Shown here: piece by piece, positions 1-64,000 of the stretch
Layout of the letters: each line of letters opens with the position of its first letter
Numbering within the stretch: position 1 is the stretch's first letter
From: Ostreococcus lucimarinus
Taxonomy: Eukaryota
Length of the DNA stretch: 64,000 bases
NCBI GenBank assembly: GCA_000092065.1
Contig: CP000591.1
Reading direction: 5' to 3' (one strand)
Notes under the pieces: model-generated
Databases searched by the model: none
What the model saw: the letters and a program-made list of their open reading frames with translations, nothing else
What the model was told of the DNA's origin: nothing
Program-made: the position numbers and the translations under genes

Positions 1-146
1 ACAACACGTGCAGAATTTGCAAGCAAGAGGGACACTTCGCCAGAGAGTGCCCGAACAAGGACACCGCGGCGGCAGCGAACATGGATGCGGACCTTGATAA
101 CTACATGAAGGAGGGCGCGGAGAAGAAGGAAAGCGGCGAGGCGTAA
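1..146 (+). CDS. 3' end of a CCHC zinc-knuckle protein (partial; start lies upstream of the window)
   Basis: Frame 3 translates ...NTCRICKQEGHFARECPNKDTAAAANMDADLDNYMKEGAEKKESGEA* with stop TAA at 144-146. CRICKQEGHFAREC is a CX2CX4HX4C zinc knuckle. Confidence 0.45.
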   Translation, partial: NTCRICKQEGHFARECPNKDTAAAANMDADLDNYMKEGAEKKESGEA

Positions 147-395
147 TATATCGAACGCGCGCTCCTCGCGACGCTTCTTCAATAAATCCGACGCCGCGGT
201 CGTTCGCCGCGCCGTCTCCATCACCACGAACCAGACGACGATGAAACGACACGATTACGCGTCGAACTCATCGTCTCGTCCCGGCGCGTGTGTTTCACCA
301 TCACATACCACGTAGTGTTGTCTTTGTAATGGCCTTCTAAAAATCAATCTCACAAACCCGTCTCGGAGCGCGCCACGACTCGCCTCTCCTGAATC

Positions 396-2138
396 ATGTC
401 GAAAAAGTTCTTGAACGCCCCCGACGACGTCGTGAGCGAAATGCTCGACGGCGTGTGCCTCGCCACGCCCTCGATCGCGCGCATCGCCGATCAGAACGTG
501 CTCGTGCACGTTCGCGAGGGCGAGGACAAGGTGGTTGTGATTTCAGGCGGCGGAAGCGGCCACGAACCAGCCATGGCGGGGTATCTCGGTCGAGGCATGC
601 TCGACGCCGCGGTGTGTGGGAACGTCTACGCCAGCCCGAGCGTGGAGGCGGTGCTGAGCGCGATTCGCGCGACGACGACCGACGCGGGGGCGGCGCTCGT
701 GGTGATGAACTACACCGGGGACAGATTAAACTTTGGATTGGCCGCCGAACGCGCGAAACTCGAAGGTTTCGACGTGGAGATGGTGATCGTGAATGACGAT
801 TGCGCGCTGGCGAGCGATCGAGTCGGGATCGCCGGCAGGCGCGGGCTTGCGGGGACGCTCTTCGCGCATAAAGTCGCCGGCGCGGCGGCGGACGCCGGTA
901 AGTCTCTGAAGGAAGTGTGCGCGGAAGCGAGGGCGTGCGTCGAGGCCACGGGGACGATGGGGGTAGCGTTACAAGCGTGCACGCTTCCGGGATCGTCTGG
1001 CGTCGCGAGAGAGATTGCGGAAGGGACGATGGAGCTCGGACTCGGGATTCACGGCGAACCGGGAGCGCACACGGCTAAGACGACGAGCGCCGATGAAGTC
1101 GTAGAGACGCTCATGACGAGTATTTTCGCGCAGAATGAAAAGATTGGGAAACTGAGCGAAGGTTCAAACGTAGCGCTCATGGTGAACTCGCTCGGGGCGA
1201 CACCGTTGATGGAGTTGTACGTCGCCGCCCGCGCCGCGTTCTCGTGGCTTGCGGGCGTGAAGAAAATAAACGTCACGCACGCATACGTCGGCACGTTCAT
1301 GAGTGCGATCGATATGAACGGTTTTAGCGTCACCGTATGTGCGCTCGATGATGACACTAGAGTGCAGCGCCTCGAGGCGCCGTGTTCATGCTCCGCGTGG
1401 CCGAAGACGGCAAAACTCACTCCTGCGAAGCTCTTGTCGGTGTCAGCGCCGGCTTCCGATAGAAACGAAACCATCGCGAGCGGGCCACCGACGACTCCCG
1501 AGGGTGTCATGGCGTTGAAAGCTATCAAGCGCGTCGCAAAGGATCTCATCGCAGTGGAGGATACTCTCACAAAGTACGACACCGCGGTCGGCGACGGCGA
1601 TTGCGGCACCACGATTCGCAAGGGCGCTGAGGCTTTAATGAAAGCTGCGGATACTTACCCGATTGACGATGTCTCGGCGCTTATGCGTGCTATCGGGGAC
1701 ACAATCCGTCAGAACATGGGCGGTACGAGCGGCGTATTGTACGATATCTTTTTCACCGCCGCGGCGGATAAACTCGCAAAGGTTGCCAAGGGCAAAGCGC
1801 CGAGCGTCGACATCGTCCTTCTTGCGTTCTCAACGGGCGTGCAGGCGATGTGCCAGTACGGTGGCGCTCGCGCTGGTGATCGCACGATGCTAGACGCGCT
1901 CGTTCCTGCGTTAACAATGGCGACGACGACGTATATGTCGAAAAAGTCTGTCATCGAAGTTGCGTCCGAAGCCGCAAAGGCGGCTGCGAACGGCGCCGAA
2001 GACACAAAGAGCATGAAGGCAAACGCCGGACGTTCAAGCTATGTCAACCAAGACGTGTTGAAGGAAACACCTGACCCCGGTGCAGTCGCGGCGGCGACGT
2101 GGATTAACGCAATCTTTGCTGCAGTGTCTGAAAGTTGA
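396..2138 (+). CDS. DAK: Dihydroxyacetone kinase / triokinase (fused DhaK + DhaL domains)
   Basis: 580-aa ORF. N-terminal Dak1 motifs (VVISGGGSGHEPAMAGYLGRGML, GDRLNFGLAAERAK, LGIHGEPG) and a C-terminal Dak2 region (DTAVGDGDCGTT, GGTSGVLYDIFF). Length is typical of eukaryotic two-domain DAK. Confidence 0.9.
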   Translation: MSKKFLNAPDDVVSEMLDGVCLATPSIARIADQNVLVHVREGEDKVVVISGGGSGHEPAMAGYLGRGMLDAAVCGNVYASPSVEAVLSAIRATTTDAGAALVVMNYTGDRLNFGLAAERAKLEGFDVEMVIVNDDCALASDRVGIAGRRGLAGTLFAHKVAGAAADAGKSLKEVCAEARACVEATGTMGVALQACTLPGSSGVAREIAEGTMELGLGIHGEPGAHTAKTTSADEVVETLMTSIFAQNEKIGKLSEGSNVALMVNSLGATPLMELYVAARAAFSWLAGVKKINVTHAYVGTFMSAIDMNGFSVTVCALDDDTRVQRLEAPCSCSAWPKTAKLTPAKLLSVSAPASDRNETIASGPPTTPEGVMALKAIKRVAKDLIAVEDTLTKYDTAVGDGDCGTTIRKGAEALMKAADTYPIDDVSALMRAIGDTIRQNMGGTSGVLYDIFFTAAADKLAKVAKGKAPSVDIVLLAFSTGVQAMCQYGGARAGDRTMLDALVPALTMATTTYMSKKSVIEVASEAAKAAANGAEDTKSMKANAGRSSYVNQDVLKETPDPGAVAAATWINAIFAAVSES

Positions 2139-2167
2139 TTTAATGCTACGTAATGCTATTTCTAAAG

Positions 2168-5100
2168 TCACTCTGGAGGTCGCGGCGCGCGGCGAAATTC
2201 TCGCGGAACCTTCGTCGTGCCGTACCTAGGAGCTGTGAACGTTGGTCGCTCATTGAGCGCTGCAATGTTTGAACTCACGACTACTTCGCTTGCCTCGTTA
2301 TTTGCGCTTTCTATCGACCGTTGACGTCGGAAGTTTTCTCCACCGTACCAACGATCGGAAGCCGCCTCTCGTTTAGCGAGTCGATCGGCATGGAGCGCAC
2401 TTCTCGCCCTGCGCTGTCGTTCGAGTCTTTCCGTCGGTGGTGGTGGCGGCGGATGACGCACAATCTTCGGAGTCGCCTGATCCGGGACCCTCTTAAATCC
2501 TGTGGTGCCTTTCACCATCGTCATACGACCTCCGATGGGTGGGGCCGGCCCCTTGCTCGGATCGGAATCGCGTTCGATTTCTACTCTACCGCCTCGCGTT
2601 GACTTTGCCTGGCGGTGCGAGTTTCCTGAATGTTCCCTTTCCTTCATTTTACGCCAGAACTCGTTCAATCGAAGCTTGGATATCGTCTCATCCTTCTGGC
2701 GTTGCCTCTCGACAGAGCTGTGAATGATTGCACTCACGTTGTGCAGCGTCTCGCGCGAGGGGGCCGCGCCACGTACATCTCGCACATCGCTACTTTCGTC
2801 GTAAAGCGTGATTGCCGTGAGAGCTGAATCGTCCGACAATAGCGCTCGCATATCACTTATGCCGCGCTCGGCCGCCGCGCGAACGCCGGCGTTGTCGTCG
2901 GTGTTTACGATTTTCAAGAGCACGGCGATAAGCTTGTCGGTGTCTTTTTGTAGCCCTTGTACTTTGATATCGCCGTATAGACGCCGATACATCGTCTTTG
3001 ACATCAACGCTCCCCCGGGCATTTTGCGCTTTGCCGCGTCCACGAACCTCTCGAATGCAGCATCCGTGTACGACCCCGTTACGGGTACCTCAAAGTCATA
3101 AAAATTGCCCTCGGTTCCCCATACGAAGAGAGTAATCAAATCCACCAAGGCGTGTATCGAGAGTTCACGCGTCTCAGCTTCATCGTCGATCAGCATACCG
3201 TACAACGCATCGTGCACAAACTGCGCCGCCGACATAGAAATGAAAGCTTTGTAAGATTTTTTTGATACCTCGCCTTCGTCAGATTTTGTATTCATCACTC
3301 GGTAAACTGCGCTCATCTCCAGTTTAATCGATTGATGAAGAAGCTCGATGGCGTGAATTTTCTCTCGTTCTTTACCGGGCTCCATACTAACGATCAAGTG
3401 AGAGAGAGCGCTCAAAAACTCAGATCTGCACGCATCTGCGTTCGTCAGCGCGTAAAGGATTTCAGAGACAAACGTCTCCTTGGACGATCCAGCGTGCGCT
3501 TCCATACATTCAAAGAGAACTTTCAATCCATCGACGGCAAACACGCTCGGTCCCGCGTCACCAACTCGAACTAAAGTCGCGAGAGTCCGAATGGAATAGA
3601 ATGATATCTGCTTGTCCGTGCTTAGTGAGGCGTCGAGCAGCGTCTTCATGAAATCATGCGCGAGCTCAAGTCTTTCTTCATCCGCCTCGTTTTGCAACCT
3701 CCCGACGGCGGCATAATAACCCAGAGAACTGAACCAATTCAATTCAGGTCTATTCTTCGCTTTGACTTCTTGACGTAGCCAGCTACGCGCGACGTAAGTC
3801 ACGCGCTCAGCCTTGTCTAGTCTGCGGACCTCATCCGTGTCCGGATCCCTCACGTGCGTAATGGCTTGAGTGAGCTTTTTCGCAATCGGTCTCGGTGGAA
3901 TCTCGAACGCATCGTCAATTATTTGACGAAACATTCTCGCAGATACGACGTAATCTTCGCCATACATATCCAAATCAATGTCATGAGCTTTAAACAAGAG
4001 CGTCGACATGAGGTTTGCGAAGTCAAAAGACTGAATGCACTCCATCGATACCGTCGCCACGGTCGCTTGAAACGTTTTACTCTCCCCACCCTTGATGCAG
4101 TCTTTAACCGTGGAGACAATCGATTTGACCGCCTCCCATGTCGACGCTGGACTATCATCGTCGCACCAAAGTGCGATCTCTACCGTTCCCTGGACATACG
4201 CATGTATCACGCTTCTGATGAATCCTTCGCCGGCTACTTGGAGAAATTCTTGGTCTGGATCATCGATGATACAATGCATGATGATACCGAGCTCCTCAAA
4301 AGCGTCACTAGCTGTATCCCACGCGTCTCCAACGTCTTCATTCTCGCCGTCTTTCGTCTGCGAGGCCCTTGGCATGTTCGTCTTCTTCACCAAGGGAGAG
4401 AGCAATTGAGTGCGTTGCTCTGTGCTGAGAAGGTTATAAAACGCCACGAGCGCGACGACGCGATCTCTTCTATTCTCTGCCTCAACTTGTTCTTTGATAA
4501 ACTCCGGCGTCATGATCTTCTCAACCTTTTCCACTTGCTCTGGATCGCTCAATTTTTCAAGCTCTGAGCGAATGCACTTGTGATCTCCAAGACTATGATT
4601 GAAGACACGCACCATCACCATCGCGATCAACGTCATGATGATGCCAATCACAACTCCCGGGCGCGTCCAGTTTGAACCACCCGTGTGTGGAACTAAGCCA
4701 TGAGACATCCAAGGTGGATTATTGAAAATTCTCGAGAAATAGGTGACGACGGCGAACATAAACGCGCCACCGAAAGCACCAGCTCTCGATTCATTCCGCT
4801 TTTGCCCGAACCCGCGCAAAGACTGAATATTCATGTGCGCCACGAGTAAAACGAGGCAGACTACTACTGGCATGATATTTCGCAACGAGTTCAGACTTTC
4901 GAGTCGCGCCACGGAATCAAGTGCAGGGACGCCATGACCCGGAAGTTCACCTTCCATGTACGCCGCGATCGTAGCCAAGGAGACCTTCAAAAAGATGCTT
5001 AACATCTCAAAAATTGGGACGGGGCGTAAGTTGGGTTCAAGCGTCTCCGATACCACAGCCATCTTCATCGATACTGCAATCGCGCCGAGGCCAACGAAGA

Positions 5101-7006
5101 GTGAAATCATCAAGTTATCGCCGAAACTCGCGCTGGGGTCCTTCGACACGTGAATCCAAGGCGTCGGTGTGAACGACGTCGTCACCATGAGAAAGCCGAG
5201 CGAAGCAAAAACCATCGGAACGAGAGCGACTCGCAGGATTAACACGCGAAGTACGAACCCGACAGCTTTCACACGGTCTCTAAAGTCGCCCACGCGTTTC
5301 GAGTATGTCCTGCGCCTCAACGCGTACTCCGCCATGAGCTCCATTCTCTCAGCAGCTTCGCGAGGTATCAAGCGCAAATTGAGCGGCGAAGTCGTCTCCA
5401 AGCGCACGGTTCGGAGTATAGCTTCATCGCTACCGTTCTCCCACGCGACGTCGGGAACAACTTTGAAACGCTGTTTTTCGCGATCGCGCACTGGAGTGAA
5501 ATCATCTCGCATCGCAACTGGTTGAAGAAGAACACGTCGCATCGTCTTGCTCATCATCGCGTGCACTTTGGCCAACTTGTTCACTTGCACAGTCTCTTCG
5601 TCGACTTGCGCACCGCCACCTGATTCGGCGTCTGGGTCGTCCGAGTATTGCGTTAATGTTTTATCGCCGCCAAGCTCTACGTACTCCGCGAATGCCCACA
5701 TGCATTGATCAAAATGGTCTCGGACACGTCCACAAAACTTGACGACTACAGGGCAAATGACAACGCCGAACAAAAGCACGACGAACCAGTTCGTGAGCTC
5801 CGTCTTGGCACCACGCTCCGTCATATCCGGGCCGAATAAACCAGGGTAGAAGAACACGTCCGCTATCGCATCGCGATACATTTCGTTTGAATGACTCGAG
5901 CGGCGCCATGCAAACGCCGTAAATGCAAAGAACTCGATGTACAGCTGGAATCGAAGAAGATTGTGGCTCCAATACTCCTTGTCCAAGACCTTGGCCAACT
6001 TGTAACGAAACATTAGTGCAAACGTAGCGCTCCTTAGTCGCACGGTGTACTTCACCCACGCCATAAGTTTCGATGCGGTCGCGACAAGTTGCTCGCCAAC
6101 CATACTTCGACGCCGCTCGGCGCGCTCCGTTGCGTACAAATTCTTCTGAAACTGTTCCTCAGCTTCGTTCCACAGTCCCGCCTCTTTGGCCGCTCGTTCT
6201 CGCGCCGACTTTTTCTTGTCGACGAGTATATTTTTCAAATCTCGATCTAAATCAATCTTCGTGACGTACGTGATGTGCTCGCTCTTAATCTCCTGCGTCA
6301 ATTCATCCAGCTCTCGCTTGTACTCGTCATCCAACTCTGCGTCGGCTTCACCGCTCCCAATCATCTTATAAGACGCCCCGACGTCTAAAATAACGTTTCT
6401 CTTATCCTCGAAATCGGAAGATTCAAGATTTCGACCGAACGAGTACGCACAAAACGCGGCGAACGCGATGAACGCCGCCGCCACAGCGGTATTCGTCGAC
6501 GTCTCGCAAGTCCACGAAACCTCCACCTCGAGCGTCTGACTCGCGTAACAACCGTTCGTATCCACCAATGCTGCAGAATACTTCCCCTCGACGTCCGGTC
6601 GCAGCGTCGCCCGCGCGCTTCCATCGACGTCAAACGTCGCGTTCGCGAACGACGTCGCGTTCGTCAGCGCGCTCGTCGCCGGCCACGACATCAGCACCCA
6701 CCGCCGCGTCGCATCACTCGCGCTCTCGAACACGTAATCATCAAAGCATCGTTTCTTAGTCGCGTCCAGCGTCGTGGCGTCGTAGGGATCGCCACCGCGA
6801 CCGGCGATTTCGAGCGTCGTCGCCTTGGCGCCGTCGTCCGCGCGCGCCGTCACCGCCGCCATCGACGCGCTCGACACCGAGCACTGCGGCAGCGCGTCCA
6901 CCGCGCGCGCGAGCGCGAGCGCACCGATCACCGCGAGCGTCAACGCTCGCGCGGCGCCGTTCGCGCGCGCGCGCGTTCGCCGCGCGCCTCGTCGTCCCCG
7001 CGGCAT
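2168..7006 (-). CDS. Large (~1600 aa) multi-pass membrane protein of unknown family: signal peptide, Cys-containing ectodomain, coiled-coil linker, >10 predicted TM helices, long helical-repeat-like cytoplasmic tail
   Basis: Continuous 1915-codon ORF. Chosen start MPRGRRGARRTRARANGAARALTLAVIGALALARAVDA|LPQ (signal-peptide-like; ATG reverse-complement at 7004-7006, in frame). Hydrophobic stretches such as FVVLLFGVVICPVVV, VLILRVALVPMVFASLGFLMV, IMPVVVCLVLLVAHM, VVIGIIMTLIAMVMV. I recognise no named family. GC content (~50%) is much lower than the flanks. Confidence 0.6.
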   Translation of the reverse strand: MPRGRRGARRTRARANGAARALTLAVIGALALARAVDALPQCSVSSASMAAVTARADDGAKATTLEIAGRGGDPYDATTLDATKKRCFDDYVFESASDATRRWVLMSWPATSALTNATSFANATFDVDGSARATLRPDVEGKYSAALVDTNGCYASQTLEVEVSWTCETSTNTAVAAAFIAFAAFCAYSFGRNLESSDFEDKRNVILDVGASYKMIGSGEADAELDDEYKRELDELTQEIKSEHITYVTKIDLDRDLKNILVDKKKSARERAAKEAGLWNEAEEQFQKNLYATERAERRRSMVGEQLVATASKLMAWVKYTVRLRSATFALMFRYKLAKVLDKEYWSHNLLRFQLYIEFFAFTAFAWRRSSHSNEMYRDAIADVFFYPGLFGPDMTERGAKTELTNWFVVLLFGVVICPVVVKFCGRVRDHFDQCMWAFAEYVELGGDKTLTQYSDDPDAESGGGAQVDEETVQVNKLAKVHAMMSKTMRRVLLQPVAMRDDFTPVRDREKQRFKVVPDVAWENGSDEAILRTVRLETTSPLNLRLIPREAAERMELMAEYALRRRTYSKRVGDFRDRVKAVGFVLRVLILRVALVPMVFASLGFLMVTTSFTPTPWIHVSKDPSASFGDNLMISLFVGLGAIAVSMKMAVVSETLEPNLRPVPIFEMLSIFLKVSLATIAAYMEGELPGHGVPALDSVARLESLNSLRNIMPVVVCLVLLVAHMNIQSLRGFGQKRNESRAGAFGGAFMFAVVTYFSRIFNNPPWMSHGLVPHTGGSNWTRPGVVIGIIMTLIAMVMVRVFNHSLGDHKCIRSELEKLSDPEQVEKVEKIMTPEFIKEQVEAENRRDRVVALVAFYNLLSTEQRTQLLSPLVKKTNMPRASQTKDGENEDVGDAWDTASDAFEELGIIMHCIIDDPDQEFLQVAGEGFIRSVIHAYVQGTVEIALWCDDDSPASTWEAVKSIVSTVKDCIKGGESKTFQATVATVSMECIQSFDFANLMSTLLFKAHDIDLDMYGEDYVVSARMFRQIIDDAFEIPPRPIAKKLTQAITHVRDPDTDEVRRLDKAERVTYVARSWLRQEVKAKNRPELNWFSSLGYYAAVGRLQNEADEERLELAHDFMKTLLDASLSTDKQISFYSIRTLATLVRVGDAGPSVFAVDGLKVLFECMEAHAGSSKETFVSEILYALTNADACRSEFLSALSHLIVSMEPGKEREKIHAIELLHQSIKLEMSAVYRVMNTKSDEGEVSKKSYKAFISMSAAQFVHDALYGMLIDDEAETRELSIHALVDLITLFVWGTEGNFYDFEVPVTGSYTDAAFERFVDAAKRKMPGGALMSKTMYRRLYGDIKVQGLQKDTDKLIAVLLKIVNTDDNAGVRAAAERGISDMRALLSDDSALTAITLYDESSDVRDVRGAAPSRETLHNVSAIIHSSVERQRQKDETISKLRLNEFWRKMKEREHSGNSHRQAKSTRGGRVEIERDSDPSKGPAPPIGGRMTMVKGTTGFKRVPDQATPKIVRHPPPPPPTERLERQRRARSALHADRLAKREAASDRWYGGENFRRQRSIESANNEASEVVVSSNIAALNERPTFTAPRYGTTKVPREFRRAPRPPE

Positions 7007-7319
7007 GGATTCGCTCGCCTCGGACGCGCGCGCGCGCGCCCGCGCGCTCGCGCGCCCGCGCGCGCCGCCCGCGCGCGCGGCGCCGAGCGATGACATCGCG
7101 CTACGCCTCGCGCATGCTCGCGAGACGACGGATCGCGGGCGACGCCGTGCGTCGCGGTTTACCGTCGCGCTGCAAACGGTCGATGACTCCGTCAGAACGC
7201 GACGACGACGAAGACGACGACGAAGACGACGAAGACGCGCGCGCGCGCGCGACGGAGGCGCGGCGAAACGCGCGTCGGCGTCGCGACGACTGCGCGGCGC
7301 GAACGCGCGCGTGACGGCG

Positions 7320-10304
7320 ATGGACGACGTTGCGAATGATTCCGGGCACCGTCTCGGAACGCGCGACGGCGGCGACGACGACGACGACGACGCGGAAGAG
7401 GACGGCGCGCGGTTGACGAGCGAACCTTCGACGTCGGGCGCGTCGCTGAGATACGCCACCGCGCGCGACGTGCCGTTTCGAAAGCTGTGCGGCGCGTTCG
7501 AGGCGTTGCAGAACGAACGCGGTCGGTCCAAGGCGACGAGCGCGCGGCGGTATCGAGTGCTCGATACACTGCACGATCGATGTCTCGTGAGCGCGCGCGA
7601 TGGAACCCGCGTCGACGCGTTCGACGCGTATCGGTTGATACTGCCGGCGTTGGACAAGGAACGAGGGGCGTATTTCTTGAAACACGACGCGTTGGCCAAG
7701 GTGGTGGTGTCGGCGTTCGACATGTCTCGAGCGAGCGAGGACGCGAAAAAGTTGGAGGATTGGAAACGAAAGGGTGGCGGTAACTTTCCGCAAGTTGTTC
7801 GAGACGTTTTGGCGGGTGGACATCTCGCGGATCGTGAGAAAGATGAAGACGCGCGCACGTTGACCATCGGAGACGTGAACGAGGCGTTGGACGCATTGGC
7901 GGCGTGCGATAACAAGGATCAGCGCGCGTCGACGCTGCGGGCGCTGTTTTCAAAGATGGATGCGACGCAAGTGAAATGGACGTGCGCAATCATATTAAAG
8001 GAAACAAAAATTTCAATGGGAGAGAAGGCGATATTGCGTCATTATCACTCCGAAGCGAATGACTTGTGGGATTGGACTAGCGATTTGCGAAGAGTTTGTG
8101 AAGACTTACCGCGGCGAGACTTCCGGATGAAGCGCGAGGACATCGATGTGGGCGTAGGTTTAATTAATCCTCAGATGGCGAGAAGGCAAAACAGCATCGA
8201 TGCCGTGTACCGCGCGTTGAAAGGTACGCAGTTTGTCATCGAAACCAAATTCGACGGCGAGCGCATTCAAATTCACAAAGACGGCGACATCATCAACTAC
8301 TGGACGAGAAACATGAACGATTTTGGCCCTCGTGGCTACGATGTGATGAATGCTCTCTTTCGTCATTTGCCAAAGCGATGCATTCTCGACGGCGAACTCA
8401 TGGTTTGGAACAAGCTTCGCGATCAGTCGTACCCGTTCGGCGCGTTGAAGAATCTCATCAAGGCTGCAAATATGCGCAAGGCCAAGGATGAATTGTTTCC
8501 ACTCAAGGCACACCTCGAAAACCGTGATGGTGGTGATAGCGACGGTGAGGAGGATCTCATGAGCTCCAAGTATGCGTGGTACGCCGAGAACGTAAAGAAA
8601 CTCACGTATGGAGACTTGGAATTGGTCTACGTTCCGTTTGATATATTGTATGCCGTCGATCGAAGTGTGAAGACTCATAAGCTGAGAGAGCGGCATGAAC
8701 TTTTGAAAGAGCATGTGCGTGAAGTATCAGTCATGTGTGGGAATATTCGTGCTAGAATTCTTCTCGCGACGCCCGATTGCGCGTTCTCACGTGTAGGCTC
8801 AACGAAGGAGGATATCGAGCGCGCGCTGTTAGAAGCGATGGATAACGGAGAGGAGGGATTGGTAATCAAAGATCTCGACGGTCCATGGATACCAGGTGAT
8901 CGTAGCAATAACTGGATGAAAATCAAACCAGACTACTTATCGAGTGAAGATTTGGACGTCGTTCTCATCGGCGGCTATTACGGCGCCGGTGAGTTGCGCG
9001 GGGGCAAAATTTCGCAGTTCCTCTGTGGCATTGTGGAGGCAACGAACGATCCGATTAGCACCGCTTCAGATGGAGTCAAAATCATGAGCTTTTGCAAGGT
9101 AGGTACTGGTATCAGCGCCATGCAGCTCGACGATTTGAGAAGTCGGCTAGGCGACTTCATGCACAGAGAAAAGCCTCAAGACATGAACTACAACGTCACG
9201 GATGCTTACAACGAAAAGCCGGACGTTTGGATCTGGCCTCCTCAGCGATCATTGGTTGTGACGGTGAAAGGTGACATTCGTGCGATTCGCACGACAACTT
9301 TCGCAACTGGTTACAGCCTGCGTTTCCCCCGCGTCACCGGTATTCGATATGACAAAAAATGGTCCGACATCTTGACACTCTGCGATCTCTTAAAGACGAT
9401 TGAAGAGGAAGTACCGACATTGAAAGTGAATATCGACGATACACGAGGCGGTACGAATGCCCGAAAGCGTTCGCGCACGACGGGACCCGCGACGCTACTA
9501 CCTGCACATCTCATGCCGGTTGACGTTTCGGGCGTCGTGCAGGAATCTGAAATCTTCAAAAACATGCAAGTGCACATCGCGAACTGTGAAAGTCGAGAAC
9601 AAAAGCAGGAGCTGTTCAAAGCTGTCATCGCACGTAGTGGTACTACGAGTGAGTTGTGGCACAAGCATGTGACGCACAGCGTTGCGTTGAACCGCGACGG
9701 CTCAAAGTTCAGGACGGCGAGTCGGGAAGGCGATGTGTACACGATTGCCTGGCTCCAAGAGTGCATTCACGAAGGACGTGTGGTACCGCCGAAACCTCGA
9801 CATCGCTTACATCTCTCAGCGACGACGTGGTATGGTACGGATGCCATGGATCGATACGGAGATGATCATTTCTCGGACTGCAATTTGGCCGACGTACACG
9901 CGCTCGTGCATCAAGTTGGCGATCAAACTAAGCGTTGGAAAACTGCCGAAGTTCCAGCATTGGTGGAGCTCGATCGCGAGTATCCATCGGTGTGTGCTGA
10001 TGTGAAACTTTTGACGTTTAGGGGTTGTGTGTTCGAGATTGACGATTCTCTCGGCAAAGATGCGCGTGTTGATGAGCAGAGTAGTATGTTTCCAAGTGTG
10101 CTGGCGGGCGAACGTCGAAACGTCGAACAGATTCTTCGGATTTATGGTGGAAAGCTCGCACCTGAAGGCAGAATGGGGACACATATTGTGCGCATGTACG
10201 ATGACTCCGTTGTCTTTGAAGATATGGATGATGGAAGAAAGCAAGTTTCGCTCTCTTGGGTGAAACGTTGCATCGACCGGTCGACAACGGCTGATGTAGT
10301 CTAA
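7320..10304 (+). CDS. LIG4: DNA ligase IV (ATP-dependent, NHEJ) with C-terminal tandem BRCT domains
   Basis: Adenylation site ETKFDGERIQIHKDG (KxDG). Compare human LIG4 WLKIKPEY / LRFPRIEKIRDDKEW with WMKIKPDYLSS / LRFPRVTGIRYDKKW here. Two BRCT-like C-terminal modules (...YTIAWLQECIHEGRVVP... and ...VSLSWVKRCIDRS). The ORF begins at 6825, but its first 165 codons overlap the opposite-strand membrane-protein N-terminus, so start chosen at MDDVAND (ATG 7320, in frame). Confidence 0.9.
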   Translation: MDDVANDSGHRLGTRDGGDDDDDDAEEDGARLTSEPSTSGASLRYATARDVPFRKLCGAFEALQNERGRSKATSARRYRVLDTLHDRCLVSARDGTRVDAFDAYRLILPALDKERGAYFLKHDALAKVVVSAFDMSRASEDAKKLEDWKRKGGGNFPQVVRDVLAGGHLADREKDEDARTLTIGDVNEALDALAACDNKDQRASTLRALFSKMDATQVKWTCAIILKETKISMGEKAILRHYHSEANDLWDWTSDLRRVCEDLPRRDFRMKREDIDVGVGLINPQMARRQNSIDAVYRALKGTQFVIETKFDGERIQIHKDGDIINYWTRNMNDFGPRGYDVMNALFRHLPKRCILDGELMVWNKLRDQSYPFGALKNLIKAANMRKAKDELFPLKAHLENRDGGDSDGEEDLMSSKYAWYAENVKKLTYGDLELVYVPFDILYAVDRSVKTHKLRERHELLKEHVREVSVMCGNIRARILLATPDCAFSRVGSTKEDIERALLEAMDNGEEGLVIKDLDGPWIPGDRSNNWMKIKPDYLSSEDLDVVLIGGYYGAGELRGGKISQFLCGIVEATNDPISTASDGVKIMSFCKVGTGISAMQLDDLRSRLGDFMHREKPQDMNYNVTDAYNEKPDVWIWPPQRSLVVTVKGDIRAIRTTTFATGYSLRFPRVTGIRYDKKWSDILTLCDLLKTIEEEVPTLKVNIDDTRGGTNARKRSRTTGPATLLPAHLMPVDVSGVVQESEIFKNMQVHIANCESREQKQELFKAVIARSGTTSELWHKHVTHSVALNRDGSKFRTASREGDVYTIAWLQECIHEGRVVPPKPRHRLHLSATTWYGTDAMDRYGDDHFSDCNLADVHALVHQVGDQTKRWKTAEVPALVELDREYPSVCADVKLLTFRGCVFEIDDSLGKDARVDEQSSMFPSVLAGERRNVEQILRIYGGKLAPEGRMGTHIVRMYDDSVVFEDMDDGRKQVSLSWVKRCIDRSTTADVV

Positions 10305-10350
10305 ATTTAGCGGCTGGTGTTCGCGTCCCCTGAATGATTGACGCGATACG

Positions 10351-11688
10351 ATGCGCACGTCACAGGACTTGGCTCTTTTAGAACCATTTGTTCCGAAGGC
10401 GGCGAAATGGCTCTCGTCGCACGCAGCTGATGGATGTCTCTCCATTTCACGCCGCCGCGGGAGAGCCGCCTTGCTCTTTGTGGATATGAATGACTTTGTA
10501 AAAGTTAGTAATGGTGCGGTTCGCGAGCACGCATTGGCTGCCGCATCTTTCAACCACATTCGCCCGTCTATATACGGTAAACGGCGCAACCTCGAGGCCT
10601 CCGCTCGATGTGCAGCGTGCTTACGAGACGTGCTCGCTGAATACTTTTCTATACTCGCAGACATCGTGAGCGCGTACGACGGCGAGGTGTTGGCATTCAT
10701 AGGGGACGCCATGCTTGCTGCGTGGTTCGTACGCGGCGACATGGATGACGATGAAGAGATGCGGTGCGCCACAAAACGGGCTCGGCTCTGCGCGCAGGGC
10801 ATTCTCACGAATGTTCACGGGCGTGCCTTGAAAGAAATTGTCACCATCACGCTGAAAGCGATGATCTCTGCAGGCCCAGTCGTCGCCATTCCCACCAAGT
10901 TTCCCAATCATGCACGCGGTGTGGTGGTAATCGGTGACGCGTTTGATGACTTAAGAGCGATGAAGGGATTAATGCAATCGGGGAAGGTCGTTTTCAATGC
11001 GTTAAGTTGCGCACTCCTCGCATCGGGTGGAAACAGAGACACGGCGAGCGCAACGACATCGATTTTCACGACACTGCCACGCGCGCGTGTCAAGGAATTC
11101 ATCCCGTCGCACGTTTTCAACGCATTTGCAGATGGTTTGATCGGGTTCGACGATAAAACACCTTCCTTGAGCGAGGTGTGTACCGTCGCCTTTGTGCGAT
11201 TCAATCCCAAAGGAGACGACTGTGTAGTCGAATGCATCGGCGTCGTGCATCGCGTGGTTTCGCAATATCAGGGCGTTGTTTTGCAAAGTATCGTAGATGA
11301 CAACGGGCCTTCGTGCTTGTGCGCGTTCGGCGTTCCCGGAACCCCCAAGCGCGGCGCGACGACGAGAGGATTGCGATTCGCGCGAGATCTCTTGAAAACA
11401 CTAGACGGTGCGCTGACGCACGCGCGGTGTGGGTTGTCCACAGGCGTCGTGAACATAGGTGCCGCGTGTGAGGTGAACTCTAAGTCGCATTCCGAGTTCT
11501 CGCTCGTCGGTGTCCCAGTGATACTGGCCGCCCGACTAGCTGATGCGGTGAAACCTGGCGTCGCGGCGATGGATGAAGAGACGCGTGTTTGGGCGGCTTC
11601 AGCGCTCAACAATAATGCGCGTACGTCTCGCATTGAATTATGTTTAAAAGGTTTCCCGCGAGCGATGACAACGTTTATCATAGAGTAG
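10351..11688 (+). CDS. Soluble nucleotide cyclase with two class-III cyclase homology domains (adenylate/guanylate cyclase family)
   Basis: 445 aa. Two repeats of the CHD pattern: ALLFVDMNDF...YDGEVLAFIGDAMLAAW and CTVAFVRFNP...YQGVVLQSIVDDNGPSCLCAFGVPG. No TM segments. Confidence 0.7.
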   Translation: MRTSQDLALLEPFVPKAAKWLSSHAADGCLSISRRRGRAALLFVDMNDFVKVSNGAVREHALAAASFNHIRPSIYGKRRNLEASARCAACLRDVLAEYFSILADIVSAYDGEVLAFIGDAMLAAWFVRGDMDDDEEMRCATKRARLCAQGILTNVHGRALKEIVTITLKAMISAGPVVAIPTKFPNHARGVVVIGDAFDDLRAMKGLMQSGKVVFNALSCALLASGGNRDTASATTSIFTTLPRARVKEFIPSHVFNAFADGLIGFDDKTPSLSEVCTVAFVRFNPKGDDCVVECIGVVHRVVSQYQGVVLQSIVDDNGPSCLCAFGVPGTPKRGATTRGLRFARDLLKTLDGALTHARCGLSTGVVNIGAACEVNSKSHSEFSLVGVPVILAARLADAVKPGVAAMDEETRVWAASALNNNARTSRIELCLKGFPRAMTTFIIE

Positions 11689-11708
11689 CTGCAACTAACT
11701 GATTCTTT

Positions 11709-13987
11709 CTATTCAATATCACCAAGTCCTGTCCTAGTTCTGTCGTCTTCGTCTCTTGATTGTGCGGCGCACCGCGTGTCGGCGAGCGCCTTGGGTAATT
11801 TGTAAGCCCACTCACACGAGCATGTTATTGGATCTTTCAATACCTCTGTCACGACGCCTCGAGTGGCGAGACGAGATTGCTCTCCCTCCGCGATGCCGCA
11901 GTGCCGCTCCACAACTCGCGGCTCGTACTCTTTTCCATCCTTTCCCCCGCCGCTGCGAGGTCGACCTTGCTTGTCGTACGCTTCGTTGAAGCAGAAGTAC
12001 TGGTCGTGGTTGAGCGCGTTGTTGATCGCCGTATCAAATGCCTCGTCCTTTTGTTTATCATCGAAACCGCAAAATGAGCCTTCATCGAGTTGGTCGATCA
12101 TGATGACGCCGTGATCGTTATACGATTCCAGCGCCTCGACGGCGTCACTCGCTGAGAAACCGCGCTCGATGACGACATCAGCCATGTTTTTGTCGTCTTT
12201 CGCGCCAATTTTAACGTGAATGACATCTTCTCGAACGTTCCCTTTAAGTCGCATGTCTTCGAGGAACCCTGCTTCGCGAAAATCAACGCCCAAGTCATGC
12301 AAGCCTTCGAGGTTGTAGATGTGATCCATCGGGCACGCGTACGGCAAATGCGCCGTCTCGGCGCCGAGCGCGCGACATCCGGCGAGCGTGTTCCATATTT
12401 TATCGCAGTAACATCGCGCGGGTGGTAGCACAAAGATTCGTCCGAGCGCTTTCGCCAGGGCGAAGCCGTTTCGAATCGTCGTTCTTCGCAATCTGTCCTC
12501 TTCAAAGTGTCGCGTGATGGCGGTTAAATACGCATCGTTTTCCATGCCGATGGCCCGAGAACCATTGAACTTCATCTGCGACCCTTTGGTGGAGATGGTC
12601 AAGTACTTCTTTGGCTTCCAATAATCTGTGTCATCGTCTGCATACCATAAACCATGCTGTCGCAGTCTTTGACGCTTGCCGTACGCGTACCGCGCAGAAT
12701 CGCCGTATTGGTACGTCGTGTGCACCGCGTACGGCTCACCGTCCTCGGGGTGGTACAAGTGGTGCTCTTGCACGAAGAAAGTATGACCGTTGGAGAATTG
12801 CGCGATGGGCAAAACGCCCATGCGAATCGTGCTGTTTGCTGCGAAGACGATCGAGCGATACCCCGGTAATCCGCGCTTGTCATCGGGAACCGCCACCGCG
12901 GGCGCGAGCGCGGGAGATCCTTCGCGCACGAGCAAATTCAGCGCCGGCTGGTCGCGCATCCACGCGATCTCGCTCGTCGCTACTTTTTGCTTCCACTTTT
13001 CCACGAACGCCTTCGCCGGCTCCGTGGGCCGAATGTGCACGATGCCCGTGTTAAAGTTGACGTTGCGACAGTTGGCGTTGTCGGCGCGATCGTTCACGGT
13101 GTCGATGCAATCGCTCGATATCAGCACGTCCGCGTATGCGTAAGTGCCGTTGTTGAATAGCTCGCGCGGATCGCGCATCCAAACCACGTCCGCGTCGCTC
13201 AGAATCGGCGCTATCCCAAGCTCGAGCAAATCTTGAATAAACTTCGTCTTCACCGTGCCCATCTTTTTAAACGTCTTGCTCTTTTGCGTGATGAACTCTT
13301 GATCCCTATTATCCAACACTGACCGCCCCGTGAGCAGCATGGATGGTATCCCAGCCTTAACACATAGTGTGTGCATCTCTTCGTCTAAAGCGCCGACGAA
13401 TATCGGCTCTAAACTCAACTTTTTCGCCGCCGCCGCCCAATTGAAGACGAAATCCTGCACGCTCGCCGTGCCAAACGTCACGAACATCTCCCCCCCAGCC
13501 TTAGCGCCGACCCGCCGCAACTCCTCCGGCACGTGTTCCATCTTCTTTCCAAGCTCCATTTTCGCCGCATCATCGAGCGCATCCGCGGAAACGTCCTTCC
13601 ACGCCTGTCGCATCCACTTCGGCTCGTCGTCGTCGATCGCCAGCCCCGCGAACGTCGTCGCCGGCGGTTCCAACAGCGCGAAATCCATCCCCCGATCCCT
13701 CGGCCTCGATCCCGTCGACGCCGCGTCATCGCGTCGGTTCAATTCCACCCGTCCTTTTTCTCCCTCGTCCGTCGTCGTCGTCGTCGTCGTCGCCGACGCG
13801 AACCGATTTCTCCGCGTCGCCGACGCGTTCGCGTTCGCGTTCGCGTTCGCGTTCGCCGCCGCGTTCGCGTTCGCGTCCGCGTCCACCGCCGCCTCCACGG
13901 CCGCGTCGCTCCGCGCGCGCGCCGTCGCGTCGTACATCGACGCCGACGCGTCGTCGCCCGCCCTCCGCGCCGTCGCGTCGTCGATCG

Positions 13988-14021
<34 letters not shown>

Positions 14022-14177
14022 CGCCATCGCGCGCGCGTTCGCCTCGCGCGCCGTCGTCGCGGCGTCCGCGATCGCGCCGTCGCGCGCGCCGCCGCGCGCG
14101 CCCTCGCGCATCACCATCGCGCACGCCGCGACGACGGCGACGCACGCGAGGCGGCGCGCGAGGCGGCCGCGACGCAT
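11709..14177 (-). CDS. Type-II membrane nucleotide-diphospho-sugar transferase (GT77-like 'Nucleotid_trans' domain) with low-complexity stem region
   Basis: ORF extends to 14963, but the plausible start is MRRGRLARRLACVAVVAACAMVM (signal anchor; ATG reverse-complement 14175-14177, in frame). The stem carries (GD)n, (AN)n and T-rich tracts. Catalytic region motifs ...DADVVWMRDP... and FNTGIVHIRPT resemble plant RRA/XEG113-type arabinosyltransferases. Cys-rich C-terminal extension. Confidence 0.65.
13825..14030. repeat. Hexanucleotide microsatellites (GCGTTC)n and (GTCGCC)n inside the transferase stem region
   Basis: gcgttcgcgttcgcgttcgcgttcgc at 13826-13875 and gtcgccgtcgccgtcgccgtcgccgtcgcc at ~13990-14020. 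On the minus strand these encode the ANANAN.. and GDGDGD.. tracts. Confidence 0.8.
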
Positions 14178-14603
14178 CGCGTCGCCTCGCGTCCCGCACT
14201 GACGCGCGCGGCACCGACGCGCCTCGCGTCGACGAGCGAGCGAGCGATGGACGCGGTGCGCGACGCGACGCGACGCGACGCGAGACGCGAGACGCGCGCG
14301 CGAGGCGACGCGACGCGCGCGACGAGAGAGGGCGACGCGCGCGCGAGGCGATGATGATTCGACGCCAACCGACGACGATCGGATCGGCGCGAGAACGGAC
14401 GCGCGAAGACGCGCGGCGCGAGGACGGACGCGCGCGACGACGCGACCGTGGACGCGCGAACGATCGACGCGCGCGGACGCGACGCGCGGCGACGGAGAAG
14501 AGGAAACGAAGACGATGAGACGATTGGAGCGATTGTTTGACTGACGGCGACGACGGCGCGGCGACGACGATTCGAATAGGCGATCGAAAAATGGTGCGCC
14601 GAG

Positions 14604-15338
14604 ATGGGCACGACGCCCGAAAAGGTGGTGACGATGTACTTGGATGAAAAGTTTAAGTCGGCGACGGTCGAGGGGGAACTTTTGGCCAAGTGTGAAAACT
14701 TGAAGACGCTGTCGTGCGCGTCGTGCGGGTTGACGACGCTCGCGGGGTTCCCGGCGCTGGCGAATTTGAAGGATTTGAGTTTGAACGATAATCGCATCGC
14801 GGATGGGTTGGAAGCCTTGGTGGGGTGCAAGGCGCTCTCGTCGTTGTCGCTGGCGAATAATAAGCTGGCGAACGTGGACGATTTGAAAGCCGTGGCGGAG
14901 GAGTTGACGCTGTCGGTGCTCGAGTTGGAGGCGAATCCGTTGACGGAGAACGAAGACTATCACGAAAAGGTCATGACCATGATGCCCACGCTTAACGTGT
15001 TGGACGGAAGGGACGAGTTCGGGAATGAGATCGAAGACGACGACGAAGACGACGACGAAGACGAAGACGACGAAGACGACGAAGACGAAGACGAAGACGA
15101 CGATGAAGACGACGAAGACGCAGACGAAGACGAAGACGAAGACGAGTCCGAGGAAGAGGAAGAGGAAGAGGAAGAGGAGATGGGCTTAGCCGATCTCTAC
15201 GGCGACAAGCCGCTCGAAGACGACGACGACGACGACGACGCTTTCGTCGAAGACGAAGATCCCGAGAGCGAAGACATCGACGAAGAGGAGTCGGACGACG
15301 ACGAAGACGAAGCGGCGGCGAAAAAGCCCAAAATATAA
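14604..15338 (+). CDS. ANP32: Acidic leucine-rich nuclear phosphoprotein 32 (ANP32/LANP) family protein: LRR + LRRcap + poly-acidic tail
   Basis: N-terminal LRRs (LKTLSCASCGLTTLAGFPALANLKDLSLNDNRI..., LSSLSLANNKL) and the LRRcap motif ELEANPLTENEDYHEKVMTMMPTLNVLDG. These are followed by ~100 residues of D/E (GAC/GAA repeats at 15040-15310) and a KKPKI basic C-terminus. Confidence 0.8.
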   Translation: MGTTPEKVVTMYLDEKFKSATVEGELLAKCENLKTLSCASCGLTTLAGFPALANLKDLSLNDNRIADGLEALVGCKALSSLSLANNKLANVDDLKAVAEELTLSVLELEANPLTENEDYHEKVMTMMPTLNVLDGRDEFGNEIEDDDEDDDEDEDDEDDEDEDEDDDEDDEDADEDEDEDESEEEEEEEEEEMGLADLYGDKPLEDDDDDDDAFVEDEDPESEDIDEEESDDDEDEAAAKKPKI

Positions 15339-15561
15339 CCGCGCGTCGCGACGCCGCGCGCGTCGAGATCTCGCCATCGCCGAAGGACCACGACGCGTAG
15401 TTTTGTTTGTTTAATTTACCACGCACGACTAGCAAATCACGCGCGTCCCCCGTTCGATCGAACTCGAAGATAAAGTTTGACTTTAGTGTTACAAGCATTC
15501 TTTCGTCCATCGTCTCGCGTTCGTCGCAAACCTCCCGAAGCGACGATCGCTCGCGCCGTTC

Positions 15562-15900
15562 CTACACCATGTTATCGCCGTCTCTCGTGGTGCCGTACGA
15601 CGTCCCACGCAGCAAGCTCTGCGTCTCGCTCGCGCCGCTCGCCCGTAACCGCCTCGTCACCGCGTAGCTCGCCATCGCCGCGATCGCCACGCCGATCCCC
15701 GCGATCAGCGCCACGGGCGCCGTGATCGTGTACGTCCCCACCGCGATCGTGTACGACCCGAGCGACCCGAGCGTTTCGCCGATCGCCGTGCCCGCCGCGC
15801 CGAGCGACGCCGTCGCGCCCGCCGACGCCGACGCCCCCGCCGCGCCGCCCGTCAGCGTCATCGTCTCCGCCACCGCCGCCGTCGTGAGCAGGCCGCCCAT
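15562..15900 (-). CDS. Candidate small (112 aa) glycine-zipper / Gly-Ala-rich two-TM membrane protein (Mic10- or OEP-like); not in any obvious family by eye
   Basis: MGGLLTTAAVAETMTLTGGAAGASASAGATASLGAAGTAIGETLGSLGSYTIAVGTYTITAPVALIAGIGVAIAAMASYAVTRRLRASG.. Reasonable composition, GxxxG-like spacing, charged C-tail. ATG reverse-complement at 15898-15900. The region has no other annotated gene. Confidence 0.4.
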   Translation of the reverse strand: MGGLLTTAAVAETMTLTGGAAGASASAGATASLGAAGTAIGETLGSLGSYTIAVGTYTITAPVALIAGIGVAIAAMASYAVTRRLRASGASETQSLLRGTSYGTTRDGDNMV

Positions 15901-15964
15901 GAGCGATTTCGCGCGCGCGCGCGATTTCGCGCGTCGCGAGATCGCGCCGTCGTCGCGCGCGCGC

Positions 15965-16225
15965 CGGCGCGCGCGCGATCGAATCGGCGCGATCGCGCGC
16001 GCGCGATCGATCGATCGCGCGACGCTCGACGCGACCCTCGACGCGAGGTTCGCGATCGACGCGCGATCGACGCCGCGAGGTTCGACCGACGCGCGCGCGA
16101 TCGAATCGGCGCGATCGCGCGCGCGCGATCGATCGATCGCGCGACGCTCGACGCGACCCTCGACGCGAGGTTCGCGATCGACGCGCGATCGACGCCGCGA
16201 GGTTCGACCGACGCGCGCGCGATCG
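15965..16225. repeat. Tandem direct duplication, period 122 bp, ~2.1 copies, in GC-rich intergenic/leader region
   Basis: gatcgaatcggcgcgatcgcgcgcgcgcgatcgatcgatcgcgcgacgctcgacgcgaccctcgacgcgaggttcgcgatcgacgcgcgatcgacgccgcgaggttcgaccgacgcgcgcgc occurs at 15977-16098 and again, identical, at 16099-16220. A third copy starts and then diverges. Confidence 0.85.
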
Positions 16226-16313
16226 ATCGATCGCCGTCGCGATCGCGCGGCGACGCGTCGGCGCGACCGTCGCGCGAGACGACGACGCGCGCGGCGTCGA
16301 CGCGACGCGCGCG

Positions 16314-16382
16314 ATGGCGACGATCGCGCGGCGGGTCGCGCGCGCGGCGTGGACGCGCGGCGCGCGGTTCGCGACGGCGACG

Positions 16383-16418
<36 letters not shown>

Positions 16419-17396
16419 GCGCGCGCGATCGCGACGACGGCGGAGGCGGCGCGCGGGACGACGGCGCGGTGGACGCTCGATCGAGGCGCGCGGTGGAGGA
16501 CGCTCGCGAGCGATGCGTCGACGCGGGCGGCGACGGTCGGGGGCGGAGAGGGCGGGACGAGGGCGCGCGAGGCGGACGCGACGGCGGACGGGCGGGACGA
16601 CGACGACGACGCGCGCGCGAGGGTCGACGCGGGGGTCATGCGCGTGCGCTGGACGATCGCGGAGGGACAGGGGCGGGGGGAGGACGCGGTGGTGCCGGTG
16701 TACTCGTTCGACGGCGAAGCGCGAGGATCGGTGGAGCTTCCGGGGCGGATATTTGATCAGCCGTTGCGCGTGGACGTCGCGCACCGCGTGGTGCGGTGGC
16801 AACGCGCCAAGGCGAGGAAGGGTTTGCACAAGACGAAGTCGCGCGGGGAGGTCGCGGGGTCGACGCGGAAGGTGAGACCGCAAAAAGGGTCGGGGCGCGC
16901 GCGCGTGGGGAACCTGAAGGCGCCGCAGATGCGAGGCGGGGGGACGGCGCACGGACCGGTGGTGCGGTCGCACGCGCACGCGCTGCCGAAAAAAGTGCGG
17001 CGAATGGGGCTCAAGGTGGCGCTCAGCGCCAAGGCGGCGGAGGGGAAGCTCATCGTTGTCGATTCATTCGCTGGGATGGAGCCGAAAACGCGCGCGATGA
17101 AGGCGACGCTCGAGCGGTTGACGGGCGACCTCGGCTTGGCCGCCGGCGGCGAGTTTCACTCGACGCTCATCATCGACGGCGAATTCGAGGAAATGGCGGA
17201 GAGCGTCGTGGACGCCGAGGACCAGTTCGGGCCGAGCGAGCTCGTGCGCATGAGCGCTCGAAATTTGCCGCACGTGGAGGTGCTGCCGCAAATCGGCGCC
17301 AACGTGTATAGCATTTTGCGTCGCCGGACGCTCATCGTCACCAAAAGCGGGCTCGAGCAGCTCATCGCGCGATTAGACGCGCCGATCAAGCGATGA
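16314..17396 (+). CDS. RPL4: Organellar (mitochondrial or plastid) ribosomal protein uL4 with long low-complexity presequence
   Basis: C-terminal ~230 aa carry the uL4 signature: ...KGSGRARVGNLKAPQMRGGGTAHGP..., LPKKVRRMGLKVALSAKAAEGKLIVVD. The N-terminal ~110 aa is Ala/Thr/Arg-rich and transit-peptide-like. The true start is uncertain. Confidence 0.8.
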
Positions 17397-17459
17397 ATAG
17401 AGATGAATAGAGTTGTGTTGTGTTAATACGAGCGAACGACGTGATTAGCAAGAGTACGC

Positions 17460-18497
17460 CTACCAAGTCAAAATCATATCCTTCGTGTAGCCGAGCTCCT
17501 CGAGCGCCGGGAGCACGGCGAACTTCAACATCGGCGGTGGGCCGCAAATCAAAATTTGCGTGCGCTTCCCCGGCGGTGGCATCGTCTTTTCGATCATTTC
17601 TTTGGTGATGAAACCGCAGAAGTGCGACCAGCCGGCTTTGGGCGGGCGGTCGAGCGTGTAGTCGGCGCTAAACTTGTCGGCGCCGTATTTAGCGACGTCG
17701 GATTCAATCTCCTCGCGACACAAAATATCCGCCTCGGTTTGGTTCGCGAACAACAAATTCATCTTCACCTTGTCTCCGTTATCTAAAATAGCGCGCGAGA
17801 TTTGCAACATGGGCGTGATTCCGCTGCCGCCCGCGATCATGCCGACGCGCGAGCACTTGCGTTTTTCAAACCCGCCGCCCTGCGAACGCAACCGCCTGAT
17901 CGCGAAGACCCCACCGCCTTCGTACGTTTTCATCCCTTTCGGCCCATCGAAGTCGCACGAGTCACCGACGCGCAACCCATCGAGGTGTTGGCTCACCTTC
18001 CCCCCGAGCGGAAACTTTTCGCACGGCTTGTACGCCTTAATCACAAACGTCACCGAACCCTCTTGATCGTCCGTGCTCACCGGCGTGTACGGTCGCTCGT
18101 GCCGCTCGCCGCTCTTCGCGTCCACGTACGACAACCCGACGTGCTGTCCCACGGGCAAGCCCAAGACGTGCGACGGCGTCGGCAGCGCGAACGTCAGCCG
18201 CGCCGCGTCCGGCGAAATCTGTTCTCTTCGCGCCAACTTCAGCGCGACGCGCGACGTCCCGAGCGTCTTCGGCGACGCCGCCGTCCGCGCCTTCGCTCGA
18301 CGACGCGCGCTCCCCTCGCGCGTCGCGCGCAGCGCGAGATCGAGGACGACCAAGAGCGCGGCGACCGCGATCCCGAGCACGGTGACCGCGTTGACGAACT
18401 CGGGCGTGCCGAACTCTGGGAGCGTCAGCGCGCCCGTCTTCGCGTCGAACAGCGTCTTGGGCAGCGCGAACAGCTCGCGCGGCGCGGGCGCGGGCAT
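17460..18497 (-). CDS. CBR1: NADH-cytochrome b5 reductase (FAD/NAD-binding ferredoxin-reductase-type), N-terminal membrane anchor
   Basis: 345 aa. Anchor VTVLGIAVAALLVVL. FAD site RPYTPVS. NADH site GMIAGGSGITPMLQ and ICGPPPM. C-terminal ...MILTW typical of CBR. Confidence 0.85.
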   Translation of the reverse strand: MPAPAPRELFALPKTLFDAKTGALTLPEFGTPEFVNAVTVLGIAVAALLVVLDLALRATREGSARRRAKARTAASPKTLGTSRVALKLARREQISPDAARLTFALPTPSHVLGLPVGQHVGLSYVDAKSGERHERPYTPVSTDDQEGSVTFVIKAYKPCEKFPLGGKVSQHLDGLRVGDSCDFDGPKGMKTYEGGGVFAIRRLRSQGGGFEKRKCSRVGMIAGGSGITPMLQISRAILDNGDKVKMNLLFANQTEADILCREEIESDVAKYGADKFSADYTLDRPPKAGWSHFCGFITKEMIEKTMPPPGKRTQILICGPPPMLKFAVLPALEELGYTKDMILTW

Positions 18498-18691
18498 CGC
18501 GCGCGCAGCGCGACGAGCGTCGGCGCGTGACGCGACGGACGCGGACGCGATCGGCGCGACGCGATCGATCGATCGACGCGACGTCGAACCTCGGCCCGTA
18601 ACAAAAAAAACGCGCGCGCGGACGGGTGAGGGGGAGATGTTTATCGTGGTTTGCGTGTATCATGGGCGTTTGATACGCTTGAATATGTGAT

Positions 18692-18765
18692 GTTGGGTTG
18701 GTATAGTTGGTTATTACGTCCGCCTCACACGCGGAAGGTCAGGAGTTCGAACCTCCTACCCAATA
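18692..18765 (+). tRNA. trnV-CAC: tRNA-Val (anticodon CAC)
   Basis: Cloverleaf folds by hand. Acceptor GTTGGGT/ACCCAAT (G1:U72). D-arm GTAT-AGTTGGTTA-TTAC. Anticodon stem TCCGC/GCGGA with loop CTCACAC (U33, CAC at 18726-18728, A37). Variable loop AGGTC. T-arm AGGAG-TTCGAAC-CTCCT. Discriminator A. No encoded CCA, as expected for a nuclear gene. Very similar to human tRNA-Val-CAC. Confidence 0.85.
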
Positions 18766-18770
18766 CGCGC

Positions 18771-18783
18771 TTTTTTTGTTTTG
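18771..18783 (+). terminator. RNA polymerase III terminator (T-run) for the tRNA-Val gene
   Basis: TTTTTTTGTTTTG begins 5 nt after the tRNA 3' end. Confidence 0.75.
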
Positions 18784-18918
18784 AGAGTGGAAATACTTCT
18801 TTTCCACGCATAATACGTATTTCGTCGACCGTTCACGACTCGTCAGCCTCGAGGGACGCCACACGCGGACGCGCGACGACCGACGCGCGCGCGCCGCGCG
18901 CCGCGTCGCGGACGCGCG

Positions 18919-19695
18919 ATGCTCGCGGGCGCGCCCCGCGCGCGTCCGCGCGACGTCGGCGCGCGTCGACGACGCCCCGCGTCGCGCGGAAGCGTCGCGG
19001 CGCGGACGCGCGCCGCCGCCGCCTCGCGCGAGTGCAGGCACTACGTCAACCTGAAGAACGGCATCGAGGCGCTGCCGACGCTGCGCGACGACCTGGGCGT
19101 GCGCTCGTACGAGTTCGTTCGCATACAGAGCTCGCTGCTCGAGAACGGGGACTGCGAGAAGATGATCTTGGAGCTCGACGCGTCGCTGCTGCTCAACCTG
19201 GCGCTCGGGCGGTCGTGCTTCGTGTGGGACTTTGGATCGCGCGACGTCGTCAAGGGGCGAGGCAATCCGCGCGCGCTGTGGTACGGGGCGGAGTTCATTC
19301 GATACGCGCTGCGGAAGGAGTGGTTTCCCGAGGGCGTGGGGGACGCCGCGCGACGCGAAAACGTGCCGGTGGTGCGCGGGAAGCAAGTCGAGCGCGAGTG
19401 GGCGACGAAATTGACCATGTTCGGTCGCTCGGCGAAGCGCAAGATTCGGTATTACAGACAATTCATTCCGGACGACGTGCGCGACGTGCGATTGATCGGG
19501 GTGTACAGACCGACGACGCACGACGACGACGCCGAATACTATCGCGAGGTGCTGTTGCGACACGAGTTCGGTGACGGAGGGGACGTTCCGGACGTCGTGC
19601 GCGACGAGCGCGAGACGATCGAGGCGATCAAGAGGTTGTCGTACAATATATTTTTTGCCGGCGTGGAGGAGCCGGCGTGGTTGAACCAAAAGTAA
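18919..19695 (+). CDS. Hypothetical protein (258 aa; N-terminal Arg/Ala-rich presequence-like region); no family recognised
   Basis: ORF with protein-like composition after residue ~45: YEFVRIQSSLLENGDCEKMILELD..., RYYRQFIPDDVRDVRLIGVYRPT. Sits between the tRNA and POLH in a gene-dense context. Confidence 0.4.
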   Translation: MLAGAPRARPRDVGARRRRPASRGSVAARTRAAAASRECRHYVNLKNGIEALPTLRDDLGVRSYEFVRIQSSLLENGDCEKMILELDASLLLNLALGRSCFVWDFGSRDVVKGRGNPRALWYGAEFIRYALRKEWFPEGVGDAARRENVPVVRGKQVEREWATKLTMFGRSAKRKIRYYRQFIPDDVRDVRLIGVYRPTTHDDDAEYYREVLLRHEFGDGGDVPDVVRDERETIEAIKRLSYNIFFAGVEEPAWLNQK

Positions 19696-19742
19696 TAGTA
19701 GTCTACGCATGTCAACACAATCACAGAAACGCTCGCTCACCG

Positions 19743-21545
19743 CTAACGCTTTTTGCTGAAATAATTCGTAATTTCGTTCTTACGCTTCACGCCGCCACCG
19801 GTGGACTTGTCTAACAAGCCCATGGACGCTCGAATCTCGCGCTGAATCGCCTCCGGGAGCTCGGCCAACACGTTTTTGTCGATTTGATCAGCCTTGATCG
19901 GACTCGCCGCGGGCGTCGCCGACACCGACGCCGGCGCCTTGGCTGCTTTCGTCGCGTTCTTAAACATCTCCACGACGTCGCCGCTGTCTTTTTCGAGCGA
20001 CACGAAATTTGACGCCGACACGGACATCCCGGTGATCGACCAACGCTCGCGACCACTGGCCCATTTCGAGAGCAACGTGAGCGCGTCTTGCGCCATTTCG
20101 TCCGCGCCAGGTCGCAAAGGACACCGTCGCGAGCAATGCCCACTGCTCGTCTCGCGCTCATCCGGGCTCGAAAGACCTAAAGTCAACAGCTTTGGCACGC
20201 GATTCCACTCTTCTTCGTCCGCCTCGCACCGATCGTTCAACTCGGCGGTGAGTTCGGCGAGCCAGTGCTTGGCGCTCGCGATGGAGCGAATCGCCAACGC
20301 CCCTCGAAACGTCTTCCCGGTGCCGATGCTTTTCGGCATCTCGCGCGCTTTGACAGGGTCATCATCTAAACCTAAAGACACTTTGCGCACCCACTGCGCT
20401 TTTTCTTCCCCACAAACTTCCTCGAGCTTGCGCAGCGGCGTCCTCGCGAGTTCGCCGATGGTTTTCACGTTTAAACCATCCGCGAGCTCGCGTCCAAACT
20501 TGGCACCTAAACCGCGAATGCGGTCGATGGGTAATTCATCTAAAAGCGTCGACGTGTGGTCGGGACAGAGTACCGTTTGCGACGCCGGCTTGTTCATCCC
20601 ACTCGTCAGCTTGGCGAGCATTTTGTTCAACGCGATGCCCGCGCTCAACGTGTACCCGAGCTCGTCCACGCACGCCTTGCGAAGATTGAAACAAATGTAC
20701 GCCCCCGCGGCGAGAAGTTTCTCTTCCTCTCGCCATTCGCTCTCGTCTCTATTCCACCACGCCACGGACGCCTCATCAGGAGGTCGCGGTCGAAAATTTC
20801 GCATCGGATCTTCTTCTTCCTTCGCCGCCGCCTCGACCGTCGCGTCCCCCGCCGCCGCCGCCTCGACCGACGCGTCCCCCGCCGCCGCGTTCTCGATGGT
20901 CTCCTCCACCGCGCCCGCGCCCAGCACCGGTCCATCCGCGCTGCCCGCCCGCAGCGCCTTCTTACTCACGTATCCTTTCCCGCTCACCGCGCTCGCGCCC
21001 GCCGCGTGACTCGTCCTCGCCTTTTCCAAAATCGTCGCCCACGCCGTCTCCTCCAAAACCTTCTTCGCGCTCTCCGTCAGATCCAAGTACGCCTCGTCGA
21101 TGCTCGCCCGCTCGATCGTCCCTCCGCGCGCCAGCACCGCCGCCACCTCGCGTCCCGCCTCCCTGTACAGCGTCAAATCCGCCTTCGACCGCCGCGTCGG
21201 CACCTGCACCACCGCGCACGCCGGCGCCAGCGCCCTCGCCTCGCGTCCTCGCATGTTCCGCTTCACCCCTCTCGCGCGCGCCTCGTACGACACCGCGATC
21301 AACGAGTGATTTTCGAACCCATCGCGAAGCTCTCGATCGTCGTCCGGCGCCAGCGCGCGCACGCCGCCGCGCTCGAACGGATTATACTGCACCACCACCA
21401 GCGGGACATCCTCCGCCGACGCGCGCCCGTCGCGGCGCCCCGCCGCGGTCTTCGCGCGCAGATCGCGGCGCTCGACCTGGCAGTAAAACGCGTCGAGGTC
21501 CAGGTGCGCGACGACGCGGTGCGTCGCGATCGCGCGCGTCGTCAT
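19743..21545 (-). CDS. POLH: DNA polymerase eta (Y-family translesion polymerase)
   Basis: N-terminus VAHLDLDAFYCQVE and SIDEAYLDLT (catalytic Asp/Glu motifs of the Y-family palm). HhH region GLGAKFGRELADGLNVKTIGELA. C-terminal UBZ-like/PIP-like tail ending KRKNEITNYFSKKR. Confidence 0.85.
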   Translation of the reverse strand: MTTRAIATHRVVAHLDLDAFYCQVERRDLRAKTAAGRRDGRASAEDVPLVVVQYNPFERGGVRALAPDDDRELRDGFENHSLIAVSYEARARGVKRNMRGREARALAPACAVVQVPTRRSKADLTLYREAGREVAAVLARGGTIERASIDEAYLDLTESAKKVLEETAWATILEKARTSHAAGASAVSGKGYVSKKALRAGSADGPVLGAGAVEETIENAAAGDASVEAAAAGDATVEAAAKEEEDPMRNFRPRPPDEASVAWWNRDESEWREEEKLLAAGAYICFNLRKACVDELGYTLSAGIALNKMLAKLTSGMNKPASQTVLCPDHTSTLLDELPIDRIRGLGAKFGRELADGLNVKTIGELARTPLRKLEEVCGEEKAQWVRKVSLGLDDDPVKAREMPKSIGTGKTFRGALAIRSIASAKHWLAELTAELNDRCEADEEEWNRVPKLLTLGLSSPDERETSSGHCSRRCPLRPGADEMAQDALTLLSKWASGRERWSITGMSVSASNFVSLEKDSGDVVEMFKNATKAAKAPASVSATPAASPIKADQIDKNVLAELPEAIQREIRASMGLLDKSTGGGVKRKNEITNYFSKKR

Positions 21546-21578
21546 TCCGCGACGACGGACGCGCGCGCGACGGTTGCG

Positions 21579-22904
21579 ATGTCGACGACGTCGCGCGCGA
21601 TCGCGACGCCGCGGATCGACGCGCGCGCGCGCCGAGCGAGGACGACGCGATCGACGCGCGCGCGCGCGTCGACCGAGGACGACGGTCCGGCGACGTCGCG
21701 ACGCGCGGCGACGCTGAGGAATGAGGGCGCGTACGCGGTGCTCGAAAAAGTCGCGGCGCTCGAGCGACGAAGCGACGCGAAGGGCGCGAAGCGAGTGCTG
21801 CGATTGGAGATCGGACAGCCGGGATTCGCGACGCCGGCGCGCGTGTGCGACGCGGCGGTGCGAGCGATCGAGGGAGGGGAGACGAAGTACGCGGCGCCGA
21901 GCGGCGCGCCGAGGCTGCGCGAAGCCGTCGCGGAGTATCTCGTGAGAACGCGAGGCGTGGCGTACGAGGCGGAAAACGTGGTCGTGGGACCGGGCGCGAA
22001 GCCGGGGCTGTTTTTGCCGACGCTCGCGTGTTGCGATCCGGGAGATGAGGTGGTGTATCCGGATCCCGGATTTCCGACGTACGCGGCGATGTGCGCGGCG
22101 GCGGGCGCGACGCCGAGACCGGTGCCTCTGCGGAGCGATGGCGCGAGTTTCGACATGGCGGCGCTGGAGGCGAGCGTGAACGAGAAGACGAAGATGATCG
22201 TGATCAATTCTCCGGGGAATCCGACCGGTGGGGTGATGCCGAGAGAGGACGTGGCGGCGGTCGCGCGGCTGGCGAAAAAGTTCAACTGTTGGGTGATGAG
22301 CGATGAAATATATTCGCGATTGATTTACGACGACGAGGAGGAGGGGGGGGAGAACGACGAGAAGATATTCAGCATCTGTGCCTTGGATGGGATGAAGGAG
22401 CGCACGATTTTAGTCGACGGCTTCAGCAAGACCTATTGCATGACCGGGTGGCGTCTCGGCTGGGTGGCGTGCCCGAAACATCTCGCCGAGAAGATCAAAC
22501 TTCTCACCGTACACAGCGTTGGCTGCGTCGCTGCGTTCACGCAAATCGCCGGCGTCGAGGCGCTCACGGGCCCTCAAGACTCGGTGAAGGCGATGCGAGA
22601 CGAATATCGCGTCCGACGCGACTTCGTCGTCGACGCCCTCAACGACATCCCCGGCATCTCCTGTCCCGTGCCCAAGGGCGCTTTTTACGCCTTCCCGTCT
22701 TTTGACTTCCCCGACGTCACCGCCCAAGAGCTCGCGGATTACCTCTTAGAGGACGCCCGCGTCGCGCTCTTGCCCGGCACCGACTTCGGCGCCGCGGGCG
22801 AGCGTCACTTGCGACTCTCCTACGTCGGCGAGCTCTCCGATCTCCGCGAAGCCATGGCGCGGATCAAGACGTCTCTGGCCAAGCGCTTTCCCGACTTCGT
22901 TTAA
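21579..22904 (+). CDS. Class I/II pyridoxal-phosphate aminotransferase (aspartate/aromatic aminotransferase family), probably organelle-targeted
   Basis: The six-frame ORF starts at 20556, but its first 341 codons are antisense to POLH. The real start is taken as MSTTSRAIATP (ATG 21579, in frame). Motifs: LEIGQPGF, GPGAKPGLF, PDPGFPTY, NSPGNPTGGV, the PLP-lysine region FSKTYCMTGWRLGW. Confidence 0.85.
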   Translation: MSTTSRAIATPRIDARARRARTTRSTRARASTEDDGPATSRRAATLRNEGAYAVLEKVAALERRSDAKGAKRVLRLEIGQPGFATPARVCDAAVRAIEGGETKYAAPSGAPRLREAVAEYLVRTRGVAYEAENVVVGPGAKPGLFLPTLACCDPGDEVVYPDPGFPTYAAMCAAAGATPRPVPLRSDGASFDMAALEASVNEKTKMIVINSPGNPTGGVMPREDVAAVARLAKKFNCWVMSDEIYSRLIYDDEEEGGENDEKIFSICALDGMKERTILVDGFSKTYCMTGWRLGWVACPKHLAEKIKLLTVHSVGCVAAFTQIAGVEALTGPQDSVKAMRDEYRVRRDFVVDALNDIPGISCPVPKGAFYAFPSFDFPDVTAQELADYLLEDARVALLPGTDFGAAGERHLRLSYVGELSDLREAMARIKTSLAKRFPDFV

Positions 22905-23237
22905 ACGCCTCGAATCGCCGCGCGCCGGCGTCCGCGAATTTCGCCGCGGCGAACGCGATTTAATAACGAAATCCCGTCTCGTATTGCGCATCTCACGACA
23001 TCTCCAACACCCCCGGCGAGCGCGACACACGCGCGCGCGCGACCTGACACCGCGCGTCGACCGCGCGACGCGCGGCGCCGACGAAAAGCGCACGCTTCGT
23101 CGCACACCGCGCACGCGCACGCGACCGCACGGCGACCCTCAGCGACGCGCGCGCGGAAGATCGAGCGCGGATCGAGCCAACAACACCCGCGCGCGCGCGA
23201 CGCGTGCGGTAGAGCGCTCGAGGCGACGCGAGCGCTC

Positions 23238-26200
23238 GTGAGGACGAAAAGAGGCGACATGGGGCACGCTTCGAACGATGCGAGCGGTCGCGGTCGACGA
23301 GGGATGACGTCGGGGACGGCGCTGCGAGCGTTGATGGCGGCGAGCGCGGCGACGTTGGCGCGCGCGAGCGCGACGACTTCGACGTGCGATTATTACATGA
23401 CGCCCGAGGGTGAGGGAACGACGATCGGGCAAACCGACGCGGGTACTATCATGAATCCGTTCGGGAGCTTGGAGGAGGCGCAGTTGGCGCTGAAACCGGG
23501 GCAGACGCTGTGCGTGTTGAGCGGGACGTACGAGCTCGACACGTTCATCGGGGCGGAGATCTTGGCGCGAGGTAATGCCGACGCGCCGATTACCATTCGC
23601 GGCTACCGCACGAGCGATGGTGCGGATTTGCCAAAGTTCCGGTTTAGCGGTGGTGTTGCGTTGGATTTTAGAGGTGCCGAGTACGTCACCGTAGAAGACA
23701 TTGAAGTCGACGGCGGCGCCTCGGAGGCGACTACGGAGGATGTCGTCAAAGCGTGGTGGAATGGTGAAAAGCTCGCGCACGTGGGTAGGACTTGCTTTAG
23801 AATTGGTCAAAAGTCGCGACACGTGAGCATCAAGCGAAACGCGTGCCACGACGTCAGTGAGGTGGCGGTAAACGTCGTCGACGCGTTATATTCATCAATC
23901 AAGCTCAACGTGTTTTATCGCATCGGTTGGTTTGGTGTCGGCGATATCGCTGCGGTGAAACGCACATACACCGCCGCGGTGGACGAAGACGAAGAAGATG
24001 ACTATCGGCTGGATGTACAAGGCAACGCGATCTGGGGCGTCGAATCGCACTTGTATGAGCGAACGGAGAATGCTTCGTACTCCAAATTTGTGAAGACTTT
24101 CGGCGTCGCTTTGGACGCTGTGGCGGATGAAGATCTACGAATGCGATTTTCCGAGAACGTCATCGCGTTCAACGCTAACGTTGGGATGAAGATCGCGCGT
24201 TCGCCGTACGTTGTCGTGAGCAAGAACACGTTCTACTCCGATCCCACCGCCGGCGCGTCTTTACTCACTGACTCAGCCATGACTTCGAAGTTAATTTTGA
24301 AGGATAACATCTTCTCCACGAGTCAAAGTGCTGACTTCGCGCTCGATGTGGGCGCATCATATGGTACCGATATCGATCCTGATTTCTTCCGCAACAACAT
24401 TGTCGCCGGAGGCGGTGCGGTTCTCGATGGCAACCTCACCGTCACGCGTATCTCGTCGCAACTCTTCGCGGATGCCGCGCACGGCAACTTTACCCTTCTT
24501 CCGGCGGCCGAAGAAAGTATCAACGCCACTACGGTACCAGGAGTGGATGCGGCGGTTTTGAAGGTTCTCGCTCGCGTGATGAAGGATTTCAATGCCGGTA
24601 CGATGGCGAGAAGCGAGTGGGTGGCGAATCACAAGACGCTCACCCAGTTGATCATCAAAACGGCGCCGTCGATGTACACAAAAATCACGTCCACGCGAAA
24701 AGGTCCGGAAGACGCATCGGTGCAGTTCACTGATCCCGTCACGAATGAGTTTTTCACGTTGAAACTCAATCCTGCGTACGCGCGCGATCTTTTCGAGCGC
24801 GGTGCGTCTCCGTTGGACGGCTCCGAGGATGAGAACGCGTATCCGTTGGATGGCCCCGACGATGAGAACGCGTATCCGATCTCTGTGGGTGCACTCGGTC
24901 AAGGTTACCCGGCGAATAACACTGGTTACCCGTCGAATAGCACTGGTTACCCGTCGAGTAGCACTGGATACCCGTCGGATAGCACTGGTTCTGGTTACCC
25001 GTCGAATAGCACTGGATACCCGGCAAGCGGATACCCGGCGAATAGCACTGGATATCCGGCAAAGGGATACCCGGCGAACAGCAACGGATATCCGGCAAAG
25101 GGATACCCGGCGAACAGCACTGGATATCCGGCAAAGGGATACCCGGCGAACAGCAACGGATATCCGGCAAAGGGATACCCGGCGAACAGCACCGGATATC
25201 CGGCAAAGGGATACCCGGCGAACAGCAACGGATATCCGGCAAAGGGATACCCGGCGAACAGCACCGGATATCCGGCAAAGGGATACCCGGCGAACAGCAA
25301 CGGATATCCGGCAAAGGGATACCCGGCGAACAGCAACGGATATCCGGCCAACAGCGATGGGTATCCAGCGACGCGGACGCCAGCCATGCCGGAAAGCATC
25401 GCCGAACAGATAGAAGACGCCGTCGCGGACGCCGTCCAGCAAATTCAAAGTGTCACGGCGAACGCGACTGAGGAGATTGTACAGGCTGAGGCAGAAGCGG
25501 TGACTAACGTGACCGAGACGGCGGGAGACGAAGAAGGATCCGACGTGGATGAGTTGTTGGCGGACGCCACAAATGACGTTTCGCCACCGCCGCCACCGCC
25601 GCCGCCGCCGAGACGCAAGCCGCCGCCGCCGCCGCCGCCGTACCCGGGCACGGTCCAACCGCCGTCGCCACCGCTTCCGCCGGCACCTCCTCATGTGGAT
25701 AGCGAAGCTGGCCTCGTGAATGGTCGCATCGTCATTCCCGTAAGGGACACGCTCAGAGATTTCCTTCTGGAGAGAAATGAAGTAGTGAACGCGTCCTCGA
25801 TGAGCTTGGACCATCCGGATGAAGATGTATCCGAAATCGAAGATCTTGAGCCGGAGTGCTACAATCCTCCGCGCGGATGTCCGGCCATATTCCATTTGAG
25901 CAACTACAGAGCTCAAGCGGTGTCAAAAGTGTCTGATGACTCGTCCACGTCGTACTCGAGCGACCGAGCGGCGTTCGCGGCGTATCGTGGCGAGCGTTTC
26001 GCTACTGAACAGTCACGAGGTTCGGTGCAGGAGTTCGATGCACAGCGGCCGGTGGAAGATAGTCCGTACGGACCGAACATTGATAGAGCCTTCTTTGCCG
26101 CACTTGGGATGCAAAAGGAGTCCGCATTCAAACCGAATGAGATCATCGCCCCGATGGCTGTCCTCATGGTCATCGCCGCCGCGGTTGTCGCGAGCGAGAG

Positions 26201-27038
26201 ATTGACAAAGCGAGGTCCAATCGAGGAACGCGCTTCGTTGTTAGCGTCGACTTCTGACGTGGCCGAGCGTGAGGCGAGCAAGTTGCGAGCGATGAAGACG
26301 AGAAGGAATGCGATGGTCGCGTCGGCTCTTGCGGGTGTGTTCTTCGTCGCCACCGCCACTTCGTCGACGCCCGGAGCGGCGGCTGTGATGCGCGCAAAGA
26401 AGGAGGTGGCGCAGCTAGGCTCTAAGCTAGCGGACTGTGCCGGTAAGTTCTACGTTGTGAACTTACCTTTCTCTTCGTGCGCCGTCAAGGGAAGCGAAAT
26501 TCCTGTCGGTGCTCGGCCATTCCCTCTCGAAGACTTCATCAAATTTGAGGCTTTCGTCGTCGCGAGGCTCGGTTGGGGTGGATTCTGGTCTATGAAATCA
26601 TCGGGCTATGAAATCCGTTCCGCCGCTCGTGCGCACGTCATCGAGGAGCGTCGCGTGAAGAACGAAGAAAATGTCACCAACGGCTTGATGGATTATCATC
26701 GTCAGTGCTTGCGAACAAAGACGTGGTGCCTTGAAGAGGGGAGCGAAAACGCGTGCTGCAGGGACATGCCGGTGACGGCTGTTGAACAAGAAGAAGATGA
26801 CCTGGAGTTCAACACGTACGACTCGATCCTTCGCAATTTGTGCGGATGCGCGTTGATGATGGATAAGACACCGACGGGATGCGGACAAATCGACGCTCTT
26901 GGACGAGATTTGTACTGCGATAGAATGCGCGCGATGGGGATGGGCGACGATCTCCCCGCATGCTGCGATGCTCCGAACCCGTTCCGCGTGCAGGAATGCC
27001 TATGCAAAGGAGACGAGAATCACATGGCGTACACATAA
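23238..27038 (+). CDS. Large secreted/cell-surface glycoprotein: signal peptide, right-handed beta-helix (pectin-lyase-like) domain, GYPANSTGYPAK tandem repeats, polyproline tract, TM helix, Cys-rich C-terminal domain
   Basis: 1266 aa. Signal-like MTSGTALRALMAASAATLARASA (the true start may be this M, ~23304). Beta-helix hallmarks: NAIWG..., ENVIAFNANVGMKIARSPYVV, KDNIFS. Repeat block 24903-25372. PPPPPPPPPRRKPPPPPPPY at ~25577-25640. TM PMAVLMVIAAAVVASE. C-terminus rich in Cys (CCRD.., CGCALMMDKTPTGCGQ.., CCDAPNPFRVQECLC). Confidence 0.7.
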   Translation: MRTKRGDMGHASNDASGRGRRGMTSGTALRALMAASAATLARASATTSTCDYYMTPEGEGTTIGQTDAGTIMNPFGSLEEAQLALKPGQTLCVLSGTYELDTFIGAEILARGNADAPITIRGYRTSDGADLPKFRFSGGVALDFRGAEYVTVEDIEVDGGASEATTEDVVKAWWNGEKLAHVGRTCFRIGQKSRHVSIKRNACHDVSEVAVNVVDALYSSIKLNVFYRIGWFGVGDIAAVKRTYTAAVDEDEEDDYRLDVQGNAIWGVESHLYERTENASYSKFVKTFGVALDAVADEDLRMRFSENVIAFNANVGMKIARSPYVVVSKNTFYSDPTAGASLLTDSAMTSKLILKDNIFSTSQSADFALDVGASYGTDIDPDFFRNNIVAGGGAVLDGNLTVTRISSQLFADAAHGNFTLLPAAEESINATTVPGVDAAVLKVLARVMKDFNAGTMARSEWVANHKTLTQLIIKTAPSMYTKITSTRKGPEDASVQFTDPVTNEFFTLKLNPAYARDLFERGASPLDGSEDENAYPLDGPDDENAYPISVGALGQGYPANNTGYPSNSTGYPSSSTGYPSDSTGSGYPSNSTGYPASGYPANSTGYPAKGYPANSNGYPAKGYPANSTGYPAKGYPANSNGYPAKGYPANSTGYPAKGYPANSNGYPAKGYPANSTGYPAKGYPANSNGYPAKGYPANSNGYPANSDGYPATRTPAMPESIAEQIEDAVADAVQQIQSVTANATEEIVQAEAEAVTNVTETAGDEEGSDVDELLADATNDVSPPPPPPPPPRRKPPPPPPPYPGTVQPPSPPLPPAPPHVDSEAGLVNGRIVIPVRDTLRDFLLERNEVVNASSMSLDHPDEDVSEIEDLEPECYNPPRGCPAIFHLSNYRAQAVSKVSDDSSTSYSSDRAAFAAYRGERFATEQSRGSVQEFDAQRPVEDSPYGPNIDRAFFAALGMQKESAFKPNEIIAPMAVLMVIAAAVVASERLTKRGPIEERASLLASTSDVAEREASKLRAMKTRRNAMVASALAGVFFVATATSSTPGAAAVMRAKKEVAQLGSKLADCAGKFYVVNLPFSSCAVKGSEIPVGARPFPLEDFIKFEAFVVARLGWGGFWSMKSSGYEIRSAARAHVIEERRVKNEENVTNGLMDYHRQCLRTKTWCLEEGSENACCRDMPVTAVEQEEDDLEFNTYDSILRNLCGCALMMDKTPTGCGQIDALGRDLYCDRMRAMGMGDDLPACCDAPNPFRVQECLCKGDENHMAYT
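24903..25372. repeat. Coding tandem repeat, 36-nt unit (GYPANSTGYPAK / GYPANSNGYPAK alternating, effective period 72 nt), ~13 units, most regular at 25035-25330
   Basis: Near-identical units ggatacccggcgaacagcaccggatatccggcaaag / ...aacagcaacgga... The NST variant is an N-glycosylation sequon; the NSN variant is not. Confidence 0.9.
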
Positions 27039-27197
27039 ACTTGATGAATAGAACTAAACCTTACAATATGAAATAGCAAGATTAAGTAAATGAACAAAAG
27101 ATCGCGGGCGTTGTGAAGAAGACGTCGGCGCTTCTCAGCGCTCGTTCGCTCACCGTCGCCGCGACGCAGTGGTGATATCGTCCTAGATCGCATCATG

Positions 27198-28223
27198 TCA
27201 TTCCATCCCCGTCACTCCGCCTTCCGTGATCTGGAATTCAGCTTCGTCTTCTTTCAGAGTCGGACCTTGAAGCACTTTGAGCACGCGCGCCTCGGCTCTG
27301 CCCTTTCTTACCATCAGACGAATCGTAGACGCATGGGCCAAAACGTGCCCCCCGATCGCCTTCTTTGGTTCAACTCCCGCGAAAGCCATGCCCCCCGGGT
27401 CAGATTGGACTTGATTAGTGAGCACGACGGCGACGTTGAATTCTTCGGCAATTTTTCGCAAGCGAGAGAGGAACTGATTGAGTGTCTGCTGTCGTTCGCT
27501 CAACTCTCCTCTCGCGACGTAATCCACTCGAAAAATCGCCATGATGCTGTCGACGACGAGTAACTTGAAAGGTTCTTCAGCCATTTTCGCGCCAATAGCG
27601 ATGAGAGCATGCATCATTTGATCGACGGTATCCACGCGAGCGACCATGACGTTCGATAAAACGGCGTCAGCGTCCAGTCCAAAGCGGTTCGCGATTTGAA
27701 CGAGGCGGTCTCCGCGGAAGGTGTTTTCGGTATCGATCCACGCCACCTTGGCGCATCCACCGCCCATTTCCACCGGCATTTGCGTCGTAACGGCAATAGT
27801 GTGACATAGCTGGGTCTTGCCGCATCGCCACTCGCCGTAAATCTCCGTGATCGCTCGACTTTCAAATCCGCCGCCCAAGATCGCGTCCACCGCGGCGGCT
27901 CCAGATGTAATATGCACCACATCCTTGCGTCGCTCCGCATCCTCCGCCGCCGTGACAAATCCCCCAGCTTCGCTCTCCGGTAACAGTTTGACCGCACCTT
28001 CCAAAACCTTATCCGCTTTAGCGTCAGAGAAGCCTTTGACCGCGATGATCGCCTTTCGCGGAAACATCAACAACTGTCTCACCGTGACGAATCCCGCGTC
28101 TCTCAACTTTTTTATATCCGTCGCCGACACCCCGCTCTGCTGCAGCGCATCGATGGACACGATGTTCGACTGTTCCTCCGCAAACGTCACCCCGGCGTCT
28201 TCTTCCACGTCAACCCTACGCAA
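27198..28223 (-). CDS. DMC1: Meiotic recombinase DMC1 (RecA/RAD51 family)
   Basis: 341 aa. Walker A GEWRCGKTQLCHT. DMC1-type diagnostic stretches match DMC1 rather than RAD51: WIDTENTFRGDRL vs RAD51 IDTEGTFRPERL; DSIMAIFRVDY vs DSATALYRTDY. Also ERQQTLNQFLSRLRKIAEEFNVAVVLTNQV and the N-terminal HhH IDALQQSGVSATDIKKLRDAGF. Confidence 0.88.
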   Translation of the reverse strand: MRRVDVEEDAGVTFAEEQSNIVSIDALQQSGVSATDIKKLRDAGFVTVRQLLMFPRKAIIAVKGFSDAKADKVLEGAVKLLPESEAGGFVTAAEDAERRKDVVHITSGAAAVDAILGGGFESRAITEIYGEWRCGKTQLCHTIAVTTQMPVEMGGGCAKVAWIDTENTFRGDRLVQIANRFGLDADAVLSNVMVARVDTVDQMMHALIAIGAKMAEEPFKLLVVDSIMAIFRVDYVARGELSERQQTLNQFLSRLRKIAEEFNVAVVLTNQVQSDPGGMAFAGVEPKKAIGGHVLAHASTIRLMVRKGRAEARVLKVLQGPTLKEDEAEFQITEGGVTGME

Positions 28224-28701
28224 TCGAGCGTCGTTCGTCTTCGTCAGTCGCGCGCGCCGATTCGATCGCGTCGATTCGTCTCTCGGAGTCTCGGAACCTC
28301 ATAAACGTCGTTTCTCCCCTCATCCGCGCTCTCCGTCTCCGCGAATCGTCGCGCGCGAGCGAGACATTCCTCCGCGCACGCACATCGTCTCCTCCGCCGC
28401 CGCCGCGGCGCTCTTCTTTCGTCGCGCCGCCGTCGTCGACATGTTCGCGTCGCGCGCGGTGTCTCGGAAGAGGTGCCGAGTTTCGCGTCGGTCGTCGCGT
28501 CGCGCGCGCGCGTCGCGCGCGCGCGCCGGCGCGCCGTCGGGCGATCGGGCGGTGCGCTCGCGTCGCGTTCGCTCGCGTGCGAGCTCGCGAGGTCGTCGTC
28601 GCGCGCGAGGTCGCGCGTCGAAAAGTGAGGCGCGCGGCGACGGGCGCGCGGCGTTCCATTCGTCGTCGTCGTCGTATCAAAGCAATGCAATCGCTAATTC
28701 T

Positions 28702-29520
28702 CTACGCGTGTTTCGCGAGCGCGCGCGTGATCAAACCGATAAACTCGTCGTCTTCGATGAGCTCCGACATCGCCGCGCGCACGGCTGCGGGATTGAGCGC
28801 GGAAGACGTCGTCGGCGGCGCGGATTTCGCGACGGATTTCGTCCTCGGCGCCGAGGCGGACGTTCCCGTAATCTTACGCGGCGGTTGTAACACCCGCGTC
28901 GGCGCCACCGATTCGCTCCCTCTCGCCCCGTTCCCGATGGACACCGATCCCATCAACTGCGCCATTAAATCTCCGCCCGTCGGCGCGCTCGTCGCCTTCG
29001 TCGTCGTCGCGCTCGCGAACAATCGCGCCCCCGCCTCCGTCGTCGTCCGCGTCTCGCTCCCCACCTCGTTTCCCTCTCCCCGCGCCCGCGCCTCCGCCAG
29101 CACGCCCTCCAGCACCGCGCTCATCGCTTCGCACTCCTCCGCGTCGTGAAACCATATCCCGTTCACCTCTCGTCCGACGCGATACATCAAATACGGCGGC
29201 GACCGCTCCAGCTCGAATCCCGCGCCGCCGACGCGCTGTCGCAGATTCTCCGTCCCGCACCGATTCAGCACCACGAACGCGTCTCGCGGTTCCGTCGCGC
29301 GTCGCACGACGAACAGCGCCCCCTCCACGTTCTTCCGCGCCCACTGTCGCGCGTCCGCGTCGAATCCGTACAGCACCGCGTGTTTCGAGTGCGCGACGAT
29401 GCGCTCGATCGCGTCGTCCTCCTTGCGCAGCACGCGCAGGTTCATCGCGCTCGTCGCGTCCGTGCGCGCGAGCGCCGCGGGAGCGTCGTCGAGCTTCGGT
29501 TTCACCGTGCGCGGCGGCAT
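28702..29520 (-). CDS. DCP1: mRNA-decapping enzyme subunit DCP1 (EVH1-like domain)
   Basis: Start MPPRTVKPKLDD (ATG reverse-complement 29518-29520, in frame). EVH1-like domain ...MNLRVLRKEDDAIERIVAHSKHAVLYGFDADARQWARKNVEGALFVVRRATEPRDAFVVLNRCGTENL...GIWFHDAEECEAMSAVLE, followed by a low-complexity tail. The upstream part of the ORF (to 30003) is antisense of the neighbouring gene. Confidence 0.7.
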   Translation of the reverse strand: MPPRTVKPKLDDAPAALARTDATSAMNLRVLRKEDDAIERIVAHSKHAVLYGFDADARQWARKNVEGALFVVRRATEPRDAFVVLNRCGTENLRQRVGGAGFELERSPPYLMYRVGREVNGIWFHDAEECEAMSAVLEGVLAEARARGEGNEVGSETRTTTEAGARLFASATTTKATSAPTGGDLMAQLMGSVSIGNGARGSESVAPTRVLQPPRKITGTSASAPRTKSVAKSAPPTTSSALNPAAVRAAMSELIEDDEFIGLITRALAKHA

Positions 29521-29598
29521 GGCGGCGAAGCGTCGGACGCGCGTCGGCGTCTGACGCGCGTCGCGAAGGGGCGAATCGAAGCGAACGCGACCGCAGAG

Positions 29599-30708
29599 AT
29601 GCGCGCGCGGAGCGCGGTGCGCGCGGCGACGCGAGCGATCGAGCGCGCGATGACGACGCAAAGCGCGACGACGACGACGGCGCGGAGCGCGACGACGACG
29701 GCGACGACGACGCTGTGCGTGGTGACGCACGAAAAGTTGTTGAATTCGCGACCCCTGACGGAACGATTGCGGGCGGAAACGCCGCGCGCGTTCGACGTCG
29801 TCGTCGTGTCGAACGAGGAAGAGATCGACAAAATGAGGCGCGAGCGCGCGGACGGGGACCTGGCGATGCTGTGGTGGTTCGCGACGAAGGAGGTGACGAC
29901 GGCGTTCGCGAGTCGACGAGACGTGGCGGAACGCGTCAAGTGGATGCACAGCGGGAGCGCGGGAGTGGATCATTTGATGGCGATTCCGAGCGTGCGCGAA
30001 CATGCGAGCACGCTGACGAACGGACGAGGGGCTTTCTCGGCGAGTCTAGGCGAGTGGGGGGTGTTCGCGTGCATGCACTTCGCGAAGCGGGTGGACGCGA
30101 TGCGGGCGGCGCAGCGAAGGAAAGAGTGGATACGGATGACGGTGGGGTTGATCGAGGGGAAGAAACTGGTCATCGTCGGATACGGGGACATCGGGCAACA
30201 CGTCGCGCGAAGGGCCAAGGCGATGGGGATGAAGGTGTGCGCGGTGCGGAGAACGCCGGAGAAGACGGATCCAAACGACGACTACGTCGAAAACGTCGTG
30301 GGGTTCCACGCGTTGAAGGAGACGTGCGCCAAGGCTGATTACGTACTCGTCGCGCTGCCATCGACGGAGGAGACGGATAAGATGATCAACGCCGACGTAT
30401 TGAGCGCGATGAAGGACACGGCGGTGCTCATAAACGTCGGTCGAGGATCGACGGTGGACGAGGACGCGCTCGTCGACGCGTTACGGAACAAGAAAATCGC
30501 CGGCGCGGCGTTGGACGTGTTCGCGGTGGAACCGCTTCCGAGCGACCACCCGTTCTACACCATGGAAAACGTGCTCATGAGTTTTCATTGCGCAGACTTG
30601 ACGTCGGATTACCACGACTTGGCGCTCGACTGCTTCATCAAGCACGCCGAGCAATACGCGACGAACGCCCCGTTCACGAACGTCGTCGACAAGCGGCTCG
30701 GATACTAG
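29599..30708 (+). CDS. D-isomer-specific 2-hydroxyacid dehydrogenase (glyoxylate/hydroxypyruvate reductase-like), NAD(P)-binding
   Basis: Start taken at MRARSAVRAA (ATG 29599). Rossmann motif LVIVGYGDIGQHVARRAKAMGMKV. Catalytic region LINVGRGSTVDEDALVDALRNKKIAGAALDVFAVEPLP and ...SFHCAD. Confidence 0.85.
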   Translation: MRARSAVRAATRAIERAMTTQSATTTTARSATTTATTTLCVVTHEKLLNSRPLTERLRAETPRAFDVVVVSNEEEIDKMRRERADGDLAMLWWFATKEVTTAFASRRDVAERVKWMHSGSAGVDHLMAIPSVREHASTLTNGRGAFSASLGEWGVFACMHFAKRVDAMRAAQRRKEWIRMTVGLIEGKKLVIVGYGDIGQHVARRAKAMGMKVCAVRRTPEKTDPNDDYVENVVGFHALKETCAKADYVLVALPSTEETDKMINADVLSAMKDTAVLINVGRGSTVDEDALVDALRNKKIAGAALDVFAVEPLPSDHPFYTMENVLMSFHCADLTSDYHDLALDCFIKHAEQYATNAPFTNVVDKRLGY

Positions 30709-30778
30709 CGCGTCCCATCGCCGCCTCGCGCGCGCGCGAACCGACGATCGCCTCCTAATACTTTGTTTTCGTATTACA

Positions 30779-31279
30779 TCAAAACTTGCTCTTGTCGACG
30801 CATCGCACGTCCTCCGCCCCCACCTCGTACTTTTCGCAAATCAACGCCGCCAACTGCTCCGAGTAATCCCCTTGCAAGTCCAGCTCATCCCTCCCCGTCG
30901 CCCCCTTCGTCACCGAGCACCCGCACGCGAACTTTTTCCCGAACGCCTTGCTCGCCTCCTTCAGGTCGACGTCGAACCGCTCCAGCCCGACGACGTTGGT
31001 GATCATCTTTTTCCTGTTCCGGCTCAACCGCGTCACGACCACCTCGCGCGCCTTGGACTTGGATTTCTTCTTCGACGTCGTTTTTCGCGTCGCGTCGTCG
31101 TCGTTCTCGCCGTCGTCGTCGTCGCGCGTCGCCGCCGCCGCCGCCGTCGTCGTCGTCGTCGCCGTCGCGTCGTCGTCGAGCGCGACCCGCTCGAGCGCGC
31201 GCGCGGCGACGCGCGCGCAGCCGACGACGTCGCAGTACTCGAGCGGGCACGCGCACGACGCGCAGTACTCGACCTCCAT
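30779..31279 (-). CDS. DENR: Density-regulated protein DENR (SUI1-domain translation re-initiation factor)
   Basis: Start MEVEYCASCACPLEYCD (Cys-rich N-terminus typical of DENR; ATG reverse-complement 31277-31279, in frame). KKKSKSK tract. SUI1 fold ...VVVTRLSRNRKKMITNVVGLERFDVDLKEASKAFGKKFACGCSV..ELDLQGD. Confidence 0.75.
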   Translation of the reverse strand: MEVEYCASCACPLEYCDVVGCARVAARALERVALDDDATATTTTTAAAAATRDDDDGENDDDATRKTTSKKKSKSKAREVVVTRLSRNRKKMITNVVGLERFDVDLKEASKAFGKKFACGCSVTKGATGRDELDLQGDYSEQLAALICEKYEVGAEDVRCVDKSKF

Positions 31280-31379
31280 CGCGTCGCGGCGCGGCTTCGG
31301 GTCGCGCGTCGACGGCGGCGCGATCGATGCGCGCGTCGTCGAGTGGCGACGGCCGCACACGCGCGCGCGGCGACGCGCG

Positions 31380-31946
31380 ATGCCGCGCGCGCGCGACGCG
31401 ACGCGCGAGGACGGCGCGCGCGGTGACGTCGCGGACGCGGACGCGGACGCGGACGCGGCGCGACGACGACGCGCGACGGACGACGACGGCGCGACGACGA
31501 CGAGGAGAACGACGACGACGGCGCGGACGACCTCGAGCGACGTCGCGGACGCCCTGGACGCGTGCCTGACGATCGAGGCGACGGCGCGCGACGACGGGCG
31601 GGACGAGGGCGTCGTCGCGGGACGCGCGATGGGCGCGCGCGAGGGGCGGGAGATGGGATTTCGCAAGGGGTTCGAGCTCGCGGAGGAGGTGGGGTACTAC
31701 GCCGGGTGCGCGGCGGTGTGGCGGACGTGCGCGACGCGAGACGGCGACGCGCGCGGAGGGCGAGTCGAGCGCTTGATCGAGAGCTTCGAGCGCGAGCTCG
31801 AGGAGAGCGCGATCGGGAATCCGCTGGACGAGGGGATATTGGAACGCGTCGAGCGGTTGCGAGGACGATTTAAGACGCTCGCGGCGTTGCTCGGACGTCG
31901 AGGGGAGCACGCGCGCGCGGATGCATCGCTCGGGATTAGTTTTTAG
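31380..31946 (+). CDS. Yae1/LTO1-family protein (GxxxG-repeat 'Yae1_N' domain; Rli1/ABCE1 Fe-S assembly adaptor family)
   Basis: ...DEGVVAGRAMGAREGREMGFRKGFELAEEVGYYAGCAAV shows the repeated G-x3-G deca-GX3 pattern of Yae1/ORAOV1 family proteins. Start taken at MPRARDATRE (ATG 31380). Low-complexity N-terminus. Confidence 0.5.
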   Translation: MPRARDATREDGARGDVADADADADAARRRRATDDDGATTTRRTTTTARTTSSDVADALDACLTIEATARDDGRDEGVVAGRAMGAREGREMGFRKGFELAEEVGYYAGCAAVWRTCATRDGDARGGRVERLIESFERELEESAIGNPLDEGILERVERLRGRFKTLAALLGRRGEHARADASLGISF

Positions 31947-32016
31947 TCGTGGTCGGGCGGAACGCGCGGTCGGTTGTAGTGCGCACGCGATGCGTGGTGA
32001 TTAAATGAATGAGAGA

Positions 32017-33531
32017 TTACGCGCTCGGGCTCGTCGTCGCGTCGAGGCGTTCGCCGGAAGCGGGCACCAAGCCGATGGCGCCGACGTTTGGTTCGAGAAT
32101 CTTACCGCATCCCAGGCACGTGTCGCCGTCGTAAAACACCGCATATTGCCCGGGCGCTAAGCCTTGGTCGTCCTGGCCTATATTCACCTCTCCGCACCGC
32201 TCGCCGTCGACGTCTTTGAATTGGAACGAGCACGCGTAAATGTTTTCGCCGTGACGAACCTTGACGCGCAAACCTTCGATGCTCTCCAACGGTGGTTCTT
32301 GGCCGGATATCCAGTTGAAACCCGCCACGGTGAAAGTATCGCGCGCTTTGTCGAGCGAATAATAATCACGCGTGACGTACACGATGTTATTAACGCAATC
32401 TTTGCCCGCGACGTACCACGGACCGCCGTGCAGAAAGAGTCCGCTCCGCTGACCGATGGTGTGAAACCAATACGCGCGATGCTTGCCGAGCACTTTTCCG
32501 GACTCGACTTCTATGATATCACCCGGCATCTCCCCTAAATGCTCTGCGATGAACTCACTAAACTTGACCTTTCCTAAAAAGCAAATCCCTTGCGAATCCT
32601 TGCGCCCGGCGTTCGGCAACTCGGCCGACGCAGCCAACGCGCGAATCTCTGCCTTCGGCATACCCCCCACCGGAAAGCACACGCTTCCGAGTTGCTCTTG
32701 ACTCAAATCCGCCAAAAAGTACGTTTGATCTTTGAACGTATCGCCTGACATCACCAACCTCGCCAGCTCTCCAACGTCGGCGCGCTCCACCGCCGCGTAG
32801 TGCCCGCTCGCCACTCGATCAAACTCGCCGGGATGCGTTCGCGCCAGCCACTCGCGAAACGCCCCAAACTTCACTCTACTATTGCACAACACGTCTGGGT
32901 TCGGCGTTCGCCCTTTGCGTATCTCCTCCACGCTATCCTTCACCACCAAGTTCCAATACTCATCCGTCAGCGGCACCGTCTCCAGCGGCACGCCCACGCG
33001 CTCGCACACCGACTCCGCCACGCGCAGATCCTCCTCCCACGGGCACTGATCCCACGTGTTTCGAAAGTCCTCCTGAAACCAAATCTGAAGATAGAACGCG
33101 ACGCATTCGTGGCCGGCGGCGCGCAAGAGCGCCAGCGCGACGGAGCTATCGACGCCGCCGCTCAGCAGCACGGCGACGCGCAGCGGCTTCGCCCCGGGCT
33201 CGGCCAGACGCAGCGCGCGTGGATCCAATGGGGTCCAATCGAACGCGGCGCTCGCGCGCGGGCGCGAGAGGCGCGATGCGCGAGCGGCGCGCGAGCGTTT
33301 CGGTCGCGAATTCGACCGGCGGCGGCTGACGTTCGACGTCGACGCCGACGCGTCGGCGCCCGCGGACGCGACGCGCGCGCTCGAAAACATCGACCGTGCT
33401 CGTACGAACGCGCGCGCGGCGTCCACGGCGTCGCGCGGTGGACTGAGGGACGTACGCTCGCGAGTCGCGCGAGTCGCGCTCTGGCGTCGAGCGGTCGCGG
33501 TCGACGCGTCGACTGAATGCGTCGATAACAA
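32017..33531 (-). CDS. TRMU: tRNA-specific 2-thiouridylase MnmA/TRMU (organellar), with N-terminal targeting extension
   Basis: PP-loop VAVLLSGGVDSSVALALL. ...CNSRVKFGAFREWL, ASGHYA, ICFLGK. ~110-aa Ser/Ala/Arg-rich presequence. Confidence 0.85.
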   Translation of the reverse strand: MLSTHSVDASTATARRQSATRATRERTSLSPPRDAVDAARAFVRARSMFSSARVASAGADASASTSNVSRRRSNSRPKRSRAARASRLSRPRASAAFDWTPLDPRALRLAEPGAKPLRVAVLLSGGVDSSVALALLRAAGHECVAFYLQIWFQEDFRNTWDQCPWEEDLRVAESVCERVGVPLETVPLTDEYWNLVVKDSVEEIRKGRTPNPDVLCNSRVKFGAFREWLARTHPGEFDRVASGHYAAVERADVGELARLVMSGDTFKDQTYFLADLSQEQLGSVCFPVGGMPKAEIRALAASAELPNAGRKDSQGICFLGKVKFSEFIAEHLGEMPGDIIEVESGKVLGKHRAYWFHTIGQRSGLFLHGGPWYVAGKDCVNNIVYVTRDYYSLDKARDTFTVAGFNWISGQEPPLESIEGLRVKVRHGENIYACSFQFKDVDGERCGEVNIGQDDQGLAPGQYAVFYDGDTCLGCGKILEPNVGAIGLVPASGERLDATTSPSA

Positions 33532-33552
33532 CGGGTCTAAGATGACGTGAGA

Positions 33553-35757
33553 TCAAACGGTGTGCGCGATGCGTAAGGACTCGTGGTCCATGAAATCTGC
33601 CAAGCCAGGGATCGGGTTGGGGTGCCGGCGGATGGCTTCGCGTAGCTCCTCCGGCTCGACGACGAAGACGATGTTCTTGTACTCCTTCAAAGCCGCGCCC
33701 CTGACGCCTGAACCGGACTTGTGCGCCGTAGCGATGCCGAGCGTGAGTAAATTTTCAAAAGCTCGAACGAGGACAGAGCGCGAAGAGTCTTTGGCGTGCG
33801 TGAGCTGCTCTCGAGATCCCATCTCTCTGAACTCTTGCGCGAGCGCCTCGAATGTGAAGGAAGGACGCTTTCGCGCAACGTGCATTCTGTACATTGCGAC
33901 GCAGAGTAGCAGCTCCAAAGTCGTAGCGCCGATGAGTGAATCTACGAATGGATTCCTATATAGACTGTCCACGGCCTCGACGATATCATTGCTCGTTATC
34001 TTCCCGAGCTGACGGTTAACGCGCGAGAGAATCGCGCACGCCACTTTACTTACAGACGCCGGCGTGTTCTCCAAACGACCGTAGTGCTCGAGCTTTTCCT
34101 TCACCACAGGACTTTGCATCGCGGCGCGAAGATGCAAGTTCCACTGTTGCACATAGTCCGGATCGCTCGGGCACAAGTATTTGTCCTTGTCGGAAAGCTT
34201 GAGTGCCTTTGTCACGCCCTCCACCATGGACACCGTGTTCCCAGGCGGCGCGACGACGATGCGTCGATTGGAGAAACGAGATGCGACACGCTTTTCGAGC
34301 AGTCTATCGACACTGTGTCTGCACGTCACACCAACGACAGCGGCCTGCACGGTGGATTGCTGGAGTAAATCTGTGATGGCGTACAGAAGCGTTTGCTTCG
34401 AGCGCATCGCAAAGAGCTCAAAATCATCGAGGACGAAGATGACGCCGCGCTGTCCACCCAACAGCTTCAGCATCTCCGTCATGAAAGCAACGTTTTCCGC
34501 AAAACCAGTCTGGCGACCGGTGACATCCTCATTCATATTGGGGCACAACTGCGAGGCAATCTTCTGCATTGCGATGCGTTCGTCAGCGTGAAGCAAACCG
34601 CTAAGATGGACTGTCACAACCTTGCCCGGATGCTTGCTCTCCAAAATCTTCAACGCGGAGTCTAAGACGAGCGATTTCCCACTTCCTCGATTACCCACCA
34701 TGAGGACGGAGTTGTTTTGACCGCCAGACACCGTGTCTTCGAGGATGTTCAACAAGTGGTCTCGATGCGCCTTCAAGTTTGGCGCAAACTCCAAGCCGTC
34801 GGCGTCGATCGGGCGTTCACGATTGACGCCGAACAGGCGACGCCGCAAGAGTCGAATCGCCGCATCACCACCTCGCTCGCACGGTGGCTCGACTTCCTCT
34901 TTACGCGCTGCCAAGACTAAATCGAGCCCAGTCGGGGCGTCGCACAGCGCCGCCGAATCCAGTACTTGCGTGCCTCCGGCGTAATCATCCTCGTAACACT
35001 GCGTTCCACCATCGTCTTCGTCGAATTCCTCCGTCTCCGCCTCGGACTCGCTCTCGCAATCCGAGCCCAATCCCGCCACGACGTCGTCCACGCGACCGAA
35101 AATAGTCGGACTCGCCATCGAACCGCCAATGTTTGGCGAAAACGCCGCGCTCGCGCCGCCGCTCTTCCCCGGCGTCACCCTGAATTCCCGTTTTCTCCCG
35201 CTCGTCGACGGCGGCGACGTCCTTTTCACTCGATCCATCCTCGGCGTTCCATCACCCGCCGCGTCGTCGACATCGAAATCGATATTCTTCACCGGCAGCC
35301 CGCTCGAGCCCTTCTTCCTCGCGCGTTCGCCGTCCTCCGCCGCCGTCGCCGTCTCGCCCCCATCCTCCCCGAGCGACTCTCCCGCCGCCCCTTTCGCGCC
35401 ATTCATTATGTTTTCAACCTCTTTCAGCACCATCCCTCGCCGCTTCGCCGTCGTTCGACCGATCGTCGCCGCGACGGTTTCGCCGCCGCTCGCCGTCCCC
35501 GTCGTCGCCGTCCCCCCCATCCTCTCCCCGCGCTCGCCCGCGTCGCGCCCCGCCGCGGACGCCACGGGTGTCGTCGATCCTCGTCGACGCTTTCCCGCCG
35601 TCGTCGCCGCTCGCGGCGCGTCGTCGTCGTTTAAGACGTCGTCGTCGTCGAACGCGCGGTCGGCGTCGTCATCGTCGCGTCGCGCGCGCGCGCGCGCTCG
35701 ATCGCTGAACACGGTGCGCGCGACGGAACCGAACAAGCCCTGGATCGCGCTCTGCAT
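33553..35757 (-). CDS. ORC4: Origin recognition complex subunit 4 (AAA+), with ~300-aa disordered N-terminal extension
   Basis: Walker A VLMVGNRGSGKS. Compare human ORC4 [22 protein letters not shown] / [23 protein letters not shown].../ [27 protein letters not shown] with VHLSGLLHADERIAMQKIASQL / FVLDDFELFAMRSKQTLLYAITD / VVGVTCRHSVDRLLEKRVASRFSNRRI here. Confidence 0.85.
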   Translation of the reverse strand: MQSAIQGLFGSVARTVFSDRARARARRDDDDADRAFDDDDVLNDDDAPRAATTAGKRRRGSTTPVASAAGRDAGERGERMGGTATTGTASGGETVAATIGRTTAKRRGMVLKEVENIMNGAKGAAGESLGEDGGETATAAEDGERARKKGSSGLPVKNIDFDVDDAAGDGTPRMDRVKRTSPPSTSGRKREFRVTPGKSGGASAAFSPNIGGSMASPTIFGRVDDVVAGLGSDCESESEAETEEFDEDDGGTQCYEDDYAGGTQVLDSAALCDAPTGLDLVLAARKEEVEPPCERGGDAAIRLLRRRLFGVNRERPIDADGLEFAPNLKAHRDHLLNILEDTVSGGQNNSVLMVGNRGSGKSLVLDSALKILESKHPGKVVTVHLSGLLHADERIAMQKIASQLCPNMNEDVTGRQTGFAENVAFMTEMLKLLGGQRGVIFVLDDFELFAMRSKQTLLYAITDLLQQSTVQAAVVGVTCRHSVDRLLEKRVASRFSNRRIVVAPPGNTVSMVEGVTKALKLSDKDKYLCPSDPDYVQQWNLHLRAAMQSPVVKEKLEHYGRLENTPASVSKVACAILSRVNRQLGKITSNDIVEAVDSLYRNPFVDSLIGATTLELLLCVAMYRMHVARKRPSFTFEALAQEFREMGSREQLTHAKDSSRSVLVRAFENLLTLGIATAHKSGSGVRGAALKEYKNIVFVVEPEELREAIRRHPNPIPGLADFMDHESLRIAHTV

Positions 35758-36001
35758 CGCCGCGACCGAAGGCGCGGCGGCGCGCGGGCGTGTGACGCGC
35801 GATGGCGATCGACCACGGCTGTCGGAAAATTTGAAATTTCGGCGTCGAGGCGAGACGGACGCCGGCGAGGCGAGACGGACGACGACGCGATCGCGACGCG
35901 GAGACGCGAGGGATAAATAAGAAGAGCAATTAACAATGAATCATCAACGCGCGGGTGCGGGTGGGGCGAAGGAGGCGAAGGCGAAGGCGACGACGGACGC
36001 G

Positions 36002-37114
36002 TCAGTCGTCTTCGCGAGCGGCGGCGACGAGCTTTTCAATCTCTCTCGATACGAGCTCGAACGAGGTGAACGTGATCGCCGCGGCGGGAGTGGTGCGGAT
36101 GAGGTTGGTGGCGCATCCGCGATAGAAGGCGGCGACGCCGCCTTCGAGGTAAATTCGACGTACGAGGGCGCCGATGCCGCTAAACGGACCGAGACCGTGC
36201 ACGTGCATGTGCGAACGGATCACCTCGTGTGGGTACGTCAACGTCGACGCGATCATCTTTGCGATCGCGCTGGCGACCATGAGATCTATGGGCTCGATCT
36301 TATTCACCGCCACCTCGCGCTCTCTCGCGAGCTCAACTTTGATGGATTCGTAGAGCGGAAACTGAATGATGACGTGCGCGATGCCAATCAATGAAGGGCC
36401 AAAGCCGCTGTACAGCCCTTTCAAGCCCTCTTCGCGCATCATTCTCGTCAGAGCGTTTATCGTTGACGTGTACGGCACGCGCTTGGGCATCGCCGACGCC
36501 AACGCGTGCGAGTGCTGCACCTGCAAACGCGTCTTCGCCACCCACAACGGATTGGTCACGAAAATCGTCGCCGCGCCCGCCCCGGCGGCGGCTAAGATGT
36601 GCGCAAAATGATTTGCATCCGCAACTTTCACGACGCGTTCTCCATCGCTCGCGCCTTCACCGTCACGGACAATCGCCGTCTCGCCGACGCCTCGTCTACT
36701 AAAAATCCGCTTCAGCGCGCCGTACGTGCTAAAATACACCCCCCAATTCGGCAGCAGCGCCGCGACCGTCGGTCCCAGTCCCCTATACAGCCCTCTCGCG
36801 CCTTCGTGTCGCACGATTCGCCGCAACGCGCCGTACGTGCTCAGGTACTCTGTCGTCCCCGTGGTCGCCGCGCTCACCTGCAGCCTCGTCTTCAGGACGT
36901 CCAACGGGCACACCACAGTCGCCGCCACCGTCCCCGCGATCGCGCCGGAGAACCCATTCGCGAAGGCTTTATCGCTCAGCAGCGCGAGCGCGCTCGGGGG
37001 CGCGCCTCGCGCGAGGTTTCGATAAAAGTTTGTCGCGTGCTGCGGGTTCGCAAAGGCGTCGACGTCGGGCGACGACGTGGACGCGCGCGCGTTCGCGGCG
37101 TCGCGACGCGTCAT
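36002..37114 (-). CDS. Mitochondrial carrier family protein (SLC25; folate/NAD/pyrimidine-nucleotide carrier-like)
   Basis: Three carrier repeats with signature PLDVLKTRLQV, NPLWVAKTRLQ, P.EVIRSHM. Six TM helices. 370 aa. Confidence 0.85.
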   Translation of the reverse strand: MTRRDAANARASTSSPDVDAFANPQHATNFYRNLARGAPPSALALLSDKAFANGFSGAIAGTVAATVVCPLDVLKTRLQVSAATTGTTEYLSTYGALRRIVRHEGARGLYRGLGPTVAALLPNWGVYFSTYGALKRIFSRRGVGETAIVRDGEGASDGERVVKVADANHFAHILAAAGAGAATIFVTNPLWVAKTRLQVQHSHALASAMPKRVPYTSTINALTRMMREEGLKGLYSGFGPSLIGIAHVIIQFPLYESIKVELAREREVAVNKIEPIDLMVASAIAKMIASTLTYPHEVIRSHMHVHGLGPFSGIGALVRRIYLEGGVAAFYRGCATNLIRTTPAAAITFTSFELVSREIEKLVAAAREDD

Positions 37115-37286
37115 GAATCGCGCGCCGCGACGCGTTCGGCGTTCGAGATCGCTCGGCGGCGATGCGCACCGATCGCCGCGCCGAGGTCTGGAGAATGAGT
37201 CGGCGCGCGCGGGGTCTTTGGGTCGGCGACGCGGCGCGGCGAAAATCGCTTCTGCTATTGCAAATCTACGTTTATGTGCGGTGTGA

Positions 37287-40200
37287 TCAACCGCGAGTCG
37301 TCGCTACGTTGCGGTTGGATTGCACCCAATCCACGGTGTCGCGCAAGATTTTGAAATCGTGCGCGTCGGCGATGTTGGAAAAGACGCGCAAGTCGTCGCC
37401 GAGCGCGCCGGGCTTGGCGGAGCACGCGTACAAACCGCCGCAGGCGCAGCGATTGGCGAGATGTCCCACCTTGATGCGGCCGTCGCGCGCGCATTTGAGG
37501 TCTTGAAGCTGATATTTTCGAACGCGCTCGTTCACCTCGGCGACGAGAGCGCCTTCGATCCATTGCATGTCGTACGGTTGACCGCACGGCGGGCCGTGAT
37601 CGTCGTCGCGCGCCGTGCACGCCCAGTGACCGGCGGCGAGGTCTGGGTCACGGCAGAGATCCAAGTCTCTGCAATCAGAGCAAGCGGAGCAAATAACGTC
37701 TCGGAGCGTAAAAGAGACGCATGGCTCGACGAACTCTGCCTCAGGGGAGAATTCGGCGACTTGAATCATCTTGAGCGCGTTTCGTCGGAGCAACGACACC
37801 GGACCCTCGACGCGAGCGTCGAGCGACAACACGGCAATCACCGTTCTCACAAACGCCAACGCTGGCGTGCCACGAAGCTTCTTGGACAGGTTTGCGCCAG
37901 GTGGCGAAGGGAATTGGTGCTCGGGCGGCGAGCGCGGACCGGCGAGTCCGAGGACTCGTTGGATATCCTGTGCGTAACGCAGCAATTTCGGCCCGAAGTG
38001 CGATTCGAGTTGTTGCTCCAACCAAATCACCTTGTCTTCTTCCAGGCGATCCAAGTCGCGCGCGTTGTGACCAAAGCCCGGGGTCGGTGGTGGTTTCTTC
38101 TCCACCGGAGCTCCGACGTCAGAATCCGAGTTCTCTTCGTCCGAATCGTCGCTGTCGCTCATAGCGCGGTACTTCACGGGCGTGCGCCCGTGCAATGGAC
38201 CGTCGCTTTCCTCCTTGTCGTGCTTCCAAGGCAACAATAAGAACTCGCCGATTATGGCGTGAAAGTGATCTTGAATCGCCTCGGGTAGGAATCGTGCGAT
38301 GTTCCAGTGCATGTCCAGCGCACCTTCACTATTGCGCGTGGCAAGAGGGTCGAGTTGCGAGTCATGCGGCGCGATGGAGTCGTGCCACTGGCTCTCGCCC
38401 GGAAGGTTGACGGCGGAAATCCCGGCGTAATCGAACGGTCCACGAAACAGAAGCGAGTGCCATTGCTTGACTCGATCGAGTTGCAGCCATGAGAAGAGTT
38501 CACGCTGGTGCAGGGCAGTCTTGAGACCTTCCACGCATGCGGAAGCACTCGCGAGATCGTGCTTGCCAGTCGCGATGATGATTCTTCGCATGTCCGCGTA
38601 CACGACTTCGACTTGAAGCTTGCGAAGTTCAGCCAACAGCAAGGTGAAGACTTTCTTCATGCAGAGCTCGACCAAGTTCTTCAACGCCGGATCGCGCAAC
38701 GCCGAAGACGGGCTAAAGAGCCAGCGATGAATCTGCGAAAGCAATTGATCCGCGTATGTATTGTGATGATCAGTTGCGTCGCGGAGCCAATTATCGACGA
38801 GCTTGTTCAGCGTCTTGAACGCGCCCGCAGCTTCGTGTCCGCCCATGCGCGTCGTGCCCTTGGTGCCAGTCTCGAAGCCCAACAGTGCGCCTTGCTCGAG
38901 ATCGTTCAAAATGCTAGACTTGGAAATGGCGCACACAGCCAAGTGATGCACTTGCAATTCCACACAAACGCTGCGATAAGCGCCGGGCGCGGTGACTTCC
39001 ATGCGCGACGCACCGTATGCATCGTCCAATCCGCTCAGAGACACGGCGCTCGCGCCGCCACCCAAATCAGGCTCGCCACCGGGGCCAGTCCACAACACCT
39101 GTTCGGCGTCGTGCAATGTGCGGGCGAAGAACGCGTCCGCGGTGTGCACCCACCAATCCGATTTCAAGTTGCCCACGGGGATGTGCGCATAACTCGCAAT
39201 CTCGACGTGCTCCTTCAACCACTCGGCGCTTTCGACGACGCGCGCCGAAGCAATTTTCGCGGCATCAAGTTGCCATCCCCGGGCTGCATCTGTGCTCAAG
39301 TCACTGTCCGAAAGATTTGGCGGCCTGAAAACGATGGGAAGACGTCCAGAGGCGGGCATCAAGGCGCTCAATCTCCCAGCCAAACCTTCTCGCACGGACG
39401 AAGTGTCTTGAGCCGGATCGACGCCGGCGCCTGGGGGAGCTTGAACGAGAAGCACCGTACCACCGCTAGATGCGGAAATGTAGGCGCCGATAGCGTGGTT
39501 CAAATGCTTGCCAACTTGTTCCATGTTTCTCGCGTACAACACGTTCCATTTCGAGGCGGCTTCTGCTCTCGCTTCGTCGTCAGTTTGCTCGTCTCCGCTC
39601 ATCGAGTGCATAAACGACGACCAAAGCTCGGGGGTGACCTCTCGAACACCTTTACCCGGTTGATGAACGATCACCGTGCCTTTGCTTTCGCGGCTGTTGT
39701 GCAGCACGTAAATTCCACGTCCTTTATCACCAGAAACTCCAGCAAAGTAGAACGTGATGTGGGACAATTTCGGCAAATACGAGCTGACTTCAGCCGTCGC
39801 CTTCATTTGAAACATGTTCATGCCATAGGACTCGTCGCCAATATCGAGCGCTCGCTTTTGTTCCGACTTTTTCACCGCCATGACGCAACCGATGTTGTAA
39901 ATGAATCTATCAATCAAAGGCACGTTCTTTTCGTATACGCCGATGACAGACGGGTCTGCCAAAAGCGCAGCAATTTCCAACCCACTCGCGAAATTTCGCT
40001 CTTGCACGTTAATTTCGTACAAGTGGGGCGCGATGAAACCGCGCGGAAGAGTTGCCGTGATTCGTCGCTTTCCTTCCAAGCCGAGATCGCCTTCGCGATC
40101 CGTTTCGCGCGTGGCGATGACGAGGCGACGGGGCACGTCCACCTTGATGACTTGCATCGTACCGTTCACTAGCACCCAGACGGCAAAAATTCCTGGGACT

Positions 40201-43200
40201 TGCGTTTGTTCCACCTGGATGATGTGCATCGTCGAGTGTGCGATCGTTTCCTCGCGTGATTCCACAAAGGATTCGAGACCGAATGCACCCGATCGTCTCT
40301 TTCTTCGCATGACGCCTCCCTCGCGTTCAATCTGAGCTCGCTCTTTTTCGTCCTCGACGCGTTCGCGCTTGATATTTGCGCGCAGAGTTTTCCATTTGGA
40401 TTTGTAATGCTTCAACCAGCCGTCGTAATCGGTCGCTCTGTCCGGTGCCGCCGCGCTAGCGCTGGCCGAACCTGGAGTCTTCGGCGCTTCTCCAGAAGGC
40501 GTCGCCCGTTGGTCCGGCGTTTGCGGTGCATCACCATCTCTTCGAAACGTTCTAACGCGCGGACGAGTTGGCGTCGACTTGGCGCCGCCGTCCTCGATGT
40601 CGAGAATATTCAAATCTTTACCCGCAAGCGGCGCACCATTCGCGAATTGCGTCTGAAACATCGTCTTCAAGTTGCGCTGAGAAAACTTGTCATTCTTTTC
40701 TCGAATGCGCTTGTGCAACCAATCGGGATGCTTCACGTCTGGGCATGGGTTTTCTACGCCCTGTAAAGCCGCAGGGATGCTGATGATTTTCTGAATGGCC
40801 CCAGCAAGACGCGTCTTGTAGTATTCCCAATCCACCATCTCGCGCATGTTTGGCATTTCGTCGTCGGCGCCTGGAAGCGCGTCCTTGGTCCACTCCTTCA
40901 AGTATGCGCGCGCCACGGCCGTTTCGGCGTTGAAAATACTCACTGGAATAGCCCGTGCCGACGTCGGAGCTCCGAGCGGTTTCTTCGAGATGATGTACTT
41001 ACACACAAGACCCTTGTCCTTAATCAAATCGGCGCCGAGGAATTGGGACAGACGATGCGCTGTGGTGAGAGACGTCGACTTGCGATCGCCGTAATCGATG
41101 GCGGGTTTGCTCATGACGCTCGATTCAGAAATGAACTCTAAGAGCTCTTCGTCGTCAAAGTTCCTGCCTTGCGTTTTGAGCATGTCAAACCAACGATTGC
41201 CGATGTTTCCGACAGCTTTGTACACCTCTTCCAGCGTCTCGCCCTTCAAAAAGTAGTCAAACACCTCCGCTTGGAAGACTTTGATCAACTTGAGCTCGCC
41301 TCGACGCTTGAGTTCGAATCCTTTCAATTCTTCCAACGAGCCGTCCTCGTTGAACACGGCGTATCGTTTTTTAATGAGCACGCCCTCTTCCTTAGAAGCT
41401 GGAAGAATCATCGCCTTATACGGACCGTCGACTTCAAACTCGATGCTCATTTCTGAGGAAACCTCGTACGAGGACTTGCCATCGACCACCTTCAACGTTT
41501 GGTACTGGTCGTTCGTATTCTGCAGCGCAGTCATACGATTGAGAACGACGCACGGGTACGAAATCTTGTATCCTTTGTTCTTATTTGGGAGCGTAAACGT
41601 GAATGTCTCCGGGAAAGCGCGGGGCAAGCAGCACCAAATACCATCCGTATCCAATTCAAGCGGCTTGCCGATGTCATCCACCAGTTGCTTCGCCATTTGA
41701 ATAATCTTTGCACCTGTGTTCGTGACGACCCCAGCCATCTCCATCGAATACCACCGCGCGCCTTTACGCATGACGTAGCCGTAAAAGGAGTTCAAAATAC
41801 ACTTGTGCGCCAGCTGAAGCGAATCATACAACACAACCATATTTGCCGCCTTTTGGATTTCGATGATGTTCCCGCTCTGTTTCGCTTCGTCCAAATTGTT
41901 CTTCCACTTCTTATTCTCCCCTTTGTACACGTAGCGACGATCACGAAACGCCTTCACGGTGTCGATGTAGAATGGGTTTTCTCGCATGCAGATACTCGCC
42001 TTTTTCGTCGCCGTCACCGGTTTCTCCATAACCTTTCTATAAACTTTTTGCGTATACAACTTCAGGCGCTGCTTCTTCTGCTCTTGTTGCTCTTCGTACG
42101 GAAGTTCAGCCCACGTTCGTTGTGGGCCACCGGGATGAGACGGCGCAAACTTATCAACTTGCAATTGCGCCTTGATGGCGGCATACTCGCTCGACGTCGA
42201 GGCAAAGTGCTCGCCGCGCCAAACCCATTCCATCTCACGCAGGCATCCCTTACCCGGTCGGTTGTAATCGCACGCGGCGCATACATCCTCATTGACGATA
42301 GCCGCCGGCTGCAAGCGGTTCGTCAAAATAATGTTCGGGTACATTGCTGCTACGTCCAAGTGATAAATCAGCGGTTCCATGTTCAAATTTGGGTTGTCGC
42401 GAAGGTACTCGAGCTTCTCGGCGATTTGCGCACGAATCTCATCGTAATCTGCGCAGTCATCCTTCCCCAGACCTTTTCCTTCGACCCGAAGGGCGTAGTC
42501 CAAATCGTCGTCGAGATTGTCAAGTAGTCTCTGATACCCTTCTGGATTCAACTTGAAGTCGCACGGGATGTCTGAACGGAACACGCCCGCCTCGAGACAC
42601 TCCACGTGACCGCCGATGTACGTTTCACTATTCAAGAGGTGACCTTCGTAGTATTTTTCACCGGCGCTGACTTGTTTGTTCGGGCAAACGATGTTTCCGT
42701 GGTACGCCTCAACCATGAGCAAAGCCTCGCACAGGGTACCGGAACCTTTGCGAAGGACTTCGTCCGGCGAGAGCGGAATAATCGTCGACAGCGCAAAGAT
42801 GAAAGGGTGCACGTACTTCATGTACAAGTAGTACGTACTCACGGCATCGGAAACGGAATACGACGCCATCATCTGAGGGTGACTTTGCGCGTACGGTAAC
42901 ATGTCTTCCGGGTCCACTTCGACCGGATCGTACTTTAACTTTGCCTTGGTCACCGCCTTCAAGCCGTGCGATCCGGCGGGGAGGTAGGAATCGCGCTTCA
43001 CCCACGCGAAGCAATCCAGGTGCAGCGCAGAATTACTTCGACATTCACCCGACTGTTCGCACTTGAAACCAATCTCACGGTACATATCCATCCCGTTCTT
43101 AGTCGCTCTAGTTTCGATGAATGGGAAATCGAAATAATCACCGTTGTACGTGACGTAAATGCTCGGTTGCGTCTCGCGCATATGATCAAACCACGTGCGG

Positions 43201-44258
43201 ATGAGCGCTTGCTCGTTCGGCACGTTCCAAACGATGAACGGGCCTTTGTACTCGGGCTTTGGCGTGTACTCGAAATCTTCTACGTCCTCGCTCACGATTT
43301 CACGGTTGATTATCAAATACCCTTGGCCGTCCAACATGTACGAAATCATAAACACCTGGTCGTGCTCGGCGTCTGGAAACTTTAACGGAAGCTTGGTGGT
43401 TTCGATATCGAACGCGCACACGCGAACTTCACCGCGATCTAACATTTGCTCTTGCAACGTCAGCGTCACCGCGCCGTGCTCGGCGCGCACGCTGTACCAT
43501 TTCCCGCATCGCACGTCGGTGTCGATCATGTATCTCATGTGATACGGCACGTCGTACTCGCGAATGTCAATCATCGCCTCTTCGTAATCCGTCAACGCCT
43601 TCTTCTTCGGCTTGATCCCCGCGTCCAGGCTTTCCTGGTGCGACAACGCTTCGTACGCCGCCGCCGCGGACGATTTCTTCTTATTCTTGGACACTATGGG
43701 CAAGATTTCTCTGCGCACGTCCATGAGCTCTTGCGTCGTCGCGAACGAAACCTTCAAATACGTCTGCTGCAATCCGCTCAGGTGATTCTTCAAATCCAAA
43801 TCCTCCTTATCCACCATCTCCACGTCCAGCACTTGTTCGCCGTATTTCCTCCTCAACAGCGCCTCCACCTCGTGCTCGCACCCAGTCTTCGTGGCGAGAT
43901 AGAAGTACGGCGCGTACTTGACCTGCGCCTTGAACGTCGACCCGTCCTGCGCCATAAAGTAACAATTCACCGCCGCGTACGCCTTCCCGCTCTCCTTATC
44001 CTCCACTTGCGTGCTGCTCGCATTTATCATCCACCCGATTCGATCCTCCCCGTCCACGTGCGTCCCGAATCCGAGCTCCTTCTGCAGCGCGTCCTCCTCC
44101 GCCGCGACTTGCGCCTTCGTTCGTCCATCCGCGCCCGCGCCGCCGCCGCCGCCGCGTCCACCGCCGCCGCCGCGCCATCGCGCGCCGCGCGCTTCTCCGT
44201 ACAGATTCGCCTTATTCCCCGTCGTTCCACTGAACGCGGGCTTTCGCGCGGGCGCCAT
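37287..44258 (-). CDS. POLE: DNA polymerase epsilon catalytic subunit A
   Basis: 2323-aa continuous ORF. Exonuclease motifs AFDIETTK (Exo I), YNGDYFDFPF (Exo II). Polymerase motif A LDVAAMYPNIILTN, motif C ELDTDGIWC. C-terminal zinc modules CSACSDC...C and C..C. N-terminal Gly-rich extension. Confidence 0.95.
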   Translation of the reverse strand: MAPARKPAFSGTTGNKANLYGEARGARWRGGGGGRGGGGGAGADGRTKAQVAAEEDALQKELGFGTHVDGEDRIGWMINASSTQVEDKESGKAYAAVNCYFMAQDGSTFKAQVKYAPYFYLATKTGCEHEVEALLRRKYGEQVLDVEMVDKEDLDLKNHLSGLQQTYLKVSFATTQELMDVRREILPIVSKNKKKSSAAAAYEALSHQESLDAGIKPKKKALTDYEEAMIDIREYDVPYHMRYMIDTDVRCGKWYSVRAEHGAVTLTLQEQMLDRGEVRVCAFDIETTKLPLKFPDAEHDQVFMISYMLDGQGYLIINREIVSEDVEDFEYTPKPEYKGPFIVWNVPNEQALIRTWFDHMRETQPSIYVTYNGDYFDFPFIETRATKNGMDMYREIGFKCEQSGECRSNSALHLDCFAWVKRDSYLPAGSHGLKAVTKAKLKYDPVEVDPEDMLPYAQSHPQMMASYSVSDAVSTYYLYMKYVHPFIFALSTIIPLSPDEVLRKGSGTLCEALLMVEAYHGNIVCPNKQVSAGEKYYEGHLLNSETYIGGHVECLEAGVFRSDIPCDFKLNPEGYQRLLDNLDDDLDYALRVEGKGLGKDDCADYDEIRAQIAEKLEYLRDNPNLNMEPLIYHLDVAAMYPNIILTNRLQPAAIVNEDVCAACDYNRPGKGCLREMEWVWRGEHFASTSSEYAAIKAQLQVDKFAPSHPGGPQRTWAELPYEEQQEQKKQRLKLYTQKVYRKVMEKPVTATKKASICMRENPFYIDTVKAFRDRRYVYKGENKKWKNNLDEAKQSGNIIEIQKAANMVVLYDSLQLAHKCILNSFYGYVMRKGARWYSMEMAGVVTNTGAKIIQMAKQLVDDIGKPLELDTDGIWCCLPRAFPETFTFTLPNKNKGYKISYPCVVLNRMTALQNTNDQYQTLKVVDGKSSYEVSSEMSIEFEVDGPYKAMILPASKEEGVLIKKRYAVFNEDGSLEELKGFELKRRGELKLIKVFQAEVFDYFLKGETLEEVYKAVGNIGNRWFDMLKTQGRNFDDEELLEFISESSVMSKPAIDYGDRKSTSLTTAHRLSQFLGADLIKDKGLVCKYIISKKPLGAPTSARAIPVSIFNAETAVARAYLKEWTKDALPGADDEMPNMREMVDWEYYKTRLAGAIQKIISIPAALQGVENPCPDVKHPDWLHKRIREKNDKFSQRNLKTMFQTQFANGAPLAGKDLNILDIEDGGAKSTPTRPRVRTFRRDGDAPQTPDQRATPSGEAPKTPGSASASAAAPDRATDYDGWLKHYKSKWKTLRANIKRERVEDEKERAQIEREGGVMRRKRRSGAFGLESFVESREETIAHSTMHIIQVEQTQVPGIFAVWVLVNGTMQVIKVDVPRRLVIATRETDREGDLGLEGKRRITATLPRGFIAPHLYEINVQERNFASGLEIAALLADPSVIGVYEKNVPLIDRFIYNIGCVMAVKKSEQKRALDIGDESYGMNMFQMKATAEVSSYLPKLSHITFYFAGVSGDKGRGIYVLHNSRESKGTVIVHQPGKGVREVTPELWSSFMHSMSGDEQTDDEARAEAASKWNVLYARNMEQVGKHLNHAIGAYISASSGGTVLLVQAPPGAGVDPAQDTSSVREGLAGRLSALMPASGRLPIVFRPPNLSDSDLSTDAARGWQLDAAKIASARVVESAEWLKEHVEIASYAHIPVGNLKSDWWVHTADAFFARTLHDAEQVLWTGPGGEPDLGGGASAVSLSGLDDAYGASRMEVTAPGAYRSVCVELQVHHLAVCAISKSSILNDLEQGALLGFETGTKGTTRMGGHEAAGAFKTLNKLVDNWLRDATDHHNTYADQLLSQIHRWLFSPSSALRDPALKNLVELCMKKVFTLLLAELRKLQVEVVYADMRRIIIATGKHDLASASACVEGLKTALHQRELFSWLQLDRVKQWHSLLFRGPFDYAGISAVNLPGESQWHDSIAPHDSQLDPLATRNSEGALDMHWNIARFLPEAIQDHFHAIIGEFLLLPWKHDKEESDGPLHGRTPVKYRAMSDSDDSDEENSDSDVGAPVEKKPPPTPGFGHNARDLDRLEEDKVIWLEQQLESHFGPKLLRYAQDIQRVLGLAGPRSPPEHQFPSPPGANLSKKLRGTPALAFVRTVIAVLSLDARVEGPVSLLRRNALKMIQVAEFSPEAEFVEPCVSFTLRDVICSACSDCRDLDLCRDPDLAAGHWACTARDDDHGPPCGQPYDMQWIEGALVAEVNERVRKYQLQDLKCARDGRIKVGHLANRCACGGLYACSAKPGALGDDLRVFSNIADAHDFKILRDTVDWVQSNRNVATTRG

Positions 44259-44512
44259 CGCGATCGCGCGTCCGGCTGTCGCGCGCGTCGAATCAGATTC
44301 AAATCCAATCGATTCGAATCGCCCCTCGTTCGCGCGCCCGGCGTCGCGCGTCCGTCTCGCGTCCGTCGATCGACGCGCGCGTCGATCGCGGCGCGCGTCG
44401 CGTCGATTCGAGGCGCGGCGTCGACGCGTCGCGCTGTGCCGCGCGCGCGTCCGCGCGTTTTCGAGGATTTTGAATCCATGAACCCGCGCGACGGTTCAGG
44501 ACTCGTCGATGG

Positions 44513-45106
44513 GTGGGGGTCGACATCGCGTCGGCGCCCGTCGGCGGCACGACGACGCGCGCGATGCGACGCGCGCTCGCGGCGGCGACGCGCGACGCGA
44601 CGCGACGCGGTGCCGACGCGACGCGCGCGCGACGCGCGTCGGCGTCGCGAGCGCGCGACGGTGAAGGATTTTGGCGCCGCGCGGACGACGACGGCGGATT
44701 CCACGACGCGATGCCGCGCGCGCCGACGTGGTCGACGGCCGCGCTCGCGGGCGACGAGCGCGAGCGCGAGGACGACGACGCGCGCGACGACGAACTGGGA
44801 CGCGCGGCGGCGCTGGCGGTGACGGGAATGGGTGAGGGACGCGCGAGGGAGGCGTTCGCGAGGGACGTCGCGGGCGCGCTGCGGTTCGCGCGGGCGCTGG
44901 AGCGCGTGCGCGCGGACGGCGTGGAGAGAATGTGGACGACGGCGCACGGGGATGGGTTGAGGATGCGGTTCGACGGCGTCGCGCGGGTCGACGGGGAGGC
45001 GGGAGAGCGGGAGGCGGCGGCGGCGCCGCGCGAGCGGTTGTTGCGCGAGGCGAAGTACGCGCGAGGCGAATATTACGTCGCGCCGAGGAGTCGCGCGGTG
45101 GAGTAG
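44513..45106 (+). CDS. Possible small hypothetical protein (197 aa) in the POLE/MFS intergenic region
   Basis: ORF with a fairly protein-like C-terminus (ERMWTTAHGDGLRMRFDGVARVDGE..RERLLREAKYARGEYYVAPRSR). No family recognised. Could be a GC-driven spurious ORF. Confidence 0.25.
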   Translation: MGVDIASAPVGGTTTRAMRRALAAATRDATRRGADATRARRASASRARDGEGFWRRADDDGGFHDAMPRAPTWSTAALAGDEREREDDDARDDELGRAAALAVTGMGEGRAREAFARDVAGALRFARALERVRADGVERMWTTAHGDGLRMRFDGVARVDGEAGEREAAAAPRERLLREAKYARGEYYVAPRSRAVE

Positions 45107-45195
45107 CGGATCGGTTATCGTAGTTCTAGAATGTAATTTATAGTTGATACAACAGCGACGCGACGCGGCTAGGGTGGACTAAAATCTAAAACGCG

Positions 45196-46673
45196 TCAAC
45201 TGATTTTCGCGGCGGCGGTTTGCGCCTTGCGACGAATCTCGCGCGCGGTGAAGTGGAACACGCCGCCGGATATCGTCAACAGCGCCGCGTTCACGCCCAG
45301 GGCGATGGGGATGCCGACTTCGTCCGCGAGCGCGCCGAGCGCGAGCGGGCCGAGGAGCAAACCGACGTCGCCGCACGTACGGTAAATCGCGAGCGCGCTG
45401 CCGCGAATGTTCTTGGGCGAAATATCCGCGGCGTACGCCGCGGGCGCGGTGCCCATCAAGCTTCCCGAGGCGGCCCAGAGAATAGACGCCGCGGTGAACG
45501 CCGTGGGATCGGTGGTGGTGCCCATGAGCGCGACCGACGCGGCCGAGGCGACGACGCACGGCGCGATGACGGCTTTGCGACCGACGGCGTCGGTGAGCGC
45601 GCTCGCCGGGCCGAGACCGAGCAACGACGTGACAGCCATGGCGGAAAACAGCGCGCCGAGCGATTCCGGCGTGAATCCAAAGTTTTGATACGCCAAGATG
45701 GGCAGCAGCGTCCCTCGACCGCCCGCGCCCGAGAAGAAGAGCGCCGCGTTCAAGCCGCACACGGCCCAGAAATCCATCGACTTGACGAGACGACCCATCG
45801 CCGCGTCTTGCGCCGTCGCGGGGTCCACCGCCGTCGTCGTCGCCGCGCCGTCGGGCGATTTCGTCTCCAACAGCTCGTACACCTGCCCGTCCCGATGCAC
45901 CACCGGTTTACCGAACTCATCCAACTCCAGGCACATCTTCGTGTCCTCGATCGGGTGCCCGTCGCAGTACCAGTGCTTGCTCGCCGCGAACTCCCTCTCG
46001 GGCTTTACCGACTCCGGTCGCGTCTCCTCGATCCTCGCGAACGAGTACACCGACGCGAACGAGCTCAGCGCCCCCACCGCGAGAAACGGCGATCGAATGC
46101 TCATCCCATCCGCCCCCGCGATGGCGCCTCCCAGCGCCGGTCCCGCCGCCGCGCCCGCCAGCACCGCCGCCTGATTCGCCCCCAGTATCCGCGCTCGCGT
46201 GTGCCGCGTCGACAGATCCGCCAGCATCGCCGTCGCGCCGCTCATGTACATCGAGCTCCCGATTCCCGCCACCGCCCGCGCGCACAGCAGCTCGCCCAGC
46301 CCCGTCGAGCAGTAGCTCCACGCCATGCCCGCCGTCGTCGCCGCCGGTCCCGCGATCATCAGCGGCCTGCGTCCGACCGCGTCGGCGTACCATCCGCACG
46401 GCAGGTTAAACAGCAACCTCCCCGCCGCGAACGCGGACATCGTCGCGCCGATCTCCGTCGCGTTCGCGCCGAATTCGCGCGCCAGCATCGGCAGCACCGG
46501 GCTCGCGCACGCGTGCCCGGACATGAGCGCCGCGCTCGTCAGGCACACCGACGCCACCGCGGCGTGGTCGCGCGCGAAGGCGTACGCGACGCCCGAGGGC
46601 GCGGACGCGTCGCGCGCGGACGCGGCGCGCGCGTCGGTGGATTCGCGCGAACCGGCGTCGTCCGCGCTCGGTC

Positions 46674-46728
<55 letters not shown>

Positions 46729-46809
46729 CGCGCGCGACGGCGCGGTGCGCGACGCCGCGGCGCGCGCGAGGACGCGCGCGCGACGACGCGCGAGGGCGAG
46801 CGACGCCAT
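45196..46809 (-). CDS. Major facilitator superfamily transporter (12 TM) with poly-Ser N-terminus and large central loop
   Basis: Start MASLALARRR (ATG reverse-complement 46807-46809, in frame). The upstream part of the six-frame ORF to 47676 is not coding. MFS signature-like GRRPLMIAG...; paired 6+6 TM organisation (GLNAALFFSGAGG..., VGLLLGPLALGALAD). (TCG)16 poly-Ser tract at ~46675-46725. Confidence 0.8.
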
Positions 46810-46914
46810 GTGCGGCGACGACGAGACGAGACGACGTAACACCTCAAACCGACAGATCGCGACGGCGCGAGACGCGACGGAGGGCGCGCGCGACGCGAAA
46901 ACGGAGCGCGCGCG

Positions 46915-47943
46915 ATGACGGAGACGATGCGCGCGGACGACGCGCGCGACGCGACGCGAACGGCGCGACGAAGCGCGAAAGAGGCGGATGAAGACGGCGC
47001 GGGGGAGAATCAAGAAAATCGAGAGCCGACGCGCGGGACGACGAACGACGCGCGAACGGTGCGGAAAGCGCCGCGATCGATGGTCGTGCGCGAGGACGCG
47101 TCGAGCGAGGAAGACGGCGCGGACGGCGCGGGAGGGATGGGGCGCGAGGAGGGGATGGTGGGGACGACGACGCGCGCGGACGCGAGCGGGACGACGGCGA
47201 GGACGGCGAAGGGCGAACGACGAGGGGTGGCGTTTTTTGATTTGGATCACACGATCATCGACGTGAACTCGTCGTGGTTGTGGGTGAAGAGCGAGATCAA
47301 TTCGGGACGGGTGGGGATGTCGTTGATCGGGACGGCGTTGTATTGGTTTTCGAGGTACGCGTTTGGGTACGGAGACGGCGCGGAGACGGCGGGGAGGGAC
47401 GCGGCGTCGATTTACAGGGGCGAAGACGAGCGGATGTTTCGGGAACGCATCACAGAGTTTTTTCGGATGGAGCTCGCGCATCGCACGCGCCCGGGGTTCA
47501 AAGCCGTGCTGGAGGCGCACAAGGCGAACGGCGAGCGATGCGTCATGTGCACGTCGACGTGGCAACATCCCGCCGCCATCGGGGCGGAGATTTACGGTTT
47601 GGAGACGGGCGAGGCGAACGTGGTGTCGAGCATCATGGGCGTGGACGAGGATGGTTTGATGGACGGCACGATTCAAGTCGTCGCGTACGGCGACGGCAAA
47701 TACGAGACGACGAAGAAGTGGTGCGAACTCAACGGCGTGGATTTGAAGGAGTGTTACTTTTACACCGATTCCATGTCCGACGTGAAGCTTTTAGAAAACG
47801 TGGGGTACCCGGTGTGCGTCAACGCAGACGCGCGCTTGAAGAAGCACGCCGCCGAAAGGGGGTGGCCCACCGTCGACTGGGGGATGTCGGATTCAGGTAT
47901 GAAAAAGCCGAGATACGGCGCGTGTCTCTCTTGTAGCGCGTAA
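46915..47943 (+). CDS. HAD-superfamily hydrolase (subfamily IB-like, phosphatase)
   Basis: DxDxT motif VAFFDLDHTIID. Downstream ...CTSTW.., YGDGKYE..DS(M)SD motif III/IV-like. N-terminal 100 aa low-complexity; true start uncertain. Confidence 0.65.
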   Translation: MTETMRADDARDATRTARRSAKEADEDGAGENQENREPTRGTTNDARTVRKAPRSMVVREDASSEEDGADGAGGMGREEGMVGTTTRADASGTTARTAKGERRGVAFFDLDHTIIDVNSSWLWVKSEINSGRVGMSLIGTALYWFSRYAFGYGDGAETAGRDAASIYRGEDERMFRERITEFFRMELAHRTRPGFKAVLEAHKANGERCVMCTSTWQHPAAIGAEIYGLETGEANVVSSIMGVDEDGLMDGTIQVVAYGDGKYETTKKWCELNGVDLKECYFYTDSMSDVKLLENVGYPVCVNADARLKKHAAERGWPTVDWGMSDSGMKKPRYGACLSCSA

Positions 47944-48026
47944 TCGTCGTCGACGTCAGACGCATTGCCTTTGCGTTGCTGTGATTTGTTGTAACACAAA
48001 TAATTTACACATAATTTCTTCTTCTA

Positions 48027-48767
48027 TCACCACAGCGCGTGCGAGCGCAAATTCCTCACCGTCGCGTACTTCTGCTCGTCGAGACTCGTCGTCGCGCCCG
48101 CCGCGGGTTGATTTTCGACAAAGGAGCCGTACTCGCTCGCCGGCGGTTCGTACCAATCGCGCATGTGCCTCGGTAATTCACTGCGTCCGTATTCAAAAAA
48201 CTCTCCTTCGTCGTCCTCGTCGTCGTCGAACTCCTCGAAAACCTCGCCCGCCGGCGCCTCCGGCATCGCGTACGCCGCCTCCGGCGACGCGTACGCCGCC
48301 TCCGGCGACGCCTCCCGTCTCGTCCTCCCCCCAGCCAACGACTTCAACCGCGCCACCTCCCGCGCGCTCAGCGCCTCGCCCCTTTGCTCTCTCGCTCTTC
48401 GTTTCAGCTCCATCACGTCGTCGTGCGCCAAATGTTCGCCCACCTCCAGCGCCGTCGCCGCCTCGTTCGCCAGCCGCGACCTCCCTTCGTCCGCCCCTCC
48501 CGCGCCCGCGTGCGCGAGCACGTCGTCCAGGTGCGACTCCAGGTGCGCGCACAGTCGTTTATTTCGCTTCGCCTCCGCGCCGGGCCTCGGCGCGGGCTCG
48601 ACGCCCGCGCGCACGCGCGCCCAGTACTCGAGCACGGCGTCGTCGTCCTCGCGCGCGCGGTCGCGACGCGCGAGCGCGCCGCGCGCGCTCGAGGCGCTGG
48701 CGGTGATGAAAGGCGCGGGATTGCGCATGTCGTCGAACGCGCGCGCCTCGAGGACGACCGCGAACAC
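48027..48767 (-). CDS. Hypothetical acidic protein (246 aa)
   Basis: Protein-like ORF (..EEFDDDEDDEGEFFEYGRSELPRHMRDWYEPPASEYGSFVENQ..). Its antisense partner (47981-48706 +) is pure Pro/Arg low complexity. No family recognised. Confidence 0.35.
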   Translation of the reverse strand: MFAVVLEARAFDDMRNPAPFITASASSARGALARRDRAREDDDAVLEYWARVRAGVEPAPRPGAEAKRNKRLCAHLESHLDDVLAHAGAGGADEGRSRLANEAATALEVGEHLAHDDVMELKRRAREQRGEALSAREVARLKSLAGGRTRREASPEAAYASPEAAYAMPEAPAGEVFEEFDDDEDDEGEFFEYGRSELPRHMRDWYEPPASEYGSFVENQPAAGATTSLDEQKYATVRNLRSHALW

Positions 48768-49631
48768 GAGGCGAAGAGTGCGGACGCGATCGAGACGACG
48801 CGACGTAACGGCTCAAATCCGAGCGCGCGCGGGACGCGAGCGCGCCTCGCGCGCGTCCGCCGCTCGACGCGAGACGCTCAAACGAGAAGGAAAAACTACG
48901 CGACCGCTCGATCACAACTCGCAAAAATAAAAATAAACGCCTCGCTCACGCCGGAGGCGCGTCGACGCCCGCGCGGCGCAGCGCGTCCGCCATCGCGTCG
49001 GCGCGCGCGCGCGCGCGCCGAGCCTCCGCGAGCTCGATCCTCGCCCGCGCCTGCGACCGCGCGAGCGCGCGTCGCGCGCCCTCTAAAGTGGATTCATCGT
49101 CGTCGGCTTCCGAAGCGCTCGCGTCGAGCGCCTCCCGCGACGCGTCCGTCGTCGCGCTCGCGTCGTCCGTCGCCGGCGCGTCCGGCGGCGGCGTCCCGGA
49201 GCGCGCGCACGCCTCCGCCAGCGTCCGAGCGCGCGCGAGTTCCCGCTCGAGACTCGCGCGAATTTCCGCGGCGATCTCTCGCGATCGCGTCAACTTCGCC
49301 CGCGTCTCGTCCGCCTGTCGGTTCGCCGTCGGTTCGCCGCGCCGTCAGTCGCCGACCGTCGCGTCGTCGCGTCGGCGTTCGCGCGCGCGCATCGCGTCGC
49401 GCGCGCGTCGCGAAGCCGTCGCGCGCACCGTCATGGACTCGAACGCGCGCGCGTCGCCCGCGGCCGCCGCTTTCAAGCGCGCGATCGTCGCGCGCGCGTC
49501 GCCCATCGCGCCGCCGTCTGTCGGCGGCGTGGCGCTCGACACCCGGGAGTGAAAATTTGAAATTCGTCGCGAGCTGTCGCGCGGGAACTCGCGACGTCGG
49601 AACGCGACGCGCGCGCGCGAGCGAGCGAGCG

Positions 49632-50138
49632 ATGCGGACGACCGCGCGCGCGATGCGCGTCGCGACGGTGCGCGTCGCGACGACCCGACCGTCGCGCGCG
49701 CGCGCGATCCCGAAGTCGCGAACGCGCGCGCACCGACGAACGACGACGCGCGCGACGGGCGACGAGACGACGTACGACGACGCGCATCGCGTGCGCGTGA
49801 CGGCGTCGCACGACGAGACGGTGTTCGTGTACGAGTTCGACGCCGAACCGACGGCGACGGTGGACGAGGCGACGGCGCGCGACGCGACGGAGGATTGGAC
49901 GACGACGACGCGCGCCGTCGTCGAGGAGACGACGCGCGCGGTCGAGGAGACGGTCGCGGAGACGGTCGAGGAGACGATCGAGGCCGTCGTCGAGGCGGGG
50001 CGCAAGCCGGTGAGTAAGATGAAGAAGGCGGAGCTCGTGGCGTTGGCGGAGTCGCTCGGCGTCGACGCGACGGGCACCGTCGCCGCGCTTCGAGGTCGGC
50101 TCGGACCAGCCGTTCGCGGTCGCGCCGTCGCGAAGTGA
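49632..50138 (+). CDS. Rho-N domain protein (plant-type, probably plastid-targeted)
   Basis: Start MRTTARAMRVATVRVATTRPS (transit-peptide-like; ATG 49632, in frame). C-terminal SKMKKAELVALAESLGVDATGTVAALRGRL matches the Rho termination factor N-terminal (Rho_N/SAP-like) motif found in plant RHON proteins. Confidence 0.6.
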   Translation: MRTTARAMRVATVRVATTRPSRARAIPKSRTRAHRRTTTRATGDETTYDDAHRVRVTASHDETVFVYEFDAEPTATVDEATARDATEDWTTTTRAVVEETTRAVEETVAETVEETIEAVVEAGRKPVSKMKKAELVALAESLGVDATGTVAALRGRLGPAVRGRAVAK

Positions 50139-50307
50139 TTCGCGATCGTTTTGTTTTCAAGCCTTAATTTTCACGCGCGATTAGCGACGATGTAACGCGC
50201 GCTCGATCGACGCCGCTCGCCTCTCGTCGTCGCGCGTTCGATTTCGCCAGCTGACAAACGCAAGATCAGCGCGCGCGCCGCACATCAGCGCGCGCGCGCC
50301 GCGCGCC

Positions 50308-51334
50308 ATGCGCGCGACGACGACGCTGCGAGCGCGAGCGATCGATGCGCGCGCGAACCGCCGCTCGAGCGCGTCCACGAGGGCGAAACCGCGCGACATT
50401 CGTCGACATTCGTCGTCGGCGTCCGATGCGTCGAGCTCGACGTCGAAAGATCGCGCTCGAAAAGCGCCCGCGACGAACGGAGGCGGCGCGCGGTCGTTCG
50501 TGGGGGCGAGCTTTTACGCGGATCCCTACGACACGAAGGGCGCCGCCGCGCGCGGGATGCCGAGCGCGCGGGAGTTGAGCCAGAATGTTCGAAATTTGAG
50601 TGGGCCCATGAGCGGCGCGGCGAGGCGAGCGAAGGGGGCGATGCGACCGGGAAACGGCGGACGAGGCGCGAGGAACAGAGCCGATGACGTCATCGAACGA
50701 CGAAGGAAGATAGAGCGAGAGATGAAGAGTCAGATGGTGGAGAAAGAGGTGGAGTCGCTGGTGAAGAAACGGGTGCGCGCGCGAAGCGACGAAGGCGAAG
50801 CGACGGACGAGCGCTTTAAATCGTACGCGAGCGAAGACGAAGGACTGACGATGCGATGCGATGAACGGTCGCGATGCGCAGGCTCGCCGAGCGTTAGACG
50901 TTGAGCGCATAGATTTGCGCGATGGAAGCATTCTGTTTAAATTTAAGGTGCAGAACGAACCCGCGGTGAGCGCGGAGGAGGAGCGTCTGTTGGCGATGGA
51001 GGTGGAAAAGCGTCTTTGGGGCGACACCAAAACGAATGATAACGTCATCGCTCGTTGGTTCATGACTGTGAAATACCTCGCGTCGACTCTGAGCTTCGAG
51101 AACGCCCTCGTATACGTCGCGACGACCCCATTCAGGATGGTTTTTTGGAGTCTGGCGTACGTCTTGCGCGCCGTCTTTTGGATCGTCACCGGTCGCTCGG
51201 GCGTCTCCGTTCGCGCCTCGGGACGCGCCAAGCGACAGTTACGGCAAATCAACACCGTCGTCACCACCGGTCCCGAGCGCGGGTTCAACCCTTTCGGGAG
51301 CGTGAAAAGCCGTCCGAACTGGCGCGCCGAATAA
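50308..51334 (+). CDS. Possible gene split across two frames (ORFs 50308-50904 and 50861-51334): transit-peptide-like N-terminus, then a TM-containing C-terminal part; frameshift or short intron suspected
   Basis: ORF1 ...FVGASFYADPYDTKGAAARGMPSARELSQNVRNL...IERRRKIEREMKSQMVEKEVESLVKK. ORF2 ...ILFKFKVQNEPAVSAEEERLLAMEVEKRLWGD...TPFRMVFWSLAYVLRAVFWIV. The two overlap by 44 nt in different frames. Confidence 0.3.
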
Positions 51335-51439
51335 GTTCGTTCGCGCGTCGCCCAGCCTCTCCATCCTTCGCCCTCGCGTTGTCTGTTGCGATACGTCTGA
51401 TTCCAACTCAACTCAAAACCTGCCTCACTCCGCGACGCC

Positions 51440-54400
51440 ATGGCGCGGCGTCGCCCGCGACTTCCCGCGCGCGCCCCGCCTAAATCACCATCGTCGCGAA
51501 CCATCGAAGTCCTGAACGTGCGCGTGCGCGTGGAGAAACGCGACGACGAAGACGCGGACGAAGACGACCCACTCGATTGGGTCCATCGGCGAAAAGCGAG
51601 CGACAGCGCGCGCGCGACGACGAGCGAGGCGTCGTACGGCGTCGATGGGTTGGGCATCGTCCCCGGTCTCGCGCGCGCGAAGACGCGCGCGAAGACGGAC
51701 GCACAAGAGGAGGAGATTCTACACATGACGGAGGACGCGGCGGACGCCGTGGCGGCGCTGCTTCGAAGACGCGCGGAGGAGGACGAAGGCGACGACGACG
51801 GCGAGGATCGCGGCGAAGGGGAGAAAACGGCGTTGGAGATGGCGCGCGAACGGTTGATGGCGGCGAATTTGGCGGTGCCGGTGGTTCGCGGTGAAGCGTC
51901 GGGATTGCGAGCGACGACGGCGGCGCGGCGAATGACGGCGCCGGTGACGAGCGTGATGGACGAAGTGAGCGCGCAGGAAAGGCATAGTTCGCAAATCGCG
52001 GCGAAAGCGTTGAAATCGCTCACGGAAAGGGACGAAGCTGAAAGAATCGCGCGAGGGAAGCGGTTGAGGGAGGATAGATTGCGAAGACGAGTGCTCGAGA
52101 AGGGATTCGACGAGGCATGGACAGAGAAGGCGATCAAGGCGAATCCCGAACAAGGCGAAACGAAGAAAGATGCGCTCGAGCGTTTGGGGTCGGTGCTCGA
52201 TTGGTTGTGTCTCCGAGTACCTAAGGATGATATGCCCGAAACGTTCGTAAGATTGAGCGAAGCGTCGAAGAATCTTGCACCGTCGAAGACGTCTCTCGTC
52301 GTCGACGGTACGAAACTCGTCAACTCAGCCGCCGTGAGCGACGCGCCGGTGGAAGATCCGTACGTCTTGTTGTTGCAGCGCGCGATGCTCGGGCGCCTAT
52401 TAGCGATGGGATTTTCAAAGGCGGAAGCTCGAGAAGCGCTGGAATCTGCAGGTTGGGTTGAAGAAGACGCGACGTACGCGTTGTTGAGATCTCTGCAACC
52501 CATCGGCGCGACGACGCCGAGCGGCGACAACGCCAAGGAAATGCTTGCCGAACGCGGCGAAGAGGCGATGGCGCTCGAGGCGATTCTAGGGGACGATTTC
52601 AAGGTTGATGATGATGCCAAGTGTTGGAATATCCGAATCCCCTTGGACGAGGATGCCAACGGCGTGCAATGGGAACCATGCGTTTTGGAGATTCATTTTC
52701 CGCCCGACTCTCTTTACCCAGCTGAATCTGCACTCTTCGTCGTCCGCCACGACAAGCTTCCTTCGCAAGTTCGTCGTTCGGTGAACGCTATGATTGCTGC
52801 GCAAGCGCATGTGTACCTCGGGGAGCCCGCGATTTATGCCATGGTCGTTTGGTTACAAGAAAACATGCCCGCAATTCTCGCCGAACGCGGCATCGTTGAC
52901 GACGTGTCAGAATTTGTGGAGGAAATAGACAACAGCGAGAAGGATGATTTCGTGCTCACGGGACGTGGTGCTCACATTAAGAGAACGTATGCACGGTTGG
53001 AGGGTGAAGAAGCGAAGATGCATGCCGAAGAAGAAGAGCGCCGTAAGCGCATTGAATATTTCCGTGCGATGATGGCGGAAGAAAACGCTCGCGAGGCGCA
53101 TGAAGTCGAGGAAGAACACGTTCGAGCTATGACACCATCGCAGTCGATTGCGCTCACGACGGAGGAAGACGTGGATGATACTTCTCTTGATGCAAAGCTG
53201 TCTCGCTGGGAACGTGAGCACGCCAAGCGTCTAGAAGCTGCGAGAACGACGAAAGTAAAGAAGAAGATTGTTCCCAACTTGAGCAAATCGAAACCAAAGC
53301 TGGACGAAGTGAGCGATGGCGATGCAAAGCCAAAGATGAAGGGAGGATGGTTGGCGAATCAGGTGAAGAAGGCGGGGTTAGACAAGCAGGCCGATGTCGA
53401 ACTCGAAGAAGACGCGCTCGCGACTGCGACTGCGAATGTTTTAGCCGGCGTTTCTGGCGTGAGACCGGAAAAGTACACTGTAGAACGTCGAGCGGAGATT
53501 AGTCGCAAACTGCTGGAGTTGGAACTCGCGAAGGAAAGCACGAAAGAGTGGCTTGGTATGCAAGAAATTCGGCGCAAACTTCCAGCTCACAATTTGAAGA
53601 GTGTCGTGCTTGAAGCGATTGAGAGCTCCAATGCGGCTGTAGTGAGCGGCGCAACCGGTTGCGGGAAGACAACACAAGTTCCACAGTTTATATTCGAAGA
53701 AGCCATTAGGGCGGGCAAGGCTGGAGATACGAGCATCATCATCACGCAACCGAGGCGTCTTTCGGCCATCGCGGTCGCCGAGCGCGTCGCGAATGAGCGT
53801 TGTGAACGCATCGGTGACACCGTCGGCTACAGCATTCGGTTGGAAAGCAAGCAAAGCGAGAAAACGCGAATGCTGTTCTGTACGACTGGTATCCTCCTCC
53901 GACGTTTACAGACTGATCCGAATTTAACTGGCGTATCGCACGTTGTCGTTGATGAGGTCCATGAGCGTGATTTACTGAGTGATTTCTTGCTAGTCATTCT
54001 CCGATCACTCGCAGCGAGGAGGAGTGATTTTCATCTCGTGGCCATGTCCGCTACGGTGAACGCCGACTTGTTTAAAAACTATTTCGAGTCGCACCTGAAA
54101 ACAACGTGTCCAGTCGTGGAGATACCCGGTAGGACGTTTCCCGTGGCGGAATATAGATTAGAGGACGCTATCGAAGCCACGGGCTACGTGTGCGAGCCCG
54201 ATGGCGAGTTCGCGCTCGGCGTCGAGCAGAGCCGCGGCGGGAGGATTTTTAAGATGGCCGGAGGTGGCGGCGCTCGCGGGGCGGCGCTTCGCGAAGCCGT
54301 TGAGGAGTCGTTCGAACGTTCTGCGATGAGCGAGGTTCGACAAGAGACGCGTGATATGTATCCCGAGTACAGCGAGACCACTTGGAAGAGCTTGCAAGTC

Positions 54401-56164
54401 ATCGATGAAGAGAAGATCAATTACGAATTGATGGAGCTGCTCGTAGCGCTCATCGCGGACGAGTACGAGGAAGGAGCGATATTGATCTTCTTGCCAGGGA
54501 TGGCGGAAATTCGAACGCTTCATGATCGACTTCGTGCGAATTTAAAAGATTCAGAGTCGCGATTTTTGCTCATCCCTTTGCACTCGACACTGAGTTCTGA
54601 AGAGCAGCGCTTAACGTTCAATAAAGCTCCACCGGGAAAGCGGAAAGTCGTCATGGCGACGAACATTGCGGAGACGTCGATCACGATTGACGACGTTGTC
54701 TTCGTTATAGACAGCGGTCGCGTGCGCGAAACACAATACGATCCGGTATCGAGAATGTCGGCTCTCGTCACCGCTTGGTGCAGCAAGGCGAGTAGTCGAC
54801 AGCGTCGTGGTCGGGCCGGTCGCGTACGCGAAGGCTATTGCTTTCACCTGTACAGCACAAAGACTGAAGCGACCGTGCTGGCGGACTTTACGACGCCAGA
54901 GATTTTGCGCACGCCGCTCGACGCGCTGTGTTTACAGATCAAGATTCTAGGTCTTGGAGACATTCGCAAGTTTTTGTCCATGGCCATCGAGCCACCGCCT
55001 GAAGGCGCCATCGCGTCGGCGCTGAAATCTTTACACGAACTCGACGCAGTGGACTCAAAGGATGAACTCACCGCGCTCGGGCATCATCTCGCTGAACTCC
55101 CAGTCGACGCTCGGCTTGGAAAAATGATGCTATATGGTGCGATGTTTTCGTGCTTGGATCCTATTCTCACCATTGCCGCCGGTGTTGGGTTTCGCTCCCC
55201 CTTTTTAGCGCCGATGGACAAGCGCGACGAGGCCGACGCGGCGAAGCGCAAAATCGCCGCACAAGCAAGTGACCATCTCACGCTGGTGCGAGCATACGCT
55301 GGTTGGATCCACGCGAGGGCCAAGGGTCGTGGTTTCGAACGGGACTACTTGTCCAAGCTGTTTCTCTCCGGACAGACGTTGAAACAAATTTCAGAGATGC
55401 GACAGCAGTATACCGATTTGTTGGACCAAATTGGATTTTTGCGATCCGGTGCGGGCGCTCTCGGGGCCGTTTCTGCGTCACCCGCACCGCTCGCTACGAA
55501 CAAACTGAAAAACGGGCGGCGGAACAAACTCGAGAGTGCACTCGCAGAAGCGAGTGTGAACGCGGGGAACGAGTCACTCGTGCGTGCTGTCATTTGCGCT
55601 GGTCTTTATCCAAACGTCGCGTTGGCGAGCGCGCCTGCGAAGACAGACGACGGTCGCGCGCGGTCGCGCTACCCCACTAGCTCCGTCGCCGTGCGCACCA
55701 AGCACGATACGGACGTGCACATGCATCCAACATCAGTGTGTTACGGCATGTCGCCAAGTGTCGACAGCCGGTTTCTGCTCTATCACGAAAAAGTTCGTAC
55801 GACCAAGGTGTACATTCGCGACGCCACCGCCGTCGGGTCGTACCCGCTGTTACTCTTCGGCGGTAAAATCAAAATCAATCACGAAAGATCGAGCGCGACG
55901 TGCGATAATTGGATAAATTTTCGCGCAGCACCTAGAGTTGCGGTCCTCTTCAAGCATTTACGCGCCGAACTAGACGCGTTGCTCATGGAGAAGATTGCTT
56001 CACCCGACATGGACATTTCGCACAGACGCGACGTCGTGAAATCCATAGTCGAAGTCCTCGAAAGCGAATCCGCCGCCGCGGCTGAAAAGTTAGCATTAGC
56101 AGAGTCTTCATCGGCGCCGGCATCGAGCGATGCCAAGGGACCGAGCGAAGACTCGAACGATTAG
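51440..56164 (+). CDS. DHX57: DEAH-box ATP-dependent RNA helicase of the DHX57 type (UBA + RWD + DEAH helicase + HA2 + OB-fold)
   Basis: UBA-like PYVLLLQRAMLGRLLAMGFSKAEAREALESAGWVEEDATYALL. RWD-like EAILGDDFKVDD..WNIRIP...LEIHFPPDSLYPAESALF. Helicase motifs GATGCGKTTQ (I), DEVHER (II), SAT, FLPGMAEI, TNIAETSITIDDV, QRRGRAGR (VI). HA2/OB C-terminal region. Confidence 0.9.
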   Translation: MARRRPRLPARAPPKSPSSRTIEVLNVRVRVEKRDDEDADEDDPLDWVHRRKASDSARATTSEASYGVDGLGIVPGLARAKTRAKTDAQEEEILHMTEDAADAVAALLRRRAEEDEGDDDGEDRGEGEKTALEMARERLMAANLAVPVVRGEASGLRATTAARRMTAPVTSVMDEVSAQERHSSQIAAKALKSLTERDEAERIARGKRLREDRLRRRVLEKGFDEAWTEKAIKANPEQGETKKDALERLGSVLDWLCLRVPKDDMPETFVRLSEASKNLAPSKTSLVVDGTKLVNSAAVSDAPVEDPYVLLLQRAMLGRLLAMGFSKAEAREALESAGWVEEDATYALLRSLQPIGATTPSGDNAKEMLAERGEEAMALEAILGDDFKVDDDAKCWNIRIPLDEDANGVQWEPCVLEIHFPPDSLYPAESALFVVRHDKLPSQVRRSVNAMIAAQAHVYLGEPAIYAMVVWLQENMPAILAERGIVDDVSEFVEEIDNSEKDDFVLTGRGAHIKRTYARLEGEEAKMHAEEEERRKRIEYFRAMMAEENAREAHEVEEEHVRAMTPSQSIALTTEEDVDDTSLDAKLSRWEREHAKRLEAARTTKVKKKIVPNLSKSKPKLDEVSDGDAKPKMKGGWLANQVKKAGLDKQADVELEEDALATATANVLAGVSGVRPEKYTVERRAEISRKLLELELAKESTKEWLGMQEIRRKLPAHNLKSVVLEAIESSNAAVVSGATGCGKTTQVPQFIFEEAIRAGKAGDTSIIITQPRRLSAIAVAERVANERCERIGDTVGYSIRLESKQSEKTRMLFCTTGILLRRLQTDPNLTGVSHVVVDEVHERDLLSDFLLVILRSLAARRSDFHLVAMSATVNADLFKNYFESHLKTTCPVVEIPGRTFPVAEYRLEDAIEATGYVCEPDGEFALGVEQSRGGRIFKMAGGGGARGAALREAVEESFERSAMSEVRQETRDMYPEYSETTWKSLQVIDEEKINYELMELLVALIADEYEEGAILIFLPGMAEIRTLHDRLRANLKDSESRFLLIPLHSTLSSEEQRLTFNKAPPGKRKVVMATNIAETSITIDDVVFVIDSGRVRETQYDPVSRMSALVTAWCSKASSRQRRGRAGRVREGYCFHLYSTKTEATVLADFTTPEILRTPLDALCLQIKILGLGDIRKFLSMAIEPPPEGAIASALKSLHELDAVDSKDELTALGHHLAELPVDARLGKMMLYGAMFSCLDPILTIAAGVGFRSPFLAPMDKRDEADAAKRKIAAQASDHLTLVRAYAGWIHARAKGRGFERDYLSKLFLSGQTLKQISEMRQQYTDLLDQIGFLRSGAGALGAVSASPAPLATNKLKNGRRNKLESALAEASVNAGNESLVRAVICAGLYPNVALASAPAKTDDGRARSRYPTSSVAVRTKHDTDVHMHPTSVCYGMSPSVDSRFLLYHEKVRTTKVYIRDATAVGSYPLLLFGGKIKINHERSSATCDNWINFRAAPRVAVLFKHLRAELDALLMEKIASPDMDISHRRDVVKSIVEVLESESAAAAEKLALAESSSAPASSDAKGPSEDSND

Positions 56165-56247
56165 TTGTAGCACTAGTTTCCGCGCGCCGGAGAAACAGTT
56201 AAGTAATCGGCGCGCCGCGACGCCGACCCTCACAGTGTGCCGCGCCG

Positions 56248-56760
56248 ATGCTCCGCCGCGCCCTCCTGCGCTCGCGATCATCGATCGCGCTCAACGCATC
56301 CCGCGCGCTCGCACCGTCGTTCAAAGCGCGCGCGCTGTCCACCGACGACGACGCTAAAGCCAAAACTCGCGCGCAGGCCGAGGCCGAAGCCGCGAAGAAA
56401 ATCAACGCCGGCGCCTCCCCGCTCTTCTCCTGGACCGAAGTCGACGTCTCCAACGCAGACCGAACCATCCCACGCTGGCAAAACGCCGCGTTCGTCGTCG
56501 TGGTCGGCGCGTTCTTCGCGTACTTTGGGAACAAGTTGGTGACGAGCGAGCTGTCCCGGCGCGAACGCGCGAGAGACGCGCGAGAGGCGTTGGAAACGCG
56601 CGCTCGCGACGTCGTACGGGCGACGATGGGCGATAGAAATGAGTTTGATTTAGACGCGGTCGTGGATGAGGACGCGTTGGAGGGGCTGACGCCGGAGGAA
56701 ATCGCGGCGCTCGTGGAGCGCGAGCGGGACGCCCGAGGCGGCGAGCGCGACGCGTCATAA
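56248..56760 (+). CDS. Hypothetical small single-TM protein with presequence (170 aa)
   Basis: MLRRALLRSRSSIALNASRALAPS (mitochondrial-presequence-like). TM AAFVVVVGAFFAYFG. Acidic C-terminus. No family recognised. Confidence 0.35.
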   Translation: MLRRALLRSRSSIALNASRALAPSFKARALSTDDDAKAKTRAQAEAEAAKKINAGASPLFSWTEVDVSNADRTIPRWQNAAFVVVVGAFFAYFGNKLVTSELSRRERARDAREALETRARDVVRATMGDRNEFDLDAVVDEDALEGLTPEEIAALVERERDARGGERDAS

Positions 56761-56769
56761 TCGCGCGCG

Positions 56770-57477
56770 ATGGCGTGCGTAACGTTCCGAGCCGTGAGCG
56801 CGACGCGCGCGTTAGCGCCGCGTTCGAAGACCTCCCGCGCCGGTCGTCGCGCGGCGCGCGGCATTCGCGCGGCGGCGACGGACCCGGCGACGAAGATATC
56901 CTTTCCGGACACCAACTCCGCGGGTTTAACCGTGCTCGGCGCCGGATGCCGCGTCAAACGCGTGGCGATCATCGATGTTAAGATTTACGCGTTGGCCATG
57001 TACGTCGACGCCGACGCGGCGCGCGCGCAAAAGGGAAAAGGGTTGCTGAACGGCGATTATGACAAGGAGCTCGCCATCGAACTCGCGCGCGACGTCGACG
57101 GTAAAACGTTCATGGAAGCGATGGATGAAAGCCTGGGACCGAGAATCCGAGAGATCGCGACGAACATGGCGACCGCAGAGGATGAGGATGGGAACTTCAT
57201 GGCCAGTGTGGCTGAGGCAGCGGAAAAGGCGGAGGAAGCGGCGGTGGACTCACTTGACGCCATGCGCGACGGGTTCTCTTCGCTGAAACTGAAGCAAGGG
57301 ACGAAGATGACGATCACCTGGACGTCAAACGGGTGCGCCATCGCGGTCGCGGGCGCGGCGAAGATGGAATTTGAGTCGGCGGAATTCGCAAAGGCGCTGT
57401 TGGACGTGTATGTGGGCGAAGGCCCGGTGGCGCCGGCTGCGGCGCAGACGTTCGAAAAAGGATTGGCGGCGTTGTAG
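56770..57477 (+). CDS. Chalcone-isomerase-fold protein (plant FAP/CHI-like fatty-acid-binding protein), plastid-targeted
   Basis: Transit-peptide-like N-terminus. CHI-fold core LTVLGAGCRVKRVAIIDVKIYALAMYVD..., ...KLKQGTKMTITWT..., ...LDVYVGEG. Confidence 0.65.
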   Translation: MACVTFRAVSATRALAPRSKTSRAGRRAARGIRAAATDPATKISFPDTNSAGLTVLGAGCRVKRVAIIDVKIYALAMYVDADAARAQKGKGLLNGDYDKELAIELARDVDGKTFMEAMDESLGPRIREIATNMATAEDEDGNFMASVAEAAEKAEEAAVDSLDAMRDGFSSLKLKQGTKMTITWTSNGCAIAVAGAAKMEFESAEFAKALLDVYVGEGPVAPAAAQTFEKGLAAL

Positions 57478-57536
57478 TGATATTTGCCTTGACTATTTGC
57501 TACTACTCGTGCTACGTTAGTTCCGCGTGGAGCTTT

Positions 57537-59150
57537 CTAAGAAAGGCTCGCGATGACGTCGGCGAGCATCTTGCTCGCGTCTTTGGGATTCGCTCGACCG
57601 TTTGTGCGCTTCATCACCTCTCCCACGAGCGCGCCCATGAGCTTGGATTTTCCACCACGAAACAACTCGACCTCTTTCGGCATCTCGTCGACGACAGCGC
57701 GACAGATATCTTGCAATTGATCGTCGCTCGACATTTGACCGCCGCCGCACACGTCCTCGACAATTTCAGCCAACGCGCGTTCATCGCTATTCATGAGCGC
57801 CTCTAAGACTTGTTTCGCCATGCGTCCGCTCAGATCGCCGTTCGCGACTTTACCCAACAATTCGCCCACGCGTCGCGCCGACGCCGCGCGCGGTAGAGAT
57901 GATAGCGGTTCTTTGTGCGACGCTCCGGCATCTTTGCGCGCGGCGCCGATGATTTCATTCGCAATAAAATTGGCCACATCGCTCGCCTTAGCGGCGCCGC
58001 AACTGTCAACCGCGGTGTCGTAATACTTTAACGTCGATGGAAAAGCGATGATGGTACTCGCCGCGGACTCCGATGCGCCGCTCTCCATCAAGCGCTCGAA
58101 CGCCGCGTTCGGGAGTTCCGGCATCCTATTTGCAATAGCCTCCACATCCGCCGGATTCAACACCAACGGCGGTAAGTCCGGCTCAGGCGTGAATCGGTAA
58201 TCGAGCAAGTTTTCTTTGGTTCGAAGCACCGTGGTTTTTCCGGTGTTCGTGTCGAACGCGCGCGTCTCGCGCTCGATGCGCCCGCCGGCGGTCAACACGT
58301 CGACGTGTCTCTTCGCTTCGTACTTCACCGCCCGCACGATGCTTCGAAGACTATTCAAATTTTTAATCTCCACGCGTTCGCCAAAAACGCCTCGCTCGCG
58401 CTCCTCCGCCGTGCGCACGCTCACGTTTACGTCGCATCGCAACGACCCCTCCTCCATGTTCGCGTCGCTGACGTGTAAATACCGCAACATCCTCTGCAAC
58501 GCCTCCACGCACGCCGCCGCGTCCTCCCCGCTTCGCATATCCGGTTCGCTCACGATTTCTACCAGCGCCTGTCCCGCGCGATTCAAATCGACCAGCGTCC
58601 CTTGCGCCGCCTCGGCCTCCGCGCCGACGGTTTGGCTCTTGCCCGTATCCGTCTCCATCTGCACGCGCTCGATGCCAACCGTCAACCACCCACGCCGCGT
58701 TCGACCGCCGTCCCGGTCGCCTTCCCGAGCGTTTTCTACACCGACGCATCGCACGATCCCTCCCCGGACGATCGGTTCGCGCTGTTGCGTGATCTGATAC
58801 CCGTGCGGCAAGTCGGCGTAGTAGTAGTGCTTTCTGTCAAAGCTCGACTTCAGCTGCACCGTCCCCTCGAGCGCGATCCCGAGCTTGATCGCGCGCGCCA
58901 CCGCGCCGGCGTTGAGCACGGGCAGCGTTCCGGGCAGCGCCGCGTCGAACGGCGCGACGCGGGCGTTCGCGTCGCCGCCGTACGCGGACGCGGCGCCGCT
59001 AAACAGTTTCGACCGCGTCGCGAGTCGCGCGTGAATCTCAACGCCCACGACGGTTTCGTGCGTCGGCGACGCGGTGGTTGATAGCGCGCGGTGCGCGCGC
59101 GCGAACGCGCGACGCGCGCGCGAGACGAGCGCGCGCGCGGGCGCGGGCAT
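57537..59150 (-). CDS. GATB: Glutamyl/aspartyl-tRNA amidotransferase subunit B (organellar GatB)
   Basis: VVGVEIHARL..KLFSG, PGTLPVLN, DRKHYYYADLPHGYQITQ, VDLNRAGQALVEIVSEPDMRS, LRCDVNVS, and a GatB/YqeY-like C-terminal domain. Confidence 0.9.
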   Translation of the reverse strand: MPAPARALVSRARRAFARAHRALSTTASPTHETVVGVEIHARLATRSKLFSGAASAYGGDANARVAPFDAALPGTLPVLNAGAVARAIKLGIALEGTVQLKSSFDRKHYYYADLPHGYQITQQREPIVRGGIVRCVGVENAREGDRDGGRTRRGWLTVGIERVQMETDTGKSQTVGAEAEAAQGTLVDLNRAGQALVEIVSEPDMRSGEDAAACVEALQRMLRYLHVSDANMEEGSLRCDVNVSVRTAEERERGVFGERVEIKNLNSLRSIVRAVKYEAKRHVDVLTAGGRIERETRAFDTNTGKTTVLRTKENLLDYRFTPEPDLPPLVLNPADVEAIANRMPELPNAAFERLMESGASESAASTIIAFPSTLKYYDTAVDSCGAAKASDVANFIANEIIGAARKDAGASHKEPLSSLPRAASARRVGELLGKVANGDLSGRMAKQVLEALMNSDERALAEIVEDVCGGGQMSSDDQLQDICRAVVDEMPKEVELFRGGKSKLMGALVGEVMKRTNGRANPKDASKMLADVIASLS

Positions 59151-59347
59151 GTCGCGCCGCGCCGCGCGTCCCGCTGTGCGGCTTCGGGACGCGTCGACGA
59201 AACCGAAAAAGACGACGCGCGGTACAGATTGATCGTGTGCGGATTACATACTGTTTGACGTATCGTCGTGCTTGTTTTCGCGCGCCCCCGTCGCGCGCGT
59301 TCGCGCGCGCCCCCCTCGCGCGTCTCGTTTCGCTTCGCCTCGCGCGT

Positions 59348-59800
59348 TCACGCGTCGATCTTAATCGCCCCCGATTCATCCACGCTCACCGCGTACGACG
59401 CGATCGCCGTCGGTTCGCCGCAATACTTCTTCCCGACCACCGGCAGCGCCGGCAATTTCGGGCACCACTCCCCCCTCGCCTCGCCCGTCTTCAGGTCGAA
59501 CGCGCTCCCGTGCGCCGGGCACGCGATCGCCCCGTCGCTCACCGTCGCCGACAGCAGCGGCGTCTTTCCCTGCAGCGACAGCCCCAAGTGCGGGCACTTA
59601 TTCGACACCGCGTACACGTCGTTCGCGAACTCTTGCAGCAGCACCTTCCCCACGCCGTCGACGTCGACGACGACGCGCTGTTTCTCCGCCGCGCGCAATC
59701 CGTCCCGCGTGACGCCCGTGTCGCGAAGCGCGTTCGTCCGCGTCGCGCGCGCGCGTCGTCCGAGCGTCGGCGTCGCACGCGCGCGCGTCGAGATCGACAT
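59348..59800 (-). CDS. Small Rieske [2Fe-2S] domain protein with presequence
   Basis: Rieske ligand boxes CPHLG (CxH) and CPAHGSAFD (CxxH) separated by ~18 residues. 150 aa. N-terminal Arg/Thr-rich targeting-like region. Confidence 0.7.
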   Translation of the reverse strand: MSISTRARATPTLGRRARATRTNALRDTGVTRDGLRAAEKQRVVVDVDGVGKVLLQEFANDVYAVSNKCPHLGLSLQGKTPLLSATVSDGAIACPAHGSAFDLKTGEARGEWCPKLPALPVVGKKYCGEPTAIASYAVSVDESGAIKIDA

Positions 59801-59834
59801 CGCGCGCGTCGTCCGCGTCGGCGTCGTGTGCCGA

Positions 59835-59878
59835 CGCGATCGATCGATCGATCGATCGATCGATCGATCGATCGATCG
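59835..59878. repeat. (CGAT)n / (GATC)n tetranucleotide microsatellite, ~11 units
   Basis: cgatcgatcgatcgatcgatcgatcgatcgatcgatcgatcg immediately upstream of the Rieske gene start, inside the divergent intergenic region. Confidence 0.9.
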
Positions 59879-60185
59879 CCGCGCGTCCGTTCGATCGGTC
59901 GGTCATCGGTCGACGCGACCCGTCGTATGCATACGTATGGGCATTCAGTGCGACGTCGTCGACGACGCGACGCACGCGCCGCATCGATCCGGCGACCGAC
60001 GGATCGACGCGTCGCCGCACGTCGACGCGCGACGCGTTCGAGTTCGGAAAACCGCGCGTGTCGCGTGTCGAGCGCTCGCGCGCGCCGGACGCGACGCGGC
60101 GCGCGCGCGAGGGAAAAAGACGCGCGAACGACGACGCGGCGAATTCAAAAATTCGAATTCGAATCGCGACGACGCCGAGCGAAGG

Positions 60186-61829
60186 ATGGCGACGGCGCGA
60201 ACGGCGACGGCGCGAACGGCGACGGTGACGACGCGAAGACGCGCGCGCGCGAGGTCAGGGCGACGCGCGGGCGCGCGGGCGCGCCGAGCGCGGGCGCGAG
60301 GGGAAGATGAGGCGGCGGCGAGGGACGCGGGCGAGACGGCGACGCTCGCGGCGCTCGCGCTGGCGCCGAAGGAGGTGGTGGACGCGATCTCGGTGCCGGC
60401 GGAGCTGGTGGAGGTGCGGGCGTACGTGCGGTGGGAAGAGGCGGGGATGCCGAGCGATACCACGGACGCGTGGCGACAGCGGGAGTACGATGAGGCGCTG
60501 TTGGATTTGAAGATTGAACTCTTGCGAGGGACGACGATGAACGAGATTCGAGCGCGGTATAAGATGGCGCCCGTGGAGGGCGGCGACGCGAAGATGTTCA
60601 ATGAAGACGCGGATTTGGCGCGAAGGGTGAAGGCGGCGGCGGTGATGAAGGTGCGCGCGAGCGTGGATGAGGTGCAGGGGGCGCACGAGGAAACGGAGAC
60701 GATTGAATTCATCGAGAGCGTCGTCGTCGAGGACGCCGTCGTCGAGGATGGAGAACCGGAAGCCGCCGCGGCGGATGACGACGCCGAAGAGGCTGAAACC
60801 GTCGCGAGTGAGGTGGAAGATGCGATCGCGGCGGCGATGGAGAACGCTGTGGCGGAAGACACGGACGCCATCGTCGACGTCTTCGCCGCGCTCACCGAAG
60901 AAGAAATCGCCGACATGGAGGCGTCTTTTAGCGCGCAGGCGACGTGGTCCACGCGCGAAGAACTCGTGGCGGCGATCACGGCGACGCCGAGCGCTGAAGA
61001 CGATAACGAAGTCGATCTGCTCAAAGATCTCGAAGAGACAAAGCTCGCGCTTTCGGCAAGCGAGGAGGCGCTGCAAAAGACGAAGACAGAGCTCGAGGAC
61101 ATTGAAGCCGAAATCGTCGTCTTGCAGGCGACTTCCGACAAGGCGCTCGCGGAGATGAAAGAAGGGTGGGCCGCCGAAGTCAGTCACCTCGAAGCGCAGC
61201 TCAAGCAAGCGGTCGCGCGTGTGGGGATGGATGAAGGTGAAATTGCCGCGCAAATCGCCAAGTTTGAGCGAGACGCCGAGGAAGCGAGGAGAAGGGTCGA
61301 GGCGCTCGAGGCTGAAAAAGCCGTCGTCGCCAAGCAGCTCGAAGATACAAAGGTTGCGCAAATCAAGGCTGAGGCCGTACGTGACGCCAACTCGGAGGTG
61401 ATTTTGATGCTTAAAAAGGAGTTGGAATCCACCAAGGACGAGCTGCGCGAGATGAAGTCGAACTCGGTGTCGGAGAAGGAGTTCACGGCGATGCAGAGCG
61501 AACTCGACCGCGCCTGGGAAGCCGCGGCGGAGCTCCAAACGATGTGGGATAACGACCGTAAGGTTATTGAGTTCTTAACTAAATCCATCGACGACGAAAA
61601 GGTGAAGAAGGAGGCTCGACAAGGACTCAATATTCCCGTCGCCGCAAAAGGACTTTTGAGCTGGGCGCGCACCACCATCAGCAAGCGCGCGAACGACGTC
61701 TCCGTCGTCTCGCAGCAAACGCTCGAGACTGTCTCTCAAGCGTATCAAGAACTCGAAGCGTCGACTGGTGAATTCAGCGACGACGTCATTTCGGACGATT
61801 CCGAGTCGGATTTCATGCGCGACATGTAA
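60186..61829 (+). CDS. Coiled-coil protein (547 aa) with N-terminal GWD-like 'xLVxVRAYxRWE' motif; probably plastid-targeted
   Basis: Start MATARTATARTATVTTRRRARA (transit-peptide-like; ATG 60186, in frame). ELVEVRAYVRWEEAGMPSDTTDAWRQREYDEALLDLKIELLRGTTMNEIRARY resembles the repeated N-terminal motif of alpha-glucan water dikinase (ELVQIQAYLRWERKGKQ...EYEAAR..L..E...G.S...IRA.L). The rest is heptad-rich (..LEDIEAEIVVLQATSDKALAEMKE.., ..RRVEALEAEKAVVAKQLEDTK..). Confidence 0.6.
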   Translation: MATARTATARTATVTTRRRARARSGRRAGARARRARARGEDEAAARDAGETATLAALALAPKEVVDAISVPAELVEVRAYVRWEEAGMPSDTTDAWRQREYDEALLDLKIELLRGTTMNEIRARYKMAPVEGGDAKMFNEDADLARRVKAAAVMKVRASVDEVQGAHEETETIEFIESVVVEDAVVEDGEPEAAAADDDAEEAETVASEVEDAIAAAMENAVAEDTDAIVDVFAALTEEEIADMEASFSAQATWSTREELVAAITATPSAEDDNEVDLLKDLEETKLALSASEEALQKTKTELEDIEAEIVVLQATSDKALAEMKEGWAAEVSHLEAQLKQAVARVGMDEGEIAAQIAKFERDAEEARRRVEALEAEKAVVAKQLEDTKVAQIKAEAVRDANSEVILMLKKELESTKDELREMKSNSVSEKEFTAMQSELDRAWEAAAELQTMWDNDRKVIEFLTKSIDDEKVKKEARQGLNIPVAAKGLLSWARTTISKRANDVSVVSQQTLETVSQAYQELEASTGEFSDDVISDDSESDFMRDM

Positions 61830-62015
61830 TCTCCCCCGACCGCGCTCGAGAGAGCGCCGTCTTGTGTTATGTTTGCAATTTCATCGAGCGATGATCAAAA
61901 TACGTACGTTCGAGCTAATGTTCTTACAGGCTACACGTTCGTCCCCGTTCGGCGACCTAAGCGCGTCTCGATTCGCGCGATACCTAATCTCCACTCCTCC
62001 CTCGCGTCCCGCGTT

Positions 62016-62570
62016 CTACGCCCAAATCGTCGCGAACGCCTCTCGCAGACACCGCGCCTTCGCCACCGCTCGCCCGTCGAACCCGCACGCCCTCGCGATC
62101 GCCGCCGCCCGCGCCTTCCTTCCCTCCTCTGTGTTTTCATCGTAATCCAAGCTCGTTTTCTCCAACCCTCGTCGCACCGCGCTCGTCGGCACCGGCTGCG
62201 CGACGACGTCTCCGTTCGCCGTCTCCGGCGCGTACCCCTCCCCCGCGTCCATCGCCTCCGCCGTCTCCCCCATCGCCGCGCGTCCCTCGTCTCGCGCGCG
62301 CGCCGCGTACCGCGCGATCTCGCTCGCGTTCCGTCGCTTGTGCTCCGCGATCGCGCTCTCCGTCGCGCTCGCGTCGACGCCCTCCGTGAGGTTGAAGATC
62401 AATTCCTCCACCCGCTCGAGGTGATCGTTCCACGCGCGCAGGCTCTCGAAGTCCGACTGCCGCGCGTTGAACACCGCGAGGACGCGCTGTCGCGCGCGCG
62501 TCGCCCGCGCGAGGAGATCCATCGCGCGTCGCGCGTCGCGCGTCGCGCACTGCGGACGCGACCGGGACAC
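62016..62570 (-). CDS. MNAT1: CDK-activating kinase assembly factor MAT1 (TFIIH/CAK subunit), apparently without the N-terminal RING finger
   Basis: Compare human MAT1 [33 protein letters not shown] with FNARQSDFESLRAWNDHLERVEELIFNLTEGVD here. C-terminus ARACGFDGRAVAKARCLREAFATIW vs human [22 protein letters not shown]. No C3HC4 RING is encoded in frame upstream. Confidence 0.7.
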   Translation of the reverse strand: MSRSRPQCATRDARRAMDLLARATRARQRVLAVFNARQSDFESLRAWNDHLERVEELIFNLTEGVDASATESAIAEHKRRNASEIARYAARARDEGRAAMGETAEAMDAGEGYAPETANGDVVAQPVPTSAVRRGLEKTSLDYDENTEEGRKARAAAIARACGFDGRAVAKARCLREAFATIWA

Positions 62571-62578
62571 CGCGTCAC

Positions 62579-63127
62579 ATGTCGACGCCGGACGACGCCA
62601 TCGGCGAGCGCGCCGCGCGCGCGCTTCGCGCGCTCGTCGAGACGTACGCGTTCGACGTCGCGGACGCCCTGAGCGTCGTCCGCGCGCTGCCGACGAGCGA
62701 GGACGGGGACGATTTAGAAGATTTGAAGCGATGCGTCGACCGGCTGCTCGACGAGCGCGGGTGCGTCGATAACGGCGGGCCGGCGCTCGGGATGACGCGG
62801 ACGTGCGCGCACGGGGCGCGCGTCGACGCGAGGCGCGCGCGGGAGGCGTGCGAGGCGTGCGAGGCGTGCGGGACGAGGCGGGAGCTGTGGCGGTGCCTGA
62901 CGTGCGGCGACGCGTCGTGCGGGAGGTACGCGAACGGACACTCGAGGGCGCACGCGCGAGCGTCGGAGGGGGGGTGCGTCGTGATGCTGAGTTGGGACGA
63001 TCTGTCGGTGTGGTGCCACGAGTGCGAGAGCTACGTGGACCCGGAGAGCTCGGCGGCTTTGCGGGCGTGCGTCGCGGCGGCGGCGCTAGCCAAATTTGGC
63101 GACCGGGACGGCGGGGGGGCGGTTTAG
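62579..63127 (+). CDS. Small ZnF-UBP (BUZ) domain protein
   Basis: CAHG...CEAC..C...ELWRCLTCGDASCGRYANGHSRAHA....H.VMLSWDDLSVWCHECESYVD, the Cys/His ligand pattern of ubiquitin-binding ZnF-UBP domains. 182 aa. Confidence 0.65.
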   Translation: MSTPDDAIGERAARALRALVETYAFDVADALSVVRALPTSEDGDDLEDLKRCVDRLLDERGCVDNGGPALGMTRTCAHGARVDARRAREACEACEACGTRRELWRCLTCGDASCGRYANGHSRAHARASEGGCVVMLSWDDLSVWCHECESYVDPESSAALRACVAAAALAKFGDRDGGGAV

Positions 63128-63227
63128 GTTAGACGACGGGAGGGGACGCGCGGCGCGGTGGACGGTGAAAATGCGCTAGTTTAGTGCTGTAATTTCAATG
63201 TATCTTCGCTAGTGAGTGTCGTGGGTT

Positions 63228-63995
63228 CTAGTTTTCGGGGTCTTCGCGGGTCTCCCCCATTTTCGCCATTCGGTCGATGCGGCGTCCCATGTTGTACAAG
63301 GCATCCTGCGTGTAACGCGGCATGTCGGCCCAGAAGTGGTACTCAGACTTGGCCAAGTCTGGATCGTCAAACATCACGCTGTAGCTGAGATCATGCGGGG
63401 TCGGTTTCCAACCTTCACCCGACCATTTCTCGGCGTAGCGCGCGATCTCGGCTTCGCACGCTTCGACGCGACGCTTGTCGAATTCGCTCAACTCTTCTCC
63501 GGCATCGCGTTTCGCCTCGATTGAACTCAGGATGCCGCGTAACTCGATGGTTCTATCGTCATCGGCTTCTCTGCAAACGCGAATGACCTCTTTGACGCGC
63601 CACTCCGGATCCTCCTTGTCAGTTTCTTGAATCGCCAGGTGATTCCACGTGTGACTCGGCGAAACCTCGTATTGCCACTTTTGGATCGATTGTTCACTGA
63701 ATGGACGCAAGTATTCGCCGAGGCCGGTAGCCTGCTTGAAAGTCTCAGCATTTCTAAATTTGGGCTCATCTTTTGTGATGTCGACGTTGTAGTATTTGGC
63801 CGCGGCTTTGATTTTCTCCTTCGGATCTGCAATCGAACGCATTCCGATGAGGTCCTCCGTCGCCTCCGTGGGAAGGACTTTCGCGGGCGTATCCGGTCCA
63901 ATCGTCGAGAACTCACCCTTGGGTGGATGAGCCGCGAGGATTTCTTCGAACTCGGCCAAAGAAAGCGTCTCGTTTTCAATCAAGCGATCCACCAT
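63228..63995 (-). CDS. Hypothetical conserved-looking protein (255 aa); no family recognised
   Basis: Clean ORF of moderate GC with globular-protein composition (..KWQYEVSPSHTWNHLAIQETDKEDPEWRVKEVIRVCRE..). ATG reverse-complement at 63993-63995. Confidence 0.45.
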   Translation of the reverse strand: MVDRLIENETLSLAEFEEILAAHPPKGEFSTIGPDTPAKVLPTEATEDLIGMRSIADPKEKIKAAAKYYNVDITKDEPKFRNAETFKQATGLGEYLRPFSEQSIQKWQYEVSPSHTWNHLAIQETDKEDPEWRVKEVIRVCREADDDRTIELRGILSSIEAKRDAGEELSEFDKRRVEACEAEIARYAEKWSGEGWKPTPHDLSYSVMFDDPDLAKSEYHFWADMPRYTQDALYNMGRRIDRMAKMGETREDPEN

Positions 63996-64000
63996 CGCGT

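Follow-up and report, generated by a model that had tools for sequence, protein, structure and literature searches.

Six DNA-metabolism genes within about 55 kb of an Ostreococcus lucimarinus chromosome are most probably chance neighbours in an inherited colinear block

Do six genes of DNA replication, repair and meiosis lie close together on an Ostreococcus lucimarinus chromosome by chance, or do they form a functional neighbourhood? The window analysed here is a 64-kb stretch within a 593,542-bp chromosome record of O. lucimarinus CCE9901; its Dak, cyclase, u258 and MAT1 proteins are identical to O. lucimarinus RefSeq entries on that record. It carries LIG4, POLH, DMC1, ORC4, POLE and MAT1 within a span of about 55 kb. 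A sequence-only reading had pointed out these six genes; all are present, domain and homology searches agree with the gene names, and its assignment of the DNA to Mamiellophyceae is correct. The ends that it gave for the main part of the group, 7320 and 44258, are exact, corresponding to the ATG of LIG4 and the minus-strand ATG of POLE, respectively. The features are as follows.

7320..10304, plus strand: LIG4, DNA ligase IV (NHEJ ligase), 994 aa (Pfam domains, PDB chains, named homologues)
18692..18766, plus strand: tRNA-Val(CAC), at the edge of the DMC1/POLH-bearing segment, beside a cytochrome-b5-reductase-like gene (ARAGORN and Rfam)
19743..21545, minus strand: POLH, DNA polymerase eta (Y-family translesion polymerase), 600 aa (Pfam, PDB, UniRef name)
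27198..28223, minus strand: DMC1 meiotic recombinase, main exon (Pfam Rad51, 342 bits; TIGR02238; PDB DMC1)
33553..35757, minus strand: ORC4, origin recognition complex subunit 4, 734 aa (Pfam ORC4_C, E = 4.7e-25, and AAA_16)
36002..37114, minus strand: mitochondrial carrier (Pfam Mito_carr, three repeats; IMG name SLC25A32-type folate transporter)
37287..44258, minus strand: POLE, DNA polymerase epsilon catalytic subunit, 2,323 aa, single ORF (Pfam domains)
62016..62522, minus strand: MAT1 (CAK/TFIIH assembly factor), 168 aa (Pfam, TIGR00570, human MAT1, RefSeq match)

The LIG4 product contains the ligase N, M and C domains together with BRCT_2 and LIG3_BRCT (Pfam), the BRCT part lying C-terminal as expected for ligase IV. 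Among PDB chains it scores 273 bits with human LIG4, compared with 99 for LIG3 and 74 for LIG1, and the named proteins that it matches best are plant DNA ligase 4. The ATG at 7320 was preferred over starts at 7005 or 6825, because the extra upstream part is an Arg-rich CG repeat common to the antisense frame and thus a GC-rich antisense artefact. The POLH product contains the IMS, POLH-Rev1_HhH and IMS_C domains, scores 195 bits with Pol eta and 106 bits with Pol iota among PDB chains, and is named DNA polymerase eta in UniRef. A Pfam search detected no UBZ zinc finger (PF18439), which is C-terminal in Pol eta of some relatives, in the POLH of the window. The POLE domains (DNA_pol_B_exo1, DNA_pol_B, POL2_thumb, DUF1744, zf_DPOE_2 and zf-DPOE) all lie within one ORF, and members of the ORC4 cluster carry the name ORC4 in both UniRef and IMG.

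The main exon of DMC1, queried without its first exon, scores 431.6 bits with the TIGR02238 DMC1 model (cut-off 447.7) and 377 bits with the TIGR02239 RAD51 model (cut-off 478), placing the DMC1 model ahead by 55 bits. Among PDB chains, human DMC1 (343.6 bits) likewise exceeds RAD51 (325 bits). The shortfall below the TIGR02238 cut-off is probably explained by the first exon absent from the query. Analysis of the 5' end found no in-frame ATG ahead of the helix-hairpin-helix region, and the gene probably has a further short exon on its 5' side, located between the main exon and the stop codon of DCP1 near 28700.

MAT1, which the sequence-only reading had placed at 62 kb, lies there on the minus strand and encodes a protein identical to XP_001420492.1, likewise 168 aa long. 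It matches Pfam PF06391 with 75.6 bits (cut-off 25) and aligns with residues 72-137 of human MAT1 and residues 83-154 of yeast Tfb3. It comprises only the centre domain (ARCH-anchor helical) and the C-terminal region; the TIGR00570 match is restricted to model positions 74-143, with no N-terminal C3HC4 RING finger, and no Cys-rich frame was found upstream on the minus strand. Land-plant MAT1 homologues are also short. A plus-strand ORF at 61869-62672 was rejected as MAT1, being spurious and having neither a Pfam nor a PDB match.

All of these are standard orthologues that are already annotated in a genome published in 2007. The analysis also yields corrected models (full-length ORFs for ORC4 and Pol eta, the probable 5' exon of DMC1, and for MAT1 its strand and lack of a RING finger) and a dated account of the steps by which the neighbourhood came together.

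The gene map defines how the six genes are arranged. The window holds about 37 genes (1.7 kb per gene). No two of the six are adjacent; between one member and the next lie 1 to about 11 unrelated genes, and about 30 such genes are interspersed among them, as had been described. The pathways all differ: NHEJ, translesion synthesis, meiotic recombination, origin licensing, leading-strand synthesis and CAK/TFIIH. Shared short bidirectional promoters, as proposed from the sequence, do not occur among the six, because every divergent partner is an unrelated gene. Specifically, LIG4 pairs with an uncharacterised 1,600-aa gene, POLH with an aminotransferase gene (ATG at 21579, 33 bp from the POLH ATG), POLE with a putative GatC gene, and MAT1 with a zf-UBP gene at 62579, 56 bp from the MAT1 ATG. 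DMC1 lies in tandem behind DCP1, and ORC4 in tandem behind the mitochondrial carrier gene.

Selection could still act on the neighbourhood by means other than shared promoters, namely through a chromatin or replication-timing domain or through co-regulation in S phase or after DNA damage. Against such regulation stand the upstream sequences. The E2F-like motif TTTSSCGC occurs at −200 to 0 in none of the six genes, compared with 2 of 25 other genes in the window; for the MCB motif ACGCGT the counts are 2 of 6 and 9 of 25 (Fisher p = 0.72). Across the E2F-like and MCB tests, which compared the six with about 25 background promoters and relied on uncertain transcription start sites, no enrichment was found upstream of the six (Fisher p = 0.16-1.0), and the excess of these motifs that the sequence-only reading had thought worth seeking is absent relative to other window genes. 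ACGCGT is in any case uninformative here: almost all intergenic regions are simple repeats rich in CG, and the motif accordingly occurs 72 times in the 64 kb. Laxer E2F forms and an MSA-like motif are not enriched upstream of the six either, no de novo 6-8-mer sets them apart from random six-gene sets (permutation p = 0.42-0.92), and orthologous promoters likewise show no motif enrichment. Expected timing also differs among the six pathways, DMC1 being meiosis-specific and ORC4 acting in licensing. The O. tauri S-phase co-expression table (PMC2850359 Additional file 5) includes none of the six, although absence from a compilation of 2,038 strongly rhythmic probes is weak evidence. The part of PMC2850359 that cites Piganeau et al. 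describes bidirectional regulatory elements as few in Ostreococcus, which also speaks against a selected neighbourhood.

In favour of a selected neighbourhood is a nominal enrichment of about 6-fold, with 6 (5-6) DNA-metabolism genes observed and about 1 expected among the roughly 37 genes. The hypergeometric per-window P for at least six such genes is 3.5e-4 for a 200-gene category and 2.9e-3 for a 300-gene category, values that depend on category sizes that are estimates rather than annotation counts; no published KOG class L (replication/repair) gene count for O. lucimarinus was found in the literature searched. This nominal enrichment is real, at a per-window P of about 3e-4 for the 200-gene category, and we count it against chance. 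The enrichment is not compelling, because 0.07-0.6 such windows are expected per 13.2-Mb genome when windows do not overlap and more with sliding windows (overall 0.07-1.8, or roughly 0.07-2), before correction for a category picked after the genes had been seen. Translation-related genes are equally numerous in the window.

Within Ostreococcus, O. tauri and a second clade share the gene order of the window. In Bathycoccus, where synteny was traced into metagenome contigs by exact matches starting at the left end of locus L012, the order is POLE-carrier-ORC4-MnmA-Yae1-SUI1-2HADH-DCP1-DMC1-x-x-POLH-u258-..-Cytb5R-RPL4-..-LRR. Four of the six genes (POLE, ORC4, DMC1 and POLH) are thus colinear there, and the unrelated genes of the block are kept as well as the DNA genes. 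Two candidates for Bathycoccus ORC4, P0015 and P0094, were rejected as coming from other organisms (GC 0.67 and 0.64), and P0286, a candidate for Bathycoccus LIG4, was set aside as probably from another lineage, because the GC of its contig is 0.565. That four of the six have stayed together since the common ancestor of Ostreococcus and Bathycoccus is an observation that we count against chance and in favour of selection.

Micromonas-type genomes and two other high-GC lineages have the order POLE-carrier-(Ank-kinase)-ORC4-MnmA-tRNA-Val-Cytb5R-RPL4. The DMC1/POLH segment is absent from the MnmA/tRNA-Val site in these loci, and the same tRNA-Val lies beside the same Cytb5R gene in the Micromonas-type locus L009 and in L011. 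Among the six genes, only POLE and ORC4 remain linked in the Micromonas-type and other high-GC relatives. POLH and LIG4 are found elsewhere. A POLH 43% identical to that of the window sits among RPB1, Macro and PAN2 genes, with no Rad51-family gene within 10 kb, and LIG4 in three lineages has another, separately conserved context (amylase...LIG4-ABC1...DUF2064). The synteny that the sequence-only reading had proposed to examine therefore holds in part: four genes are colinear in Bathycoccus, and the set is split over at least three loci in Micromonas-type and other relatives. Because the interspersed genes are kept equally well and POLH and LIG4 occupy other loci elsewhere, the clustering is not conserved beyond background synteny. 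Together with the missing adjacency, shared promoters and motifs, this equal retention of unrelated genes argues against a functional co-regulated cluster.

POLE and ORC4 lie one to three genes apart in every Mamiellales-type lineage sampled. This linkage, too, is counted against chance and in favour of a selected neighbourhood. In the window the mitochondrial carrier is the sole gene separating them, and its position is kept in every relative examined; in Mamiellaceae-type loci an Ank-kinase gene is inserted between the carrier and ORC4, which weakens the case for selection. Weighing these points, we regard a DNA-metabolism neighbourhood under selection as improbable. In its more specific form, in which the Pol epsilon-carrier-ORC4 linkage, with DMC1 and Pol eta added in Ostreococcus and Bathycoccus, is selected as a DNA-synthesis neighbourhood via a chromatin or replication-timing domain, the proposal is very doubtful; if true, it would be a rare case of functional clustering of replication genes in a eukaryote.

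The functional unit could also be smaller, with POLE, the SLC25A32-like carrier and ORC4 forming a conserved S-phase module and the other genes being bystanders. The same-strand order POLE-carrier-ORC4 in Ostreococcus, Bathycoccus, Micromonas-type genomes and two or three further lineages fits such a module. Folate one-carbon metabolism supplies dTMP synthesis, and IMG names the carrier a folate transporter. However, this name is only an automatic KO assignment, MnmA, Cytb5R and RPL4 are kept in the same block as faithfully, and the interval between carrier and ORC4 can accommodate a kinase gene. The three genes have no common upstream motif, and no POLE occurs within 10 kb of a more distant, 35% identical ORC4. 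We therefore consider such a module very improbable.

The presence of DMC1, and a patchy GC content ranging from 0.51 to 0.71, could suggest a sex-related or recombination-suppressed domain in which meiosis and repair genes accumulate, comparable to the big outlier chromosome with its mating-type locus. Mean window GC is 0.608, however, equal to the genome mean (60% for O. lucimarinus; PMC3491373 Table 1), and the low-GC patches correspond to long genes, since GC3 falls with CDS length in the window (rho = -0.61). Introns are rare across the window, and gene order in the block follows that of Bathycoccus, a colinearity not seen in outlier regions (PMC3491373). GC, intron content and colinearity led us to reject this reading, which we hold to be barely credible.

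The most probable explanation, in which we have considerable confidence, is that the six genes are chance neighbours in an inherited colinear block on an ordinary, non-outlier chromosome and act independently. Chance in a dense genome, which the sequence-only reading had held in reserve, is thus the favoured account, with about 1.7 kb per gene and an inherited gene order. The co-location would have been assembled piecemeal through genome rearrangement and then inherited within a large colinear block. Specifically, the linkage of POLE, the carrier and ORC4 predates the divergence of the Mamiellales-type relatives examined. The Yae1-SUI1-2HADH-DCP1-DMC1-...-POLH segment between MnmA and tRNA-Val/Cytb5R is present in Ostreococcus and Bathycoccus only, and the position of LIG4 beside the block in Ostreococcus only, as judged against three other lineages. 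Each of the six genes has its own promoter region. Given the gene density and the general colinearity, the layout probably requires no shared regulation. The significance of the co-location is accordingly slight, its proximity being explained by gene density and inherited gene order; a functional cluster would have pointed to replication and repair genes being regulated together at the level of a domain, in a eukaryote that is among the smallest free-living ones.

Three kinds of known system can be compared with the window. Yeast GAL and DAL are true functional gene clusters. A nitrogen-assimilation gene cluster on Ostreococcus chromosome 10 is mentioned in PMC2850359. The window resembles these clusters in the close physical spacing of functionally related genes within a compact genome. 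Their genes, however, are adjacent and serve one pathway under one signal, whereas in the window 1 to about 11 unrelated genes intervene, six pathways are represented, and neither a shared motif nor co-expression evidence links the genes. In the big outlier chromosome region BOC1 (PMC3491373), too, genes of broad function are kept together in a way specific to Mamiellales, but BOC1 is low in GC, rich in introns and not colinear, while the window matches the genome average in GC, contains very few introns and is colinear with Bathycoccus.

The closest likeness is to the ordinary colinear blocks of Mamiellales (PMC3491373, PMC11106453). Genome organisation is globally conserved between Ostreococcus and Bathycoccus (Moreau et al. 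2012, PMC3491373), and 75.7% of genes are collinear among Mamiellales genomes (Mantoniella tinhauana genome paper 2024, PMC11106453). Similarly, order and orientation, unrelated genes included, are shared among Ostreococcus clades and Bathycoccus, and part of the block is found in Micromonas-type genomes, in agreement with both that level of collinearity and the stronger Ostreococcus-Bathycoccus conservation. The window's block does not differ from these in kind; it has an above-average number of DNA-metabolism genes.

The window averages 60.8% GC with a coding share of ~84%. Exact RefSeq matches on a 593,542-bp record of O. lucimarinus CCE9901 were found for Dak (XP_001420308), the cyclase-domain protein (XP_001420310), a conserved 258-aa protein (u258, XP_001420313) and MAT1 (XP_001420492). 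The O. lucimarinus genome has 13.2 Mb, 60% GC, 21 chromosomes and ~7,800 genes (PMC3491373 Table 1), and a 64-kb window should therefore hold ~37 genes. The gene map, based on Pfam, NCBIfam and PDB sequence searches, confirms that LIG4, POLH, DMC1, ORC4, POLE and MAT1 lie together in the window.

Gene map of the window, in order (coordinates, strand, feature)
396-2138 (+) Dak
2168 to ~7006 (-) large protein without known function, 1,600 aa
7320-10304 (+) LIG4
10351-11688 (+) cyclase-domain protein
11709-14177 (-) nucleotide-sugar transferase
14604-15338 (+) LRR protein
Between LRR gene and RPL4: repeat-rich gap, ~1 kb
16314-17396 (+) organellar RPL4
17460-18497 (-) cytochrome-b5-reductase-like (Cytb5R)
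18692-18766 (+) tRNA-Val(CAC)
18919-19695 (+) u258, without known function
19743-21545 (-) POLH
21579-22904 (+) aminotransferase
23259-27038 (+) beta-helix protein, 1,259 aa
27198-28223 (-) DMC1
Between DMC1 and MnmA, in order: DCP1, 2-hydroxyacid dehydrogenase (2HADH), SUI1/eIF1, Yae1-like
32017-33390 (-) MnmA
33553-35757 (-) ORC4
36002-37114 (-) mitochondrial carrier
37287-44258 (-) POLE
44564-45106 (+) putative GatC (weak Pfam match, E = 0.0013)
Then, in order: MFS transporter, HAD hydrolase, 48-51.4 kb stretch
51440-56164 (+) DEAH helicase with RWD and UBA domains
Between helicase and GatB: chalcone-isomerase-like
57537-59150 (-) GatB
Between GatB and MAT1: coiled-coil protein with glucan-water-dikinase N-terminal motif
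62016-62522 (-) MAT1
62579-63127 (+) zf-UBP protein
63228-63995 (-) last gene, without known function

The region 48000-51440 has a GC of 0.64-0.71 and ORFs overlapping on both strands, none with a Pfam match. Longer coding sequences have lower GC3 (31 CDS of the window; Spearman rho = -0.61, p = 2.6e-4), and the GC dips of 0.51-0.56 coincide with LIG4, POLE, the 1,600-aa protein, the beta-helix protein and the helicase; the low-GC patches are long genes, not distinct compositional domains. Intergenic regions are mostly ~30-300 bp, apart from the unusually long CG-rich non-coding gap (~1 kb) between the LRR gene and RPL4, in which a 122-bp tandem repeat sits at 15964-16289 (2.2-2.7 copies, ≤99% identity). 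A 36-bp in-frame tandem repeat at 24996-25348 (9.8 copies, 95% identity) encodes a 12-residue repeat within the beta-helix protein. The carrier is labelled an SLC25A32 folate transporter by IMG, an automatic label.

Domain models and PDB comparisons bear out all six identifications. LIG4 contains BRCT domains and matches human LIG4 with 273 bits (LIG3, 99; LIG1, 74). Its proposed start at 7320 is exactly an ATG; the part of the ORF 5' of it, Arg-rich CG-repeat sequence, was rejected as coding. POLH scores 195 bits against Pol eta and 106 against Pol iota. The RecA-family gene is assigned to DMC1, not RAD51, by its higher scores with equivalog models (431.6 vs 377 bits, the DMC1 score being below the trusted cut-off of 447.7) and human proteins (343.6 vs 325 bits). 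In this gene and in that of a second Ostreococcus clade, the main exon lacks an in-frame ATG 5' of the helix-hairpin-helix region, and in Bathycoccus the gene model covers more DNA than its protein requires; thus, DMC1 likely has an additional short 5' exon. ORC4 and POLE carry complete diagnostic domain sets. The presence of MAT1 at ~62 kb holds, with its gene model corrected to a 168-aa minus-strand ORF, whose MAT1 centre domain (75.6 bits) aligns with human MAT1 residues 72-137 and in which no RING finger was found; the plus-strand ORF 61869-62672 is without any match and was rejected as MAT1. The O. lucimarinus RefSeq models of ORC4 (122-aa partial protein, XP_001420485.1) and Pol eta (534 aa, aligning to just 57% of the 600-aa ORF) appear fragmentary by comparison with full single-exon ORFs, which are backed by metagenome-derived proteins and O. 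tauri.

The gene map alone rules out the shared bidirectional promoters suggested by the sequence-only reading, as none of the six genes is adjacent to another. All four divergent partners are unrelated (LIG4/large unknown protein, POLH/aminotransferase, POLE/putative GatC, MAT1/zf-UBP), while DMC1 and ORC4 lie in tandem behind DCP1 and the carrier, respectively. The POLH and aminotransferase ATGs (21545/21579) are separated by 33 bp, and by only 2 bp in the second Ostreococcus clade; the distance between the MAT1 and zf-UBP ATGs (62522/62579) is 56 bp. In such tight pairs, promoters or 5' UTRs must overlap the neighbour's coding sequence.

The proposed MCB (ACGCGT) and E2F-like (TTTSSCGC) motifs are not enriched in the 200 bp upstream of the six genes, compared with 25 other genes. 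The window contains 28 copies of TTTSSCGC, nearly all within coding sequence, and the motif lies upstream of 0/6 targets vs 2/25 others. ACGCGT occurs 72 times, and upstream of 2/6 targets vs 9/25 others (Fisher p = 0.72); it is common because nearly all intergenic regions are CG-rich simple repeats. De novo k-mers that best set the six promoters apart from the others perform no better than for randomly drawn sets of six (permutation p = 0.42 for 6-mers, 0.92 for 7-mers and 0.54 for 8-mers). Among orthologous target promoters in relatives, 1/13 has a strict E2F-like site (LIG4, in a very GC-rich lineage where a control promoter also carries one). The O. tauri S-phase co-expression table lists ORC5, Pol alpha/delta/zeta subunits, PCNA, MCMs, primase and RPA, and none of the six genes (PMC2850359); as this table is limited to 2,038 strongly rhythmic probes, their absence is weak negative evidence.

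Nominally, DNA genes are enriched ~6-fold. For a category of ~200 replication, repair and recombination genes, our own estimate from pathway inventories as no published count was found, the probability of at least six among 37 genes is 3.5e-4, with 0.07 non-overlapping windows expected per genome; for 300 genes, the values are 2.9e-3 and 0.6. Sliding windows raise the expected counts ~threefold. The broader category is favoured because MAT1 is equally a transcription/cell-cycle factor, and the category was defined post hoc, after the genes were seen. Translation-related genes are as numerous in the window (RPL4, eIF1/SUI1, MnmA, GatB, putative GatC, DHX29-like helicase, Yae1, tRNA-Val), which shows how readily a post hoc cluster arises; GatB and putative GatC are subunits of one organellar amidotransferase. 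With these estimated category sizes, the co-location does not appear to be beyond chance once many windows and many possible categories are allowed for.

Relatives share the synteny of part of the set. O. tauri keeps the order MFS-GatC?-POLE-carrier-ORC4-MnmA, and in a contig of another Ostreococcus clade colinearity extends from SUI1 via DMC1, POLH and RPL4 to the transferase and the cyclase gene. The Bathycoccus prasinos order (OZ116997.1 and metagenome contigs joined by exact-match walk), POLE-carrier-ORC4-MnmA-Yae1-SUI1-2HADH-DCP1-DMC1-two genes-POLH-u258-Ank-Cytb5R-RPL4-...-LRR, matches the window in order and orientation. Thus, four of the six have stayed linked since the common ancestor of Ostreococcus and Bathycoccus, but all the unrelated genes between them have done so too. 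This colinearity, together with genome-average GC and the rarity of introns, leads us to reject an outlier-chromosome or mating-type region as the source of the window.

In Micromonas-type contigs (64.5% GC, with M. pusilla XP_003061717 in their ORC4 cluster) and in two further high-GC lineages, the order is POLE-carrier-Ank-kinase-ORC4-MnmA-tRNA-Val-Cytb5R-RPL4-LRR, and the entire Yae1-to-u258 segment with DMC1 and POLH is absent from that position. In the window, tRNA-Val(CAC) adjoins the Cytb5R-like gene exactly at one edge of this segment; this tRNA is flanked by MnmA and Cytb5R, the segment absent, in contigs L009 (Micromonas-type, 11996-12069) and L011 (other high-GC lineage, 13721-13794), and by its position is taken to mark a rearrangement junction. 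In Bathycoccus and the second Ostreococcus clade, no such tRNA was found at the junction. The metagenome contigs L009 and L008 encode an identical 894-aa Micromonas-type ORC4 and differ downstream of MnmA (a U-box/LRR gene in one, Cytb5R-RPL4 in the other), a difference due to structural polymorphism or to chimeric assembly. In every lineage sampled, the carrier sits between POLE and ORC4; that domain-level co-regulation holds these three genes, or a larger set, together is improbable.

Elsewhere, POLH and LIG4 occupy other loci. The neighbours of a POLH with 43% identity to that of the window are RPB1, Macro-domain and PAN2 genes, and no RecA-family gene is close by; no POLE lies less than 10 kb from an ORC4 with 35% identity. 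In three other lineages (L043-L045; GC 0.565, 0.66, 0.72), LIG4 follows a glycosyltransferase/chitinase, alpha-amylase and two small genes and precedes an ABC1/UbiB kinase and DUF2064, and no other gene of the window is nearby; the amylase-LIG4-ABC1/UbiB-DUF2064 context is probably its older home in this group. The synteny comparison indicates that the neighbourhood was put together in steps.

Map, motifs and synteny do not support a functional cluster and favour the alternative already allowed for, chance. As the best explanation, the genes very probably came together by chance in a very gene-dense genome, the neighbourhood then being inherited within a larger colinear block. In Mamiellales genomes, 75.7% of genes are collinear (PMC11106453), and genome organisation in Ostreococcus resembles that in Bathycoccus more than either resembles Micromonas (PMC3491373); the persistence of this neighbourhood matches that general colinearity.

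What the first reader, a model, noticed from the sequence alone, without database searches (positions are those of the whole stretch)
23238..27038. Lineage-specific surface glycoprotein: beta-helix + (GYPANST/GYPANSN-GYPAK) repeats + polyproline + TM + Cys-rich tail
The architecture combines a pectin-lyase-like right-handed beta-helix with about 13 near-identical 36-nt repeats. Every second unit carries an N-X-T glycosylation sequon (NST versus NSN). Then come a 9+7 proline run, one TM helix and a Cys-rich cytoplasmic or extracellular module. It resembles hydroxyproline-rich or scale-associated glycoproteins of green algae, yet sits in a lineage usually described as wall-less. The repeat units are nearly identical at the nucleotide level, which implies recent expansion or concerted evolution and likely copy-number polymorphism between strains.
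Basis: seen in the sequence. Interest (0 to 1): 0.55.

Follow-up and report, generated by a model that had tools for sequence, protein, structure and literature searches.

The report
Ostreococcus membrane protein with variable repeat stalk
This is a real, conserved gene found only in the tiny marine alga Ostreococcus; it encodes a membrane protein with a sugar-recognising beta-helix head, a repeat "stalk" whose length differs between assemblies, and a new cysteine-rich domain, but its function is inferred rather than shown.

Summary
The 3.8-kb ORF is real. The window is most likely Ostreococcus lucimarinus CCE9901: a neighbouring gene is 100% identical to XP_001420479.1.

- **Repeats:** 25 GYP motifs, including eight 36-nt units that are 96.5% identical and alternate between NST and NSN.
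- **Proline run:** P9-RRK-P7, as described.
- **Membrane segments:** two conserved hydrophobic segments, not one, flanking an invariant EERASLL motif.
- **C-terminal domain:** 14 invariant cysteines, with no Pfam or PDB match.

Positional orthologues (between the aminotransferase and DMC1 genes) occur in at least five other Ostreococcus-like lineages known only from metagenomes. They keep the helix, the YP-rich spacer, the membrane hairpin and the cysteine domain. They do not keep the polyproline run or the N-glycosylation sites.

dN/dS is 0.13-0.19 in the two globular domains. About 27 same-species metagenome ORFs are intact but carry 0-3 of the 36-nt units instead of 8; assembly collapse cannot be excluded. 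Motifs conserved across the wider beta-helix family are lost in Ostreococcus, which favours glycan binding over catalysis.

Surface location and glycosylation are inferred only. The resemblance to extensins and other hydroxyproline-rich wall glycoproteins (HRGPs) is weak.

The parts
23259..27038 (+). Coding sequence (1259 aa plus stop), single exon. The ORF is open from GTG at 23238; an alternative ATG lies at 23304.
   Evidence: ORF list. GC3 is 0.66 against GC2 0.50, typical of genes in this window. Orthologues share the same gene neighbours. dN/dS is 0.13-0.53 against a 95%-identical lineage.
23304..23372 (+). Signal-peptide-like N-terminus (MTSGTALRALMAASAATLARASA)
   Evidence: Read from the sequence. 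Orthologues have clearer hydrophobic N-termini, with Kyte-Doolittle (KD) hydropathy 1.6-2.1. Not tested with a trained predictor.
23373..24803 (+). Right-handed parallel beta-helix domain with a C-terminal alpha/beta subdomain; PL9-like fold
24804..24878 (+). Acidic 33-nt repeat (PLDG[SP][ED]DENAY), 2.3 copies
   Evidence: TRF. In-frame 9-bp and 3-bp length differences occur here in L001, L008 and L002.
24903..25028 (+). Heptad GYP[AS]xST units (21 nt, five units, one carrying a 6-nt GS extension) plus one GYPAS
   Evidence: TRF; codon parsing.
25029..25379 (+). Eight 36-nt units, GYPANS(T/N)-GYPAK, at 25029-25316, followed by a degenerate tail (GYPANSN, GYPANSD, GYPATRT)
   Evidence: TRF 9.8 copies, 95% matches. 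Units are 96.5% identical and a 72-nt double unit is duplicated. Other assemblies carry 0-3 units.
25380..25568 (+). Acidic, probably helical spacer carrying two N-X-T sites
   Evidence: Sequence. It aligns with orthologues.
25569..25694 (+). Proline-rich spacer: S-P9-RRK-P7-YPG, then PSPPLPPAPP
   Evidence: Absent from P0064; P0067, P0244 and P0245 have only short runs of 3-4 prolines. A different form occurs in P0270, P0271 and P0068.
25695..26132 (+). Conserved segment next to the membrane (GRIVIPV..LDHPDEDVS..ECYNPPRGC..HLSNYR)
   Evidence: Alignments with orthologues.
26139..26201 (+). Hydrophobic segment 1 (TM1)
   Evidence: Kyte-Doolittle peak 2.25. Conserved in all orthologues.
26223..26243 (+). 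Invariant EERASLL in the 35-aa loop between the two hydrophobic segments; it has the form of an acidic dileucine sorting signal ([DE]xxxL[LI])
   Evidence: Invariant in all eight Ostreococcus-type sequences examined. The sorting-signal reading is an inference from general knowledge.
26307..26366 (+). Hydrophobic segment 2 (TM2, Ala/Gly-rich), preceded by M-K-T-R-R-N; it resembles an internal signal anchor
   Evidence: Kyte-Doolittle peak 1.61 here and 1.7-2.0 in orthologues. Alignment.
26367..27035 (+). C-terminal domain with 14 invariant Cys; no known family
   Evidence: No Pfam, NCBIfam or PDB sequence match. All 14 Cys are invariant across orthologues. The last ~110 aa (11 of the 14 Cys) are also recognisable in P0069. 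dN/dS 0.135. The AlphaFold2 model failed with pLDDT 39.

Best explanation
The ORF encodes a fast-evolving membrane protein of the secretory pathway that is restricted to Ostreococcus.

Proposed layout:
- A signal peptide sends the N-terminus out of the cytosol.
- A PL9-like right-handed beta-helix forms the distal head.
- The head is held away from the membrane by a low-complexity spacer: acidic repeats, Tyr-Pro-rich Ser/Thr/Asn repeats and, in this species, a polyproline rod. The spacer is probably glycosylated.
- Two hydrophobic segments form a hairpin. Its short cytosolic loop carries an invariant EERASLL motif that looks like an adaptor-binding dileucine signal.
- The chain then returns to the outside as a 14-cysteine, presumably disulfide-bonded, domain next to the membrane.

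Proposed function: the head most likely binds a glycan, perhaps an acidic one, rather than cleaving it, because the motifs conserved in the wider beta-helix family are degenerate or deleted in all Ostreococcus orthologues. The 36-nt array grows and shrinks by slippage or unequal exchange. This changes stalk length and, in this species, the number of N-glycosylation sites.

Shown: gene reality, fold, domain order, conservation pattern, purifying selection, repeat structure.
Inferred: topology, surface location, glycosylation, binding rather than catalysis, the repeat mechanism.
For: Gene reality:
- Positional orthologues sit between the pol-eta/aminotransferase genes and the DMC1/DCP1 genes in L005, L006 and L008.
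- About 27 intact same-species ORFs exist in independent assemblies.
- dN/dS is 0.19 in the helix and 0.135 in the Cys domain, with dS 0.13-0.16.
- Between species, synonymous sites are saturated and pN is 0.33-0.48.

Fold.

Hairpin with both ends outside:
- Two hydrophobic segments and 14 Cys are invariant in all orthologues.
- P0069 has signal peptide, helix, TM, loop, TM and Cys module, and then a second beta-helix with no further TM. Helix and Cys module should therefore lie on the same side of the membrane.

Binding rather than catalysis:
- The family motifs QKAVNI, SLSGGHGIMR, NVEQRIYSW, DEGK, IRLK and DGIT are altered or deleted in the four Ostreococcus orthologues aligned. R219, E231 and D259 remain.

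Spacer as a variable element:
- Every orthologue has YP-rich repeats at the same place, but with different units and numbers.
- Unit number differs between assemblies.

Fast evolution: 41-50% identity in the helix, against 75-80% for DMC1 and 63-66% for pol eta in the same species pairs.
Against: - No expression, localisation or glycosylation data exist.
- No trained signal-peptide or TM predictor was available. The N-terminus is Ala/Arg/Ser/Thr-rich and only weakly hydrophobic, and TM2 is only moderately hydrophobic (KD 1.61).
- The Cys-domain model failed, so disulfides cannot be told apart from metal binding. If TM2 does not span the membrane, the domain would be cytosolic.
- The catalytic residues of PL9 could not be mapped, and three charged residues invariant across the family are retained, so catalysis is not excluded.
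- Copy-number differences come mostly from short-read metagenome assemblies, which break or collapse such arrays (N gap in L002; contig L003 starts just after the array).
- A dileucine-type signal could equally mean an endosomal or vacuolar location.
Confidence: 0.55

Rival explanations
1. It is an active membrane-tethered polysaccharide lyase or glycosidase. It would cut an extracellular or self-made acidic polysaccharide, with the stalk and anchor simply holding the enzyme at the cell surface.
Against: Identity to any enzyme is only 11-17%, and sequence-level matches cover only the N-terminal cap. The score against the PelN model is 20.6 bits against a cut-off of 740. The best-conserved motifs of the wider family (GGHG, VEQR, DEGK, IRLK) are lost or deleted in all four Ostreococcus orthologues aligned. 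No member of that family has a named function.
Confidence: 0.2
2. It resides in internal membranes (Golgi, endosome or vacuole) rather than at the cell surface. There it would act on or bind glycans in the lumen, and the repeat spacer would be a lumenal linker.
For: The invariant EERASLL in the predicted cytosolic loop fits the [DE]xxxL[LI] adaptor-binding signal (motif reading from general knowledge). Ostreococcus has no wall or scales for such a protein to be built into (general knowledge).
Against: Long, variable, glycosylation-prone stalks and fast evolution are more typical of exposed proteins. Dileucine signals also serve endocytic cycling of surface proteins.
Confidence: 0.15
3. It is a decaying or dispensable gene: the ORF is broken in some strains, and the repeat block is an assembly artefact.
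For: L001 carries three 1-bp indels in the coding sequence. L008/P0270 and P0237 share a +1 frameshift inside TM2. No NCBI or UniProt protein for this ORF turned up, although neighbouring O. lucimarinus proteins are in the collection.
Against: About 27 other assemblies have intact ORFs, and L002 and L003 lack the L001 indels. Downstream of the L008 frameshift the original frame still shows dN/dS 0.135 at dS 0.156. That points to an assembly error or a very recent change. The two frameshifted contigs whose records were looked up (L001, L008) both come from one assembly series with 'contig_N' names. The array is present at the same site in every assembly.
Confidence: 0.05

Closest known systems
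PL9 pectate / rhamnogalacturonan lyases (Pel9A, PDB 1ru4; BT4170, PDB 5olq)
   Different: Identity is only 16-17%. Sequence profiles match only the first ~100 residues. The score is far below the PelN equivalog cut-off. Catalytic and Ca-binding residues were not verified. This protein is eukaryotic and membrane-anchored, with extra domains.
Uncharacterised beta-helix family found here (e.g. Photobacterium marinum WP_007462767.1 and Salpingoeca rosetta PTSG_08606)
   Same: The homology is clear over ~420 residues, including the C-terminal alpha/beta subdomain (E 1e-36 to 1e-10; 309 hits). The Salpingoeca member is also a membrane-anchored eukaryotic protein.
   Different: The Ostreococcus orthologues have lost the family's signature motifs: GGHGIMR, VEQRIYSW, DEGK (deleted), IRLK and DGIT. 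No member has a known function.
Chimeric extensins and hydroxyproline-rich glycoproteins of green algae (as catalogued for O. lucimarinus in PMC4769139)
   Same: Both have a signal peptide, a globular domain joined to a Pro-rich and Ser/Thr-rich repetitive spacer, and an S-P9 run that could form a polyproline-II rod.
   Different: There is only one SPPP and no YXY, so the >=2 SPPP criterion fails. The polyproline run is not conserved in orthologues. The sequence is absent from that paper's supplementary lists. Hyp-Araf4 was not detected in O. tauri (PMC5371791). The dominant repeat is GYP-based, not SPn.
Surface adhesins with variable tandem-repeat stalks (yeast Flo/Als-type; general knowledge), and the beta-helix adhesin PfbA of Streptococcus pneumoniae (PDB 3zpp/4mr0)
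   Different: There is no sequence relationship. The anchoring differs: a two-segment hairpin plus a cysteine domain, rather than a GPI or LPXTG anchor. Adhesion has not been tested.

Membership tests
Pectate-lyase-fold right-handed beta-helix superfamily | Sequence match to the Pfam Beta_helix model (PF13229) at or above the gathering score | tested here: met
   The domain alone scores 26.6 bits against 25.9, a marginal pass. The full-length protein scores 23.0 bits, below the cut-off. Relatives P0068, P0069, P0074 and P0075 pass.
Pectate-lyase-fold right-handed beta-helix superfamily | Three-dimensional fold: stacked parallel beta coils | tested here: met
CAZy PL9 (Pel9A-type lyases) | Ca-binding aspartate cluster and catalytic lysine in the active-site groove | not testable with these tools
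   No residue-level structural alignment was available. The sequence alignment to 1ru4 covers only profile positions 4-94.
CAZy PL9 (Pel9A-type lyases) | Family-level sequence similarity (NCBIfam PelN equivalog) | tested here: not met
   20.6 bits against a cut-off of 740; only the N-terminal cap matches.
Uncharacterised beta-helix family (Photobacterium / Salpingoeca type) | Homology over the whole ~420-residue domain | tested here: met
   Profile search E 1e-36 to 1e-10 over profile positions ~88-500. Alignment A3 shows 22-26% identity with 16 invariant columns.
Uncharacterised beta-helix family (Photobacterium / Salpingoeca type) | Signature motifs SLSGGHGIMR, NVEQRIYSW, DEGK, IRLK, DGIT | tested here: not met
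   In the window and three orthologues they are replaced by WFG-VGDIAAVKR and GVESHLYER, DEGK is deleted, and the last two read MKIA and SLLT.
Extensin / HRGP (criteria of PMC4769139) | Two or more SPPP motifs | tested here: not met
   One SPPP, at aa 775.
Extensin / HRGP (criteria of PMC4769139) | YXY cross-linking motifs | tested here: not met
   None found.
Extensin / HRGP (criteria of PMC4769139) | Proline hydroxylation and O-arabinosylation/galactosylation | not testable with these tools
   This needs chemistry. PMC5371791 reports that Hyp-Araf4 was not detected in O. tauri.
Variable-number tandem-repeat coding array | Head-to-tail near-identical units kept in frame | tested here: met
   TRF reports 9.8 x 36 nt, 95% matches, no indels. 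Eight units are 96.5% identical.
Variable-number tandem-repeat coding array | Unit number differs between strains | tested here: inconclusive
   The window has 8 units; about 27 same-species metagenome ORFs and L001 have 0-3. Short-read collapse is possible. Short arrays in the P0067 and P0068 lineages differ by 1-2 units and should be reliable.
N-glycoprotein | N-X-S/T sites in an exoplasmic region, conserved among orthologues | tested here: not met
   There are 15 sites here, 7 of them in the repeats. P0064, P0067, P0244, P0245 and P0068 have only 1-3. Actual glycosylation is not testable.
Two-pass (hairpin) membrane protein | Two conserved hydrophobic segments of TM length | tested here: met
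   KD peaks are 2.2-2.6 and 1.6-2.0 in all orthologues with an intact reading frame. No trained predictor was run, and the orientation is inferred from P0069.

The most novel reading that the evidence does not exclude
This protein is a strain-variable surface receptor or adhesin of naked Ostreococcus cells. It could be the attachment site used by, or shielding against, prasinoviruses, or a gamete/cell-cell recognition molecule. In that case the length and glycan load of the GYP stalk would tune the interaction, and the 14-Cys module would be a new extracellular fold.
Probability: 0.1. Interest if true: 0.8.

Novelty: new variant of a known kind. Interest (0 to 1): 0.42.

Why it matters
Almost nothing is known about the proteins exposed on the surface of wall-less, scale-less picoalgae such as Ostreococcus. 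Yet that surface decides virus attachment, grazing, aggregation and mating.

This locus offers a concrete candidate that is conserved across the genus and can be tested. It has a glycan-recognising head, a stalk that may vary between strains, and a new cysteine-rich domain. It also appears to be missing from the reference annotation, so screens based on the proteome (for example for extensins) would have overlooked it.

If it turns out to be an ordinary internal glycan-handling protein, the interest is modest.

Tried and rejected
- **C-terminal domain:** no match in Pfam, NCBIfam or PDB sequences. AlphaFold2 with a 5-sequence alignment failed (pLDDT 39), so no fold search was run on it.
- **afdb50 fold library:** not available.
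- **BFVD viral structures:** only generic phage tailspikes, no prasinovirus relative.
- **IMG/VR scan for the Cys module:** nothing.
- **Paralogues:** none in the window by tblastn.
- **Rfam:** only a tRNA elsewhere in the window.
- **Literature:** nothing for the repeat motif, and the sequence is absent from the extensin paper's supplements.
- **Recent horizontal transfer:** rejected, because GC3 and codon-position GC are ordinary for the window and gene neighbourhood is conserved.
- **Two separate genes read as one ORF:** rejected. TM2 looks like a signal peptide preceded by Met, but every orthologue with an intact reading frame keeps one open frame at 37-50% identity.
- **Antisense ORFs over the repeats (for example 24357..25916):** treated as by-products of GC-rich periodic sequence.
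- **Search sensitivity:** the first single-sequence homologue search returned one hit, although many same-species proteins exist. Absence in that tool is therefore weak evidence.


Full report
**Observation**

The window holds one uninterrupted ORF, 23238..27038 on the + strand. It is 1266 aa from GTG. The first ATG is at 23259 (1259 aa; residue numbers below count from it).

Tandem Repeats Finder reports four arrays:
- a 33-nt acidic repeat at 24804-24878, 2.3 copies;
- a 21-nt array at 24903-25022, 5.4 copies;
- a 36-nt array at 24996-25348, 9.8 copies, 95% matches, no indels, score 608;
- a CCG run at 25582-25640.

Read codon by codon, the region holds 25 GYP motifs:
- five GYP[AS]xST heptads and one GYPAS;
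- eight complete 36-nt units, GYPANS(T/N)-GYPAK, at 25029-25316;
- a degenerate tail.

The eight units are 96.5% identical on average. The four NSN units are identical, and the 72-nt double unit at 25137-25208 is repeated exactly at 25209-25280. NST and NSN alternate through all eight units. P9-RRK-P7 is present, and the last 230 residues hold 14 cysteines.

Two details in the finding need correcting. There are 8 to 10 of the 36-nt units, not about 13. There are two hydrophobic segments (aa 961-981 and 1017-1036), not one.

**Organism and annotation**

The cytochrome-b5 reductase gene at 17463-18497 is 100% identical to XP_001420479.1 of Ostreococcus lucimarinus CCE9901, including a residue that differs in other strains. 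Window GC is 60.8%.

No NCBI or UniProt protein for this ORF appeared in any search or in any cluster that was read, and the exact product is not on record. The gene therefore seems to be missing from the reference annotation. This still has to be checked directly.

**Is it a real gene?**

Yes. Five lines of evidence agree.
- Positional orthologues lie between the pol-eta/aminotransferase genes and the DMC1/DCP1 genes in metagenome contigs L005 (P0064, 1110 aa), L006 (P0068, 1252 aa) and L008 (P0270, 95% identical).
- Further orthologues are P0067, P0244, P0245 and P0271.
- About 27 same-species ORFs from independent assemblies are intact from start to stop.
- Against the 95% lineage, dN/dS is 0.19 in the beta-helix, 0.53 in the spacer, 0.24 in TM1 and the loop, and 0.135 in the TM2-Cys domain, with dS 0.07-0.16. 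DMC1 next door gives 0.01.
- GC3 is 0.66, ordinary for genes in this window.

The gene evolves fast. Identity in the helix is 41-50%, against 75-80% for DMC1 and 63-66% for pol eta in the same species pairs.

**N-terminal domain**

- Pfam Beta_helix passes narrowly when the domain is scanned alone: 26.6 bits against a 25.9 cut-off. The Pel9A-like model PF22842 is precomputed on all orthologues.
- An exhaustive profile search of 1.84 billion representatives found 309 proteins with this ~420-residue domain. They include hypothetical proteins of Photobacterium marinum and the choanoflagellate Salpingoeca rosetta.
- A profile of that family matches the N-terminal cap of GH136, PL6, PL9 and GH120 enzymes among PDB sequences.
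- An AlphaFold2 model built on a 16-sequence alignment has pLDDT 86 and pTM 0.88.

The fold assignment is therefore solid. Membership of PL9 is not shown. The score against the PelN model is 20.6 bits against a cut-off of 740, and the catalytic residues could not be mapped.

In the family alignment the best-conserved motifs (QKAVNI, SLSGGHGIMR, NVEQRIYSW, DEGK, IRLK, DGIT) are altered or deleted in all four Ostreococcus sequences. R219, E231 and D259 stay invariant. I read this as a shift away from the ancestral activity, most simply towards binding. This is an inference.

**Spacer**

Every orthologue has Tyr-Pro-containing, Ser/Thr/Asn-rich repeats at the same position, but the units differ: GYPANST/GYPAK here, AYPS/EYPSSDS in one lineage, and NNYPTATPS in another.

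Two features of the window protein are not conserved.
- The polyproline run is long only in the O. lucimarinus group.
- N-X-S/T sites number 15 here, 13 and 11 in two relatives, and 1-3 in five others.

The conserved property is thus a YP-rich, hydroxy-amino-acid-rich linker, not N-glycosylation or polyproline.

The protein has one SPPP and no YXY. It does not meet the criterion used to call extensins in this very species (PMC4769139) and is absent from that paper's lists. Extensin-like proteins in Ostreococcus have been reported before (PMC4769139, PMC5371791).

**Membrane region and C-terminal domain**

Three features are invariant in every orthologue with an intact reading frame:
- two hydrophobic segments;
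- the motif EERASLL in the 35-residue loop between them;
- 14 cysteines after the second segment.

A more distant protein, P0069 (from a 64% GC contig), has this order: signal peptide, helix, TM, loop, TM, a module matching the last ~110 residues (11 of the 14 cysteines), then a second beta-helix with no further TM. That arrangement argues that the helix and the cysteine module lie on the same, exoplasmic side, which means a hairpin.

EERASLL fits the acidic dileucine pattern that binds clathrin adaptors (general knowledge). That would place the loop in the cytosol and suggests regulated trafficking.

The cysteine domain has no Pfam, NCBIfam or PDB relative. Its AlphaFold2 model failed, and no viral homologue was found.

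**Copy number and broken copies**

- L001 has exactly 180 bp (5 x 36) fewer than the window.
- About 27 same-species ORFs carry 0-3 GYPAK units, with different T/N orders.
- Short-read assemblies break at the array (100-N gap in L002; L003 starts just after it). Collapse therefore cannot be excluded.
- In two orthologue lineages, arrays short enough to assemble reliably differ by one or two units.

Frameshifts occur in L001 (three 1-bp indels) and in L008/P0270 and P0237 (a shared +C at window position 26353). The two frameshifted contigs whose records were looked up, L001 and L008, come from one assembly series with 'contig_N' names. L002 and L003 lack the L001 indels. Downstream of the L008 frameshift the original frame is still under purifying selection. 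Assembly error is the simplest reading.

**Conclusion**

The finding is real and is a good candidate for an exposed membrane protein of Ostreococcus. Function remains inferred.

Noticed in passing
window 23238-27038: No NCBI or UniProt protein for this ORF was returned, although O. lucimarinus CCE9901 proteins from the same window are in the collection. The gene appears to be missing from the reference annotation.
   Followed up: partly
window 11709-14963 (-): A 1084-aa ORF carries a Nucleotid_trans domain (PF03407, E 4e-46) about 8 kb upstream. From general knowledge, this family includes the GT77 arabinosyltransferases that act on hydroxyproline-rich proteins in plants. Its closeness to a Pro-rich surface-type protein may be coincidence.
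   Followed up: no
window 2168-7915 (-): A 1915-aa ORF has no Pfam match at E<=1e-5; it is another large uncharacterised protein.
   Followed up: no
window 26289-26366: The second hydrophobic segment is preceded by Met plus basic residues (MKTRRN here; MRRS in orthologues) and followed by ATSSTP. It looks like a signal peptide, so an internal start producing a separate secreted Cys-rich protein is conceivable.
   Followed up: no
L001 11354, 12155, 13212; L008 9146: Single-base indels break the ORF in these two contigs, both from ENA assemblies of one series (ERZ10646601, ERZ10646630) with 'contig_N' names. The same +1 site recurs in P0237. This may be a systematic assembly error.
   Followed up: partly
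P0068 (L006 5085-8843); P0244/P0245: Orthologues have independent repeat expansions elsewhere. P0068 has SYPS-type repeats before the beta-helix. P0244 and P0245 have four TTLNAPTTE(D/G) units next to the membrane. P0067 has a VEDGAQQVPPP repeat.
   Followed up: no
window 27198-28223 (-): The gene lies tail-to-tail with a RecA-family gene that JGI names DMC1 (meiotic recombinase), only ~160 bp away. This arrangement is kept in all orthologous loci.
   Followed up: partly
window 18692-18765 (+): A tRNA gene; it is the only Rfam match in the window.
   Followed up: no
window 24357-25916 (-) and other frames over the repeats: Long antisense and off-frame ORFs run through the repeat and GC-rich region. 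A gene caller preferred minus-strand ORFs in L002 (1221-3231). This may be one reason the gene was missed in annotation.
   Followed up: no

Follow-up and report, generated by a model that had tools for sequence, protein, structure and literature searches.

Two-exon DMC1 of the picoalga Ostreococcus lucimarinus: identity, conservation and bearing on a sexual cycle

Results

Gene structure and source organism

The minus strand of a 64,000-nt stretch of DNA, referred to here as the window, carries a gene that is very probably the two-exon DMC1 of Ostreococcus lucimarinus CCE9901, an orthologue of the meiosis-specific strand-exchange recombinase. A preceding sequence-only reading had placed an intact recombinase gene at 27198-28223. 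Its open frame stood: 341 codons run uninterrupted over 27198..28223 (−), with no internal stop and with the TGA at 27198..27200. The 5′ end of this interval, however, is not the start of the gene, as what was flagged is exon 2 together with 8 intronic nt (28216..28223), and a short first exon had been missed. Reading the upstream sequence and splicing it in silico gave the following model:

28384..28442 (−): DMC1 exon 1, 59 nt; ATG start, 19 codons and 2 bases (MSTTAARRKKSAAAAAEET + AT)
28216..28383 (−): spliceosomal intron, 168 nt, phase 2; GTGCGT...ACTGAC...TAG
27198..28215 (−): DMC1 exon 2; 339 codons and the TGA stop

The ATG lies at 28442, and exon 1, which contains a conserved basic patch (RRKK), ends in ...ACGAT. 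The intron is delimited by a GTGCGT donor at 28383 and a TAG acceptor ending at 28216, with ACTGAC as a branch-point-like motif 32 nt before the intron 3′ end. Splicing unites AT|G as a methionine codon and yields a CDS of 1077 nt encoding 358 aa, and an exact-sequence look-up matched this product to XP_001420481.1 (ABO98774.1; UniProt A4S4R7). These records thus describe the same gene, agreeing with our model in 358/358 residues and in the two-exon structure. The TTG start that had been chosen mechanically for the 341-codon ORF was rejected, given that the two-exon model reproduces the RefSeq protein exactly; the first in-frame ATG after the upstream stop is codon 53 and falls within the conserved N-terminal domain. 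Public entries for A4S4R7/XP_001420481.1 are titled ‘predicted protein’ or ‘Uncharacterized protein’, with the DMC1 label found only in the literature, and it is of practical relevance that the public protein record carries nothing beyond ‘predicted protein’.

The same look-ups settled the source organism. The product of window ORF 396..2138 matches XP_001420308.1 of O. lucimarinus CCE9901 exactly and is encoded on the same 593,542-bp contig as the DMC1 protein, and the 90%-identity clusters of three more window ORFs include O. lucimarinus RefSeq proteins, albeit with shorter gene models. Because both this ORF and the spliced DMC1 product equal O. lucimarinus RefSeq proteins, the initial assignment to a Micromonas-like alga was mistaken in genus and family, the source being O. 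lucimarinus CCE9901 (Mamiellales, Bathycoccaceae). Despite the wrong genus, the host remains a Mamiellales picoalga.

In base composition, the window ranges from 0.51 to 0.71 GC in 2-kb bins over its whole length; DMC1 itself lies at 0.55-0.56, and the bins from 28001 onward, which span its 5′ flank, reach up to 0.67. A 13-nt tandem repeat (CGCGTCGCGCGCG, 3.8 copies) occupies 28496..28543, within the 259 nt that separate the stop codon of DCP1 from the ATG of DMC1. The product of a GTG-started version of the window ORF (27198..28208, 336 aa; P0251) is found on 558 contigs, of which the longest measures 104 Mb. This exceeds any Ostreococcus chromosome and suggests Ostreococcus DNA within, or contaminating, a large public assembly.

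Domains and motifs of the recombinase

Profile searches, motif reading and alignment located the following elements:

27993..28136 (−): N-terminal helix-hairpin-helix (HhH) domain (Pfam HHH_5, ORF aa 30-77)
27948..27959 (−): FxxA polymerisation motif FVTA, in the linker; aligned with GFLTA of human DMC1 and GFTTA of RAD51
27210..27932 (−): RecA-fold ATPase core (Rad51 domain; Pfam PF08423)
27813..27836 (−): Walker A, GEWRCGKT (motif reading and alignment)
27546..27563 (−): Walker B, LLVVDS (motif reading and alignment)
27480..27530 (−): DNA-binding loop L1 region, RVDYVARGELSERQQTL; ERQQ where RAD51 has ARQM
27345..27407 (−): DNA-binding loop L2, QSDPGGMAFAGVEPKKAIGGH; D-P where RAD51 has Q-V

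The predicted protein thereby has every functional element of a strand-exchange recombinase, namely the HhH domain, FVTA, Walker A/B and the L1/L2 loops. Pfam PF08423 covers aa 98-338 of the ORF (E = 2.1e-102; 241/244 profile positions), and weaker, overlapping matches were to RecA, a KaiC-type ATPase and AAA_25. HHH_5 scores 22 bits, under its 27-bit cutoff; the N-terminal region aligns to the human DMC1 N-terminal domain (from residue 11), and the alignments to the NCBIfam models TIGR02238 and TIGR02239 both begin at model position 1. In the RAD51 family, the FxxA motif serves in polymerisation.

The overall layout of an HhH domain followed by a RecA core is that of human DMC1 (PDB 7c98, 1v5w) and of Lilium DMC1/LIM15, to which the window protein is ~53-55% identical and with which it shares the DMC1-type L1 and L2 residues. 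It differs from the human and plant proteins in Walker A (GEWRCGKT instead of GEFRTGKT), in L1 (VARGEL instead of SGRGEL), in the short basic N-terminal exon of the Ostreococcus gene and in the longer branch on which Mamiellales DMC1 sits. The W/C variant of Walker A, with W and C replacing the usual F and T/S, is common to Ostreococcus- and Bathycoccus-like relatives and also occurs in DMC1 of Gonium and Edaphochlamys. As regards VARGEL, SGRGEL is the near-universal form, and the G-to-A change was seen only in the closest Ostreococcus relatives.

Three motifs had previously been put forward as DMC1-specific signatures. All are present (IDTENTFRGDRL, ORF aa 163-174; DSIMAIFRVDY, 225-235; ERQQTLNQFLSRLRKIAEEFNVAV, 243-266), yet IDTENTFR is not specific to DMC1: plant and many algal DMC1s read IDTEGTFR, like RAD51. 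Diagnostic of DMC1 versus RAD51 are the motifs of the L1 and L2 loops. In L1, the residues at the positions of human DMC1 E241 and Q244 are those of DMC1 (E, Q). In the printed alignment of L2, the window protein reads GGH at a site that is GGN in the RAD51 sequences shown, a difference that failed our diagnostic-column filter.

Assignment to DMC1 rather than RAD51

Among structures in the PDB, the best matches of the ORF were human DMC1 chains (E = 1.1e-101, 343.6 bits, ORF residues 10-337), as compared to ~318 bits for wild-type human RAD51 and lower scores for archaeal RadA. Against ~5.8 billion proteins, all named top matches were DMC1s (51-58% identity), and they come from land plants, green algae, amoebae, fungi and animals. 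The NCBIfam models for the two paralogs gave 431.6 bits for DMC1 (TIGR02238) and 377.0 bits for RAD51 (TIGR02239), i.e. a gap of 55 bits, with both scores below the respective equivalog trusted cutoffs (447.7 and 478.05). The shortfall against TIGR02238 probably arises because the Mamiellales DMC1s, on a long branch, are the most divergent of those sampled; we take it to reflect a conservative threshold and do not count it against DMC1 orthology. Within the same sample, the Mamiellales proteins are also the DMC1s farthest from RAD51.

Phylogenetic analysis, which the sequence-only reading had named as a check on its assignment, placed the protein in the DMC1 clade and not in the RAD51 clade. 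We built two neighbour-joining trees on Kimura distances, for which the human RAD51 and DMC1 references were both 100% identical to PDB entries. The first tree (46 sequences, 326 columns; no green-algal RAD51s) separated RAD51 from DMC1 plus the window protein in 300/300 bootstraps. The second (61 sequences) added three DMC1s and 12 RAD51s, of which one is from a liverwort and 11, that of Micromonas commoda among them, are from green algae; it recovered the same split in 200/200. In the trees, the window protein is nested inside the chlorophyte DMC1s. At eight positions of the alignment, DMC1 and RAD51 are each fixed for a different residue, including the positions of E/Q in L1 and D-P in L2; the window protein has the DMC1 state in 7/8, the RAD51 state in 0/8 and neither in 1/8. 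Profiles, PDB and protein-database matches, both trees and these columns thus uphold the earlier call of DMC1 over RAD51.

The chlorophyte RAD51 references, including that of Micromonas commoda, were supplied by a search for a RAD51 separate from DMC1. This search, combining a RAD51 profile scan of metagenome contigs with cluster look-ups, did not recover an O. lucimarinus RAD51, and ten marine RAD51 clusters held no Ostreococcus name among their members. One high-GC, intronless locus (L077) was considered as an Ostreococcus RAD51 and rejected, as it is closest to core-chlorophyte RAD51s and not to those of Mamiellales. A distinct RAD51 is, however, present in Micromonas commoda, and two Rad51 homologues have been reported on other chromosomes in Ostreococcus RCC809; it is on these that we base the expectation that O. 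lucimarinus has a RAD51 besides DMC1. As a separate observation, two seawater metagenome contigs (L075 1191..2159; L076 468..1436) encode a RAD51-like protein with mixed paralogue signatures, having a DMC1-like IDTENTFRPERI and AERQQKL, but GGN and its best overall similarity to RAD51.

That the gene might instead be a RAD51 orthologue, or the sole general recombinase of the alga with a mere resemblance to DMC1, is to us extremely improbable. RAD51 (human, PDB 5jzc; Micromonas commoda, ‘Rad51 DNA recombinase 1’) is a paralogous strand-exchange ATPase of the same fold, and with RAD51 and DMC1 being ~50% identical, the 377 bits on the RAD51 model, the score under the DMC1 trusted cutoff and the unrecovered O. 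lucimarinus RAD51 would all fit such a reading. Against it, RAD51 (~46-48% identity to the window protein) is parted from the window protein by a split that all bootstrap replicates of either tree support and has ARQM and Q-V in place of ERQQ and D-P, not one of the eight diagnostic columns being in its state. Identities point the same way, at 46% to the RAD51 of Micromonas commoda versus 53-55% to the DMC1s of Pedinophyceae, Marchantia and human. Micromonas commoda, a fellow member of the Mamiellales, has its RAD51 as a separate gene, and Rad51 homologues on other chromosomes are reported for Ostreococcus RCC809. We therefore retain DMC1 as the identity of the gene.

Conservation across relatives and selection

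DMC1 has an open frame in 6/6 environmental relatives (89, 88, 86, 78, 74 and 65% identity). For four Ostreococcus-like loci (L007, L008, L011, L014), we rebuilt the full two-exon model. In all four, a homologous first exon, short and basic, occurs in the same phase (MS[TA][TAS]..., RRKK or KRKK patch), and their introns, 117-139 nt in length, keep a GT[GA]CG donor, a CTRAC branch-like motif, a YAG acceptor and phase 2. The fifth Ostreococcus-like locus (L012) has the same donor, acceptor and phase; its contig contains no start codon, and exon 2 alone was used. In the GC-poorer, Bathycoccus-like locus (L016), DMC1 is intronless. Where contigs were long enough, gene order was kept as SUI1 / 2-hydroxyacid dehydrogenase / DCP1 / DMC1 / convergent beta-helix protein. 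The Ostreococcus-like relatives at 86-89% identity have both DMC1 gene structure and synteny in common with the window.

In pairwise codon analysis, dN was 0.09-0.34 and omega roughly 0.02-0.1, the latter being approximate and of an upper-bound kind because dS is saturated (NG86 at least 1.4 or undefined for several pairs; maximum-likelihood estimates, taken as a guide only, about 3 or more). Together with the open frame in every relative, these values agree with the earlier view of an intact gene, for which a dN/dS comparison had been proposed, and indicate purifying selection with strong constraint on the predicted protein across Ostreococcus- and Bathycoccus-like lineages. Among O. lucimarinus-like contigs, the DMC1 locus was 99.7-99.85% identical and contained three CDS variants (two synonymous and one non-synonymous, the latter forced by the choice of loci), too few for a test.

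Predicted function and the case for a sexual cycle

By homology, O. lucimarinus DMC1 is predicted to have recombinase activity and a role in meiosis. The protein would load onto single-stranded DNA at programmed double-strand breaks and form an ATP-dependent helical filament by means of its Walker A/B core, FxxA motif and L1/L2 loops. By means of this filament, the protein may then drive strand invasion into the homologous chromosome in a meiosis that would be rare and is as yet unobserved. As to when the gene might be expressed, the orthologue named in the literature, O. tauri DMC1 (ostta11g01720), is described as a meiosis-specific recombinase and was found to be marked by H3K27me3 and to show no significant activation in vegetative cultures (bioRxiv 10.64898/2026.08.19.745701). 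Expression and chromatin data are those of the O. tauri gene only and, carried over from this published orthologue, suggest that DMC1 may likewise be silenced in vegetative O. lucimarinus.

The sequence-only reading had taken a full-length DMC1 to argue for a sexual cycle in an organism in which sex has not been directly observed. The latter statement agrees with the literature on Ostreococcus. The former is the standard published argument for this very organism, for which the presence of the gene counts as indirect evidence; gene and inference are already in databases and the literature, so that the claim is correct but not new. The case for cryptic sex from DMC1 was made with the genomes of O. 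tauri (2006) and O. lucimarinus (2007). According to Malik et al. 2008 (PMC2488364), the O. tauri genes Dmc1, Spo11, Hop1, Hop2, Mnd1 and Msh5 had been reported in 2006. Meiotic proteins have been described for O. lucimarinus (PMC8557840), and Benites et al. 2021 state that they are described for every sequenced member of the Mamiellophyceae, O. lucimarinus among them (Palenik 2007). The evidence for sex has since become stronger through recombination at the population level, candidate loci for mating type and the co-occurrence of mating types; at all Tara stations with O. lucimarinus, Leconte et al. 2020 found its two mating types together. Had it been new, the finding would have spoken for cryptic sex in a picoeukaryote that ranks among the most abundant in the ocean. 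In practical terms, DMC1 with its conserved two-exon structure provides a transcript well suited as a marker in screens for conditions inducing the as yet unobserved sexual cycle.

Two further explanations accept the gene as DMC1 and differ in what it is kept for. One holds that Ostreococcus is effectively asexual and DMC1 a relic, either decaying or retained by chance. Sex was never observed in Ostreococcus, the O. tauri orthologue is Polycomb-marked and unexpressed in culture, and a protein search returned no MMETSP transcript among close relatives, all of which would fit a relic. A gene adrift would nonetheless hardly have kept an open frame in all lineages examined, between which synonymous sites are saturated, at an omega of ~0.02-0.1, with catalytic motifs intact and intron signals conserved; as the literature moreover reports recombination in populations and two mating types occurring together, we give this explanation next to no credence. 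The other holds that DMC1 is kept for a task outside meiosis, for instance homologous recombination in vegetative cells or the hypervariability of a chromosome. Purifying selection indeed reveals that a function is maintained but not which one, and the gene's presence alone is an indirect sign of sex, whereas the co-retention of Hop2, Mnd1, Spo11 and Msh5 in O. tauri speaks for meiosis, which leaves the non-meiotic explanation very unlikely. A more specific form of it, in which a conserved but Polycomb-silenced DMC1 may act outside classical meiosis, e.g. in the recombination behind the hypervariable chromosome, a reported means of virus resistance in these algae, we regard as a long shot. Retention for meiosis is the reading that we prefer.

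Neighbouring genes in the window

The presence of LIG4 in the same window had been offered as additional support for sex. LIG4 is there, at 6825..10304 (+), with the N, M and C domains of an ATP-dependent ligase and BRCT domains, and the best structural match of its ORF is human DNA ligase 4 (273 bits vs 99 for LIG3 and ~73 for LIG1). However, LIG4 is the ligase of non-homologous end joining and, acting in that pathway, is irrelevant to meiosis. A scan of the larger ORFs in the 64-kb window revealed no further meiosis-specific gene. Replication and repair genes in the window besides DMC1 comprise LIG4, DNA polymerase eta, ORC4, the DNA polymerase epsilon catalytic subunit and a DHX36-like helicase, the corresponding ORFs being located as follows:

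6825..10304 (+): replication/repair ORF (LIG4)
19743..21545 (−): replication/repair ORF
33553..35757 (−): replication/repair ORF
37287..44258 (−): replication/repair ORF
51440..56164 (+): replication/repair ORF

Their clustering is probably a coincidence in a compact genome. On the strand opposite to LIG4 and overlapping its 5′ part, a 1915-codon open frame (2168..7915, −) without Pfam match represents either an unknown large protein or a spurious ORF driven by GC content. Convergent to DMC1 lies the gene of a large, Pel9A-like beta-helix protein (23238..27038, +), whose place next to DMC1, on its downstream side, is conserved throughout the Ostreococcus-like loci. It contains a 36-nt tandem repeat at 24996..25348 (9.8 copies, 95% matches) that encodes GYPANS[TN]GYPAK and is followed by a polyproline tract.
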